NCBI GenBank assembly: GCA_002269645.1 | Contig: NIVC01000302.1 | Coordinates: forward strand, 130,303 to 194,302 | From: Macrostomum lignano | Taxonomy: Eukaryota | Direction of reading: 5' to 3' | Length of the DNA stretch: 64,000 bases | Shown: one piece after another, positions 1-64,000 of the stretch | Layout: each line of letters starts with the position of its first letter | Numbering within the stretch: position 1 is the stretch's first letter | The notes under the pieces: generated by a model | The model's input: the letters and a program-made list of their open reading frames with translations, nothing else | Told to the model about the DNA's origin: nothing | Databases searched by the model: none | Position numbers and translations under genes: made by a program

Positions 1-759
1 TCAAAGCATTAAGTATCGAGTGTACATTCACCTGCCTGCTGTTTATTCATTGAATTTCACTGCCCAGCTAATATACAGACAGGCTGCCTTTTGAAAGGCG
101 CCGATAGTAAAACCAATTGAATCTCGACACAGTCCTATCTATCTGTTTACAATGTACATTGCTATGTACACTCAGCCCAAACCAACCCTCCGTTCTGGAG
201 GGAAGCATTAAATTTAACTGAACCCCCCAACACGCGGGGGTTTTATTAACATTGAACCCAGAACACGCATCAACCACCCCTCCAATACACAGCGACCTGC
301 GGGGGGAGGTTGGGGTGGTTGTTTTTACAATAATGCCACTGGAGAGGCAAAGTGGCCAAAGAAGGTTAAGAAAACAGTTTTTTGCTTTTTTAACGGACTT
401 GACTTTTAATTTTTCAACATTAAAATAGCCTATTTGTTGCGTAGGAAAATTCTGAATTGATATATGTAAGTCCCGCATTTGAGTTGCCAGCCGTCTAGGA
501 AGAGATACGCGTTAAACCCGGCCGGTCGATCGACCCACTCAGCTTTAGATATAACGAGGCCAACTCCTCCGTTGGCGGAGTGAGGGGATAGAACTCCCAT
601 CGCCAGAATTTCATTCCCCGAAACCATCAGCTGAATCCAATGACACGAATCCCATCGTCCAAATCCTCTCCAAATCCTATATTAACCTCCCAAAAACCAT
701 GTTGTTTTACCTGTGTGCAAAAATTGACTGCCTGCCATCGTCCAGACTGAGACTCTCGT

Positions 760-2290
760 CTGTCTCCTCTCTCCTCTTTGCTCTCTCATCTCTAATCTCT
801 CCTATCTCCTCTCTGCTCTCTCATCTCTAATCTCTCCTATCTCCTCTCTGCTCTCATCTCCTCGCTTATCTATCATTTCTCATGTCTACTCTCTTATCTC
901 TCCTCACTACTTTCTCCTCTCAACTTTTTCCTCTCTCCTCTTTTATCTCTTCTCTCTCCTCTCCTTTATCTCCTCTCTGCTCTCTCATCTCTCTACTTTC
1001 TCCCCTCTCCTCTCTCCCTTATCCTCTTGCTTCTCTCTCCTCTCTCTCCCCTCATCTCTACTAATTTATCTCTTCTCTCTCGTCTTTTGGCTCTACTCCC
1101 TCTGTCTCCTCTTTCTCCTCTCTTACCCCTCTCCTCTCTCCTCTCAATTCCTTCATCTCTTCTCTCGCCTTTATTCTCTTTTTTTCTTTTCTCTAATCTG
1201 TCCCTTTTAATTCTTTTAATTCAATTTAACCATTTCATCCTCTCCATGAAACAGCTATCATCAAAATCCTCTCCGTTAAACTGCAATCTAGCTTGTATCA
1301 TCCTCCTTCAAGCTACAATCCATCGATTTAAAAAAATACTATCTCTATCAAATTTCAGTCAATCAAGACTATGAAACTGAAGTCTATAAAAATATGATTT
1401 TTACTTGTCTGGGTATACGTCAAAAAATCTTCCAAATCTTCCAAATCCTCCATAAAACCTCTGAAATATCATAGCATGTTTTCCCTGTTTACAAAAATTG
1501 ACTGCCATCGTCCAGACTGAGACTCTCTCCTGTCGCCTCTCTCCTCTTTGCTCCTTTATCTAATCTCTTCTTTCTACTTCCTGCTCTCCATCTCCTCTCT
1601 CATCTCTACTCTTACTTTCTTATCAATCACCTCCCATCTCTCATCTCTCCCTCTACGCTCTCATCTCTATTTTCTCATCTCTATTCTCTCATCTTTCCCC
1701 TTTTGCTCTCTCATTTGTTTTTTCATCTCTCTCTTCTCTCCCTTCTCTTCTCGCTTCGCTCTCTCCCCTCTTCTCTCTATCTCTTCTCTCCTGTCTTCTC
1801 TCAATTCTCTCTATCTCTCCTCTTCTCTCTCATCTCTCATCTCTACTCGCTTATCTATCGCCTCTCCTCTACCCTGTCCTCTCTCTCTCCTCTTTTTTCT
1901 CTCTCGTCTCTCCTCTCTGCTCTCAATTCTCATACTCCTTTTTTCTCTCTTACCCTCTCCCTCTTCATCTCTCATCTTTCCCCTCTTCTCTCTACCGTCT
2001 CCTGTCTCATCTCTCCTCTCTCTTCTCTCTCCTCTGTACTATCTTATCCCTCCTCTCTCCTCCCATCTTTCCTCCCTCCTTTGCTCTCTCATTTTCCTCT
2101 CTCCCCTCCTTTCTTCCCTCTACTTTCTCTTCTCTTCGCTCTCCCTCTTCATCATTCCCGCCTCACTCCCCTCTTCTCTCCCCTCTGGCTCTGTCGTCTT
2201 TAATCTCTTATCTCTCATATCTACTGTCTTTCTATCATCTTTCTATCCTCTCTTCTCCTTGAAATCTCTCTTCTCTTTACTCTCTTATCT
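760..2290 (+). repeat. CT-rich polypyrimidine low-complexity tracts (representative copy; repeated in most array units)
   Basis: Near-pure C/T stretches of about 0.5-0.8 kb, each preceded by the motif AAAATTGACTGCC..GTCCAGACTGAGACTCTC. Confidence 0.95.
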
Positions 2291-3385
2291 GACGGACTGA
2301 AAGCGCCGATAATCAAACCAATTGAAATTTGTTACCCGCCTCCTCCATTACTGAATTTACTCAAATGATAGCTGGCCTGAATTTGTGTACTCAACCCCCC
2401 CCCCCCAACTACAATCTTGGCAGAAATTTTAAAAGTATGGAATCGTTTTTTCAATGCTGTGCTTTTTGTTTTCATATTTAAAGCAAATAACTTATATCCC
2501 CGAATTCAGCGTTGCAAGATCCTTCCAGCAGTATAAGTCTCTCCTCTCAAAGTTAAAAAAAAGGAACAGTTAACGTCTGAACTTCCCAGTTCAAAGCATT
2601 AAGTATCGAGTGTACATTCACCTGCCTGCTGTTTATTCATTGAATTTCACTGCCCAGCTAATATACAGACAGGCTGCCTTTTGAAAGGCGCCGATAGTAA
2701 AACCAATTGAATCTCGACACAGTCCTATCTATCTGTTTACAATGTACATTGCTATGTACACTCAGCCCAAACCAACCCTCCGTTCTGGAGGGAAGCATTA
2801 AATTTAACTGAACCCCCAACACGCGGGGTTTTATTAACATTGAACCCAGAACACGCATCAACCACCCCTCCAATACACAGCGACCTGCGGGGGGAGGTTG
2901 GGGTGGTTGTTTTTACAATAATGCCACTGGAGAGGCAAAGTGGCCAAAGAAGGTTAAGAAAACAGTTTTTTGCTTTTTTAACGGACTTGACTTTTAATTT
3001 TTCAACATTAAAATAGCCTATTTGTTGCGTAGGAAAATTCTGAATTGATATATGTAAGTCCCGCATTTGAGTTGCCAGCCGTCTAGGAAGAGATACGCGT
3101 TAAACCCGGCCGGTCGATCGACCCACTCAGCTTTAGATATAACGAGGCCAACTCCTCCGTTGGCGGAGTAAGGGGAAGAACTCCCATCGCCAGAATTTCA
3201 TTTTCTGAAATCCATCAGCTGAATCCAATGACACGAATCCCATCGTCCAAATCCTCTCCAAATCCTCTATTAACCCCCCAAAAATCATGTTGTTTTACCT
3301 GTTTGCAAAAATTGACTGCCTGCCATCATTCCTGCCTCACTCCCCTCTTCTCTCCCCTCTGTCGTCGACTCGTCTTTAATCTCAC

Positions 3386-3775
3386 TGTCGCGACTTTCCT
3401 AGTCATTTCTTTAGTTCACCTTCACTTGTCTCTGTTTACTCTGTTTTCTCTCTTCTCTGTCCAGCTCAATCTTGTTATTCTTATCTCTCTCTCCCTTGCT
3501 GCCTTCTGATTGGCTCTCCATTCTCGCCTCTCTCTTCAGTCGCGCACTCCACCCCCTCTCTTTATTATTCTAGGCTCAACCCCCCAAAGTTAAATGTTCT
3601 ATAAATATATCGGTTTGGGCCCTGCGCCCACTTACTGCTCCTTCAATTTAACTCCAATTAAATAGTTTTTAGTTTAGTTAGTATTTTTTCTACATGGCGC
3701 CCAATGTGGGGCTTATCTTAGATTCAATTTAACTCCAAGTAACTCTCTAGTCTTTAGTTTAGTATTTTTTCTACA
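3386..3775 (+). mobile_element. Miniature LTR element (LTR + PBS + partial second LTR end), copy 1
   Basis: TG...CA at 3386-3694. PBS TGGCGCCCAATGTGGGGC at 3695-3712 matches the complement of the tRNA-Lys(CUU) 3' end at 17/18. A second ..TTTTCTACA end is at 3775, and a 5-bp TSD CTCAC flanks both sides. Confidence 0.8.
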
Positions 3776-4232
3776 CTCACAGCTCTCATATCTACTGTCT
3801 TTTCCATTATCTTTCTATCCTCTCTTCTCCTTGAAATCTCTTCTCTCTACTCTCTTATCTGACGGACTGAAAGCGCCGATAATCAAACCAATTGAAATTT
3901 ATCACCCGCCTCCTCCATTACTGAAATTACTCAAATGATAGCTGGCTTGAATTTGTGTACGCAACCTTCCCCCCAACTACAATCTTGGCAGAAAGTTTAA
4001 AAGTATGGAAATCGTTTTTTCAATGCTGTGCTTTTTGTTTTCATTTAAAACAAATAACTTATATCCCCAAACTCAGCGTTGCAAGATCTTTCCAGCAATA
4101 CAAATTCTCTCCTCTCAAAGCTTAAAACTCAAGGAACAGTTAGCGTTTGAACTTCCCGATTTAAAGCATTGAAGTATCTATCGAGTGTACATTCACTGCC
4201 TGCTAGCTAGTAAGAGGCTCGCAAGTTTATTC

Positions 4233-4270
4233 CAGGGACTACTCAATTCTAGAGAATTGAGTAGTCCCTG
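4233..4270. mobile_element. 38-bp TIR-only hAT-like insertion, copy 1
   Basis: CAGGGACTACTCAATTCT-AG-AGAATTGAGTAGTCCCTG flanked by 8-bp TSD GTTTATTC; empty site at 24043-24050. Confidence 0.8.
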
Positions 4271-7200
4271 GTTTATTCATTGAATTTAGCTGCCCAGCTA
4301 AATACAGTCTTGAAAGACGCCGATAATAAAACCAATTGAATATCGACACAGTCCTTATCTATCTGTTTACACAGTACATTGCTATGTACACTCAGCCCAA
4401 ACCAACCCCCCTATTCCGGGGGAATCATTAAATTTTACTTCACCCCCAACACGCGGGGGTTTTATTAGCATTGAACCCAGAACACGCGTCACCCACCCCT
4501 CCAATACACAGCGACCCGCGGGAGGAGGTTGGGGTGGTTGTTTTTACAATTATGCCACTACCCCTCCACTGGAGAGGCAAAGTGGCCAAAGAAGGTTAAG
4601 AAAACAGTTTTCTGCTTTTTTAACTGACTTAATTTTGGAAATTTCAACATTAAAATAGCCTATTTGTTGCGTAGGAAAATTCTGCATTGATATATGTAAG
4701 TCCCGCATTTGAGTTGCCAGCCGTCTAGGAGGAGATACGCGTTAAACCCGGCCGGTCGATCGATCCACTCAGCTTTAGATATAAGACGAGGCCAACTCCT
4801 CCGTTGGCGGAGTGAGGGGATAGAACTCCCATCGCCAGAATTTCATTCCCCGAAACCATCAGCTGAATCCAATGACACGAATCCCATCGTCCAAATCCTC
4901 TCCAAATCCTATATTAACCTCCCAAAAACCATGTTGTTTTACCTGTGTGCAAAAATTGACTGCCTGCCATCGTCCAGACTGAGACTCTCGTCTGTCTCCT
5001 CTCTCCTCTTTGCTCTCTCATCTCTAATCTCTCCTATCTCCTCTCTGCTCTCTCATCTCTAATCTCTCCTATCTCCTCTCTGCTCTCATCTCCTCGCTTA
5101 TCTATCATTTCTCATGTCTACTCTCTTATCTCTCCTCACTACTTTCTCCTCTCAACTTTTTCCTCTCTCCTCTTTTATCTCTTCTCTCTCCTCTCCTTTA
5201 TCTCCTCTCTGCTCTCTCATCTCTCTACTTTCTCCCCTCTCCTCTCTCCCTTATCCTCTTGCTTCTCTCTCCTCTCTCTCCCCTCATCTCTACTAATTTA
5301 TCTCTTCTCTCTCGTCTTTTGGCTCTACTCCCTCTGTCTCCTCTTTCTCCTCTCTTACCCCTCTCCTCTCTCCTCTCAATTCCTTCATCTCTTCTCTCGC
5401 CTTTATTCTCTTTTTTCTTTTCTCTAATCTGTCCCTTTTAATTCTCTCTTTTCATGTTCTCTTTCATCTAATCTTTTATCTACTCTAGCCTTTTCTCTTT
5501 TCTCTATTCCCTTTCAATTTAACCATTTCATCCTCTCCATGAAACAGCTATCATCAAAATCCTCTCCGTTAAACTGCAATCTAGCTTGTATCATCCTCCT
5601 TCAAGCTACAATCCATCGATTTAAAAAAATACTATCTCTATCAAATTTCAGTCAATCAAGACTATGAAACTGAAGTCTATAAAAATATGATTTTTACTTG
5701 TCTGGGTATACGTCAAAAAATCTTCCAAATCTTCCAAATCCTCCATAAAACCTCTGAAATATCATAGCATGTTTTCCCTGTTTACAAAAATTGACTGCCA
5801 TCGTCCAGACTGAGACTCTCTCCTGTCGCCTCTCTCCTCTTTGCTCCTTTATCTAATCTCTTCTTTCTGCTTCCTGCTCTCCATCTCCTCTCTCATCTCT
5901 ACTCTTACTTTCTTATCAATCACCTCCCATCTCTCATCTCTCCCCTCTACGCTCTCATCTCTATTTTCTCATCTCTATTCTCTCATCTTTCCCCTTTTGC
6001 TCTCTCATTTGTTTTTTCATCTCTCTCTTCTCTCCCTTCTCTTCTCGCTTCGCTCTCTCCCCTCTTCTCTCTATCTCTTCTCTCCTGTCTTCTCTCAATT
6101 CTCTCTATCTCTCCTCTTCTCTCTCATCTCTCATCTCTACTCGCTTATCTATCGCCTCTCCTCTACCCTGTCCTCTCTCTCTCCTCTTTTTTCTCTCTCG
6201 TATCTCCTCTCTGCTCTCAATTCTCATACTCCTATTTTCTCTCTTACCCTCTCCCTCTTCATCTCTCATCTTTCCCCTCTTCTCTCTACCGTCTCCTGTC
6301 TCATCTCTCCTCTCTCTTCTCTCTCCTCTGTACTATCTTATCCCTCCTCTCTCCTCCCATCTTTCCTCCCTCCTTTGCTCTCTCATTTTCCTCTCTCCCC
6401 TCCTTTCTTCCCTCTACTTTCTCTTCTCTTCGCTCTCCCTCTTCATCATTCCCGCCTCACTCCCCTCTTCTCTCCCCTCTGGCTCTGTCGTCTTTAATCT
6501 CTTATCTCTCATATCTACTGTCTTTCTATCATCTTTCTATCCTCTCTTCTCCTTGAAATCTCTCTTCTCTTTACTCTCTTATCTGACGGACTGAAAGCGC
6601 CGATAATCAAACCAATTGAAATTTGTTACCAGCCTCCTCCATTACTGAATTTACTCAAATGATAGCTGGCCTGAATTTGTGTACTCAACCCCCCCCAACT
6701 ACAATCTTGGCAGAAATTTTAAAAGTATGGAATCGTTTTTTCAATGCTGTGCTTTTTGTTTTCATATTTAAAGCAAATAACTTAAATCCCCGAATTCAGC
6801 GTTGCAAGATCCTTCCAGCAATATAAGTCTCTCCTCTCAAAGTTAAAAAAAAGGAACAGTTAACGTCTGAACTTCCCGGTTCAAAGCATTAAGTATCGAG
6901 TGTACATTCACCTGCCTGCTGTTTATTCATTGAATTTCACTGCCCAGCTAATATACAGACAGGCTGCCTTTTGAAAGGCGCCGATAGTAAAACCAATTGA
7001 ATCTCGACACAGTCCTATCTATCTGTTTACAATGTACATTGCTATGTACACTCAGCCCAAACCAACCCTCCGTTCTGGAGGGAAGCATTAAATTTAACTG
7101 AACCCCCAACACGCGGGGGTTTTATTAGCATTGAACCCAGAACACGCATCAACCACCCCTCCAATACACAGCGACCTGCGGGGGAGGTTGGGGTGGTTGT

Positions 7201-10200
7201 TTTTACAATAATGCCACTGGAGAGGCAAAGTGGCCAAAGAAGGTTAAGAAAACAGTTTTTTGCTTTTTTAACGGACTTGACTTTTAATTTTTCAACATTA
7301 AAATAGCCTATTTGTTGCGTAGGAAAATTTTGAATTGATATATGTAAGTCCCGCATTTGAGTTGCCAGCCGTCTAGGAGGAGATACGCGTTAAACCCGGC
7401 CGGTCGATCGACCCACTCGACCTTAGCTTTAGATATAAGACGAGGCCAACTCCTCCGTTGGCGGAGTGAGGGGATAGAACTCCCATCGCCAGAATTTCAT
7501 TCCCCGAAACCATCAGCTGAATCCAATGACACGAATCCCATCGTCCAAATCCTCTCCAAATCCTATATTAACCTCCCAAAAACCATGTTGTTTTACCTGT
7601 GTGCAAAAATTGACTGCCTGCCATTGTCCAGATTGAGACTCTCGTCTGTCCCTCTCTCCTCTTTGCTCTCTCATCTCTAATCTCTCCTATCTCCTCTCTG
7701 CTCTCATCTGCTCGTTTATCAATCATTTCTCATCTCATCTCTTATCTCTCATCTCTACTCTCTTATCTCTCCTTTCTGCACTCTCATATCTAGACTCTCT
7801 TCTTTCTCCTCACCACTTTCTCCTCTACTTTTTCCTCTCTTCTCTTTTATCTCTTCACTCTCCTCTCCTTTATCTCCTCTCTGCTCTCTCATCTTTCTAC
7901 TTTCTCCCCTCTCCTCTCTCCCTTATCCTCTCGCTTCTCTCTCCCCTCATCTTTACTCATTTATCTCTTCTCTCTCGTCTTTTGGCTCTACTCCCTCCTG
8001 TCTCCTCTTTCTCCTCTCTTACCCCCTCTCCTCTCTCCTCTCAATTCCCCCATCTCTTCTCTCGCCTTTATTCTCTTTTTCTTTTCTCTAATCTGCCCTT
8101 TTGATTCTCTCTTTTCATGTTCTCTTTCCTCTAATATTTTATTCACTCTTTCCTTTCTCTTTTCTCTATTCCCTTTCATTTAGCCATTTCATCCTCTCTA
8201 TGAAACAGATATCATCAAAATCATCTCCGTTAAATGCAATCTCCTTCAAGTGTATCATCTCCTTCAAGCTACAATCCATCATTTAAAAAAATATTATCTC
8301 TATCAAATTTCAGTCACTCAAGACTATGAAACTGAAGTCTATAAAATATGCTTTTTACTTGTCTGGATATACGTCAAAAAAATTAAAAAAATCCTCCATA
8401 AAACCTCTGAAATATCATAGCATGTTTTCCCTGTTTGCAAAAATTAATCTCTCCTATCTCCTCTCTGCTCTCTCATCTCTAATCTCTCCTATCTCCTCTC
8501 TGCTCTCATCTCCTCGCTTATCTATCATTTCTCATGTCTACTCTCTTATCTCTCCTCACTACTTTCTCCTCTCAACTTTTTCCTCTCTCCTCTTTTATCT
8601 CTTCTCTCTCCTCTCCTTTATCTCCTCTCTGCTCTCTCATCTCTCTACTTTCTCCCCTCTCCTCTCTCCCTTATCCTCTTGCTTCTCTCTCCTCTCTCTC
8701 CCCTCATCTCTACTAATTTATCTCTTCTCTCTCGTCTTTTGGCTCTACTCCCTCTGTCTCCTCTTTCTCCTCTCTTACCCCTCTCCTCTCTCCTCTCAAT
8801 TCCTTCATCTCTTCTCTCGCCTTTATTCTCTTTTTTTCTTTTCTCTAATCTGTCCCTTTTAATTCTTTTAATTCAATTTAACCATTTCATCCTCTCCATG
8901 AAACAGCTATCATCAAAATCCTCTCCGTTAAACTGCAATCTAGCTTGTATCATCCTCCTTCAAGCTACAATCCATCGATTTAAAAAAATACTATCTCTAT
9001 CAAATTTCAGTCAATCAAGACTATGAAACTGAAGTCTATAAAAATATGATTTTTACTTGTCTGGGTATACGTCAAAAAATCTTCCAAATCTTCCAAATCC
9101 TCCATAAAACCTCTGAAATATCATAGCATGTTTTCCCTGTTTACAAAAATTGACTGCCATCGTCCAGACTGAGACTCTCTCCTGTCGCCTCTCTCCTCTT
9201 TGCTCCTTTATCTAATCTCTTCTTTCTGCTTCCTGCTCTCCATCTCCTCTCTCATCTCTACTCTTACTTTCTTATCAATCACCTCCCATCTCTCATCTCT
9301 CCCCTCTACGCTCTCATCTCTATTTTCTCATCTCTATTCTCTCATCTTTCCCCTTTTGCTCTCTCATTTGTTTTTTCATCTCTCTCTTCTCTCCCTTCTC
9401 TTCTCGCTTCGCTCTCTCCCCTCTTCTCTCTATCTCTTCTCTCCTGTCTTCTCTCAATTCTCTCTATCTCTCCTCTTCTCTCTCATCTCTCATCTCTACT
9501 CGCTTATCTATCGCCTCTCCTCTACCCTGTCCTCTCTCTCTCCTCTTTTTTCTCTCTCGTATCTCCTCTCTGCTCTCAATTCTCATACTCCTATTTTCTC
9601 TCTTACCCTCTCCCTCTTCATCTCTCATCTTTCCCCTCTTCTCTCTACCGTCTCCTGTCTCATCTCTCCTCTCTCTTCTCTCTCCTCTGTACTATCTTAT
9701 CCCTCCTCTCTCCTCCCATCTTTCCTCCCTCCTTTGCTCTCTCATTTTCCTCTCTCCCCTCCTTTCTTCCCTCTACTTTCTCTTCTCTTCGCTCTCCCTC
9801 TTCATCATTCCCGCCTCACTCCCCTCTTCTCTCCCCTCTGGCTCTGTCGTCTTTAATCTCTTATCTCTCATATCTACTGTCTTTCTATCATCTTTCTATC
9901 CTCTCTTCTCCTTGAAATCTCTCTTCTCTTTACTCTCTTATCTGACGGACTGAAAGCGCCGATAATCAAACCAATTGAAATTTGTTACCAGCCTCCTCCA
10001 TTACTGAATTTACTCAAATGATAGCTGGCCTGAATTTGTGTACTCAACCCCCCCCAACTACAATCTTGGCAGAAATTTTAAAAGTATGGAATCGTTTTTT
10101 CAATGCTGTGCTTTTTGTTTTCATATTTAAAGCAAATAACTTAAATCCCCGAATTCAGCGTTGCAAGATCCTTCCAGCAATATAAGTCTCTCCTCTCAAA

Positions 10201-13200
10201 GTTAAAAAAAAGGAACAGTTAACGTCTGAACTTCCCGGTTCAAAGCATTAAGTATCGAGTGTACATTCACCTGCCTGCTGTTTATTCATTGAATTTCACT
10301 GCCCAGCTAATATACAGACAGGCTGCCTTTTGAAAGGCGCCGATAGTAAAACCAATTGAATCTCGACACAGTCCTATCTATCTGTTTACAATGTACATTG
10401 CTATGTACACTCAGCCCAAACCAACCCTCCGTTCTGGAGGGAAGCATTAAATTTAACTGAACCCCCCAACACGCGGGGGTTTTATTAGCATTGAACCCAG
10501 AACACGCATCAACCACCCCTCCAATACACAGCGACCTGCGGGGGGAGGTTGGGGTGGTTGTTTTTACAATAATGCCACTGGAGAGGCAAAGTGGCCAAAG
10601 AAGGTTAAGAAAACAGTTTTTTGCTTTTTTAACGGACTTGACTTTTAATTTTTCAACATTAAAATAGCCTATTTGTTGCGTAGGAAAATTTTGAATTGAT
10701 ATATGTAAGTCCCGCATTTGAGTTGCCAGCCGTCTAGGAGGAGATACGCGTTAAACCCGGCCGGTCGATCGACCCACTCGACCTTAGCTTTAGATATAAG
10801 ACGAGGCCAACTCCTCCGTTGGCGGAGTGAGGGGATAGAACTCCCATCGCCAGAATTTCATTCCCCGAAACCATCAGCTGAATCCAATGACACGAATCCC
10901 ATCGTCCAAATCCTCTCCAAATCCTATATTAACCTCCCAAAAACCATGTTGTTTTACCTGTGTGCAAAAATTGACTGCCTGCCATTGTCCAGATTGAGAC
11001 TCTCGTCTGTCCCTCTCTCCTCTTTGCTCTCTCATCTCTAATCTCTCCTATCTCCTCTCTGCTCTCATCTGCTCGTTTATCAATCATTTCTCATCTCATC
11101 TCTTATCTCTCATCTCTACTCTCTTATCTCTCCTTTCTGCACTCTCATATCTAGACTCTCTTCTTTCTCCTCACCACTTTCTCCTCTACTTTTTCCTCTC
11201 TTCTCTTTTATCTCTTCACTCTCCTCTCCTTTATCTCCTCTCTGCTCTCTCATCTTTCTACTTTCTCCCCTCTCCTCTCTCCCTTATCCTCTCGCTTCTC
11301 TCTCCCCTCATCTTTACTCATTTATCTCTTCTCTCTCGTCTTTTGGCTCTACTCCCTCCTGTCTCCTCTTTCTCCTCTCTTACCCCCTCTCCTCTCTCCT
11401 CTCAATTCCCCCATCTCTTCTCTCGCCTTTATTCTCTTTTTCTTTTCTCTAATCTGCCCTTTTGATTCTCTCTTTTCATGTTCTCTTTCCTCTAATATTT
11501 TATTCACTCTTTCCTTTCTCTTTTCTCTATTCCCTTTCATTTAGCCATTTCATCCTCTCTATGAAACAGATATCATCAAAATCATCTCCGTTAAATGCAA
11601 TCTCCTTCAAGTGTATCATCTCCTTCAAGCTACAATCCATCATTTAAAAAAATATTATCTCTATCAAATTTCAGTCACTCAAGACTATGAAACTGAAGTC
11701 TATAAAATATGCTTTTTACTTGTCTGGATATACGTCAAAAAAATTAAAAAAATCCTCCATAAAACCTCTGAAATATCATAGCATGTTTTCCCTGTTTGCA
11801 AAAATTAATCTCTCCTATCTCCTCTCTGCTCTCTCATCTCTAATCTCTCCTATCTCCTCTCTGCTCTCATCTCCTCGCTTATCTATCATTTCTCATGTCT
11901 ACTCTCTTATCTCTCCTCACTACTTTCTCCTCTCAACTTTTTCCTCTCTCCTCTTTTATCTCTTCTCTCTCCTCTCCTTTATCTCCTCTCTGCTCTCTCA
12001 TCTCTCTACTTTCTCCCCTCTCCTCTCTCCCTTATCCTCTTGCTTCTCTCTCTCTCTCTCCCCTCATCTCTACTAATTTATCTCTTCTCTCTCGTCTTTT
12101 GGCTCTACTCCCTCTGTCTCCTCTTTCTCCTCTCTTACCCCTCTCCTCTCTCCTCTCAATTCCTTCATCTCTTCTCTCGCCTTTATTCTCTTTTTTTCTT
12201 TTCTCTAATCTGTCCCTTTTAATTCTTTTAATTCAATTTAACCATTTCATCCTCTCCATGAAACAGCTATCATCAAAATCCTCTCCGTTAAACTGCAATC
12301 TAGCTTGTATCATCCTCCTTCAAGCTACAATCCATCGATTTAAAAAAATACTATCTCTATCAAATTTCAGTCAATCAAGACTATGAAACTGAAGTCTATA
12401 AAAATATGATTTTTACTTGTCTGGGTATACGTCAAAAAATCTTCCAAATCTTCCAAATCCTCCATAAAACCTCTGAAATATCATAGCATGTTTTCCCTGT
12501 TTACAAAAATTGACTGCCATCGTCCAGACTGAGACTCTCTCCTGTCGCCTCTCTCCTCTTTGCTCCTTTATCTAATCTCTTCTTTCTGCTTCCTGCTCTC
12601 CATCTCCTCTCTCATCTCTACTCTTACTTTCTTATCAATCACCTCCCATCTCTCATCTCTCCCCTCTACGCTCTCATCTCTATTTTCTCATCTCTATTCT
12701 CTCATCTTTCCCCTTTTGCTCTCTCATTTGTTTTTTCATCTCTCTCTTCTCTCCCTTCTCTTCTCGCTTCGCTCTCTCCCCTCTTCTCTCTATCTCTTCT
12801 CTCCTGTCTTCTCTCAATTCTCTCTATCTCTCCTCTTCTCTCTCATCTCTCATCTCTACTCGCTTATCTATCGCCTCTCCTCTACCCTGTCCTCTCTCTC
12901 TCCTCTTTTTTCTCTCTCGTATCTCCTCTCTGCTCTCAATTCTCATACTCCTATTTTCTCTCTTACCCTCTCCCTCTTCATCTCTCATCTTTCCCCTCTT
13001 CTCTCTACCGTCTCCTGTCTCATCTCTCCTCTCTCTTCTCTCTCCTCTGTACTATCTTATCCCTCCTCTCTCCTCCCATCTTTCCTCCCTCCTTTGCTCT
13101 CTCATTTTCCTCTCTCCCCTCCTTTCTTCCCTCTACTTTCTCTTCTCTTCGCTCTCCCTCTTCATCATTCCCGCCTCACTCCCCTCTTCTCTCCCCTCTG

Positions 13201-16200
13201 GCTCTGTCGTCTTTAATCTCTTATCTCTCATATCTACTGTCTTTCTATCATCTTTCTATCCTCTCTTCTCCTTGAAATCTCTCTTCTCTTTACTCTCTTA
13301 TCTGACGGACTGAAAGCGCCGATAATCAAACCAATTGAAATTTGTTACCAGCCTCCTCCATTACTGAATTTACTCAAATGATAGCTGGCCTGAATTTGTG
13401 TACTCAACCCCCCCCAACTACAATCTTGGCAGAAATTTTAAAAGTATGGAATCGTTTTTTCAATGCTGTGCTTTTTGTTTTCATATTTAAAGCAAATAAC
13501 TTAAATCCCCGAATTCAGCGTTGCAAGATCCTTCCAGCAATATAAGTCTCTCCTCTCAAAGTTAAAAAAAAGGAACAGTTAACGTCTGAACTTCCCGGTT
13601 CAAAGCATTAAGTATCGAGTGTACATTCACCTGCCTGCTGTTTATTCATTGAATTTCACTGCCCAGCTAATATACAGACAGGCTGCCTTTTGAAAGGCGC
13701 CGATAGTAAAACCAATTGAATCTCGACACAGTCCTATCTATCTGTTTACAATGTACATTGCTATGTACACTCAGCCCAAACCAACCCTCCGTTCTGGAGG
13801 GAAGCATTAAATTTAACTGAACCCCCCAACACGCGGGGTTTTATTAGCATTGAACCCAGAACACGCATCAACCACCCCTCCAATACACAGCGACCTGCGG
13901 GGGGAGGTTGGGGTGGTTGTTTTTACAATAATGCCACTGGAGAGGCAAAGTGGCCAAAGAAGGTTAAGAAAACAGTTTTTTGCTTTTTTAACGGACTTGA
14001 CTTTTAATTTTTCAACATTAAAATAGCCTATTTGTTGCGTAGGAAAATTTTGAATTGATATATGTAAGTCCCGCATTTGAGTTGCCAGCCGTCTAGGAGG
14101 AGATACGCGTTAAACCCGGCCGGTCGATCGACCCACTCGACCTTAGCTTTAGATATAAGACGAGGCCAACTCCTCCGTTGGCGGAGTGAGGGGATAGAAC
14201 TCCCATCGCCAGAATTTCATTCCCCGAAACCATCAGCTGAATCCAATGACACGAATCCCATCGTCCAAATCCTCTCCAAATCCTATATTAACCTCCCAAA
14301 AACCATGTTGTTTTACCTGTGTGCAAAAATTGACTGCCTGCCATTGTCCAGATTGAGACTCTCGTCTGTCCCTCTCTCCTCTTTGCTCTCTCATCTCTAA
14401 TCTCTCCTATCTCCTCTCTGCTCTCATCTGCTCGTTTATCAATCATTTCTCATCTCATCTCTTATCTCTCATCTCTACTCTCTTATCTCTCCTTTCTGCA
14501 CTCTCATATCTAGACTCTCTTCTTTCTCCTCACCACTTTCTCCTCTACTTTTTCCTCTCTTCTCTTTTATCTCTTCACTCTCCTCTCCTTTATCTCCTCT
14601 CTGCTCTCTCATCTTTCTACTTTCTCCCTCTCCTCTCTCCCTTATCCTCTCGCTTCTCTCTCCCCTCATCTTTACTCATTTATCTCTTCTCTCTCGTCTT
14701 TTGGCTCTACTCCCTCCTGTCTCCTCTTTCTCCTCTCTTACCCCCTCTCCTCTCTCCTCTCAATTCCCCCATCTCTTCTCTCGCCTTTATTCTCTTTTTC
14801 TTTTCTCTAATCTGCCCTTTTGATTCTCTCTTTTCATGTTCTCTTTCCTCTAATATTTTATTCACTCTTTCCTTTCTCTTTTCTCTATTCCCTTTCATTT
14901 AGCCATTTCATCCTCTCTATGAAACAGATATCATCAAAATCATCTCCGTTAAATGCAATCTCCTTCAAGTGTATCATCTCCTTCAAGCTACAATCCATCA
15001 TTTAAAAAAATATTATCTCTATCAAATTTCAGTCACTCAAGACTATGAAACTGAAGTCTATAAAATATGCTTTTTACTTGTCTGGATATACGTCAAAAAA
15101 ATTAAAAAAATCCTCCATAAAACCTCTGAAATATCATAGCATGTTTTCCCTGTTTGCAAAAATTAATCTCTCCTATCTCCTCTCTGCTCTCTCATCTCTA
15201 ATCTCTCCTATCTCCTCTCTGCTCTCATCTCCTCGCTTATCTATCATTTCTCATGTCTACTCTCTTATCTCTCCTCACTACTTTCTCCTCTCAACTTTTT
15301 CCTCTCTCCTCTTTTATCTCTTCTCTCTCCTCTCCTTTATCTCCTCTCTGCTCTCTCATCTCTCTACTTTCTCCCCTCTCCTCTCTCCCTTATCCTCTTG
15401 CTTCTCTCTCCTCTCTCTCCCCTCATCTCTACTAATTTATCTCTTCTCTCTCGTCTTTTGGCTCTACTCCCTCTGTCTCCTCTTTCTCCTCTCTTACCCC
15501 TCTCCTCTCTCCTCTCAATTCCTTCATCTCTTCTCTCGCCTTTATTCTCTTTTTTTCTTTTCTCTAATCTGTCCCTTTTAATTCTTTTAATTCAATTTAA
15601 CCATTTCATCCTCTCCATGAAACAGCTATCATCAAAATCCTCTCCGTTAAACTGCAATCTAGCTTGTATCATCCTCCTTCAAGCTACAATCCATCGATTT
15701 AAAAAAATACTATCTCTATCAAATTTCAGTCAATCAAGACTATGAAACTGAAGTCTATAAAAATATGATTTTTACTTGTCTGGGTATACGTCAAAAAATC
15801 TTCCAAATCTTCCAAATCCTCCATAAAACCTCTGAAATATCATAGCATGTTTTCCCTGTTTACAAAAATTGACTGCCATCGTCCAGACTGAGACTCTCTC
15901 CTGTCGCCTCTCTCCTCTTTGCTCCTTTATCTAATCTCTTCTTTCTACTTCCTGCTCTCCCTCTACGCTCTCATCTCTACTCTTACTTTCTTATCAATCA
16001 CCTCCCATCTCTCATCTCTCCCCTCTACGCTCTCATCTCTATTTTCTCATCTCTATTCTCTCATCTTTCCCCTTTTGCTCTCTCATTTGTTTTTTCATCT
16101 CTCTCTTCTCTCCCTTCTCTTCTCGCTTCGCTCTCTCCCCTCTTCTCTCTATCTCTTCTCTCCTGTCTTCTCTCAATTCTCTCTATCTCTCCTCTTCTCT

Positions 16201-17759
16201 CTCATCTCTCATCTCTACTCGCTTATCTATCGCCTCTCCTCTACCCTGTCCTCTCTCTCTCCTCTTTTTTCTCTCTCGTCTCTCCTCTCTGCTCTCAATT
16301 CTCATACTCCTTTTTTCTCTCTTACCCTCTCCCTCTTCATCTCTCATCTTTCCCCTCTTCTCTCTACCGTCTCCTGTCTCATCTCTCCTCTCTCTTCTCT
16401 CTCCTCTGTACTATCTTATCCCTCCTCTCTCCTCCCATCTTTCCTCCCTCCTTTGCTCTCTCATTTTCCTCTCTCCCCTCCTTTCTTCCCTCTACTTTCT
16501 CTTCTCTTCGCTCTCCCTCTTCATCATTCCCGCCTCACTCCCCTCTTCTCTCCCCTCTGGCTCTGTCGTCTTTAATCTCTTATCTCTCATATCTACTGTC
16601 TTTCTATCATCTTTCTATCCTCTCTTCTCCTTGAAATCTCTCTTCTCTTTACTCTCTTATCTGACGGACTGAAAGCGCCGATAATCAAACCAATTGAAAT
16701 TTGTTACCCGCCTCCTCCATTACTGAATTTACTCAAATGATAGCTGGCCTGAATTTGTGTACTCAACCCCCCCCCCCCAACTACAATCTTGGCAGAAATT
16801 TTAAAAGTATGGAATCGTTTTTTCAATGCTGTGCTTTTTGTTTTCATATTTAAAGCAAATAACTTATATCCCCGAATTCAGCGTTGCAAGATCCTTCCAG
16901 CAGTATAAGTCTCTCCTCTCAAAGTTAAAAAAAAGGAACAGTTAACGTCTGAACTTCCCAGTTCAAAGCATTAAGTATCGAGTGTACATTCACCTTCCTG
17001 CTGTTTATTCATTGAATTTCACTGCCCAGCTAATATACAGACAGGCTGCCTTTTGAAAGGCGCCGATAGTAAAACCAATTGAATCTCGACACAGTCCTAT
17101 CTATCTGTTTACAATGTACATTGCTATGTACACTCAGCCCAAACCAACCCTCCGTTCTGGAGGGAAGCATTAAATTTAACTGAACCCCCCAACACGCGGG
17201 GGTTTTATTAACATTGAACCCAGAACACGCATCAACCACCCCTCCAATACACAGCGACCTGCGGGGGGAGGTTGGGGTGGTTGTTTTTACAATAATGCCA
17301 CTGGAGAGGCAAAGTGGCCAAAGAAGGTTAAGAAAACAGTTTTTTGCTTTTTTAACGGACTTGACTTTTAATTTTTCAACATTAAAATAGCCTATTTGTT
17401 GCGTAGGAAAATTCTGAATTGATATATGTAAGTCCCGCATTTGAGTTGCCAGCCGTCTAGGAGGAGATACGCGTTAAACCCGGCCGGTCGATCGACCCAC
17501 TCAGCTTTAGATATAACGAGGCCAACTCCTCCGTTGGCGGAGTAAGGGGAAGAACTCCCATCGCCAGAATTTCATTTTCTGAAATCCATCAGCTGAATCC
17601 AATGACACGAATCCCATCGTCCAAATCCTCTCCAAATCCTCTATTAACCCCCCAAAAATCATGTTGTTTTACCTGTTTGCAAAAATTGACTGCCTGCCAT
17701 CATTCCTGCCTCACTCCCCTCTTCTCTCCCCTCTGTCGTCGACTCGTCTTTAATCTCAC

Positions 17760-18148
17760 TGTCGCGACTTTCCTAGTCATTTCTTTAGTTCACCTTCACT
17801 TGTCTCTGTTTACTCTGTTTTCTCTCTTCTCTGTCCAGCTCAATCTTGTTATTCTTATCTCTCTCTCCCTTGCTGCCTTCTGATTGGCTCTCCATTCTCG
17901 CCTCTCTCTTCAGTCGCGCACTCCACCCCCTCTCTTTATTATTCTAGGCTCAACCCCCAAAGTTAAATGTTCTATAAATATATCGGTTTGGGCCCTGCGC
18001 CCACTTACTGCTCCTTCAATTTAACTCCAATTAAATAGTTTTTAGTTTAGTTAGTATTTTTTCTACATGGCGCCCAATGTGGGGCTTATCTTAGATTCAA
18101 TTTAACTCCAAGTAACTCTCTAGTCTTTAGTTTAGTATTTTTTCTACA
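17760..18148 (+). mobile_element. Miniature LTR element, copy 2
   Basis: Same structure as copy 1, PBS at 18068, TSD CTCAC. Confidence 0.8.
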
Positions 18149-18605
18149 CTCACAGCTCTCATATCTACTGTCTTTTCCATTATCTTTCTATCCTCTCTTC
18201 TCCTTGAAATCTCTTCTCTCTACTCTCTTATCTGACGGACTGAAAGCGCCGATAATCAAACCAATTGAAATTTATCACCCGCCTCCTCCATTACTGAAAT
18301 TACTCAAATGATAGCTGGCTTGAATTTGTGTACGCAACCTTCCCCCCAACTACAATCTTGGCAGAAAGTTTAAAAGTATGGAAATCGTTTTTTCAATGCT
18401 GTGCTTTTTGTTTTCATTTAAAACAAATAACTTATATCCCCAAACTCAGCGTTGCAAGATCTTTCCAGCAATACAAATTCTCTCCTCTCAAAGCTTAAAA
18501 CTCAAGGAACAGTTAGCGTTTGAACTTCCCGATTTAAAGCATTGAAGTATCTATCGAGTGTACATTCACTGCCTGCTAGCTAGTAAGAGGCTCGCAAGTT
18601 TATTC

Positions 18606-18643
18606 CAGGGACTACTCAATTCTAGAGAATTGAGTAGTCCCTG
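18606..18643. mobile_element. 38-bp TIR-only hAT-like insertion, copy 2
   Basis: Same palindrome and GTTTATTC TSD. Confidence 0.8.
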
Positions 18644-20859
18644 GTTTATTCATTGAATTTAGCTGCCCAGCTAAATACAGTCTTGAAAGACGCCGATAAT
18701 AAAACCAATTGAATATCGACACAGTCCTTATCTATCTGTTTACACAGTACATTGCTATGTACACTCAGCCCAAACCAACCCCCCTATTCCGGGGGAATCA
18801 TTAAATTTTACTTCACCCCCAACACGCGGGGTTTTATTAGCATTGAACCCAGAACACGCGTCACCCACCCCTCCAATACACAGCGACCCGCGGGAGGAGG
18901 TTGGGGTGGTTGTTTTTACAATTATGCCACTACCCCTCCACTGGAGAGGCAAAGTGGCCAAAGAAGGTTAAGAAAACAGTTTTCTGCTTTTTTAACTGAC
19001 TTAATTTTGGAAATTTCAACATTAAAATAGCCTATTTGTTGCGTAGGAAAATTCTGCATTGATATATGTAAGTCCCGCATTTGAGTTGCCAGCCGTCTAG
19101 GAGGAGATACGCGTTAAACCCGGCCGGTCGATCGATCCACTCAGCTTTAGATATAAGACGAGGCCAACTCCTCCGTTGGCGGAGTAAGGGGAAGAACTCC
19201 CATCGCCAGAATTTCATTTTCTGAAATCCATCAGCTGAATCCAATGACACGAATCCCATCGTCCAAATCCTCTCCAAATCCTCTATTAACCCCCCAAAAA
19301 TCATGTTGTTTTACCTGTTTGCAAAAATTGACTGCCTGCCATTGTCCAGATTGAGACTCTCGTCTGTCCCTCTCTCCTCTTTGCTCTCTCATCTCTAATC
19401 TCTCCTATCTCCTCTCTGCTCTCATCTGCTCGTTTATCAATCATTTCTCATCTCATCTCTTATCTCTCATCTCTACTCTCTTATCTCTCCTTTCTGCACT
19501 CTCATATCTAGACTCTCTTCTTTCTCCTCACCACTTTCTCCTCTACTTTTTCCTCTCTTCTCTTTTATCTCTTCACTCTCCTCTCCTTTATCTCCTCTCT
19601 GCTCTCTCATCTTTCTACTTTCTCCCCTCTCCTCTCTCCCTTATCCTCTCGCTTCTCTCTCCCCTCATCTTTACTCATTTATCTCTTCTCTCTCGTCTTT
19701 TGGCTCTACTCCCTCCTGTCTCCTCTTTCTCCTCTCTTACCCCTCTCCTCTCTCCTCTCAATTCCCCCATCTCTTCTCTCGCCTTTATTCTCTTTTTCTT
19801 TTCTCTAATCTGCCCTTTTGATTCTCTCTTTTCATGTTCTCTTTCCTCTAATATTTTATTCACTCTTTCCTTTCTCTTTTCTCTATTCCCTTTCATTTAG
19901 CCATTTCATCCTCTCTATGAAACAGATATCATCAAAATCATCTCCGTTAAATGCAATCTCCTTCAAGTGTATCATCTCCTTCAAGCTACAATCCATCATT
20001 TAAAAAAATATTATCTCTATCAAATTTCAGTCACTCAAGACTATGAAACTGAAGTCTATAAAATATGCTTTTTACTTGTCTGGATATACGTCAAAAAATT
20101 AAAAAAATCCTCCATAAAACCTCTGAAATATCATAGCATGTTTTCCCTGTTTGCAAAAATTGACTGCCAGGTCCAGACTGAGACTCTCTCCTGTCTCCTC
20201 TCTCCTCTTTGCTCCTTTATCTAATCTCTTCTCTCTGCTCTCATCTCCTCTCTCCTCTCTACTCTTACTTTCTTATCAATCACCTCCCATCTCTCATCTC
20301 TCCTCTCTGCGCTCTTATCTCTTTTTTCTTATCTCTATTCTCTCATCTTTTCCCTTTGCTCTCTCATTTCTTTTCTCATCTCTCTCCTGAGTCCTCTCTC
20401 TCTTCTCTTCTCGCTTCTCTCTCTCCCGTCTTCTCTCCTGTCTTCTCTCAATTGTCTCTTATCTCTCTTCTTCTCTCCCATCTCTCATCTCTACTCGCTT
20501 ATCTATCGCCTCTCCTCTACCCTGCCCTCTCTCTCTCTCTTCTCTTTTCTCTCTCGTCTCTTCTCTCTGCTCTCATTTCTCATACTCCTATTTTCTCTCT
20601 TACCCTCTCCTTTTTCATCTCTCATCTTTCCCCTCTCCTCTCTACCGTCTCCTGTCTCATCTCTCTTCTCTCTTCTCTCTCCTCTGTACTCTCTTATCCC
20701 TCTCTCCTCCCATCTTTCCTCCCTCCTTTGCTCTCTCATTTTTCCTCTCTCCCCTCCTTTCTTCCCTCTACATTCTCTTCTCTTCGCTCTCCCTCTTCAT
20801 CATTCCTGCCTCACTCCCCTCTTCTCTCCCCTCTGTCGTCGACTCGTCTTTAATCTCAC

Positions 20860-21249
20860 TGTCGCGACTTTCCTAGTCATTTCTTTAGTTCACCTTCACT
20901 TGTCTCTGTTTACTCTGTTTTCTCTCTTCTCTGTCCAGCTCAATCTTGTTATTCTTATCTCTCTCTCCCTTGCTGCCTTCTGATTGGCTCTCCATTCTCG
21001 CCTCTCTCTTCAGTCGCGCACTCCACCCCCTCTCTTTATTATTCTAGGCTCAACCCCCCAAAGTTAAATGTTCTATAAATATATCGGTTTGGGCCCTGCG
21101 CCCACTTACTGCTCCTTCAATTTAACTCCAATTAAATAGTTTTTAGTTTAGTTAGTATTTTTTCTACATGGCGCCCAATGTGGGGCTTATCTTAGATTCA
21201 ATTTAACTCCAAGTAACTCTCTAGTCTTTAGTTTAGTATTTTTTCTACA
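20860..21249 (+). mobile_element. Miniature LTR element, copy 3
   Basis: Same structure as copy 1, PBS at 21169, TSD CTCAC. Confidence 0.8.
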
Positions 21250-21706
21250 CTCACAGCTCTCATATCTACTGTCTTTTCCATTATCTTTCTATCCTCTCTT
21301 CTCCTTGAAATCTCTTCTCTCTACTCTCTTATCTGACGGACTGAAAGCGCCGATAATCAAACCAATTGAAATTTATCACCCGCCTCCTCCATTACTGAAA
21401 TTACTCAAATGATAGCTGGCTTGAATTTGTGTACGCAACCTTCCCCCCAACTACAATCTTGGCAGAAAGTTTAAAAGTATGGAAATCGTTTTTTCAATGC
21501 TGTGCTTTTTGTTTTCATTTAAAACAAATAACTTATATCCCCAAACTCAGCGTTGCAAGATCTTTCCAGCAATACAAATTCTCTCCTCTCAAAGCTTAAA
21601 ACTCAAGGAACAGTTAGCGTTTGAACTTCCCGATTTAAAGCATTGAAGTATCTATCGAGTGTACATTCACTGCCTGCTAGCTAGTAAGAGGCTCGCAAGT
21701 TTATTC

Positions 21707-21744
21707 CAGGGACTACTCAATTCTAGAGAATTGAGTAGTCCCTG
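21707..21744. mobile_element. 38-bp TIR-only hAT-like insertion, copy 3
   Basis: Same palindrome and GTTTATTC TSD. Confidence 0.8.
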
Positions 21745-24644
21745 GTTTATTCATTGAATTTAGCTGCCCAGCTAAATACAGTCTTGAAAGACGCCGATAA
21801 TAAAACCAATTGAATATCGACACAGTCCTTATCTATCTGTTTACACAGTACATTGCTATGTACACTCAGCCCAAACCAACCCCCCTATTCCGGGGGAATC
21901 ATTAAATTTTACTTCACCCCCAACACGCGGGGGTTTTATTAGCATTGAACCCAGAACACGCGTCACCCACCCCTCCAATACACAGCGACCCGCGGGAGGA
22001 GGTTGGGGTGGTTGTTTTTACAATTATGCCACTACCCCTCCACTGGAGAGGCAAAGTGGCCAAAGAAGGTTAAGAAAACAGTTTTCTGCTTTTTTAACTG
22101 ACTTAATTTTGGAAATTTCAACATTAAAATAGCCTATTTGTTGCGTAGGAAAATTCTGCATTGATATATGTAAGTCCCGCATTTGAGTTGCCAGCCGTCT
22201 AGGAGGAGATACGCGTTAAACCCGGCCGGTCGATCGATCCACTCAGCTTTAGATATAAGAGAAGACGAGGCCAACTCCTCCGTTGGCGGAGTAAGGGGAT
22301 AGAACTCCCATCGCCAGAATTTCATTCCCTGAAATCCATCAGCTAAATCCAATGACACGAATCCCATCGTCCAAATCCTCTCCAAATCCTCTATTAACCT
22401 CCCAAAAACCATGTTGTTTTACCTGTTAGCAAAAATTGACTGCCTGCCATTGTCCAGACTGAGACTCTCGTCTGTCCCTCTCTCCTCTTTGCTCTCTCAT
22501 CTCTAATCTCTCCTATCTCCTCTCTGCTCTCATCTGCTCGTTTATCAATCATTTCTCATCTCATCTCTCATCTCTCATCTCTACTCTCTTATCTCTCCTT
22601 TCTGCGCTCTCATATCTACTCTCTTCTTTCTCCTCACTACTTTCTCCTCTCTACTTTTTCCTCTCTCCTCTTTTATCTCTTCTCTCTCCTCTCCTTTATC
22701 TCCTCTCTGCTCTCTCATCTCTCCACTTTCTCCCCTCTCCTTTCTCCCTTATCCTCTCGCTTCTCTCTCCTCTCTCTCCCCTCATCTCTACTCATTTATC
22801 TCTTCTCTCTCGTCTTTTGGCTCTACTCCCTCCTGTCTCCTCTTTCTCCTCTCTTACCCCTTCTCCTCTCTCCTCTCAATTCCCTCATCTCTTCTCTCGC
22901 CTTTATTCTCTTTTTCTTTTCTTTAATTTGTCCCTTTTGATTCTCTCTTTTCATGTTCTCTTTCATCTAATTATTTATCTACTCTTTCCTTTTCTCTTTT
23001 CTCTATTCCCTTTCATTTAGCCATTTCATCCTCTCCATGAAACAGATATCATCAAAATCATTTTCGTTAAATGCAATCCAGCGTGTATCATCTCCTTCAA
23101 GCTACAATCCATCAATTTAAAAAATATTATCTCTATCAAATTTCAGTCACTCAAGACTATGAAACTGAAGTCTATAAAAATATGCTTTTTACTTGTCTAG
23201 GTATACGTCAAAAAATTTAAAAAATCCTCCATAAAACCTCTGATATATCATAGCATGTTTTCCCTGTTTGCAAAAATTGACTGCCATCGTCCAGACTGAG
23301 ACTCTCTCCTGTCTCCTCTCTCCTCTTTGCTCCTTTATCTAATCTCTTCTCTCTGCTCTCATCTTCTCTCTCCTCTCTACTCTTACTTTCTTATCAATCA
23401 CCTCCTATCTCTCATCTCTCCTCTCTGCGCTCTCTATTTTCTCATCTCTATTCTCTCATCTTTCCCCTCTCCTCTCTACCGTCTCCTGTCTCATCTCTCC
23501 TCTCTCTTCTATCTCCTCTGTACTCTCTTATCCCTCCTCTCTCCTCCCATCTTTCCTCCCTCCTTTGCTCTCTCATTTTCCTCTCCCCTCCTTTCTTCCC
23601 TCTACATTCTCTTCTCTTCACTTTCCCTCTTCATCATTCCTGCCTCACTCCCCTCTTCTCTCCCCTCTTTCGTCGACGGACTGAAAGCACCGATATAATT
23701 AAACCAATTGAAATTTGTCACCCGCCTCCTCCATTACTGAAATTACTCAAATGACAGCTGGCTTGAATTTCTGTACGCAGCCCCCCCTCCAAGTACAATC
23801 TTGGCAGAAAGTTTAAAAGTATGGAAATCGTTTTTTCAATGCTGTGCTTTTTGTTTTCATATTTAAAGCAAATAACTTATATCCCCAAACTCAGCGTTGC
23901 AAGATCTTTCCAGCAATATAAATTCTCTCCTCTCAAAGCTTAAAACTCGAGGAACAGTTAGCGTTTAAACTTCCCGATTTAAAGCATTGAAGTATCTATC
24001 GAGTGTACATTCACTGCCTGCTAGCTAGTAAGAGGCTCGCAAGTTTATTCATTGAATTAGCTGCCCAGCTAAATACACAGTCTTGAAAGACGCCGATAAT
24101 AAAACCAATTGAATCTCGACACAGTCCTTATCTATCTGTTTACACAGTACATTGCTATGTACACTCAGCCCAAACCAACCCCCCCTATTCCGGGCCGGGG
24201 GGAATCATTAAATTTTACTTCACCCCCAACACGCGGGGGTTTTATTAGCATTGAACCCAGAACACGCGTCACCCACCCCTCCAAAACACAGCGACCCGCG
24301 GGAGGAGGTTGGGGTGGTTGTTTTTACAATTATGCCACTACCCCTCCACTGGAGAGGCAAAGTGGCCAAAGAAGGTTAAGAAAACAGTTTTCTGCTTTTT
24401 TAACTGACTTAATTTTGGAAATTTCAACATTAAAATAGCCTATTTGTTGCGTAGGAAAATTCTGGATTGATATATATAAGTCCCGCATTTGAGTTGCCAG
24501 CCGTCTAGGAGGAGATACGCGTTAAACCCGGCCGGTCGATCGATCCACTCAGCTTTAGATATAAGATACCCTGGTACTAATGACAGTAGCATGTATGATT
24601 TATTGGCATCTTTTTACGCAATTTCGCGTAATTTTCTTATCCAG

Positions 24645-24825
24645 CGAATTTCACCGTCGCAAAGAGAAGCACTGGCGCAAGGACGCGATTAAAGCATTGA
24701 AATTTGTTCAGGTTGCTAAGCAACGGGGCTGGCGTCTGCCCGGCTCCGGCTGCGATAATAATAATGGCGATGATGGCGGAGACTGGTATATGGACTTCTC
24801 TGGCGGCGAATATATTGAAGAGCCG
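24645..24825 (+). CDS. NVL: NVL-like AAA ATPase, first visible exon (N-terminal domain)
   Basis: TTTTCTTATCCAG acceptor and GTGAGT donor. EFHRRKEKHWRKDAIKALKFV resembles the NVL N-terminal basic helix and joins the next exon in phase 0. Confidence 0.6.
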
Positions 24826-25208
24826 GTGAGTTCTTAACGACGAAATTCCAAGTGCAGAGCTGTTAAGTTAAGCAGGGTTGATCGCGGTTAGTACGCGGAT
24901 TACTTAACTTTATGCTGTGATAGTTAAAGATGTCTTACTAGCCTGTAGCGTCTAGTTCTACTTCTTGCGGTTCATGCGGTTAAATTTTTCGATGCAAAAA
25001 TTAGACTTTCTCACGAATCTATTCGAGTCAAAAGGTTCTTTTTTCTAATGCGCTGGTTGACCCATTCTGTTGATTAGTTTTACCGATTTCACTCCGAAAA
25101 TTTTGCCTATGAGATCTACCTGGAGATGTAGGACTGGGAAAATCATATGGCTACCCCATCGCAATAGCTTTGGTGCCCTTGGAGAAGCGCTCTGGAAACG
25201 GCGCCAGT

Positions 25209-25752
25209 GGGATAGCGATGGCGCTCTTGGGGATAGCGATGGCGCTCTTGGGGATAGCGATAGCGCTCTTGGGGATAGCGATGGCGCTCTTGGGGATAGC
25301 GATGGCGCTCTTGGGGATAGCGATGGCGCTCTTGTGGACAGCGATGGTGCCATTGGTATATCGATGGCGCCCCTGGGATTGCGATGGCACCCCTGGGATA
25401 GTGATGGCGCCCTTGGTTTAGCGATGGCGTCCTTAGGATAGCGATGGCGCCCTTAGGATAGCGATGGCGCCCTTAGGATAGCGATGGCGCCCTTAGGATA
25501 GCGATGGCGCCCTTAGGATAGCGATGGCGCCCCTGGGATTGCGATGGCACCCCTGGGATAGTGATGGCGCCCTTGGTTTAGCGATGGTGCTCTTGGGGAT
25601 AGCGATAGCGCCCTTAGGATAGCGATGGCGCCCTTAGGATAGCGATGGCGCCCTTAGGATAGCGATGGCACCCCTGGGATAGCGATGGCACCCCTGGGAT
25701 AGCGATGGCGCCCCTGGGATAGCGATGGCGCCCCTGGGATAGCGATGGCATC
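25209..25752. repeat. 20-21 bp minisatellite (GGATAGCGATGGCGCCCTTA)n in NVL intron
   Basis: Direct tandem copies. Confidence 0.95.
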
Positions 25753-26050
25753 TCTGGTGCAGACACCTGTGGTCGACGTGCTGGTGAAATTTTGAGGCTT
25801 AGCAAGGCCGCACTGAGGCGCAGTGCTGATTGGTGCACGCTGCACAGGGGTGCATTGAGTACACTGGCGCTTTTGGGGAAAATTCGACCCTCTGGCAGAA
25901 TTGTTGAATATCTAGACGGTCCGAAGGGCTGGCGACTAAGCTGAGGGGAGATCCCCCCCCCCCTGGTTTGGTATTCCTACTGTGTTTTAAAGCTGATGAT
26001 TAAGCGGAAGAAATTAAAGAACAAATCTTTTTTTCTGCTGTTTTCCTCAG

Positions 26051-26413
26051 GACTACCGCAGCAGTCTCAACGAAGCCAGTCTGCGCAGAATTCGCGAAAC
26101 CGCAGCAGCCGCCTCCGGCAATCACGCCACGCCGACTTCGATAGCAACTACCGGCGATGAACACGACGATTTGGAGCCGGTGGACAACGGCGACGACATC
26201 GCGTCATCGTCGGCTACACCGCTGCCTCCTCCGTCGAAGCGTCGGCGTCGTCTGCGCAAATCCGACGAGCCAGCAGGAGCGGCGGCGGCGGTTGCGTCAG
26301 TTGAACGGAGAAGCCTGGCCACTCGGCTGGTGGACGAGATGGAGCTGGAATTTAGCGTGCCGCAGTTGAATTCGGAGGCGCTGTTCAAGGACCTGTTCCA
26401 CGAGGAGCTGATG
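26051..26413 (+). CDS. NVL: NVL exon (low-complexity linker with NLS-like PSKRRRR)
   Basis: TTTTCCTCAG acceptor, open frame DYRSSLNEASL...EELM, ending at a G|GCAAGT donor just before an in-frame stop. Confidence 0.7.
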
Positions 26414-26559
26414 GCAAGTTCTTAGCGCTGGGGCTGCGTCGATGATTGGGCGATTACTAATTATCAGACCTTCCCTAATCTTATCGGTTTAGATGTTAGA
26501 AATCTTCCTTAAGCTGCTCCAGTCTAGAAGTTAACCCTTACTATCCATAGAAATCTTCT

Positions 26560-26980
26560 ATCAATTATCCCCATGGAAATTCCCATAAAACTGCCTGTCA
26601 ATTGTCCCAACTGAAATCTCCAATCAATTGTCCCCATGGAAATCTCCCATCAATTGTCCCCATGGAAATCTCCAATCAATTGTCCCCATGGAAATCTCCC
26701 ATCAATTGTCCCCATGGAAATCTCCCATCAATTGTCCCCATGGAAATCTCCCTCATAAATATCCCATAAAAATCTCCCATCAATTATCCCCATGGAAAAT
26801 CTCCCCCATAAATATCCGCATGGAAATTTCCCATCAGTTATCCTCATGGGATTTTCCCATTAATTATCTCCATAGGAATCGCTCATTAATTATCCCAATG
26901 GAAATTTCCCATTTTTTCCCCATGGAAATCGCCCCATCAATTATCCCCATGGAAATATCCCATCAATTATCCCCACAGAA
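26560..26980. repeat. 26-bp minisatellite (ATTGTCCCCATGGAAATCTCCCATCA)n in NVL intron
   Basis: Tandem copies that decay toward the right. Confidence 0.9.
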
Positions 26981-27115
26981 ATCGCGCATCAGCTATAAAA
27001 TAGTCGCAGAAATGGTGCCTCAACCACCCCAAAAGGCCAGAATTAGTCTTCCAACAACTCTTCTTTTAAACACCTAGCTTAAGTTCACCTCCGCCACCTC
27101 ATTGCTCACCCGCAG

Positions 27116-27244
27116 GCCCTGTGTCGCGTAGCAGTGGCCGCCCTGTCCTGCCCGCCCTCGCTGGTCACCGAAGAGCTGCAGGGCTGCTTCGTGCTCGGCT
27201 CGCCAAAGAGCGGAAAAACCACTCTGGTTCGGGCCGTAGCCGCT
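27116..27244 (+). CDS. NVL: NVL exon, D1 Walker A
   Basis: CGCAG acceptor and GTAAGT donor; ALCRVAV...GCFVLGSPKSGKTTLVRAVAA. Confidence 0.8.
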
Positions 27245-27311
27245 GTAAGTCTTTCAAAAAATCGTCTTATGATTGTGTTTTCTATTGTGGCATAGATCTT
27301 CCATCAATTGC

Positions 27312-28340
27312 TAGCTTTATCTGAGCACTATTCCCCATTGATCACCAGTTTTATCTGAGCACTATTATTCCCCATTGATCACCAGTTTTATCTGAGCACT
27401 ATTCCCCATTGATCACCAGTTTTATCTGAGCACTATTCCCCATTGATCACCAGTTTTATCTGAGCACTATTCCTCATTGATCCCCAGCTTTATCTGAGCA
27501 CTATTCCCCATTGATCACCAGCTTTATCTGAGCACTATTCCCCATTGATCACCAGTTTTATCTGAGCACTATTCCCCATTGATCACCAGCTTTATCTGAG
27601 CACTATTCCCCATTGATCCCCAGCTTTATCTGAGCACTATTCCCCATTGATCCTCAGTTTTATCTGAGCACTATTCCCCATTGATCACCAGTTTTATCTG
27701 AGCACTATTCCTCATTGATCCCCAGCTTTATCTGAGCACTATTCCCCATTGATCACCAGCTTTATCTGAGCACTATTCTCCATTGATCCCCAGCTTTATC
27801 TGAGCACTATTCCCCATTGATCACCAGTTTTATCTGAGCACTATTCCCCATTGATCACCAGCTTTATCTGAGCACTATTCCCCATTGATCCCCAGCTTTA
27901 TCTGAGCACTATTCCCCATTGATCACCAGTTTTATCTGAGCACTATTTCCCATTGATCCCCAGCTTTATCTGAGCACTATTCCCCATTGATCACCAGCTT
28001 TATCTGAGCACTGTTCCCCATTGATCACCAGCTTTATCTGAGCACTATTCCCCATTGATCACCAGTTTTATCTGAGCACTATTCTCCATTGATCCCCAGC
28101 TTTATCTGAGCACTATTCCCCATTGATCCCCAGCTTTATCTGAGCACTATTCTCCATTGATCCCCAGTTTTATCTGAGCACTATTTCCCATTGATCCCCA
28201 GCTTTATCTGAGCACTATTCTCCATTGATCCCCAGCTTTATCTGAGCACTATTCCCCATTGATCCCCAGCTTTATCTGAGCACTATTCCCCATTGATCCC
28301 CAGCTTTATCTGAGCACTATTCCCCATTGATCCCCAGCTT
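27312..28340. repeat. 34-bp minisatellite (AGCTTTATCTGAGCACTATTCCCCATTGATCACC)n, about 30 copies, in NVL intron
   Basis: Highly homogeneous tandem copies. Confidence 0.97.
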
Positions 28341-28358
28341 CACTGAAATTTTAACCAG

Positions 28359-28953
28359 CTCTCAGGCATGCCCCTATGCGAGCTGCACCTAGACTGGTTC
28401 GCTGGCAAAACTGCCGAAGCCGCGGCAGCGATGTGGCAAGCTGTGCTGTCCAAAGCCACTGCCGCCCAGCCCTGCCTGCTGTTGCTGCACAGCGTCGACC
28501 GACTGTCCACCGTCTCCGAGGCCAACAAGCCTCTGGCCGCCTGCCGCCGAGCTCTGCTCAACTGTCTGCCCGAGTTCGTCGGCACCCGCGTATTGTTAAT
28601 TGGCGAGTCCAGCTCCGCCCTGACCGACATGGACGACGGTCTGTTGTGCGCCTTCCGCAAAGTTGTCCGCCTCGGCTTGTTGGATCGGCGCCAACGCGCC
28701 GCCTGTCTCAGTCAGCTGTTCGCTTCGGCCGGGGTCCGACTGCTGGACTGCAGCGGCTCCGATTTGTTGGAATCCTGCTCTCTGAGAACTGTTGGATTCA
28801 ATGTTGGCGATTTGAAACAGCTGGTCCGGGAGGCGGTGGAAGATGCGCACGTTTCCCTGCGACTGCCTCACAGCGGTGGCGGCGGCGTTGACGGCGAAGA
28901 TAGCGGCTACCAGCGGATCGCCAAGCTGATGCGAGACTTTGGCGATTCTCTTT
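28359..28953 (+). CDS. NVL: NVL exon, remainder of degenerate D1 AAA domain
   Basis: AACCAG acceptor in frame; QPCLLLLHSVD, RVLLIGES, GFNVGDLKQLVREA; GTGAGT donor at 28954. Confidence 0.8.
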
Positions 28954-28977
28954 GTGAGTCCATTGTGCTAAATTATA

Positions 28978-29650
28978 GGAGAGTAGAGGACGATTCTCCA
29001 ATGAGATTAGAGGGCAATTCTTCAGTGGGAGTAGATGTCGATTCTCCTATGAGATTAGAGGGCGATTCTCCAATGAGAGTAGAACGCGATTCATCAATTA
29101 GAGTAGAGGGCGATTCTTCAAAGAGAGTAGAGCGCGATTCTTCAAAGAGAGTAGAGGGCGATTCTTCAAAGAGAGTAGAGGGCGATTCTTCAAAGAGAGT
29201 AGAGCGCGATTCTTCAAAGAGAGTAGAGGGCGATTCTTCAAAGAGAGTAAAGGGCGATTCTTCAAAGAGAGTAGAGGTCGATTCATCAATGAGAGTAGAG
29301 GGCGATTCTTCAAAGAGAGTAGAGGGCGATTCTTCAAAGAGAATAGAGGGCGATTCTTCAAAGAGAGTAGAGGGCGATTCTTCAAAGAGAGCAGAGGGCG
29401 ATTCATCAATGAGAGTAGAGCGCGATTCTTCAAAGAGAGTAAAGGGCGATTCTCCAATGAAAACAGAGGTCGATTCATCAATGAGAGTAGAGGGCGATTC
29501 TTCAATGAGAGCAGAGGGCGATTCTCCAATGAGAGTAGAGGGCGATTCTTCAATGAGAGCAGAGGGAGATTCTCCAATGAGAGTAGAGGGCGATTCTTCA
29601 ATGAGAGCAGAGGGAGATTCTCCAATGAGAGTAAAGGGCGATTCTTCCAT
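28978..29650. repeat. 24-bp minisatellite (GAGAGTAGAGGGCGATTCTTCAAA-type)n in NVL intron
   Basis: Tandem copies; they produce the RVEGDSSK repeats in the ORF track. Confidence 0.95.
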
Positions 29651-29746
29651 TCGCGTGCTGAATATCGGGATAAAAGCCCCTTAAAAACCGAACCAGTCAC
29701 ACAAAGCCTATCAGAGCCGCCCCCACCCCTCCCTCGCCCTAACCAG

Positions 29747-30234
29747 CCGCTGCAGCCTCACCTGGCACCGAGCCAGCTGCTCTCGAATTAGACTCGGCTC
29801 GCCTCCAGTCTGCCTTCGATCGGGTGCTGCCGTTGGCCAAGCAGAAGCCGCACTTTGTTCGCATCCCGGACGTCAGCTGGGAGGATATTGGCGGCTGTTT
29901 CGAAGCTAAGCGCGAGATCCGCCAGACATTCATGTCGCTGGTGCTGGACCCAGAAGGCGCTGAGGCTATTGGCCAAAAAGCCGACGGTCTGCTACTAGTT
30001 GGCGAGCCCGGCTGTGGCAAAACTTTACTGGCCAAAGCGTTGAGCAACGAGGCCGGATTGAACTTTATGAGCGTGAAAGGGCCGGAGATATTCGATAAAT
30101 ATCTGGGCGAAAGCGAACGGGCGCTGCGCGTGCTGTTCGAGAATGCCAGAGCCTGTCAGCCCTGTCTAGTGTTCTTCGATGAGATCGACGCGGTTTGCGC
30201 CCATCGGGGCAGCGACACAGGGGCTCATTCTACG
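29747..30234 (+). CDS. NVL: NVL exon, D2 AAA domain N-terminal half
   Basis: IPDVSWEDIGG, GEPGCGKT, NEAGLNFMSVKGPE, VFFDEID; GTGAGT donor at 30235. An alternative in-frame acceptor lies 9 nt downstream. Confidence 0.9.
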
Positions 30235-30261
30235 GTGAGTTTTCTTAATTATGATTGGCTG

Positions 30262-30446
30262 GCAAGCAGCAAGGTAGGGAAAGATGGGGGTGGTCCAGGG
30301 CTGCTATTGGCTGGCGCAGTGAGCAAATGGATGGGTAGGAAAGATGGGGGTGGGCCAGGGTTGCTATTGGCTGGCGCAGTGAGCAAATGGATGGGTAGGA
30401 AAGATTGGGGTGGGCCAGGGTTGCTATTGGCTGGCGCAGTGAGCAA
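30262..30446. repeat. 60-bp unit repeated about 3 times in NVL intron
   Basis: Positions 30301-30360 and 30361-30420 are nearly identical. Confidence 0.9.
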
Positions 30447-30563
30447 AAGAAAAGACGATGTCGTCTTTAATTGGTGGAACGCCGAAAGCCACAAGGCTAA
30501 TTTAATTTCATCGTCGGGTTGATACAATAAACCTGCTTCAAGCTATCACCAAACAAACCTCAG

Positions 30564-31046
30564 GTGGTTAACCAGCTGCTGACTCTATTAGACGGGCTGG
30601 AGTGCCGCGGCCAGGTGTTCGTCATGGCGGCCACCAACCGGCCGGACTTGATTGACGCGGCCATCCGCCGGCCGGGCCGCCTGGGTAAGACTATCGTCGT
30701 GCGAAAGCCGCAGTCTTCCGCCGAACGTCTCGAAGTTCTAGCCGCGCTGACTCGAACTAAGCCGCCATTCGGCGACGGTGTCGACCGGATGTCTACGCTG
30801 GCTAGGATTGCCGACGATGGCAGGTGCCGGGGACTGAGCGGCGCCGAGCTCAGCCAGCTGGTTGAGGAGGCCAAGCTCAACGCCAGGCTGGCCGGTGGTA
30901 GGCGCTACGTGACTGACGAGGACTTCAATTTTGCGCTAGCGGCGCTGTCGGTAAAATTGGCCCAGGCGACGGCTAGTCGGCGACGACGACTGCAGCTGAA
31001 CGGCGAAGACGGGAATGCGGCAAATAGCGGCGCCGATGCGGATTGA
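30564..31046 (+). CDS. NVL: NVL last exon, D2 second region of homology and lid
   Basis: CTCAG acceptor; VVNQLLTLLDGLECRGQVFVMAATNRPDLIDAAIRRPGRL, TKPP and IADDGRC are NVL-type motifs. Confidence 0.92.
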   Translation: MVNQLLTLLDGLECRGQVFVMAATNRPDLIDAAIRRPGRLGKTIVVRKPQSSAERLEVLAALTRTKPPFGDGVDRMSTLARIADDGRCRGLSGAELSQLVEEAKLNARLAGGRRYVTDEDFNFALAALSVKLAQATASRRRRLQLNGEDGNAANSGADAD

Positions 31047-31147
31047 AATTGGATGCGATTATCGATCGATAACGGATTGCTCTTATAGCTAGATATTTTT
31101 GCGCGCGAATTCAACTTTGTGCAAAAATTGAGGGAGTTGATTTCACA

Positions 31148-31607
31148 GTTCAGAATTGGTTCCAGACCGAGTTCGGAATTGGTTCCAGAGTGAGTTTGGA
31201 ATTGGTTCCAGACCGATTTCGGAATTTGATTCAGAGTGACTTCGGAATTGGTTCCAGAGTGAGTTCGGAATTGGTTCCAGAGTGAGTTCGGAATTGGTTC
31301 CAGAGTGAGTTCGGAATTGGTTTCAGAGTGAGTTCAGAATTGGTTCCAGAGTGAGTTTGGAATTGGTTCCAGAGTGAGTTCGGAATTGGTTCCAGAGTGA
31401 GTTCGGAATTGGTTCCAGAGTGAGTTCGGAATTGGTTCCAGAGTGAGTTCGGAATTGGTTCCAGAGTGAGTTCGGAATTGGTTCCAGAGTGAGTTCGGAA
31501 TCAGTTCGAGTGAGTTCGGAATTGGTTCGAGTGAGTTCGGAATCAGTTCCAGAGTGAGTTCGGAATCAGTTCGAGTGAGTTCGGAATCAGTTCCAGAGTG
31601 AGTTCCA
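31148..31607. repeat. 23-bp minisatellite (GAGTGAGTTCGGAATTGGTTCCA)n
   Basis: Tandem copies downstream of the NVL stop. Confidence 0.95.
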
Positions 31608-32153
31608 TCCTCAAGCTTGGCCTAACTACTCGTACGTTTTCAAACTGTCGAAGTGTAGTATTTTGATGCTGAAAATAATTTAGGGAACTATTGAATATTT
31701 GTGTAGAATGGCTATTGTTAATAAACCTACTGAGCCATTTTAGCTACAGTGGTATGCCTTTTTGTGTGCTTTAATAAAAACCCAGCATTTATGCAATGCA
31801 ACAGTGTGCTGTACGCTGCAGTTGCTGGCTGGTTAGTTAAATTATTTTATAATAGAGTATTCTTATGTAAACCTGCTACCGTATTGTCTGGTTGAAACTA
31901 ATAGTTTATTTATAATTATGCATTTTCGTCTTCATCCTATTAGTGTGTACTCGTTGGAACCAGTTTTATTGTACAATAAATATATCCTTTGACCTGGTCT
32001 GATTGCGAACTGCGAGATTGCGACTGCTGATAGCACTGCGGGTGTAATCACTGGTTGGTTCCATTTTATCCTATTAGGCATTAGGATGAGATTTTATTCT
32101 ATTAGAGATATATGACAGCTTTGGATTTTGTCTAATTATGTATCTTAACCATT

Positions 32154-32815
32154 GGGGATCTTATCCCATTAGGGATCTTATCCCATTACGGATCTTATCC
32201 CATTAGGGATCTTATCCCATTACGGATCTTATCCCATTAAGGATCTTATCCCATTAGGGATCTTATCCCATTAGGGATCTTATCCCATTAGGGATGTCAT
32301 CCCATTAGGGATCTTATCCCATTAAGGATCTTATCCCATTAGGGATCTCATCCCATTAGAGATCTTATCCCATTAGGGATCTTATCCCATTAGGGATCTT
32401 ATTCCATTAGGGATCTTATCCCATTAGGGATCTTATCCCATTAAGGATCTTATCCCATTAAGGATCTTATCCCATTAGGGATCTCATCCCATTAGGGATC
32501 TTATCCCATTAGGGATCTTATCCCATTAAGGATCTTATCCCATTAAGGATCTTATCCCATTAGGGATCTTATCCCACTAGGGATCTTATCCCATTAGGGA
32601 TCTTATCTGATTAGGGATCTTATCCCATTAGGGATCTTATCCCATTAAGGATCTTATCCCATTAAGGATCTTATCCCATTAGGGAAGGGATCTTATCCCA
32701 TTAGGGATCTTATCTCATTAGGGATCTTATCCCATTAGGGATCTTATCTCATTAGGGCTTATCCCATTAGGGATCTTATCCTATTAGGGATCTTATCTCA
32801 TTAGGGATTTTGTCC
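32154..32815. repeat. 17-bp minisatellite (GGGATCTTATCCCATTA)n
   Basis: Tandem copies, each with an internal inverted repeat GGGAT-CTT-ATCCC. Confidence 0.95.
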
Positions 32816-32948
32816 TGCTGGGTAATTTTAGGGATTTTATCCTATTTGATTTTTTGTTTGGGTTTGTATGTCGCTATGAATATTTTGTATTAGTATATTA
32901 ATAATATAAAAATCGCGCTTATTCCAGCCCAGAAATTCGAACCCGGAC

Positions 32949-33140
32949 ATGTCAGTCACTCAGACCATCGCTAAGCGCATCATGAGCCTGGTTGGCCTGT
33001 GCCGACTGGCCTTCTACTACGGCTACATCCCGCTAGTCATGGTGCTGGGCTACATGCAAGGCTCTGAGCCCGGCCATCCGCCAGTCACTCTGCTCAGCAT
33101 CATCAGCCCCATCAGCGATGCCGCCCCGCCGCCTATGTAG
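32949..33140 (+). CDS. TOMM7: Mitochondrial import receptor subunit TOM7
   Basis: 63 aa; AFYYGYIPLVMVLGYMQGSEPGHPPVTLLSII matches the Tom7 TM/GFIP..LG..G..PG.P motif. An acceptor TTATTCCAG lies about 20 nt upstream. Confidence 0.88.
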   Translation: MSVTQTIAKRIMSLVGLCRLAFYYGYIPLVMVLGYMQGSEPGHPPVTLLSIISPISDAAPPPM

Positions 33141-34089
33141 CTTCTCAACTCTTTAATTAATAATTAATTTGCATTACCTAGAAAATCTGATTCAACTACT
33201 GATAGCAGTAGTGAGTTCGCGCATCCGCTTTATTATTTTTTAATTGTCTAAAAAAAGCTTCGTATTCCATCTTATTGGCAATTTTGTTAGTAAGCTACTG
33301 TATAAATATTACTGGTTTCTTCTATCCTGTTACTGTTGTGTCTTGATTGAACTTGTGGAAGTAGGATCAGTGACAGAGTGAATCAATAAAATAGCGTGAA
33401 GAGAAAAATGGCAGTTATGTCGCGGCCCAGTCCGATGACCCTATCTGAGCTATTCGATTTTAAAAAATTATTTACTTTACCTGTTTTGCATGGCAGCACT
33501 CGATATTTTATGCTACTGTTTACCGACCCTTAATTAGCAATGGCGGAAACTCTGCCCATTCCGCAGACTCCTGAGCACACAGGCGCCAATACTGTACTCA
33601 GGCACGTTGTCTGGAATCCCATTGTCGATTGACTATTAAGTTGCATCATAAATTTGAGTGAGTGCATAGAGAGGGGGGTTAAGGGGGCGAAATAGTAACA
33701 TTAAGAATTTTTATCAAAATGCTGCGCTTATCAAAATAATTGACTATGTAAGAGGGCCCCCTCTCTCTCTGGTATGAATCTCGATCGGATAAGGTCTAGG
33801 TAGACAAATTAACTTAATTTTTAGGGCTGGCTGTGCACGGAAGGGGGTGTCAGACAGAGAGGCGCGGCTAAGGGTAGAAAATATTTTATGGCAGACGCAG
33901 AAGGGCTTGGGGGAGGTGGGTCTAGGGAACGATCGATAATTGATGGCTGTGAATTGTGAAATGTACAGTAAGCGAGACGGCCTGAAAAAGTTCATTAAAT
34001 TTCACGATAGTATACTGTCTACTTTATCTATTGGTCCTCAGTTCTTATCTTACAATCCTGCACGCATAAGTGTGCAGGAATGAAATCTT

Positions 34090-34305
34090 GCACGCGTGGT
34101 CAATCGACAATGGACGTCGGACTGGAAAGTCGGGGGTTCGATTCCCGATCCTACTGGAACAATTTGTGCCCTTGAGCGAGACAATTAACTCTGCATTGCT
34201 TCAGTTCACCCAGCTGTAAAATGGGTGCCAGCATTAGCTGGGGTAATTGAGGGTGTGACGACCCTCCAGTCCTGCCCAGGTGTAATCAGTTAATAATAAT
34301 AATAA
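34090..34305 (+). mobile_element. tRNA-derived CORE-type SINE
   Basis: B box GGTTCGATTCCC at 34135; CORE-like TGTGCCCTTGAGC..TTAACTCTG..CTTCAGTT..CAGCTGTAAAATGGG; (TAA)n tail; homologous to 55900-56050. Confidence 0.75.
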
Positions 34306-34355
34306 TTCTCTAAAAAGGTGCAAAGAAAATTCACGTATAAATTTGTAAACTCCAG

Positions 34356-34823
34356 GGCGTCACTGTTGTGGCTTTCATTGAGTCCGGCTCAGCCGGTGAG
34401 CAGCCGTTGTCAAGCGGCCCAGCTCTGTCCGGACAGCAACTAATCGAGGATCTGTCTGGCCGTCTAGAACGCCTAGGCGCTGAGCGCGAGTCCGGACAGT
34501 TCAGTCTGGACATGGAGGTGTACACGCCTGTACAGCAGCAGCAGCAACAGCAGCAGCCGGCCTCCCAGCAGCAGCCGCAGCCGCGCACTCTTCACGTTGT
34601 GGCCTCATCGGAGGCGCCGGTGTCGTCCTATATTTTGCCGTCGGGATCTTCAATTGAAGCCGCGGCCGGCCCGCTAGTCAGCGCCGACTCCATGTTCGGC
34701 CTGCTGCTTGGCCAGCTGCGCGCCCTGTACCAGGCCAAGCCCGGCCAGGCTGTGCACTGCCGGGGTCCGAAATACCGGCTGGCCGATTTCACTGTCCGGC
34801 TGGCCACGGCCGTGTTCGGACAG
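34356..34823 (+). CDS. MED20: Mediator subunit 20, exon A (begins GVTV, no genomic ATG)
   Basis: CTCCAG acceptor; GVTVV, LERLGAERESGQFSLDMEVY, RGPKYRLADFTVRL; CAG|GCGAGT donor. Confidence 0.85.
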
Positions 34824-34912
34824 GCGAGTGGCTCTATTAGATTGCGTTTAATTATAATGTGTTCTCCCTGATCTTCTGATGCATGCAGCTTGGATAGCCT
34901 CTGGTTCTCCAT

Positions 34913-35472
34913 TTAGAATCATCCCTTAATCTAGAATCACCCCTTAGTCTAGCAGCTGCATCTAGAATCGCCCTCTAATCCAACAGCTGCATCTAGAATC
35001 GCCCTCTAATCCAACAGCTGCATCTAGAATCGCCCTCTAATCCAGCAACAGCTGCATCTAGCTGCCCTCTAATCCAACAGCTGCATCTAGAATCGCCCTC
35101 TAATCCAGCAACAGCTGCATCTAGCTGCCCTCTAATCCAACAGCTGCATCAAGAATCGCCCTCTAATCCAACAGCTGCATCAAGAATCGCCCTCTAATCC
35201 AACAACAGCTGCATCAAGAATCGCCCTCTAATCCAACAACAGCTGCATCAAGAATCGCCCTCTAATCCAACAACAGCTGCATCTAGAATCGCCCTCTAAT
35301 CCAACAGCTGCATCTAGAATCGCCCTCTAATCCAACAGCTGCATCTAGAATCGCCCTCTAATCCAACAGCTGCATCTAGAATCGCCCTCTAATCCAACAG
35401 CTGCATCTAGAATCGCCCTCTAATCCAACAGCTGCATCTAGAATCGCCCTCTAATCTAACAGCTGCATCTAG
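34913..35472. repeat. 31-bp minisatellite (CTAGAATCGCCCTCTAATCCAACAGCTGCAT)n in MED20 intron
   Basis: Tandem copies. Confidence 0.95.
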
Positions 35473-35583
35473 AGTCTCCTCCAGTGCCCCTATCTGGGAT
35501 CGCTCTCAGATCCCTCACAACAAAGTTGCTATCCAACATGATTGCACAACCGGCAACATGCTGTTAACCACCAACCTCTGCAG

Positions 35584-35961
35584 TCGAACAGCGTCAAAGG
35601 CGTATTTGTCGAAGCGGAGTACCGGCCCTGCAACCGGCTGCAATTCGGCTGGCCATTGTTGAAAGAGTTTTTCAGCGGAGTTTTCCCCGACCGCGCCTTC
35701 GCTGTTGAACATCCGAACGAAGCTCTGCAGGCTCACCTGCAGGCCCAGGCCGCTACCGGACCGATCGACTACACCTATCCCGTCACTGTACAGCAATACC
35801 TGCTGCTCGCCTATCAGCTGGGCTCTTCCAGACAGCAGATGAGATCAGCTGTTGCGCCATCCTCCGCAGCCGATGCTGCAGTGCCCGTCTCCATGCAGCA
35901 GCAGCAGTCCTGGGGCCGCGCCCCCCTGCCTGGACCGCCAAGTCAGCTAATTGGACGCTGA
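35584..35961 (+). CDS. MED20: Mediator subunit 20, last exon
   Basis: CTCTGCAG acceptor in phase 0; VKGVFVEAEYRPC...WPLLKEFF...YTYPVTVQQYL. Confidence 0.85.
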   Translation, partial: SNSVKGVFVEAEYRPCNRLQFGWPLLKEFFSGVFPDRAFAVEHPNEALQAHLQAQAATGPIDYTYPVTVQQYLLLAYQLGSSRQQMRSAVAPSSAADAAVPVSMQQQQSWGRAPLPGPPSQLIGR

Positions 35962-36597
35962 ATCAAAGTAGAAAGCATTTCTTTGGACTGAGCAACTAGT
36001 GTGTACAGTTTGGTTAGTACTCTGTCAGCTTAAAATACAACTGACTTTAATCAGCAGGCTTTTTTATTGAAGCGCGCCGCTTGCACAATGCCGAACTATC
36101 GCAGCGTCGTGTTAAGTCTGTCTTGCTAGGGTCTTTATAATAACAGATCTTGCCTTATTTGATAGCAGTGTGAACGAGCCTTAAGCGACATTGTGGCACA
36201 ACAGGCGAGAGGCATTACTGCCTCCCCTGAGCAGGCACACAAGCGCGCGGATACGTACGCAGGCACACACTCACACAGGAGTGTACAGCGGCCCTAACTT
36301 TATTTTATCATTAGGCATGTACACTTCACTGTGCCTTGGGGGTTGGCTCTCAAGGCCGTTAATTGCACGAGCAGAGCCAAGCCGAGATTCTAATTTAACC
36401 ACAAATTAATGTGACGGCACTTGGAATCGAGCCTGGGCCGCTGGCATATCAGAGCGCCGCGCTTGACCACTTGGCTTCGCCCCCCTCTGGCAGAATGTAT
36501 ACCGAGAAGCATGGGTGACTTGATTGGCTGCTGATGCGGTCCGGTGCACTTTGCAAGTGTATTTGTTGTACAAATAGAGTTCTGGTCTCAACTGGAG

Positions 36598-38285
36598 CGT
36601 TTGAAATGCAATGGAGCCGATTGAACAGAAAATGATGTGTTTGAAATACAATGCAGATGATTGAACAGAAAATGATGTGTTTGAAATACAATGCAGATGA
36701 TTGAACAGAAAATGATGTGTTTGAAATGCAATGGAGATGATTGAACAGAAAATGATGTGTTTGAATGCAATGGAGATGATTGAACAGAAAATGATGTGTT
36801 TGAAATGCAATGGAGATGATTGAACAGAAAATGATGTGTTTGAAATGCAATGCAGATGATTGAACAGAAAATGGATTCAGTGTTTGAAATGCAATGCAGA
36901 TGATTGAACAGAAAATGGATCAGTGTTTGAAATGCAATGGAGATGATTGAACAGAAAATGGATCAGTGTTTGAAATGCAATGGAGATGATTGAACAGAAA
37001 ATGGATCAGTGTTTGAAATGCAATGGAGATGATTGAACAGAAAATGGATTCAGTGTTTGAAATGCAATGCAGATGATTGAACAGAAAATGGATCAGTGTT
37101 TGAAATGCAATGCAGATGATTGAACAGAAAATGGATTCAGTGTTTGAAATGCAATGGAGATGATTGAACAGAAAATGGATCAGTGTTTGAAATGCAATGA
37201 AGCCGATTGAACAGAAAATGGATCAGTGTTTGAAATGCGATGGGGCCGATTGAACAGAAAATGGATTCAGTGTTTGAAATGCAATGAAGCCGATTGAACA
37301 GAAAATGATGTGTTTGAAATGCAATGCAGATGATTGAACAGAAAATGATGTGTTTGAATGCAATGCAGATGATTGAACAGAAAATGGATTCAGTGTTTGA
37401 AATGCAATGCAGATGATTGAACAGAAAATGGATCAGTGTTTGAAATGCAATGAAGCCGATTGAACAGAAAATGGATTCAGTGTTTGAAATGCGATGGGGC
37501 CGATTGAACAGAAAATGGATTCAGTGTTTGAAATGCAATGAAGCCGATTGAACAGAAAATGATGTGTTTGAAATGCAATGCAGATGATTGAACAGAAAAT
37601 GATGTGTTTGAATGCAATGCAGATGATTGAACAGAAAATGGATTCAGTGTTTGAAATGCAATGCAGATGATTGAACAGAAAATGATGTGTTTGAAATGCA
37701 ATGCAGATGATTGAACAGAAAATGATGTGTTTGAAATGCAATGCAGATGATTGAACAGAAAATGGATTCAGTGTTTGAAATGCAATGCAGATGATTGAAC
37801 AGAAAATGATGTGTTTGAAATGCAATGCAGATGATTGAACAGAAAATGATGTGTTTGAAATGCAATGCAGATGATTGAACAGAAAATGGATTCAGTGTTT
37901 GAAATGCAATGCAGATGATTGAACAGAAAATGATGTGTTTGAAATGCAATGCAGATGATTGAACAGAAAATGGTGTGTTTGAAATGCAATGCAGATGATT
38001 GAACAGAAAATGATGTGTTTGAAATGCAATGGAGCCGGTTGAACAGAAAATGATGTGTTTGAAATGCAATGCAGATGATTGAACAGAAAATGATGTGTTT
38101 GAAATGCAATGCAGATGATTGAACAGAAAATGATGTGTTTGAAATGCAATGCAGATGATTGAACAGAAAATGATGTGTTTGAAATGCAATGCAGATGATT
38201 GAACAGAAAATGATGTGTTTGAAATGCAATGCAGATGATTGAACAGAAAATGATGTGTTTGAAATGCAATGGAGCCGGTTGAACA
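36598..38285. repeat. 40-bp (with 45-46 bp variants) minisatellite (TGTTTGAAATGCAATGCAGATGATTGAACAGAAAATGATG)n
   Basis: About 1.7 kb of tandem copies. Confidence 0.97.
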
Positions 38286-38596
38286 GACAATCCGTCTTTG
38301 TTTGCGAGCTTTTTGCTGATCAAATGTTTGGGCTGTAGCTGGGTCCGCGCCAGCACCTCCCAAGCCCCGCTGCAGCAGCGGCTGAGTTGCCAAGTTTCAA
38401 TTTGTGGAGGAAAAAGTTCAGTTTTTCTTGCTGGTTCATTTTCTCGGCTGAAAATGATAGGTTTAAATAGTAATTACATGTAGAATGTGCAATGTAATTC
38501 ATTCAAAAAACCACAAATTTTGTGTGAGTAAACCCTACATCTCCATCAACTATACAGCCTTGTGTGAGTAAACCCTACATCTCCATCAACTCCATC

Positions 38597-39291
38597 CAAA
38601 ACGTGAACTAGAGATTTTGGCAGAGAAGAACAGTAAACAGGCATTCTACTACAATCGCACTGCACGAGACCTACGACCGTTTAAAGAAGGAGATCAGGTG
38701 TGGATGCAAGAAGATCGAAGACAATGGATTCCTGCAGAAATCGTGAAACCCGATGTCACTGACCCAGACAGGTCATACAAAGTTCGAACTGCTACAGGTC
38801 GTGAATTCAGACGAAATCGCAGATTTCTGGCAAAGCGCAATACAGACCGCAGAATGCAGACCATACCAGAGTATTCAAGGATTCAACTACCTAATCAGGA
38901 TTCTAACAATGGAACGATTCAGACTTACAGCTCAGACGCTCATGCATCCGATACAGTACACAATTCGCAGCTGGATTCTGGAAAATCTGGTGGAACAAAA
39001 TACATTACACGATATGGACGTGAAGTGAAGCCAACTCAATTTTACAAGGCTACATAATTATATGCACTCAAACTGAACTAACTGACAATGCCAGTTATCA
39101 TTTCATTCATCCATTAATGCGTATGACACTTCTTTTTGGAAAAAAAGGGATGTCGCAGACAGACCGAATTAAGTTGTCTATGACCTTAGCTTTATGTCTT
39201 TATAAGCTAAATATACGAGAGCTGCAGATACGAACTAAGCGCAGCACAGACGGCTATGCCGTAATCTAACATTCATACCCAAAACATAACA
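38597..39291 (+). mobile_element. 3' fragment of Gypsy element 1 (integrase tail, PPT, LTR 39151-39291)
   Basis: Matches about 47409-48103. Confidence 0.95.
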
Positions 39292-39433
39292 CATTTTCTG
39301 GTCCGACCGGGCGTAGCTTGGTTGGGTGTTAAACCAGTGGGGCGTGGCTCTTGTGCGTTGGTGCGGGGGGTGGTGGGCCGGGCCTTGGTCACGTGCCCGC
39401 GGCCTGGGTGGCGGTTTTTTAATGCGGTGCGGG

Positions 39434-40851
39434 TAAATGACAACTATACGAAGAAGCTGAGCCCCAGGTTTGAGTCCGTCAAGAAGGTTGCAGCCTCTAT
39501 CGGCAAGGGCTGGTTCATGGCAAAGCTTGACTTGTCGCAAGCTTACAGAAGCGTGGCGATCCATCCGGATGATTACCAGGCGACCGGCATTGGTTGGCGT
39601 TTTAAAGGCAACCGTGATCTGACATGGCTTGTCGACACCCGGCTACCCTTTGGTAGCTGCGCCTCGGTCGAGATTTTCTACCGGCTTACTCAAGCGGTCA
39701 AGAGGATGATGGTGCGACGCGGCGTGGCCAATATTTCGGTTTACCTGGATGATTTTCTGGTTGCAGCCGAGAGCGAGAAAGAGTGTATGGATGCTCTGAA
39801 AGAGCTGATTAAGCTGGTTCGCCAGTTAGGTTTTGGTGTCAATTGGAATAAAGTGGTTGAACCTACGCAATGCTTGGTGTATCTCGGTGTGAAGATTGAT
39901 ACTGTCCGTGGAGTTCTTAGTGTGCCGGCGGAAAAGTGTGAGGAAATGCGCACCACACTGCTTAACTTTTCGCAGCGCAGGCGTCTCTCGAAACGACAGC
40001 TTTCGTCGCTTTGTGGCAAGCTCAGCTGGGTCGTCCAGGTGGTGCACGCTGGGAGTTGCTTCCTAAGACCCCTGTTCGACCTGCTTAATGCCCTGGAAAA
40101 GCCACATCACAAAGTGCGTGTGTCCGCTGACACTGTGCGTATTTTACTCTGGTGGCGAGGTGCCCTTCTGAAGCTGCCTGATTTTCAGCTTTGGAGAAGT
40201 TGCACAAACGGCTGGATCATCGAAACCGATGCGAGCAGTGCTGGTGGCGGAGCCATTTTGCGCAATGGTAGCGGTATGGTGGATTGGCTGTACGTCAATT
40301 GGGATCTGGATGCTGGAGGAAAGTTTAAAGACAAGCATATCACGTACAAAGAAGCTATTGTTCCGCTGCTGGCTATGGTTCGCTGGGGTGCCTTTTTAAA
40401 TGACAGTTCGGTCGTGGTCTACTCCGACTCTAGTGCGGCTGTTGGCATGATTAACAGAGGTTGCTGTCGGCGGCCTGAGTTGCAGCCGCTGTTCCAGACT
40501 GCCATGCTCATTGCTGTTAGGCGTGGGGTTGAGGTGCGCGCTTTTCATGTGCCTGGCTGGTACCATGTCTTTGCGGACCCGTGCTCTAGGCTGCACGCCG
40601 TGGACAAAATGCGCGATTTTTTATTTCGGGTGTATGGCTCTGTTGACTGCTGTTTTAACGAGATCGCTAGCCATGCTTTCTGCCCTGCTGCCTCCGTTTT
40701 TCTCATTTTACAGGCCCTCCGCGCCAGACTCCCGACCGCCTCAGCAAGCGTTGCGCATTTATCCTGGGCAATGCCTACGCGCCCCGCACGAAGCGGAGTT
40801 ACCGGTCGCAGCTCGCGTCTTGGCTGCGATTTTGCAATTCCCGGCACCTGA
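39434..40851 (+). CDS. DIRS-type reverse transcriptase/RNase H (N-terminally truncated)
   Basis: KLDLSQAYR, RLPFG, YLDDF, YLGVKID, ETDAS, KEAI, SDSS, ADPCSR. Confidence 0.9.
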
Positions 40852-41714
40852 CGCCGCTGCGGGCAGAGCCTGTGCACGTGGCTGAATACCTGGCTGAGCT
40901 GTCCACCCGGCTGTCAGCCTTTCGGAGTTGCCAGGCGTATGCTAACGCGGTCTCGCTGTACTTCAGAGCTCTCGGCCGGCCGGACCCGTGCGAGTCGCCG
41001 ATGGTTAAGCTGGTGCTTCGTGGTCTTCGCCGGTGTCTCAGTCGGCAGCAGCGCTCAAGGGAGCCATTCAGAGTCGCGGATCTCCTCAAGCTACACGCCC
41101 ACCTGGACCAACGTCTGAAGAGTGACATCGCGTTCTGGGCAGCAGTTCTGGCAGCCTGGTGGGGTATGCTGCGAAAAGCGAATGTGACGACGCAATCGGG
41201 GCAGCTCGATCTGTGGTGCGACCTGGCAGCATCGAGCATCGTCTTTTCAGAGTACGACTGTGAGCTCACTGTGCGGCATTCGAAGACCAACCAGTTTGGC
41301 GATCGAGTTCAGCGAGTGTTTCTTCCGAAACTGCCTGATGGAAGCTTGTGTGTCCTGTGTCCGTTCCGTGCGCTCGAGCGGCAGCTACGGACAAACCGAA
41401 TCGGCCAGGCGCCGCGTCCGGTTCACCTGTTCTCCACGTGGTCGTCCGCGGGATGGTTGCCTCTGACGGCTAGCAGGTTTGATAGCCGGCTTCGTTCGCT
41501 CTGCACATCGGCGGGTTTGTCGCCACGCGAGTTCACTGGCCACGGGCTGCGGCGGGGCGGCGCTACGGCAGCCATGCAGCTCGGTGTTCCACTGCCGATG
41601 ATCAAGAAGCTGGGCGACTGGAAGGGCAACTCAGTGTTTCGCTATCTATCTGTTCGGGACTCGGATGCCAGGGCGGCTGTGCATGGCTTGGCTCGTCGGG
41701 TTGGCGCGCTCTAA
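40714..41714 (+). CDS. Tyrosine recombinase of the DIRS element
   Basis: Open frame with AYAPRTKRSY N-domain and catalytic set LRKAN, SKTNQ, HGLRRGGAT, GDW, RY. Confidence 0.9.
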
Positions 41715-42283
41715 CTCTCTCTCTCTCTCTCTCTATGTCGAACTTTCTGGTTTGGGTTGGGCCAGGCTCGAACCTGCGCCTCTCGTGCCAACTGCCTTGA
41801 CTTCGTCTCACTGGTTTAATGGTCCGACCGGGCGTAGCTTGGTTGGGTGTTAAACCAGTGGGGCGTGGCTCTTGTGCGTTGGTGCGGGGGTGGTGGGCCG
41901 GGCCTTGGTCACGTGCCCGCGGCCTGGGTGGCGGTTTTTTAATGCGGTGCGGGCTGTCGCTGACCCGCCAAGCGCGTATTGATTTTTTTTCTCGCTTTTA
42001 AGTCTCCAAGGTTTTTATTTGGCTTTTAGTCCGGTAAATTAAAGTTAATAAATACGCTCGAATACTCGTACAATAGGGCCAGGCTCGAACCTGCGCCTCT
42101 CGTGCCAACTGCCTTGACTTCGTCTCACTGGTTTAATCGGCTGAAAATGATAGGTTTAAATAGTAATTACATGTAGAATGTGCAATGTAATTCATTCAAA
42201 AAACCACAAATTTTGTGTGAGTAAACCCTACATCTCCATCAACTATACAGCCTTGTGTGAGTAAACCCTACATCTCCATCAAC

Positions 42284-42850
42284 TGAACCATACTGAACCA
42301 TACTGAACCATACTGAACCATGCTGAACCATATTGAACCATACTGAACCATACTGAACCATATTGAACCATACTGAACCATACTGAACCATACTGAACCA
42401 TACTGAACCATATTGAACCATACTGAACCATATTGAACCATACTGAACCATACTGAACCATACTGAACCATACTGAACCATACTGAACCATACTGAACCA
42501 TATTGAACCATACTGAACCATACTGAACCATACTGAACCATACTGAACCATGCTGAACCATACTGAACCATACTGAACCATACTGAACCATATTGAACCA
42601 TACTGAACCATACTGAATCATACTGAACCATGCTGAACCATACTGAACCATACTGAACCATGCTGAACCATATTGAACCATACTGAACCATACTGAACCA
42701 TACTGAACCATGCTGAACCATATTGAACCATACTGAACCATACTGAACCATATTGAACCATACTGAACCATACTGAACCATATTGAACCATGCTGAACCA
42801 TATTGAACCATATTGAACCATTCTGAACCATATTGAACCATGCTGAACCA
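42284..42850. repeat. 10-bp satellite (ACTGAACCAT)n
   Basis: Tandem copies. Confidence 0.97.
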
Positions 42851-43435
42851 TAAAAGTCTCAAACTGACAATATTATGTTTGTCACAGAAAATCATATTTC
42901 TTGAAACAGTAAATTGCAATGCCAGAAAATCGGTTAAGATTCTATCTTTGAAACTGCATAGCTAAGAGCTTCATCTGGTGGATTCTGATAAATTTCGTGA
43001 GTCACAAAAAGATTAACACGGCTTGTCTGAGTTCACTTTAAGCTAATCAATAAATTCAGTCGATAGTCAGAATTCTGGGACACTATAATCAGAAGGGGCA
43101 GAGTTCGAGACTGGGCTCACATTATGTACAAGAAAATTTGTAAGCAATGGACCAAGAACCAGTTGGGGTCAGTCACAATTTTCGGCAGATGCTTCTATTG
43201 AAAACATGCGAATTGAAAAGCAACACTGTGCTGCAGCGGGAGCAAGGCAAAGCGCGGGACGGTGCAGGAGAGGCTGCTTGTGTACCGATTAGAAAGCTGG
43301 CGATGCGCTCAGCATCCTGCTCCAAGTAGCTAAGGCAGTAAAACTGGCTGATTTTGATGCGCATGCAGTTTTAAAAACCTTTGCAGGTGTTTACAAAATC
43401 GAAATATCAAATGGTCGATAGGGAGAGCTTTGGTC
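42851..43435. repeat. Unclassified dispersed repeat Y, copy 1 (truncated)
   Basis: Near identical to about 49104-49688. Confidence 0.9.
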
Positions 43436-43571
43436 TGGACGTGAAGTGAAGCCAACTCAATTTTACAAGGCTACATAATTATATGCACTCAAACTGAACT
43501 AACTGACAATGCCAGTTATCATTTCATTCATCCATTAATGCGTATGACACTTCTTTTTGGAAAAAAAGGGA

Positions 43572-46500
43572 TGTCGCAGACAGACCGAATTAAGTTGTCT
43601 ATGACCTTAGCTTTATGTCTTTATAAGCTAAATATACGAGAGCTGCAGATACGAACTAAGCGCAGCACAGACGGCTATGCCGTAATCTAACATTCATACC
43701 CAAAACATAACATGGTGTCAGAGGAAACCGTAAAAGTGCAACTTCAATTCGAGCTCCACTAAAGCATACATATGGCTGATTCTGGAAGCCTAAAGCCGCC
43801 TGCACCATTTTCCTTTGATGAAAACAAAGCCGAGAAATGGCGAAAGTGGATCAACGGTTTCAAACTATTCCTCACGGCGACTAAGAGAGAAAAAGAGGCC
43901 GACGAGGTCAAGACAGCAATTCTCCTCACGGCATTGGGTGAACAAGGTCGAGATATTTACGATACGCTAGATTTGACTGAAGGTAATTCATTCGACCAAA
44001 TTGTTGCCGCATTTGAGAAATTCTGCAAGCCGCTGGACTGTGAAACATTCGAAAGATACAAGTTCAGAATGCGCACACAGCAGCAATTCGAAGAATTCGA
44101 TCACTATCTTGGCGAGCTGCGAACACTCATAAAACAATGCAATTTTGCAAAGCCAATGGCATCCGAAACAATCGAAAATGCAATTCTAAGAGACCAAATC
44201 GTGTATGGAGTGCACAATCCTTCGGTCAGGGAGAGGCTATTGGAACAGGACAAGCTGACGCTCGAGAAGGCAATCGCATTGTGTCGAGCATGTGAAGCAT
44301 CCAAAGTGCAAGCACAGAAAATGATCGGTAAGGCGTATGAAAACCCAAGACCAAGTGTGGACACAGTTAAAAAAATGGCACCCACAGCAAAGCACCAGAG
44401 AAACCGAGTAAGAAACTCCTCCCAAGGCTCCCGCAAGGACTCGCATCAGGGCAGAACCAGTTGCAGATACTGCGGAAAACAGCACACCTTTGGTAGTAAG
44501 CACTGTCCTGCATTTGGAAAGATGTGTAGTAATTGTGGAAGAAAGAACCATTTTAAAGCCATGTGTCAGCAAAAGTTTCGAAATAACCCTACAAGACATG
44601 TCAGACTGGTAGATGAACATGATGACGAAAATGACGAAGACACAGGAGGCAGCTTAACAAAATCATGGGCTGTATCTTCAGTTGCTAGCTCTGACCAGAT
44701 GGCTGGAAATAATGAAAATAAGACCGCTCGCACGAACAGCAAGACAATCGCGAGTGTACTGGTTGAGGATCGTCAGTTGATTTCGTTTAAAATCGACACA
44801 GGAGCCGATGTTAACATTATGTCTGCAAAAAGACTTAGGCAGATTACCAAGAAGGAATACCGAGAGGATAGAAGCACACAGTTAGTTGTGTACAACAAAC
44901 AGAGGCTGACAGTTTTGGGACAAATTCAACTGCTTCTCAGACACCAGAATGAAGAAATTCAAGCAAAATTCTTTGTCATTGCTGAAGATAATATGCCATT
45001 GCTTGAGACAAATACAGCAGAGAGTCTCGGACTGATACGGATACTGCATGCTGTTCAACAGGATGTACCGGTATCGGAAGAACCACTTACAAAGGAAGTG
45101 ATTTTGAAAGAATACGCCGATGTCTTTGAAGGGCTAGGTTGTCTGCCAGGAACACACCACATAGTTTTACAGACGAACGCTGTTCCCAGAGTTCAGGGTC
45201 CAAGAAAAGTTCCGTTTGCAGCATTGAAAGCATTAAGAGATGAGCTGCATCGCCTCAGTGAGCAAGGAATGATTTCCCAGTGTTCGCACCCCACGGAGTG
45301 GGTATCCAACGTTGTGGTTGTGTGGAAGCCTGACAGTTCTGTGCGTCTCTGTCTCGATCCGCAAAGTCTAAACGAGTTCATCATTCGAGACCGGTACCCA
45401 ATTCCATCATATAATGAAATTATTAGCAAGATGACTGGCGCAAAGTTTTTTTCAACTTTTGATGCTACAGCAGGATTTCATCAAGTAGCTTTAGATCATG
45501 AAAGCTCTCTTCTAACCGCATTTCATACACCTTTCGGAGTCTACAGGTGGAACAGACTGCCATTCGGATTGAAGGATGCTCCAGAGGCATATCAGAGAAA
45601 AATCAGAGAAGAGATCACGAGTCATGTTGCAAACTCCGCAAACTATATTGACGATATAATCGTGTGGGGCAGAACAAGGAAAGAGCATGATGACTCGGTG
45701 AGGCAACTGCTACAGCAGTGCAAGGATAAGAATTTAAAGCTAAACAAGACCAAAGCTAAAATCGGACAGCGAGAGTTGAAATTCCTAGGACATATTCTAA
45801 CCAGCGAAGGAGTCAAGATCGATCCGGAAAAGATACGAAGCATCAAAGACATGCCGCATCCGAACAGTTACTCCCAGATATCTGAAAAAGCCGCGCAACT
45901 ACAAAGATTCATCGGCAGCGCAAACTTCTTGTCGAAGTTCATACCAAATTTCTCAGCGCTTGCTTCACCTTTGCGACAGTTACTGAAAAAAGATGTAGCG
46001 TGGAACTGGGGAAAACGGCAGGAAGAAGCATATGAAGCAATTAAGGAATCACTGTGCAAAGCTCCACTATTGGGACAATTTAACCCAGATCAGAGTGTCA
46101 TTCTAAGTGTAGATGCCAGTAAAGATGGACTCGGAGCCGCTTTGATGCAAGACGGACACGTCATTGAATACGCATCGTCATCGATGACTCCTGCTCAAAA
46201 GAAATATGCTCAAATCGAAAAATAATTCTTGGCAATAGTCTTTGGATGTCACAGATTTCGACAATACTTATGGGGTCGGCACGTACAGGTTGAATCAGAT
46301 CACAAGCCCCTGCAATTCATTATGAAAAAGCCACTGAGTGAACTATCAGCTCGACTGCAGCGACTAGCTTTGAAAATTCAAGAATTCGATCTCAATGTGA
46401 CGTATGTACCCGGAAAAGAACTATACCTTGCGGATACACTAAGCCGCGCTTATCTGAAATCCGTACATTCATCCAATGATATTGATGATGACATTCAGTG

Positions 46501-48103
46501 CCAAATACTTGGAGTAGCTCGTGTATGCCTACCAGACAACTTGCTAAAGGATATCCAGCACCACACAAATGCTGACGATTTATGTCATAAGCTAAAGGAC
46601 CAGATTCGAGAGGGTTGGCCAGATGCCAAATCCCAAATAGCTGAAGAACTGAAGCCATTCTGGAATATTCGGCATGAACTGATGGAGAATGACAGACTCA
46701 TATACAAGAGCAGCAAAATATTCATTCCTGATGCAATGCGAAGACAAATGCTTCAAATCCTCCATGAAAGTCATCAAGGCGTGGAAAAGACGTTGATGAA
46801 GGCTACTGAATCTGTATTTTGGCCTCGAATGCGCCATGACATTGAGCAATACATTTCTTCATGCGAAAAATGCCAAAGTTACCAAGCTTTTCATCAAAAA
46901 GAATCCATGAAAATGGTTGAAAAACCTGAGTATCCATTTCAAGAGTGTGGAACTGACATTTTCTATTGGAAAGGGGAAACACACATTGTCCTGGTTGACA
47001 GGTTAAGTCGATGGATCTGCACTGATAAGATCACGACAACATCAGCAGAGTGCGTCATAAAACAGCTGTCACAATATTTTACTACCTATGGTACTCCAGA
47101 AGTGATAAGATGTGACAACGGACCTCCATTTGGATCCAACAGGTTTAAAGAGTTTGCTGAACAGAAAGGTATACGAATTAGGACATCGTCGCCAAAATAT
47201 CCACAATCAAATGGCCTATCAGAAAGAGCTGTTCAGACAGTTAAAGGATTTCTAAACAAAGCAGAAGATATAAATTGTGCATTACTACACTATCGGAATA
47301 CGCCAATTGAAAGAGGGCTACCGACACCGGCTGAGCTAGTGATGGGACGAAAGCTCAGATATCAACTGCCACTGCCCATTGAACAGCTGAAACCAAGACA
47401 AGTCTGGACAAAACGTGAACTAGAGATTTTGGCAGAGAAGAACAGTAAACAGGCATTCTACTACAATCGCACTGCACGAGACCTACGACCGTTTAAAGAA
47501 GGAGATCAGGTGTGGATGCAAGAAGATCGAAGACAATGGATTCCTGCAGAAATCGTGAAACCCGATGTCACTGACCCAGACAGGTCATACAAAGTTCGAA
47601 CTGCTACAGGTCGTGAATTCAGACGAAATCGCAGATTTCTGGCAAAGCGCAATACAGACCGCAGAATGCAGACCATACCAGAGTATTCAAGGATTCAACT
47701 ACCTAATCAGGATTCTAACAATGGAACGATTCAGACTTACAGCTCAGACGCTCATGCATCCGATACAGTACACAATTCGCAGCTGGATTCTGGAAAATCT
47801 GGTGGAACAAAATACATTACACGATATGGACGTGAAGTGAAGCCAACTCAATTTTACAAGGCTACATAATTATATGCACTCAAACTGAACTAACTGACAA
47901 TGCCAGTTATCATTTCATTCATCCATTAATGCGTATGACACTTCTTTTTGGAAAAAAAGGGATGTCGCAGACAGACCGAATTAAGTTGTCTATGACCTTA
48001 GCTTTATGTCTTTATAAGCTAAATATACGAGAGCTGCAGATACGAACTAAGCGCAGCACAGACGGCTATGCCGTAATCTAACATTCATACCCAAAACATA
48101 ACA
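43572..48103 (+). mobile_element. Ty3/Gypsy LTR retrotransposon 1, full length
   Basis: 141-bp LTRs at 43572-43712 and 47963-48103; PBS TGGTGTCAGA at 43713; PPT GGAAAAAAAGGGA. Preceded by 136 bp of its own 3' end (43436-43571). Confidence 0.97.
43772..47869 (+). pseudogene. Gag-Pol (gag, zinc knuckles, protease, RT, RNase H, integrase) interrupted by one in-frame TAA at 46223
   Basis: CRYCGKQH, CSNCGRKNHF, IDTGA, YIDD, DAS, QIEK*FLAIVF, HESHQG...CEKC, DNG, NGLSER. Confidence 0.93.
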
Positions 48104-48257
48104 CATTTTCTCGGCTGAAAATGATAGGTTTAAATAGTAATTACATGTAGAATGTGCAATGTAATTCATTCAAAAAACCACAAATTTTGTGTGAGTAAAC
48201 CCTACATCTCCATCAACTATACAGCCTTGTGTGAGTAAACCCTACATCTCCATCAAC

Positions 48258-48935
48258 TGAACCATACTGAACCATACTGAACCATACTGAACCATGCTGA
48301 ACCATATTGAACCATACTGAACCATACTGAACCATATTGAACCATACTGAACCATACTGAACCATACTGAACCATACTGAACCATATTGAACCATACTGA
48401 ACCATATTGAACCATACTGAACCATACTGAACCATACTGAACCATACTGAACCATACTGAACCATATTGAACCATACTGAACCATACTGAACCATACTGA
48501 ACCATACTGAACCATGCTGAACCATACTGAACCATACTGAACCATACTGAACCATATTGAACCATACTGAACCATACTGAATCATACTGAACCATGCTGA
48601 ACCATACTGAACCATACTGAACCATGCTGAACCATATTGAACCATACTGAACCATACTGAACCATGCTGAACCATACTGAACCATACTGAACCATGCTGA
48701 ACCATATTGAACCATGCTGAATCATACTGAACCATGCTGAACCATACTGAACCATACTGAATCATACTGAACCATATTGAACCATACTGAACCATACTGA
48801 ACCATATTGAACCATGCTGAACCATATTGAACCATATTGAACCATTCTGAACCATATTGAACCATGCTGAACCATATTGAACCATATTGAACCATACTGA
48901 ACCATATTGAACCATGCTGAACCATATTGAACCAT
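48258..48935. repeat. 10-bp satellite (ACTGAACCAT)n, second array
   Basis: Tandem copies, same left flank as the first array. Confidence 0.97.
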
Positions 48936-48973
48936 GCTGCCCCCAAATATTGCAGGCTCAACAAAAAGCGCGG

Positions 48974-49033
48974 CTCCAAGGGCAAGGGCAAGGGCAAGGG
49001 CAAGGGCAAAGGCAAGGGCAAGGGCAAGGGCAA
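48974..49033. repeat. (CAAGGG)n hexamer run
   Basis: About 10 tandem copies. Confidence 0.9.
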
Positions 49034-49103
49034 GCCTCGTGGAGAAAAGGATGACGACTGATGATTCTCATCGGATTGAGAAGACTGCCAAATTTTGATC
49101 TCA

Positions 49104-50060
49104 ATAAAAGTCTCAAACTGACAATATTATGTTTGTCACAGAAAATCATATTTCTTGAAACAGTAAATTGCAATGCCAGAAAATCGGTTAAGATTCTATC
49201 TTTGAAACTGCATAGCTAAGAGCTTCATCTGGTGGATTCTGATAAATTTCGTGAGTCACAAAAAGATTAACACGGCTTGTCTGAGTTCACTTTAAGCTAA
49301 TCAATAAATTCAGTCGATAGTCAGAATTCTGGGACACTATAATCAGAAGGGGCAGAGTTCGAGACTGGGCTCACATTATGTACAAGAAAATTTGTAAGCA
49401 ATGGACCAAGAACCAGTTGGGGTCAGTCACAATTTTCGGCAGATGCTTCTATTGAAAACATGCGAATTGAAAAGCAACACTGTGCTGCAGCGGGAGCAAG
49501 GCAAAGCGCGGGACGGTGCAGGAGAGGCTGCTTGTGTACCGATTAGAAAGCTGGCGATGCGCTCAGCATCCTGCTCCAAGTAGCTAAGGCAGTAAAACTG
49601 GCTGATTTTGATGCGCATGCAGTTTTAAAAACCTTTGCAGGTGTTTACAAAATCGAAATATCAAATGGTCGATAGGGAGAGCTTTGGTCAGTTAAATAAA
49701 CCAAAATATGAAGGCGGAATCAGCATTCGATTTGCAGCTCATCAAGTAAATGGTTGCGAACTGCGGGCTCGCAGTGCAGGCAGGTTTGCAAACTTCAGCG
49801 GTTCTTTGGTAATTCGGGAGGCGCTGAAGCAGACATGCAGTTACAGATCAGGCTTGGTCTGACTGCAGTTGTCTCTCAGCGTCTGCAGGACCTCCGGGTC
49901 TCTCATTGCGCTGTCAAACGAACGGTTTTGATGAGGACTCGCGTACAGGCAAGGCGCCTCTCGGAGCAGTAGCTCAAATGTGTGCGCCATCAGAGCCCGG
50001 AAAACTCCCAAGAAGGCGCTACAAGGAGCTAATTAACAGGTGAAGAACACCGGCGCGGAT
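49104..50060. repeat. Unclassified dispersed repeat Y, copy 2, ending at (TAC)n
   Basis: Homologous to 42851-43435 and to 57314-57465 plus 62510-63129. Confidence 0.9.
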
Positions 50061-50472
<412 letters not shown>

Positions 50473-51378
50473 AATAATTACAACTACAATTTTAATTCTG
50501 TATTCTTCTCCAACACTCAAAAGGTACTTGGGTCTGAAGAACGGCGATTGCATATTTGTCAATTCGTGCAGCGTCACGCAGCGTCAGATGATGGAGCAGG
50601 CGTCAACGAGGCCGGACGCGCCGAAGAGACGCCACAAGGCGAGCCGAGGATCCGTTGCATTCGCGGACGAGCTCGAACATGGAAGCGACTACGACGACGA
50701 GAATGCTGGGGAGGAGGGTGAGCCAGGATTTGGAATTCACTTAGAACATGGCGATAGCCAATTAATGAACTGGTTAGAGTTTTAACTGTAGGTAATGGGG
50801 TTGTCCTGGGGAAGATCTGTGCAAAATCAGCTCATTCTGACCTTGCTTTTGGGATCTACAAGTAGATCTAAAACTTCTAGATTTAACTTTCTTACTTAAT
50901 CCGCAATCCTAAACGCCTTAGATTGAGTCAGAGCAAATAGCTACTTTTAGTATTAAAAGTAACTTCTGCCTCGAGTTTGGCACACAAAAAGCAAGTAAGC
51001 AAAAGTGCAAATCCTATCAGACTACCTAGGAAGCGGTCAGACAAAGGGCGCACCCAGTTTAGCAGGTCAAGAGAGCCTCTCACCCAACCAATCAGAGGAC
51101 CTATCTGCCGGTAGCCAAGGATTCCACAGAGACCGAAGCGCTCGGACGGGATGCTGATGCTGATCCTAACTGACGAGTGCCGCCGTTACTCTTCACTTGC
51201 CGATTGCTGTTGCTGATCTTAGGGCGCAGGCCGGGGGAAGATAATCACGAGTGACCTCGGCCGAAGGGCGAGCGTTGGAGGGAGCTCCGCCCCGAAAAGT
51301 CCAAGATTGCCAGGGACCAAAAAGAAGGGAGGTCCCAGAAAGGAGGAAGGGTACTCGAGCGCGGGCCGACATGCCGCC

Positions 51379-51512
51379 TTTTATAGATCTCACGCGGCCG
51401 ATTTGTTATAACGAGCGCCGAATTTTCCTATTGGCTGAGGGCCTTTGTTAAAAAATCGGCGCCGAATTTTCTGATTGGTCGAGCCGGGGTCGGTCAGGTC
51501 GACTCTGATTGG
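51379..51512 (-). promoter_or_regulatory. Putative Pol II promoter: three CCAAT boxes followed by TATAAAA
   Basis: ATTGG at 51431, 51474 and 51508; TTTTATA at 51379-51385. Motif match only. Confidence 0.45.
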
Positions 51513-52669
51513 CTGAGCTCAAGACCCCAAAACCCACCCCACCAGGTGGCCTTCAGACCCCCGGGAAGTTGACAGGCGCGGTCATAAATCATGAGCAAAA
51601 CCGAATAAAGGTCACTTGTCTAGACATCCTGGCGCCAAAAGTGACTGCAAAAAGCCCATAAATCAAAGGAGAAGGTAAAAGAGCGAGTGGGGAGGAGGCT
51701 GGAAAGACCTCTTTGACCCAGACAGGCTGGAGCCAAAAGTGACAGCCAAACCGCAGTAAATTATTAAAAGTATTGAAAAAGTCACAAATCAGGGGGTCAG
51801 AATGAGATTAAAAACATTCCTCCCAGACTTAGTGTCGCCTGTCTAGACTGTTAGAGGTCAAACCACTTCAGACCTGGATAGCCTGACCTTCAGAGATGCG
51901 TAAACAACCCAAAATTAGAATCCTAAGGGAAGTACATTAAGCCTCTAACATAATTAATAGTAATGTCATAAAATGACATAGGACTCAGCCTAAATGAGAG
52001 AATAGAGAGAAATTCCTAAGCTAGCCTACTGACGGTAGGGGAAAAAGCGCATCGGAGCAAAATGTGCGGTTTTAAGATTGAAAAAAGACGCGTCCTCATC
52101 ATTTATGCAATAGTGAAAACAAAAAGACGGTTTTATGTAAATACCAGATGCAGAAGGAACTCTGAGATCTTGAACAGATTCATTTGAAGGTGCTCTATTT
52201 CAACAAGCTGCCGTTGGGATAAGCTGAAAATTATCGACACAGATCCGTGTGGATAAAATAGGAATTTTATTGACACGGCCTAAAGACTTGAATTGTGGCA
52301 GCTATTTCAATAAGCTGCCGTGGGGTGTGAATAAAATTGGAATTATCAGCACGGGACCGTGGGGATAAGCACTTCCTTTTTAATATGGAAGTTTCAAGCT
52401 TACTAGTAGCCAACATAAAAATAATAGAAAAATATGGTATATACTCCCCATTTATACCAGTGCTAGGACAATAAATGCTTGAGTGACTTGTTAACGCCAC
52501 CCCGCTATTGTTTTTTTATTTATCGTAAAAATACTGAAAGTGAAATGACGCTCACAAGGAGTTCTTGACCGAACTTGTCTATGGCAAAACCTATGGCAAT
52601 TCAGGGCTATGCGTTCTCTACATAAAGAAGAGCATACTAAATGCACTAGCAATATACGACTCTCTTATA

Positions 52670-53531
52670 TAGCATTTTGCAGTCAAGTTTGAACTGCGGG
52701 CATTCAAATTAGACGCTTGACCAGATCTCACTGCTGGCACAAATGCTATCTATGGCCTAGACAATCACACTGGTGGGCACTCAATTTAGACAAGGGGCAT
52801 TCAAATTAGACAAGTTCTCAGGCGCATTGGCTGGGCAATTCAAGATCGTGTTGCGTCTGTTGTCAGACAACCATTCTGTGAACCCTGAACTATGAAGATA
52901 AGAACAAGTTATAACAAAGTAAGCATGTGTGAACAAACAAAACAGGGTGCTCAGCACATCAATGAACAAGAGTCTCACAAGAGTCTCATCTGATAGAGAA
53001 TTCAAACGATGTCTTCATTTGCCAGACAGCGTGGGATGAAGCGGAGCGTGTGCTGATACCAGTGAACGCACTTCAGTGGAGTCACGTCATCCATCGCGAT
53101 TTCCCCGCACCTCTGCAGCACCATCAGTCTCCATTGAACGGCAGTCATGTCAGGAGGCGGAACAGCCTGAACTCTCTCTGAATTCTCTCTGAACTTCAGG
53201 ATTGGACAGCTGCCTCTTGACTGCTGATTTAAAGGCACTGTGAGCCAGTTCAACTGGGTTCAGGAAAGGAGAGTAAGGTGGTAAGATCTTCAGTTCAATT
53301 CGACCAACCCACTCCTCCGGGATTTGCAATCCGTCGTGGATTGTCCATGGTCTTTCTCTCTGGCACACATAGACTTTCCGCTGCTTGTCTAAATTGAGTG
53401 CCCGTCAGTGTGTTTCAGTTTGTGCCACAGACATAAAGTTCTGCTTGACTTGGGGACGGATTCTGAAATTTGGCTCTTCCCTTCTTGTCTAATTTGAATG
53501 CCCGCAGTTCAAACTTGACTGCAAAATGCTA
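52670..53531 (-). mobile_element. Internally deleted Tc1/mariner transposon
   Basis: Perfect 45-bp TIRs at 52670-52714 and 53487-53531, TA TSD, inner repeats, and transposase remnant LPPYSPFLNPVELAHSAFKSAVKR. Confidence 0.92.
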
Positions 53532-54290
53532 TAATAGCTCTCTTAAACCTTCTGTCTCCCTCTTTATGGGGTCAAAAAACTACAGTGCATATTAATGTCG
53601 ATGTGGGCCATAGACAAAAATTTATTTACATTTCATTGTAGAAAGTGGGGGCTTTGCCCCACACCCCCATTCTCACTCTCCCCCTCCTAGCACAGAATAT
53701 TCTGTGCCTCCTAGACTCCTTCCGGCGCTAATTAATGCCATAGACGAAAGCGCATAGCAATGTTTCTACAGAAGAATATATCATATACGTTCCTGACGGG
53801 CCTCCATGCAGCAGATTTCTAAGAAAACCCAGTTTAGCGTCATTCTTCCAATCTTCGTCAGTTGTCCATGAACTCATCTTACTGTGATGGGTCTTAGCTC
53901 CAGTGGAAATGCAAGTTTTTTTCACAAAAAGTACACTGAACACATTAGCACACAGCCCTTGGATGGGCACCCCATGCAATATTTCTATTTTCTACTATTG
54001 TAAGTAGAAAATAGAATTCTACTTTCAGCTTCAGCTTTAAACTGCTGAATTCTATCTCAATTCCCGGAGAATAGGATAGGATCTCATAATATTATTAACT
54101 ATCCTATGGGCTCATCTCTTAAGTAGATTGCTACCAGTACTATAAAAACGAAGCTTCTAGCAGGAAGAGAAGTATGCAAATAACAAACACAAATGTTTTT
54201 GTTTTAATCGGTGCCTCCGATCAAACGCCAAACAAGTCTTGATCGCGTTTGTTTATTTAGCACAGGACAGTTCGGCTTATTCGAACTATT

Positions 54291-54578
54291 TTACAGCTTG
54301 ATGCAGCTGATGATCTGGATGGCGCTGCCGCCGCACTTGCTGGCCAGGCAGGTGGCCAGCTTGCTGATGTTGGTGCCGCCGGAGAAGAAGCAGGTGATCA
54401 GGTTGGAGATCAGGCAGGTCGCGGAGCTGATGCCGTTCTGCTTCAGGCAGTTGGTGTCGATGCTCAGCACGGGCACGACCTCGTGAATGATGTCGTTAAT
54501 GACCTCATTCTTCTGCTCAGGGGTGTAGGAGGCGGCGGCGAAGGCCACGAGAGCGAACAGGCAGACGATCTTGTACAT
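54291..54578 (-). CDS. Small secreted cysteine-rich protein of unknown family (95 aa)
   Basis: Signal-peptide-like MYKIVCLFALVAFAAA, six Cys in the mature part and strong GC3 bias. TATAAATA about 90 nt upstream and AATAAA about 35 nt after the stop. Confidence 0.8.
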   Translation of the reverse strand: MYKIVCLFALVAFAAASYTPEQKNEVINDIIHEVVPVLSIDTNCLKQNGISSATCLISNLITCFFSGGTNISKLATCLASKCGGSAIQIISCIKL

Positions 54579-54667
54579 GGCTGTGCTGTTGTGTGCTTTG
54601 GCGCTGATGTGGAAGGCTTGTTCTAGTTAGTTGATGAATATGGTTTTGACTCCGCCAGCCGTGCCTT

Positions 54668-54675
54668 TATTTATA
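54668..54675 (-). promoter_or_regulatory. TATA box of the secreted-protein gene
   Basis: TATAAATA on the minus strand at a plausible distance from the ATG. Confidence 0.6.
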
Positions 54676-55631
54676 ATACCGCTGTGCCGCTGCAGGTGAC
54701 GCTGTCTCGGACACTCCTGCTTCGCCCACGGCCCTGTCAAACTTGTCAATTAATTGGTTGTCCGAGGTCACCTGGCTGCGAATCGAACTCTGGCATGCAG
54801 TGTAGATTTTCCTTGGTTTTTAGGCTACTAAATTGTGTAGAGTTCAAAAAAGTTCGTGGGACACTGGCATGTGCGCGAGGCGTCAAAGAGTTTTAGTTGT
54901 CAGCGCGGACTTGATTTTATGCTATGTTTGGATTCTAGTTTGAAAAAATTGTCACCTACAAGTTACAAAATTGTTTGAAGGGTTATTTTCTGTTCTTGAC
55001 CTTCTCTTCTCAGTTTGTAAACTCGCAAATCTATGATTTTCTGAAATTTCAATTCAGATAATCTGGAAGAAACTGCATGCGTAAGTGCGGACCAGGATCG
55101 TACATTCTGTGTATTGACGCAATTTTAAGTAGTATGAATAGTAATAATAATAACAACTGATTACCAAGGACTACTTAAGAACACAGGACGTTACACTTGG
55201 AAATATTGACAGAATTCTAAAAGGCCGATTTGAATGTGTGTGTCTATGGTTTTAGTGGCCTTTTTGCTATTTGAAGCAATGTGTATAATACATGAATAGA
55301 AATTAAAGTCTAATGAATAAAGCTTTTTATATGCATGTGTTCCGACAAAATATTTATATTTATATAGAAGCAATGGTGAAAGCCTTTATCGAGGAGTCAA
55401 TTTCAGCCTCTTCTTTCGGAAAAGTATACACGGTGCACCTTTTACCGCTTTTGTAGTTGCTGGTGCAGCCTGGAACGCAACACTTCGTCGGCATCTTGTA
55501 TAACTCAATTGACAATTTAATTTGAAGAAAGAAATAAAAGATCCAGAGAACACAGAAGAAGTGAACTGTTTGCGATCTTGTCTGCTTGGTGCTCTAAGCT
55601 AGACTTGTGGGTTATAAGAATCATACTCATA

Positions 55632-56078
55632 TAACAACAACAACAAAATACGCTGTCAGGATGGCAAAAGTCAGCGTCACAGGGCGCGCTTCATGGCTTG
55701 GGCGCGAACAAAGGCCGCGCCACCGGCAGTGTCCGGGGCGCCGGCGCTAGCTAGTAGACAGTCGACATAACGCCGAGTTCGCGCTTGACCTCGCCGGTAG
55801 GGTGCCTGCAGCGTGAGCAGCAGCACCTCCTGCATCGGCTGTGGGCAGTACGACTCGGCGCGGATGAGATGGCCTGCGAGCTGGAGTCGCCGACGGCGCA
55901 GTAGATCACGCCACACGCCCTCAATTACCCCAGCTAATGCTGGCACCCATTTTTTACAGCTGGATGAACTGAAGCAATGCAGAGTTAAGTGGTCTTGTTC
56001 AAGGACACAAATTGCTCCGAGTGGGTCGAGAATCGAACCCCCGACGCTCTAATCACTACTAGGCTACTGCAACCCCCT
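55632..56078 (-). mobile_element. CORE-SINE head joined to the 3' coding end of a LINE
   Basis: tRNA-like head with B box (56030-56039) and CORE shared with 34090-34305. Then RRRRLQLAGHLIR...RRGQAR..YVD (LINE RT C-terminus-like) and a (TTG)n tail. Confidence 0.7.
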
Positions 56079-57663
56079 CCTAGGCTACAACACTGCATGC
56101 TATAAACGTCAAATCCAATTATCTGTAGCGTTTCTGACAAAAAAGACTTAAAACGATGCCCAGAGCCTTTGTTAGGTAGACAGTAGTATAGCTAACTTTT
56201 TACTTGCAAATATGTGAAAAACGCAAATAAGGCTGTTGCGCTCCTTCCCGAGTTCTGTCAGTTGTACCTAAATTGAACTCGCTGCTCTGGGAGTTGCTAG
56301 ATAGTACCGCAGTACTACCTATCGATTTGCCTGAGAAGAACCTAAAACGTTAGCCTTAGACTTGGTAGGGCTGCTGCCACCTTGGTTTGCGGACTCGACT
56401 CGTCGGAAGATTTGTATATCCGTAACCTGAAATAAATAAAAAGTCGCTCGGAGCAAGACAAATCTGAAACTGTCTCGACAGTTGATCGGAGATGTTCCTA
56501 CAATTGCTGTGCGAATCTGAAAATCTGTAAGCCTGAAATGAGAGAGGGGGAGCTCCTTGCCGGCGGACTCCGGTTGAGGAAAAACAGCTTCCAGGTGCTC
56601 CGTATTTATAGCCGAGCGGGCCCCGAAAGTCACGTGAGTTCCATGCGATGAGCGCGTGAAACTTTCTTATTTGGACCTCAGAGTCATGCAAGAGAGGCGT
56701 GATTCAAGGCCAACTTCCAAATAAGGCAAACTGTCAGGCAACAGTGGCGTGACTCAAGGTCAAATGCCTCACTCTATGCATGCACAGTCACGTGCTTTTA
56801 TGTGCTAAAAAAATTTGGGTGGATGAGTCATCCTGTTTACTCCCTCCAGACAGCCATTACACTCTGCATGCGGGTGAGCAGGGGGTGAGTCATCCTGCTT
56901 CTCCTCTTCAACGCGGGTGGGGAAATCATTGTGTGTGGCCACCTGCACGCCTGCTCGGGCGATCGGGCAGTAAACACTTAGGCCCAGCACAGGGCATCTC
57001 TCCCTAGATCAGGCGGACTGGACTGCTGTGCAGCGGAACACAGTCCCTAGGAAAGGCTAGTGAATGCTGCGACATAACTAGTTTGCAGCCAGTCGCTACA
57101 AGACGAACTAGCTAAAATTGTGACTGCGCCGCGCCAATTCAGCTTCCAAACTGTCCTGTGCACTTAAATAAGTTTTGTCAGTGGGGCAGAGCGCAACCGT
57201 ATTGTCCAAAAATTGTGCTAGAATAAGGATTGCACTGTTGCGGCCCACCAGTTCAACGCATTTGGTGCCGAATCTGTGTCGCAACTCGCAACGCGCTGCT
57301 TCAATGAGCAAAGAGCTAATTAATAAATTCAGTCGATAGTCAGAATTCTGGGATACTATTATCAGAAGGGGCAGAAGTCGAGACTGGACTCATATTATGT
57401 ACAAGAAAATTTGTAAGCAATGGACCAAGAACCAGTTGGGGTCAGTCACAATCTTCGGCAGATGCTGTCATGACTAATGGGGTGGGGCCGCGTGGTAGGG
57501 GTGGAGCTTGTTTAGTAAGCCTAGTTAGCAGTACGTACGTTAATGTACATGCGCGGGCCACCGTGCCCCTTGGCCTATAAAATATATAGAGCGTGGAGGG
57601 TTTTGCCTCAACTGAGTTTACTCCAGAATAAGCGACTTGACTTCATTACAATTGGCGACGAGA

Positions 57664-60600
57664 ATGGCTTCAGTTGGACAACTAGAGCCTTACGAAGAAG
57701 GCAAAGATTGGGACGCCTATCAAGAGCGAATGGACTCTTACATGCTTGCAAACGGCATAGAAGGCGACGACAAGAAGAAGGCAGTGTTTCTGACATTGAT
57801 TGGCGAACGATGCTACGCAGTCCTGCGGGATCTCTGCAGTCTGACCAAGCCAACAGATCTGCAATTAGGGATTCCAAAATCCCGACATTTTACAATCCCG
57901 GGATTGAATAGTCCCGAAATCCCGATGCTGTTGAAATCCCGGAATTCAAAATCCCGGAATCCCGGTGCTTTTGCAATCCCGGGATTAAAAATCCCGGGAT
58001 TCGATTCCCAAAAAAATCCCGGGATTCAAATCCCGGATTTTTGGCTCCAATCCCGGGATCCCGGGATTGGAATCCCTAAGCTAGACGGACTGTGCGGCGT
58101 GCCGCGTGCAGTAGTCATGGTCTCGCGACTCTCAGAGTCTCAGGGCCTTTTCATATTACCGATTCCAGAACCAGAATCGGTTCGGAATTCCAAGAAAAAC
58201 AGCAGTATAACTATTAAACTCTGTTAATATTTGACTGCCTTAACAGCCTCACTTTGCACGATTTTTCACTTTCTTTTTGGCGATTGTCATTCAATAATAA
58301 AAACTTTATAGCACGTATCTCCCTCTAGTTATGGAGACAAAAAGTTATACTTCACAAAATGGTTCTGGTTCTGGAACCAGAACAAGCAATATGAAAAGGC
58401 CCTCAGTCTCGTCTCGTGGTGGAAAACGAAAAAAAGTTAAAATTATCTATAATTTACAGTTCACAATAACAATTTTTAGCTCAATTAGGACAGGAGCTTT
58501 GCAAATGTGTAACGTTTCATTGAGAAACAGCAAAAACAAATAAATGTTTTATTATTCAAATAAACGTTTAGACTTTAAATTATCTAATTTAGGCATTGAA
58601 AGGTTGTTCTAATCCCGGACCAATCCCGGGATTAAGGCCTTGAAATCCCGGGATCCCGATCCCGGACTTTTGCAATCCCGGGATTAAAAATCCCGGGATT
58701 CGATTCCCAAAAAATCCCGGGATTCAAATCCCGGATTTTTGGCCCCAATCCCGGGATCCCGGGATTGGAATCCCTATCTGCAATACAGCGCCCTCACCGA
58801 GCACCTTCAAAAGTACTTCAAACCGAAGAAGCCAGTAATCGCTGAACGGTTCAAGTTCTACAAGCGAGCACAAAAGGACGGAGAGACGGCTGCTCAATTT
58901 CTGGCTGCGCTGCGGAATCTGACCGATTCGTGCGAGTTCGAGGGGTTTCGAGAAGAAGCTCTCCGAGACTGTTTCGTCTGCAGTCTTCGAGACCAGCGGA
59001 CCCAGCAGCGACTCCTGATGGAGGAGAAGCTCACGCTGGATGCGGCCAAGAAAATTGCCCTCGCGGCGGAGATTCCAAAGTCGGAAACTGAGCAGTGGAA
59101 ATCGAGCTCAGAGGTCAGCTCAATCCAGCAGGTAGCGCCAGACTCGAGGGCGTGCTACAGGTGCGGATTCAAAGGCCACCTGTCGGCAGCCTGCCACAGT
59201 GCCACTTCAGGACCGCAAAGTGCCACAACTGCGGGAAATTTGGACACCTGCAGAAAGTTTGCCGCTCAGCCAAGAAAGCCTCCAGTACAACGAAAGCCGG
59301 ACGGTCAGAGAATGGACCAGCGCACGCAATGCAAACGGAAGAGGAGGAGGAAGCAGCAACAGGCCGGATTTCGCAAGTCACTGCATCGGCCAAGAATATC
59401 AGCGTAAGCCTGCTGGTGAATGACCAGCCCCTCACCATGCAGCTGGACACCGGTGCCTGCGTCAGCCTCGTACCAGAGTCGTTGTGAAAGCAGCTCGGCC
59501 GACCTCAGCTGACACCAACACGCCTGCGACTCCGGACCTGGACGGGCGAGCCAATACAAGTCAAGGGAACAGCCGAGGTCATGGTCAACTACGACGGAAG
59601 ACAGCATCATAAGCTGCCGCTGGTGGTCACCAGTCAGACCGGAGCCTGCCCATTGCTAGGACGCAATTGGCTGGAAAAAGTGCGACTCAACTGGACTCAG
59701 TTGTTTGCCAACCAGATCAGCCAGGCGCCGGCGCAGAAAAGCGGGCCTCTCGACCAGATGCTGGAGGAGTTCGCTGATGTTTTCGACGAGAGCCTGGGGC
59801 AGTTGAAGGATCAGACAGTCGCACTGAGACTTAAAAGTGACGCACATCCTCGATTCTGCAAGGCCAGACCCGTGCCATTCGCAGTGCGGGACAAGCTGGA
59901 GCTCGAGCTCCAGGACATGCTCAACAAAGGGTACGCCAGTGGTTCCGGTACTCAAGGCAGACGGCTCAGTCCGACTGTGCGGCGACTATAAACTGACGTT
60001 GAACCCTTAGCTCCACATCGACCAGTACCCGCTGCCTACGCCTGAAGAGCTTTACGAGCAGGTGGGACAGGGTCAGCTGTTCTCAAAACTCGATCTGTCA
60101 CAATGTTATCTTCAGTTTCCACTCGACGAAGAGAGCTGCAAGCTGACGACCATCAACACGCATAAAGGGCTTTTCGAGTACCTCAGGTTGCCATTTGGCG
60201 TCAGTTCGGCTCCTGCGATTTGCCAGAGGCTGATGGAAAAACTTTTGAAGGGCGTGCCGGGAGTCTGTTGCCGCATTGATGACATCCTGGTCTCCGGTCC
60301 GTCAATGAGTGAACACCAGCGCTTCGCAAGGTACTGACCAGGCTGAGAGCGGTGGGCTTGCGGCTGAAGCGAATCAAGTGCAAATTTCTGCAAGAAGAAG
60401 TCGAATACCTGGGCTCGTTGCTCCTCTGTATCAACTGTTGAGGAAGGCGACGGACTGGCGGTGGGCTGAGACGGAGGACCGAGCCTGGGACAATCTTAAG
60501 CAAGAACTGAGTTAGGACAGCGTGCTGACGCATTTCAACGAGCAGCTTCCAGTGGTGGTGGCCGCGGATGCTTCATCGGTCGGCATCGGCGCGGTGCTGT

Positions 60601-62050
60601 CCCACACGATGGAGGACGGCCCGGAACGGCCGGTGACTTTTGCTTCAAGGACGCTGTCAGCAGCGGAGCGAAATTACTCGCAAATTGAGAAAGAAGCCCT
60701 CGCCATCGTGTTCGCCATCAAGCGGTTCCACCAGTACCTGTTCGGCCGGAGCTTCACGATAATTACGGATCATCAGCCGTTGACGACGATTTTCGGACCG
60801 AAGGTTGGCATCTCCCCGACTGCAGCAGGGCGACTTCAGAGATGGGCACTGCTGCTGTCAGGGTACAGCTTACAGCTTACAGTACAGCATCCGGTTCCGC
60901 AAGACTGCTCAGCACAGCAACGCAGACGGCCTGTCTCGCTTGCCGCTGCAGATGAAGGACGACAGCCCAGACGACGACGATCGGGTCTGTCAGCTGACGG
61001 GCGAATTCCCATTGACGGCGGCGGATGTAGCGGCAGCAACGAAGCGAGATGACGAGCTTCGAGATATTCTCCGGATGATAATGACTGGCTGGCCAGAGTT
61101 GGTTCCGCCGCGGCTCGAGCCCTACTTTCGTCGTCGACTAGAACTAAGCGTGGAAGACGGCTGCGTGATCTGGGGAACTCGCGTGCTGGTTCCGGAAGCG
61201 TTGCGACCTGGAGTTCTGCTCGAGTTACACGTGGAACATTTCGGCATGGCCCGGATGAAAAGTGTCGCCAGAACCTTCGTCTGGTGGCCAGGAATGGATG
61301 CTGACATCGAGTCGGTTGCCAGCAGCTGCCAAGCCTGCCAATCCGTTAAGTTGCATCCGGTGCTGGCTCCACTGCACCCCTGGGTGTGGCCAGACCAGCC
61401 CTGGGACCGCATCCACGTTGACTTTGCCGGGCCGGTTCGAGGCCGCCAGTTTCTCCTCGTAGTCGACGCGCACTCAAAGTGGCCGCATGTGGAGGCCGTG
61501 TCAACACTCTAATCAGCCGAGCTGGTTCGCAAGCTGCGAGTGTTGTTTGCACAATGGGGCCTGCCGAGAGAACTGGTATCGGACAACGGTCCAGCATTCA
61601 TCAGTCAAGGATTTAGCGATTTCTGCAAAGCAAATGGAATTCGCCACACAAGAAGCAGTCCATATCACGCCAAGACCAACGGACTGGTGGAACGGCTGGT
61701 GAAGTCGTTCAAGATGGCCATGGAGGCGTCACAGAGCAGTCAGCCGGACCTCGACATCCGGCTGTGCAACTGAATGCTGGGCTACCGAGCTAGCCCGCAC
61801 CCAACGACCGGTCGGACACCAGCGGAGCTCTTCCTGAAGCGGCAGCTCCGGACTCGAATGGACCTGCTGCGGCCGTCAGCCCGGGATCGAGTACTGCAGG
61901 AGCAATCCGCCCAGAAACGACAGCACGACCGGCGGTCGCGGGAGCTGCCAGAGGAGCCGTGGTCGGAGGCCTGGGCCAGGGACTACTGGCCTAATGCGCG
62001 GCCTGGCAACCAGCAAAAGTTCTCGAGCAGACTGGGCCGCTGAGCTTCCG
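57664..62050 (+). pseudogene. Fragmented gag-pol of Gypsy element 2
   Basis: MASVGQLEPY gag, AERFKFY, zinc knuckles, LDTGA, LDLSQCY, RIDD, DAS, QIEKEAL, VDFAG, SDNG, NGLVER. Several frameshifts, stops and an insertion. Confidence 0.9.
57866..58776. mobile_element. Composite hAT-type MITE inserted in gag
   Basis: TIRs TAGGGATTCCAA..TTGGAATCCCTA, 8-bp TSD TCTGCAAT, many ATCCCGGGAT subterminal motifs. Removing it restores the gag frame KPTDLQ-YSALTEH. Confidence 0.92.
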
Positions 62051-62509
62051 AGTCGAAACAAGCGACGGCCTGATCTGGCGCCGTCATGCCGACCAACTGC
62101 GGGGCCGGCGAGTCGAGAGCGACGAACCTGACGGTCCAGCAGCCGGGACCGAGCCAGCTGAAGCTGCGGACTCGACCGGGACCGGCGCGGAGCACCCGGA
62201 GCCGGAGCCGACGCGCCCTGCGGACTGCAGCCTGCACGCGGCGACGGCCACCTGAGAAGCTGACCTACTCGAAACTCTGGAGCTGTGATTGATAGGGAGC
62301 GGACTTCTTCTGAGAGGGGAAAAGTGTCATGACTTATGGGGTGGGGCCGCGTGGTAGGGGTGGAGCTTGTTTAGTAAGCCTAGTTAGCAGTACGTACGTT
62401 AATGTACATGCGCGGGCCACCGTGCCCCTTGGCCTATAAAATATACAGAGCGTGGAGGGTTTTGCCTCAACTGAGTTTACTCCAGAATAAGCGACTTGAC
62501 TTCATTACA

Positions 62510-63128
62510 GATGCTTCTATTGAAAACATGCGAATTGAATAGCAACACTGTGCTGCAGCGGGAGCAAAGCTAAGCACGGGACGGTGCATGAGAGGCTTGC
62601 TGGTGTACCGATTAGAAAGCTGGCGACGCACTCAGCATACTGCTACAAGTAGCAAGGCAGTAAGACTGGCTGATTTTAAGCATTTTATGCGCATGCAGTT
62701 TTAAAAACCTTTGCAGGTTGTTTACAAAATCGAACTATCAAATGGTCGATAGGGAGAGCTTTGGTCAGTTAAATAAACCAAAATATGAAGGCGGAATCAG
62801 CATTGGATTTGCAGCTCATCAAGTAAATGGTTGCGAACGGCGGGCTCGCAGGCAGGTTTGCAAACTTCAGCGGTTCTTTGGTAATTCGGGAGGCGCTGAA
62901 GCAGACAGTTACAGATCAGGCTTGGTCTGACTGCAGTTGTCTCTCAGCGTCTGCAGGACCTCCGGGTCTCTCATTGCGCTGTCAAACGAACGGTTTTGAT
63001 GAGGACTCGCGCACAGGCAAGGCGCCTCTCGGAGCAGTAGCTCAAATTTGTGCGCCATCAGAGCCCGGAAAACTCCCAAGAAGGCGCTACAAGGAGCTAA
63101 TTAACAGGTGAAGAACACCGGCGCGGAT
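62510..63128. repeat. Unclassified dispersed repeat Y, copy 3 right part
   Basis: Continues 57314-57465 after the Gypsy insertion; diverged from copy 2. Confidence 0.88.
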
Positions 63129-63440
<312 letters not shown>

Positions 63441-64000
63441 CATGAATTTTGAATGAAAAGTTGTATTTTTGACTAAGCACAATATTTGACAAGCTGTTGG
63501 ACAAAATCCTAAATGCGAAAATTATCATTAATTTTTAGTTCATTAAGGGCTAATAGTTCGTATTGAAACGGAACATATTAAGGCAATCAAGGCGACGGAC
63601 TCAAGTGTATTGTTGTGACTTTATGGTGAGCATCATTTTTAGGCAATTAGAAAATTTATAATAGCTGGTAACTACTCAATCTAAATATACTATAAAAACT
63701 CTTAAAGGAGGCTAGGTGTTAAGGCAAAACTTGTGTGAGGAAGATTACAATTTCACAAAATACGAGTATTGCGTAGTATTGCGCATAAACTGCGGGAATG
63801 TGGTGCATGGCCACATAAAGTGGCATAATCGCTTACTCGTAAACTGAAATTTAGCAAATACGCGAGGGAAAGAACAATGAATAAGAGGGAAGACTTAAAA
63901 AAGTAATTGTAAAAAGGGCTACTAATGATAAAAAAATGGTAATGCAACTGCAAGAGCATTAGTCATGGATATAATTGTGTCGGTGCAGCTGTCAATCAAA

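Follow-up and report, generated by a model that had tools for sequence, protein, structure and literature searches.

Introduction

Canonical Helitrons (HLE1) begin with a 5′ TC, insert between A and T, carry a hairpin about 10–12 nt from a 3′ end that reads CTRR, and have no terminal inverted repeats (TIRs). HLE2 elements, or Helentrons, are defined by TIRs of 12–16 nt, a stem-loop that follows the right TIR, and insertion between T and T (PMC11417382). Tandem arrays of Helitrons have been documented in plants and in bats (PMC5876387), and the Helraiser element has a palindrome 11 nt before its end and de novo ends that include CTTG, CTAC and AATG (PMC4778049). In Helibat and HelibatN of Myotis, in the plant arrays and in the Helraiser circle, copies lie head to tail with the 3′ end joined to the 5′ TC, as they do at the locus described here (PMC5876387, PMC4778049). 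For Lep1, a conserved 5′ core with newly acquired 3′ ends has been reported, as has a beetle relative that is 86% similar (PMC4038834).

The passage of rolling-circle transposon sequence into tandem arrays also has precedents, namely DINE-TR1 and DINE-1 in Drosophila and the Helentron repeats of Crassostrea gigas, in which the number of internal modules likewise varies and unequal crossover later maintains the arrays (PMC10048060). Another route to such arrays is the double-insertion model, which gives a first dimer that is then expanded by unequal exchange and whose documentation comes mostly from Drosophila populations and other classes of element (McGurk and Barbash 2018, PMC5932611). Here we describe a tandem array from the flatworm Macrostomum lignano, observed in one assembly, and compare it with these systems.

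Results

The window that we analysed is a stretch of 64,000 nt in which position 1 corresponds to nt 130303 of contig NIVC01000302.1. The head-to-tail array of 24.5 kb claimed in the preliminary description is present on the minus strand of positions 1..24566, where nine complete units are followed by a tenth that the edge of the window truncates. The array is non-coding, spans at least 24.5 kb with unit lengths of 1.6–3.4 kb, and extends beyond the left edge of the window. Its right edge is sharp at position 24566, where the minus strand reads ...CAGGGTA|TCTTATATCTAAAGCTGAGTGGATCGATCGACCGGCCGGGTTTAACGCGTATCTC...AAATAGGCTATTTTAATG, exactly as quoted earlier for a clean A|TC boundary. At this edge, the sole genomic boundary visible, a host A at 24567 adjoins the 5′ TC of the array (24565-24566, minus strand), which fits the insertion of HLE1 elements between A and T. 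Counted along the strand of the array, the trinucleotide ATC has a frequency of 0.005; for the minus strand of the window the value is 0.013.

The host flank (24567..24830, plus strand) reads as unique sequence with no similarity to the unit. Judging from its sequence, it may contain a first exon that ends near 24826 in a GTGAGT donor and precedes exons for an NVL-like AAA ATPase, and the array may lie about 200 bp from the 5′ end of this candidate gene.

The complete units measure, from right to left, 2301, 3102, 1642, 3356, 3359, 3361, 2654, 1644 and 2588 bp. Each has conserved ends and a variable middle that contains one to three GA-rich modules. The units fall into two interleaved clades that share with each other 88–93% identity over the 5′ 500 nt and 95.5% over the 3′ 180 nt, compared with 98–100% identity within clades. 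U1 (22266..24566, clade A), whose 5′ TC adjoins the host A, is the most divergent unit. It is followed by U2 (19159..22260, clade A) and by U3 (17517..19158, clade A), which is U2 with an internal deletion and otherwise 99.9% identical to it. U4 (14161..17516, clade B) begins with TTATATC and thus lacks the 5′ TC. Three GA-rich modules, each about 750 bp long, are present in U5 (10802..14160, clade C), and U6 (7441..10801) is 99.94% identical to U5. U7 (4787..7440, clade C) has two such modules. In U5 and two other units (starts 14160, 10801 and 7440), the start motif is interrupted at nt 17 by 6 inserted nt. U8 (3143..4786) is 99.9% identical to U3. U9 (555..3142, clade B) and U10 (1..554, a clade-B unit of which the window includes only the 5′ 554 nt) both lack the TC. 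All of these units lie on the minus strand. Together, U8 and U9 repeat the block formed by U3 and U4, including its TC-less junction. Such block duplications, along with the near identity of neighbours, reveal that the array was shaped by unequal exchange, as had been proposed for its later history. The long non-coding head-to-tail arrangement and these duplications are those of a macrosatellite, and the earlier term ‘satellite’ holds for an array of kilobase units; any implication of uniformity does not, given the varied lengths and the two clades.

Every complete unit closes with an identical 26-nt 3′ end. Each complete unit has a single copy of the hairpin CTCCG-CCAA-CGGAG (n = 9), which is followed every time by GAGTTGGCCTCG. 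In U1, this 3′ end occupies 22266..22291 on the minus strand, with the hairpin at 22278-22291, then GAGTTGGC, then CTCG at 22266-22269. The other hairpins, on the same strand, are at 19171-19184, 17529-17542, 14173-14186, 10814-10827, 7453-7466, 4799-4812, 3155-3168 and 567-580. In each of the nine complete units, the hairpin stops 12 nt short of the inferred 3′ end, as expected for a Helitron. The spacing given in the preliminary description (12 nt, then CTCG) needs correction, because these 12 nt contain the CTCG and the layout is 8 nt plus CTCG. Only two to five hairpins of this kind (perfect, with 5 or more bp and 4 or more GC) are present per unit, and the chance that one would end 6–15 nt before an arbitrary position is 0.5–1.2%. 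The stem is short, at 5 bp (in one clade 8 bp, if a bulge is allowed), and the 3′ end folds with an unremarkable energy (z = -0.8 to -1.35). All units terminate in CTCG, whose third base, C, departs from CTRR. No sequence similarity was detected between the 3′ 44 nt and Lep1 or Helraiser (p = 0.87 and 0.59, respectively), and by this comparison the 3′ end appears unlike that of any known Helitron.

The junctions between units are less regular than had been described. Hairpin and CTCG are present at all nine, but the same start follows at only five, which read hairpin-GAGTTGGC-CTCG|TCTTATATC. Three others (unit starts 17516, 3142 and 554) read CTCG|TTATATC, without the TC, and the remaining one has a 5-nt filler, TCTTC (22261..22265, minus strand), which separates the terminal CTCG of U1 from the initial TC of U2. 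Both variants, loss of TC and gain of TCTTC, map exactly onto the inferred boundary between 3′ and 5′ element ends. A T directly follows CTCG at each of the nine internal junctions, that with the filler among them, which hints at the T that would flank the 3′ end of an HLE1 insertion.

The same left terminal module opens every unit, with the 5′ TC present at seven of ten starts (the genomic boundary included) and absent from three. In U1, this module comprises the 5′ 140 nt (24427..24566, minus strand) and reads TC-TATAT..AAAGCTGAG..(GATC/CCGG palindromes)..TTTAACGCGTATCTC..ATAGGCTATTTTA. A resemblance to Lep1-type Helitrons, predicted beforehand, proved to be real but remote. A global alignment of the first 140 nt with HaLep1_1 (sequence taken from machine-read text of the PMC4038834 supplement) is collinear and has 87 identical columns of 158 (about 55%). 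This alignment is significant against shuffled sequences (z = 3.4, p = 0.0012-0.0014) and is equalled by 0.4% of real-sequence controls. The order of motifs (TC.., AAAGCTG, AACG.G..TCTC, ATAGGCTAT) is common to both, and in the unit as well as in HaLep1_1 the start of ATAGGCTAT lies near nt 124. Collinearity is evident in the global alignment only, since a stringent local alignment caught just the ATAGGCTAT block (p ~0.05). A level of about 55% is far below that of a family, for which high identity to the 134-bp Lep1 core is expected (86% in the beetle relative), and on sequence grounds the units stand outside Lep1 as significantly similar but remote kin. The first 26 nt also resemble the left end of the bat element HelibatN (p = 0.0002-0.002).

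We found no TIRs when the last 150 nt were searched for the 5′ 20 nt in inverted orientation (p = 0.09-0.95). With a 5′ flank of A in addition, the units are very unlikely to be Helentrons (HLE2). The proposed Helitron reading therefore holds with respect to the A|TC boundary, the hairpin distance and the absence of TIRs, but the CTCG end breaks the CTRR rule.

No further copy of the unit is present in the remaining window (24567-64000, about 39 kb). Likewise, neither a unit copy nor a Lep1-like motif chain was found in 115 kb from five other M. lignano loci, which were reached via members of a gypsy cluster and represent about 0.015% of the genome. A 24-mer from the 3′ end gave 0 matches in metagenome and prokaryote collections. 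A 19-mer from the 5′ end gave 16 + 6 matches, but none extends past 23 nt and they were therefore judged to be due to chance. No open reading frame (ORF) of Rep/Hel size was seen in the window. Pfam searches of a subset of its long ORFs identified reverse transcriptase, integrase-family, AAA and Med20 domains, and among nine other ORFs looked up by exact sequence only the gypsy ORF is on record. Protein searches with the neighbouring NVL-like AAA ATPase matched no M. lignano protein. A literature string search with four unit motifs returned nothing, and we found no described Helitron biology for M. lignano.

Within the units, Pfam, Rfam and tRNA searches gave no matches. An SL-RNA, 5S or snRNA gene cluster was rejected, as far as Rfam covers such families, because Rfam searches (at both gathering and E-value thresholds) and the tRNA scan were empty. 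The ORFs of the units (one of 136 aa and ten others) are absent from the protein collection and lack homologues and Pfam matches, and we treat them as spurious for this reason. Tandem Repeats Finder with large periods reported no repeats in single units.

Discussion

We consider it likely that the array is a macrosatellite built from copies of a non-autonomous M. lignano Helitron of the canonical (HLE1) type. This origin is favored by three roughly independent tests, namely the A|TC boundary, the placement of the hairpin and the similarity to Lep1. Periodicity of the array is trivial on its own, because any array edge sets a phase.

Many of the same observations could be produced by an ordinary macrosatellite, in which a kilobase segment without transposon origin was tandemly duplicated and unequally crossed over, such that its Helitron-like ends are coincidental. 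The edge of an array always defines a ‘unit start’, which leaves the regular junctions uninformative on this point, and the dynamics are satellite-like, with a divergent unit at the edge, homogenised neighbours and duplicated blocks. The absence of copies outside the array, both in the rest of the window and in the 115 kb sampled from five further M. lignano loci, is also in keeping with such an origin, as are a CTCG end in place of CTRR and a hairpin of unremarkable energy. Nevertheless, we regard this explanation as rather unlikely, for it needs three roughly independent coincidences (A|TC, ~0.5-1.3%; hairpin, ~1%; Lep1, p ~0.001), and both junction indels would also have to fall exactly on the inferred boundary. 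Alternatively, a single rolling-circle Helitron concatemer might have been inserted in one step and changed later only by point mutation. Precise head-to-tail joins at five of nine junctions agree with this, Helraiser forms circles with a precise 3′-5′ junction and shows more read-through when the hairpin is weak or absent (PMC4778049), and concatemers are typical of rolling-circle replicons (PMC5876387). However, the units of such an insertion should be equally divergent, whereas those observed form interleaved clades that are 7–12% apart at the 5′ end and 98–100% identical within. Unit lengths from 1.6 to 3.4 kb and a two-unit block duplicated along with its mutated junction add to the case against a one-step origin, which we find very unlikely.

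Assignment to another class of mobile element, such as a non-autonomous Helentron (HLE2, DINE-1-like) or an LTR or different element that became tandem, is highly improbable. It is true that HLE2 elements often contain internal tandem repeats and have been a source of satellites in Drosophila and oysters (PMC10048060), and that they too have a 3′ stem-loop (PMC11417382). In HLE2, though, the stem-loop stands after the right TIR, and here the 12–16 nt TIR is missing (p = 0.09-0.95) and the 5′ flank is A rather than T. An LTR element is expected to have TG...CA termini, whereas the units start with TC, and no long terminal direct repeat was apparent in unit self-comparisons, in which the GA-rich modules were the sole internal repeats. 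The 5′ end, moreover, resembles those of the HLE1-type Lep1 and Helibat. The genome of M. lignano is very repeat-rich and recently duplicated, and several units are 99.9-100% identical over kilobases in the one assembly examined, which raises the question of whether unit number and order are in part an artefact of long-read assembly. The units nonetheless differ consistently in length and junction type, in an interleaved order, and the join between array and unique flank is clean, so that we find this barely credible. An artefact of this kind could not create the terminal features, and would bear on the size of the array but not on the identity of its units.

If the units are indeed derived from an HLE1 Helitron, each would consist of a left terminal sequence that starts at TC, spans about 140 nt and is remote kin of the core of the insect Helitron Lep1, a non-coding cargo of 1.5–3.2 kb with one to three GA-rich modules, and a right end made de novo from a short GC hairpin, 8 nt and CTCG. 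A RepHel transposase supplied in trans would nick at A|TC and unwind the element 5′ to 3′. Normally it would stop at the hairpin and cut after CTCG, and the released strand would enter at an A|T site. The initial tandem pair could then arise by read-through or ongoing rolling-circle copying beyond the weak non-canonical terminator, or by a second insertion exactly at the end of a resident copy. The first tandem may thus have had a rolling-circle origin, and double insertion plus recombination is the alternative route. Subsequent growth and reshuffling occurred by unequal exchange, internal deletion and the gain and loss of modules. Because three units lack the TC, they could not transpose as they stand.

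The array shares with Helibat and Helraiser a 5′ TC beside a host A, a palindrome 11–12 nt before the 3′ end and the absence of TIRs, but it differs from them in ending with CTCG rather than CTAG and in having a 5-bp stem rather than a 19-nt palindrome. Compared with these elements and the plant arrays, its units are heterogeneous (two clades, 1.6–3.4 kb), four of nine junctions are imprecise, and the host is a flatworm. With Lep1 (LSCS3) of Lepidoptera and its horizontally transferred relatives, the units share the 5′ core TC-TAT.., AAAGCTGA, ..AACG.G..TA.TCTC, ATAGGCTAT.TTTA. Lep1 is associated with purine-rich simple repeats, a feature to which the array units can be likened. The conserved ends and variable middles of the units parallel the conserved 5′ core and acquired 3′ part reported for Lep1 (PMC4038834). 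In contrast to Lep1, GATC/CCGG palindromes occupy the place of the TTTG microsatellite, the 3′ end is unrelated, and the units are 10–20 times longer and tandem, whereas Lep1 copies are dispersed. In DINE-1 and the oyster repeats it is mainly short repeats inside HLE2 elements that expand, but here a whole HLE1-type element forms the repeat unit. The double-insertion model fits both the heterogeneity of the units and the filler at one junction.

A far-reaching interpretation, which we consider doubtful, is that the array naturally records how a terminator failed during rolling-circle transposition in a eukaryote. A Lep1-related lineage, so far described from insects and their parasites, would then be present in a free-living flatworm, and its weak de novo 3′ end (5-bp hairpin, CTCG) would for that reason have repeatedly yielded head-to-tail multimers in vivo, seeding a macrosatellite beside the 5′ end of a gene. 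Otherwise, the locus is probably a tidy example of a principle already known, since transitions from Helitron to satellite or tandem Helitron arrays have been documented in bats, plants, Drosophila and oysters. To these it adds a clear whole-element case in a flatworm model organism and the pairing of a non-canonical CTCG end with a short hairpin. The Lep1-like left end would widen the known host range of such left terminal sequences. For M. lignano genomics, the array flags a repeat family that is open to misclassification as a plain satellite.

Results

The array at 1-24566 consists of head-to-tail units on the minus strand, whose ten starts were located by a BLAST search with the first 300 nt of the element as read on the minus strand and whose limits were set with hairpin positions. 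From the right edge leftward, these are U1 (22266-24566, 2301 bp), which is followed by a 5-nt filler, TCTTC, at 22261-22265, then U2 (19159-22260, 3102 bp), U3 (17517-19158, 1642 bp), U4 (14161-17516, 3356 bp), U5 (10802-14160, 3359 bp), U6 (7441-10801, 3361 bp), U7 (4787-7440, 2654 bp), U8 (3143-4786, 1644 bp), U9 (555-3142, 2588 bp) and U10 (1-554), which is cut by the window edge; U4, U9 and U10 lack the 5′ TC. Each unit has a 5′ section of about 900 nt of mixed sequence, a middle of one to three purine-rich modules (about 750 bp each, up to 92% G+A) and a conserved 3′ section formed by the last 180 nt, with length varying mainly through module number and one internal deletion. No Pfam-recognisable ORF, Rfam family or tRNA was found in the units, the unit ORFs and neighbouring host genes had no match in the protein collection, and no unit copies were found in metagenome or prokaryote collections, in the remaining 39 kb of the window or in 115 kb taken from five further contigs of M. 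lignano.

As the preliminary description had stated, the right edge of the array is A|TC on the minus strand (...CAGGGTA|TCTTATATCTAAAGCTGAG...); the ATC trinucleotide occurs at a frequency of 0.005 along the array strand and of 0.013 along the minus strand of the window. Every complete unit terminates in CTCCGCCAACGGAG-GAGTTGGC-CTCG. The internal junctions had been described as all alike, which is true of five (CTCG|TCTTATATC), whereas three read CTCG|TTATATC and one carries the filler (CTCG-TCTTC-TCTTATATC). Because any array edge defines a phase, the periodicity of these junctions carries no information in itself. Two independent junction indels, the loss of TC and the gain of TCTTC, sit exactly on the inferred 3′/5′ boundary.

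With the phase taken from the A|TC edge, the unit has a perfect GC hairpin, 5 bp in the stem, that stops 12 nt short of the 3′ terminus. Only 2-5 hairpins of such quality occur per unit, and an arbitrary position would have one ending 6-15 nt ahead of it with a chance of 0.5-1.2%. In thermodynamic terms the 3′ region has an unremarkable z-score, and the hairpin argument therefore rests on placement, not stability. The unit closes with CTCG where a Helitron should have CTRR, which counts as the failure of a defining feature, and the last 44 nt have no sequence similarity to the right ends of Lep1, a group of non-autonomous insect Helitrons (p = 0.87), or of the Helitron Helraiser (p = 0.59). 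No terminal inverted repeats were found in the unit; since these are absent and the 5′ flank is A, the Helentron (HLE2) pattern as defined in PMC11417382 was excluded.

The left end of the unit has the layout TC..AAAGCTGAG..AACGCG..ATAGGCTAT, which we compared with Helicoverpa Lep1 copies in the machine-read text alignment of the PMC4038834 supplement. When the first 140 nt of U2 were aligned globally with one of these copies, HaLep1_1, 87 of 158 columns were identical, a score 3.4 sd over shuffles (p = 0.0014) that just 0.4% of 3000 real sequence stretches of 140 nt reached. The common blocks are TC-TAT, AAAGCTGA, AACG.G..TA.TCTC and ATAGGCTAT.TTTA, the last lying at about nt 124 in both. Stringent local alignment recovers this last block alone (p about 0.05), so the resemblance to Lep1 named in the preliminary description is collinear but remote rather than close. 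The first 26 nt of the unit are also similar to the left end of a bat non-autonomous Helibat given in the Helraiser supplement (p = 0.0002-0.002, the range spanning eight comparisons).

Beyond the Lep1-like core, by a few hundred nt in the 3′ direction, the units share another GC-rich hairpin (ACCCCCGCGTGTTGGGGGT, element strand), which in U1 is at 24222-24240 and in all units at the equivalent spot, about nt 327-345. It is pure speculation that this hairpin might be the relic of an ancestral terminator, bypassed as the long 3′ part was acquired.

The source assembly, NIVC00000000, is the Mlig_3_7 genome of M. lignano (PMC5730564), and a locus identical to 40772-49225 on the same strand (L001) fixes window nt 1 at contig nt 130303. 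To the right of the array, within 24567-24830 and some 200 bp from the array 5′ edge, there is a possible first exon (ATGGCGATGATGGCGGAG...) that ends at a GTGAGT donor close to 24826 and would be transcribed away from the array; on these grounds the array may be housed in a promoter region. Nine long minisatellite arrays of 0.2-1.7 kb each (periods 20, 26, 34, 24, 60, 23, 17, 31 and 40 nt) crowd 25200-38291, lying both inside the exons of two plus-strand host genes and between those exons. The genes are an NVL-like AAA ATPase (ORFs 28368-31046) and Med20 (34368-35961), and no M. lignano protein was found for either in the protein collection searched. The 24-nt minisatellite at 28979-29647, putatively coding or intronic, is in frame within an ORF of 438 aa in the AAA ATPase region and translates to about 28 copies of a VEGDSSKR-like 8-residue repeat; a Pfam match of this ORF to phage T4 Gp5_trimer_C is spurious, having been produced by the minisatellite.

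Farther right, nested retroelements occupy 38597-49689, where a DIRS-like element (reverse transcriptase 39322-40851, tyrosine recombinase 40872-41714) adjoins a Ty3/gypsy element annotated at 43772-47869 (cluster BOX15_Mlig004214). The 817-aa Ty3/gypsy ORF at 43772-46225 matches the NIVC01000302.1 record exactly, and its cluster mates are named BOX15_Mlig... (Macrostomum lignano). Gypsy LTR-like repeats at 42137-43435 and 48111-49689 each contain a (ACTGAACCAT)n array of 57-68 copies, and 38597-39299 duplicates 47409-48111 at 100%, indicating a partial second gypsy copy upstream. A second LTR retroelement spans 49440-63439, with gag-pol ORFs at 57637-61512, several split between different frames. 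The repeats that flank this element, at 49440-50377 and 62508-63439, share 94.7% identity, and both include a (TAC)n run exceeding 100 copies.

Discussion

We consider it probable that the units are Helitron-derived, given the A|TC edge, the placement of the hairpin, the Lep1 and Helibat similarities of the left end, the lack of terminal inverted repeats next to an A flank, and junction indels that coincide with the inferred boundary. Helraiser places its palindrome 11 nt ahead of CTAG, and it bypasses its terminator to yield new ends de novo, among them CTTG, CTAC and AATG (PMC4778049). The Lep1 report describes a conserved 5′ core and acquired 3′ sequences that are little alike between species (PMC4038834). 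The dissimilar, non-CTRR 3′ end, which counts against a Helitron, fits both reports, yet a defining feature still fails.

Established Helitron biology (PMC4778049, PMC5876387) suggests how such units could arise. RepHel transposase supplied in trans would nick at A|TC, unwind 5′ to 3′, pause at the hairpin and cut after the terminal tetranucleotide, whereupon the strand would circularise with a precise 3′-5′ junction and integrate between A and T. Poor termination is to be expected of a short hairpin combined with a non-canonical end, and read-through or ongoing circle copying could therefore plausibly have supplied the first head-to-tail copies. Alternatively, a second insertion at the end of a resident copy (the double-insertion model, PMC5932611) would be an equally good source of the first tandem.

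An origin of the whole array in one step, as a single concatemer, is disfavoured by the block duplications and homogenised neighbours seen here. Two clades can be told apart among the units, A (U1; U2, U3 and U8) and B/C (U4-U7, U9 and U10), with identities of 98-100% within clades and, between them, 88-93% over the 5′ 500 nt and 95.5% over the 3′ 180 nt. U2 without an internal 1.46 kb is 99.9% identical to U3, as U8 is to U3; the pair U3-U4 recurs as U8-U9, TC-less junction included; and U5 matches U6 at all but about 2 of 3361 positions. This is direct evidence of multi-unit block duplication and neighbour homogenisation, and thus of the later unequal exchange that the preliminary description had offered as one route of amplification. 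Later growth of the array proceeded by unequal exchange, deletion and module turnover.

Tandem Helitron arrays (PMC5876387) and satellites derived from rolling-circle elements (PMC10048060) are already known, and the array is therefore not new in principle. The literature searched describes neither Helitrons nor this repeat for M. lignano. The points of interest are modest and three in number: the host phylum, the CTCG end and the remote Lep1-type left end.

What the first reader, a model, noticed from the sequence alone, without database searches (positions are those of the whole stretch)
34340..34370. MED20 start codon may be supplied in trans by the spliced leader
Seen: the acceptor CTCCAG is followed directly by GGC GTC ACT GTT (G-V-T-V), and I find no ATG|GT mini-exon in 33140-34355. 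Known: MED20 proteins begin MGVT, and flatworm spliced leaders end in a conserved AUG that can act as initiator. Inference: SL-AUG spliced at 34355 yields exactly M-G-V-T-V, making translation of this Mediator subunit dependent on trans-splicing. This depends on the organism being a flatworm.
Basis: partly seen in the sequence, partly recalled or inferred. Interest (0 to 1): 0.72.

Follow-up and report, generated by a model that had tools for sequence, protein, structure and literature searches.

The report
MED20 start codon donated by spliced leader
In the flatworm Macrostomum lignano the Mediator subunit MED20 gene has no start codon of its own, and its first exon begins at a splice acceptor, so the ATG almost certainly comes from the trans-spliced leader, a mechanism already known in flatworms.

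Summary
The window is Macrostomum lignano scaffold NIVC01000302.1. A two-exon MED20 gene (Pfam Med20, E=2e-26) has its first exon starting at 34356 with GGC GTC ACT GTT, directly after CTCCAG. An in-frame TAA lies 18 nt upstream with no ATG in between. There is no ATG|GT anywhere in the 1.2 kb back to the upstream Tom7 gene. The five ATG|GC sites there do not resemble donors.

Full-length MED20 homologues start M-G-V, and the Gly is invariant, so exactly one Met codon is missing. The published M. lignano spliced leader is 35 nt, ends in ATG and is followed by a GTAAG donor. The published trans-acceptor motif [T/C]TNCAG fits CTCCAG. GenBank annotates this gene and two near-identical paralogs as 5'-partial. 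In both paralogs the model starts exactly at this acceptor.

SL joined to the exon reads ...GCATG|GGC and gives MGVTVV. The next AUG in any frame is 159 nt downstream and would remove strand β1 and helix α1.

No SL-junction read could be inspected. The use of the SL AUG as initiator is well known in flatworms (Cheng et al. 2006) and has been noted for Macrostomum. This is therefore an ordinary new example of a known mechanism.

The parts
34350..34355 (+). 3' splice acceptor CTCCAG, proposed SL trans-splice site (junction 34355|34356)
   Evidence: Sequence. It fits the M. lignano trans-acceptor motif [T/C]TNCAG (PMC8629364). The paralog gene models start exactly after it. It is one of three motif matches in 33400-34420 and the only one that gives a long ORF from the SL AUG.
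34356..34823 (+). MED20 exon 1, codons 2-157 (GVTVVAFIES...AVFGQ); it has no start codon of its own
   Evidence: Translation; Pfam Med20; PDB MED20; identical to GenBank PAA85846.1 'partial'.
34338..34340 (+). In-frame TAA that closes the MED20 frame 18 nt upstream of the exon, with no ATG between it and the exon
34512..34514 (+). First genomic ATG of the mature mRNA (in frame, Met54 when the SL Met is residue 1); the only alternative initiator
   Evidence: the ATGs in SL+CDS lie at nt 33 (the SL ATG) and then nt 192. In the AlphaFold model it lies inside strand 43-58, so starting there removes β1 (residues 2-9) and helix 26-39.
34824..35583 (+). Single cis intron, GC-AG type (CAG|GCGAGT ... 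CTCTGCAG|TCG), holding a 31-nt tandem repeat of about 17 copies at 34929-35473
   Evidence: The frame is kept only with this donor/acceptor pair. It reproduces the GenBank protein. Tandem repeat.
35584..35961 (+). MED20 exon 2 coding part, with stop TGA at 35959-35961
33141..34349 (+). Tom7-MED20 spacer, the presumed outron. It holds the Tom7 3'UTR with AATAAA at 33385-33390 and a dispersed repeat at 34129-34257. It has no ATG|GT.
32929..33140 (+). Tom7 (TOMM7) coding exon of the upstream same-strand gene, a probable operon partner
   Evidence: Pfam Tom7 on the called genes. Translation. In the paralog locus the locus tags are Mlig029932g2 (Tom7) and Mlig029932g3 (MED20).

Best explanation
The MED20 pre-mRNA of Macrostomum lignano is probably made either as the downstream part of a Tom7-MED20 polycistron or from a promoter in the spacer. 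It is SL trans-spliced at the acceptor CTCCAG| (34355/34356). The 35-nt spliced leader ends in ...UUGCAUG, so the mature mRNA reads ...GCAUG|GGC GUC ACU GUU. The leader's terminal AUG is the first AUG on the mRNA. It has G at -3 and G at +4, and it initiates translation to give M-G-V-T-V-V..., the N-terminus conserved across MED20 proteins. Full-length MED20 therefore depends on trans-splicing. Shown here: the gene structure, the absence of a genomic start codon, the conserved N-terminus, the SL sequence (from the literature), and an annotated 5' end at the acceptor. Inferred: that the SL is actually joined at this site, and that ribosomes start at its AUG.
For: The exon starts directly after an AG, with an in-frame TAA 18 nt upstream and no ATG in between. 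There is no ATG|GT in the 1215 nt back to the Tom7 stop codon. The five ATG|GC sites read GCAGT, GCAGC, GCGGA, GCAGA and GCTGT. None fits the G[T/C][A/G]AG shape of this genome's donors, whereas the gene's own GC donor is GCGAG. The Gly is invariant and lies directly after the Met in 20 of 20 other full-length MED20s, and MGV starts dominate the homologue set. The SL is published as a 35-mer ending in ATG, followed by GTAAG in the SL RNA gene, and 30-39% of M. lignano genes are trans-spliced with enrichment among conserved genes (PMC8629364; PMC5730564). CTCCAG fits the published trans-acceptor motif, and of three motif matches in the spacer only this one opens a long ORF. The three GenBank models (PAA85846.1, PAA77064.1, PAA85865.1) are all '5' partial'. 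The two paralog models start exactly at GGC after the AG, while neighbouring genes in the same loci (AAA, Neur_chan, RT, orf95) start with genomic ATGs. That annotation pipeline (TBONE) sets 5' ends from mapped SL-containing reads. Tom7 and MED20 carry consecutive tags of one transcriptional unit, Mlig029932g2 and g3. In SL+CDS the SL AUG is the first AUG, and the next AUG in any frame is 159 nt downstream. The AlphaFold model (pLDDT 77, pTM 0.73) places residues 2-9 in a confident β-strand. SL-AUG initiation is experimentally established in flatworms (Cheng et al. 2006, via PMC9851317, PMC3510090 and PMC7653826) and is noted for Macrostomum.
Against: I saw no RNA read, cDNA or peptide spanning the SL|GGC junction. 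A junction search in metagenome contigs found nothing, which was expected, and no supplementary table that I could read lists this gene. The GenBank model for this particular copy starts 3 nt further in, at GTC (34359) rather than GGC, so its annotated 5' end is not exactly at the acceptor. The polypyrimidine tract before the acceptor is poor. The paralogs are 95-99% identical even in the spacer, so they are not independent evolutionary evidence. Orthologues from other flatworms could not be retrieved.
Confidence: 0.87

Rival explanations
1. A small upstream cis exon ending in ...ATG is spliced to the 34355 acceptor and provides a genome-encoded start codon. Candidates are the ATG|GC at 33408-33412 or one of the other four ATG|GC sites.
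For: This gene does use one GC-AG intron (CAG|GCGAGT at 34823/34824), so GC donors work in this genome. Four of the five ATG|GC sites are kept in the paralogs. Sharing of acceptors between cis- and trans-splicing is reported in parasitic flatworms (PMC12582326).
Against: There is no ATG|GT at all in 33141-34355. The ATG|GC sites read TG|GCAGT, GCAGC, GCGGA, GCAGA and GCTGT. They lack both the AG| exon end and the GC[A/G]AG core that functional GC donors need. The site at 33408 lies about 18 nt after the Tom7 AATAAA, at that gene's expected cleavage site. None of the three transcriptome-guided gene models contains such an exon, and all are left 5'-partial at the acceptor.
Confidence: 0.04
2. 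Translation starts at the first genomic in-frame ATG (34512-34514) and gives an N-terminally truncated MED20. The open frame upstream of it would be untranslated, or the copies would be decaying duplicates.
For: It is the only genomic ATG available and it is in frame. M. lignano carries many recent duplicates, with three copies of this gene.
Against: The 52 codons before it are open in all three copies and are homologous to the MED20 N-terminus. HMMER alignments to human and mouse MED20 begin at residue 16, and GVTV matches residues 2-5 of the family. The truncation would remove strand β1, helix 26-39 and part of strand 43-58 of a confidently predicted fold. On an SL-bearing mRNA the SL AUG comes first and has G at -3 and G at +4.
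Confidence: 0.04
3. The 34355 acceptor is used mainly in cis from donors of the upstream AAA-ATPase or Tom7 genes. This would make read-through fusion transcripts, and MED20 would be translated as part of a fusion.
For: In this copy GenBank already models an AAA-Tom7 fusion, a 701-aa product with AAA and Tom7 domains, so read-through cis-splicing between neighbouring genes does occur at this locus.
Against: No model joins anything to MED20 in any of the three loci. The Tom7 exon ends in a stop codon followed by a poly(A) signal. A fusion would bury the MED20 N-terminus, which in the model forms an edge strand.
Confidence: 0.03

Closest known systems
[quoted passage not shown]
   Same: The SL ends in AUG. 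The recipient exon begins in frame directly after the acceptor. There is no genomic AUG that could give the conserved N-terminus. In Schistosoma more than 40 cDNAs need the SL AUG, and in Echinococcus 4 of 8 tabulated cDNAs need it to match conserved orthologue N-termini.
   Different: The species here is the free-living, early-branching macrostomorphan M. lignano, and the gene is MED20. I found no paper naming MED20 as such a case. Here the SL supplies exactly the one missing codion-length unit, a single Met codon, with no added residues. No experimental proof exists for this gene.
M. lignano SL trans-splicing and operons (Wudarski et al. 2017, PMC5730564; Ustyantsev & Berezikov 2021, PMC8629364)
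   Same: One 35-nt SL, the acceptor motif [T/C]TNCAG, enrichment among conserved genes, and same-strand neighbours processed from one transcriptional unit. Tom7 and MED20 carry the tags Mlig029932g2 and g3.
   Different: Those papers do not discuss the SL ATG as a start codon for particular genes. The Tom7-MED20 spacer is about 1.2 kb from stop codon to acceptor, longer than the ~100-bp mode. It contains repeats, and in one paralog a 1.27-kb transposon.
MED20 / TRFP subunit of the Mediator head module (Pfam PF08612; PDB 7EMF chain T, 6W1S chain O)
   Same: Med20 domain with E=2e-26, about 35% identity to vertebrate MED20, a conserved G-V-T N-terminus, and a predicted α/β fold with β1 at residues 2-9.
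   Different: It carries a poly-Q/P insertion (residues ~58-75) and a long Q/A/P-rich C-terminal tail. It has three near-identical copies in the genome and no genomic start codon.

Membership tests
SL-AUG-initiated flatworm mRNA (Cheng et al. 2006 class) | The organism's SL exon ends in AUG immediately before the GU donor | tested here: met
   The published M. lignano SL is CGGTCTCTTACTGCGAAGACTCAATTTATTGCATG, followed by GTAAG in the 109-nt SL RNA gene (PMC8629364). The final ATG is also noted for three Macrostomum species (PMC10468722). The SL gene itself is not in the window.
SL-AUG-initiated flatworm mRNA (Cheng et al. 2006 class) | The mRNA is actually trans-spliced to the SL at the acceptor in front of the ORF | not testable with these tools
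   No reads or cDNAs were available. Indirect support: the 5' ends of the paralog gene models lie exactly at CTCCAG|; the annotation pipeline sets 5' ends from SL reads; the acceptor fits the published motif; and Tom7 and MED20 carry tags of the same transcriptional unit.
SL-AUG-initiated flatworm mRNA (Cheng et al. 2006 class) | The SL AUG is in frame with the main ORF, with no intervening stop | tested here: met
   SL+exon translates as MGVTVVAFIES... continuously through the 282-codon ORF.
SL-AUG-initiated flatworm mRNA (Cheng et al. 2006 class) | No genomic AUG can give the phylogenetically conserved N-terminus | tested here: met
   TAA lies 18 nt upstream with no ATG between it and the exon, and no ATG|GT exists in the spacer. 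The Gly is invariant right after the Met in 20 homologues. The next ATG is 159 nt downstream.
SL-AUG-initiated flatworm mRNA (Cheng et al. 2006 class) | Ribosomes initiate at the SL AUG in vivo | not testable with these tools
   This needs ribosome profiling, N-terminal proteomics or a reporter assay.
MED20 (Pfam PF08612) | Significant match to the Med20 profile and to solved MED20 chains | tested here: met
   93.2 bits against a cut-off of 25. PDB 6W1S_O, 8T1I_O and 7EMF_T give E~1e-17.
SL-resolved operon (polycistron) | A same-strand upstream gene, a shared primary transcript, and a trans-spliced downstream gene | tested here: inconclusive
   Tom7 ends at 33140 on the same strand, with AATAAA at 33385-33390. 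The locus tags g2 and g3 share one transcriptional-unit prefix. The spacer is about 950 nt after the poly(A) signal, near the 1-kb repeat-adjusted threshold of PMC8629364. No RNA evidence was seen here.

The most novel reading that the evidence does not exclude
MED20 may have lost its genomic start codon early in flatworm evolution. If so, a core Mediator head subunit would have depended on SL trans-splicing across the whole phylum, from Macrostomorpha to Neodermata. A second reading concerns the neighbouring Tom7 gene. One copy has the acceptor CAG| and the paralogs have a genomic ATG| at the very same position. This could be a snapshot of interconversion between an SL-donated and a genome-encoded start codon.
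Probability: 0.2. Interest if true: 0.45.

Novelty: new member of a known kind. Interest (0 to 1): 0.22.

Why it matters
It explains why GenBank lists M. lignano MED20 and its paralogs as 'partial'. The models are in fact complete once the leader's ATG is added, and genome annotation in trans-splicing flatworms should add it. It also gives a clean case in a free-living, genetically tractable flatworm in which an essential, conserved transcription factor subunit cannot be made at full length without trans-splicing. M. lignano has transgenesis, so this could serve as a reporter for SL-AUG initiation. It does not change what is known about the mechanism.

Tried and rejected
- **Flatworm orthologues.** The profile search with A1 returned only 4 proteins, because the 8000-candidate limit was reached. 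The best non-Macrostomum homologue, P0004, lies on a 900-nt Logan contig with an ordinary 5'UTR (...aaatcaaaaaATGGGCGTT) and no SL. Named relatives were an ascidian, nematodes, arthropods and a sponge, not flatworms.
- **Direct junction evidence.** The exact protein starting with M is not in the 15-billion-protein collection. The junction 26-mer is absent from metagenome contigs.
- **Supplementary tables.** The supplements of PMC8629364, PMC5730564 and PMC5816591 either are not held or do not list Mlig029932, Mlig005043 or MED20.
- **Cheng et al. 2006.** The paper is not held, so I cite it only through papers that describe it.
- **SL gene and other RNAs in the window.** The SL sequence is absent at up to 3 mismatches. 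There are no Rfam matches and no tRNAs, so the tRNA-like stretch at ~34100-34160 is part of a dispersed repeat rather than a gene.
- **Paralog comparison of the spacer.** The copies are 95-99% identical, so conservation cannot tell functional from neutral sequence.
- **U12-type or AT-AC mini-exon.** Rejected, because no ATG is followed by AT and the acceptor is AG.

Full report
**What is in the sequence.** At 34350-34355 the + strand reads CTCCAG, followed from 34356 by GGC GTC ACT GTT GTG GCT TTC ATT GAG. Reading that frame backwards gives cag, ctc, aaa, tgt, att and then TAA at 34338-34340. The frame is therefore closed 18 nt upstream and contains no ATG before GGC. The ORF runs to a GC donor (CAG|GCGAGT, 34823/34824) and resumes after CTCTGCAG| at 35584. 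It ends with TGA at 35959-35961, which gives 281 codons without a start. The product is MED20. Pfam PF08612 scores 93 bits with E=2e-26, and mouse and human MED20 chains from Mediator structures give E~1e-17.

**Which organism.** The protein is 100% identical to GenBank PAA85846.1, 'hypothetical protein BOX15_Mlig029932g1, partial [Macrostomum lignano]'. The window maps to scaffold NIVC01000302.1 of assembly GCA_002269645.1.

**Only a Met codon is missing.** A search of 1.84 billion representative proteins returned 105 hits at E≤0.001, 104 of them other than this gene's own protein. Among the 107 proteins held at that point, which include the three M. lignano copies, the starts were MGVT (14), MGVA (8), MGVS (4), MGVV (3) and MGVK (3). 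In an alignment of 21 full-length sequences, the first residue of the M. lignano ORF (Gly) is invariant and the Val is nearly so. In the other 20 sequences the Gly lies directly after the initiator Met. The exon therefore starts at codon 2 of the family.

**No genomic source for the Met.** Between the stop of the upstream Tom7 gene (33138-33140) and the acceptor there are 15 ATGs, and none is followed by GT.
- Five are followed by GC, at 33408, 33490, 33540, 33888 and 33943. They read TG|GCAGT, GCAGC, GCGGA, GCAGA and GCTGT.
- The published M. lignano donor motif is GT[G/A]AG, and this gene's own GC donor is AG|GCGAG. None of the five resembles either.
- None of the three transcriptome-guided GenBank models contains an upstream exon.

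**The spliced leader.** M. lignano has one 35-nt SL, CGGTCTCTTACTGCGAAGACTCAATTTATTGCATG. In the 109-nt SL RNA gene it is followed directly by GTAAG (PMC8629364). The top motif at its trans-splice acceptors is [T/C]TNCAG, which CTCCAG fits. In 33400-34420 that motif occurs three times. SL-AUG reading from the other two (34204 and 34269) stops after 5 and 8 codons, and only 34355 opens the MED20 ORF. SL+exon reads ...TTGCATG|GGCGTC and translates as MGVTVVAFIES.... The SL AUG is the first AUG of the mRNA and has G at -3 and G at +4. The next AUG in any frame is 159 nt downstream, at 34512-34514, and is in frame.

**Indirect evidence that the site is used.**
- The Mlig_3_7 annotation was built by mapping SL-containing reads after trimming. 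'Transcriptional units' were then cut at those peaks (the TBONE pipeline; PMC5730564).
- Three near-identical MED20 copies exist: this one, L002 (Mlig005043g2) and L003 (Mlig029932g3). They are 99% identical as proteins, and all are labelled 5'-partial.
- In L002 and L003 the gene model starts exactly at GGC after CTCCAG. In this copy it starts 3 nt later, at GTC.
- Neighbouring genes in the same loci (AAA ATPase, a Neur_chan gene, an RT, a 95-aa ORF) start with ordinary genomic ATGs. A 5'-partial model at an AG is therefore not a general artefact of the annotation.
- In L003, Tom7 is Mlig029932g2 and MED20 is Mlig029932g3, consecutive genes of one unit. This fits a Tom7-MED20 polycistron resolved by trans-splicing.

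**Why the alternative start is unlikely.** An AlphaFold model built on the 21-sequence alignment (mean pLDDT 77, pTM 0.73) puts residues 2-9 in a β-strand, with mean pLDDT 85 over the first ten residues. A helix follows at 26-39 and a strand at 43-58. Starting at the ATG at 34512 would remove the first two elements and cut the third. The region upstream of that ATG aligns to human and mouse MED20 from residue 16 on.

**Comparison with what is known.** Papers held here describe Cheng et al. 2006 as showing that the flatworm SL 3'-AUG can serve as initiator Met. They report that more than 40 Schistosoma cDNAs need it (PMC9851317). Echinococcus cDNAs need it to match conserved orthologue N-termini, and that use is conserved within Neodermata (PMC3510090). 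All flatworm SLs end in ATG (PMC12582326; PMC7653826). For Macrostomum, PMC10468722 calls the SL's final ATG a 'translation start codon' and mentions the annotation problems it causes. This gene is a clear member of that class by every feature that sequence can test. The two features that need RNA or protein data, actual SL joining and initiation at the SL AUG, could not be tested.

**Verdict.** I rate it a new member of a known kind, with low interest. Its practical value is that the 'partial' GenBank models are probably complete once the leader's ATG is added. The gene would also make a neat reporter for SL-AUG initiation in a flatworm that can be made transgenic.

**What did not work.**
- Orthologues from other flatworms could not be retrieved.
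- No junction read, cDNA or protein starting with M was found.
- Supplementary tables did not list the gene.
- The original 2006 paper is not held.
- The paralogs are too similar to serve as independent evolutionary evidence.

Noticed in passing
window 32910-32940 versus L002 7280-7310 and L003 8575-8605: The Tom7 exon in the window copy is preceded by the acceptor ttattccag|CCCAGAAATTCG. An SL ATG there would be in frame and would add MPRNSNPD before the canonical MSVT start. GenBank fuses the AAA ATPase and Tom7 in this copy. In both paralogs the same spot reads ttcATG|CTCAGAAATTCG: there is no AG, but a genomic ATG sits exactly where the SL ATG would be, and Tom7 is annotated separately as a 5'-partial 70-aa protein. 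This could be coincidence, cross-mapping of SL reads between copies, or a switch between an SL-donated and a genome-encoded ATG.
   Followed up: partly
L002 about 7770-9040 (insertion at window-equivalent 33415/33416): A 1.27-kb element with terminal inverted repeats (CGAGGGGAAGTCAAAAAGTAATGATAATTTT...) and a TA target duplication, looking like Tc1/mariner, sits in the Tom7-MED20 spacer of one paralog only.
   Followed up: partly
window 34824-35583: The only MED20 intron is GC-AG (CAG|GCGAGT). It carries a 31-nt tandem repeat of about 17 copies (34929-35473) whose copy number differs between paralogs, with gene lengths of 1606, 1781 and 1671 nt.
   Followed up: partly
window 1-24000: A strongly strand-skewed, pyrimidine-rich stretch (GC skew about -0.5, AT skew about -0.3). 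It has a large tandem periodicity of about 3.36 kb, seen as repeated ORF starts at 5841, 9200, 12560 and 15919, and internal TCTCCTC arrays. The ORFs have no Pfam match.
   Followed up: no
window 25200-32808: The region of the upstream AAA-ATPase gene, probably its introns, is packed with minisatellites of periods 17, 20, 23, 24, 26, 34 and 60. The 438-aa ORF at 28368-29684 matches Pfam Gp5_trimer_C and Fibrinogen_BP only because a 24-nt repeat translates to an 8-residue repeat, so the match is an artefact.
   Followed up: partly
window 39322-41714: ORFs with a reverse transcriptase domain and a weak tyrosine-recombinase (Phage_integrase) domain in a 58% GC block, resembling a DIRS-like retroelement.
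   Followed up: no
window 42282-48939: A Ty3/gypsy-type pol (817-aa RT ORF at 43772-46225, then an RNaseH/integrase ORF at 46229-47869). It is flanked on both sides by arrays of the 10-mer ACTGAACCAT (57 and 68 copies), probably inside its LTRs.
   Followed up: no
window 34129-34257 and 55914-56045 (minus strand): A dispersed repeat (89% identity over 133 nt) lies in the MED20 outron. The stretch just before it contains a tRNA-like T-arm (GGTTCGATTCC), but ARAGORN and Rfam find no tRNA. It is probably a tRNA-derived SINE.
   Followed up: partly
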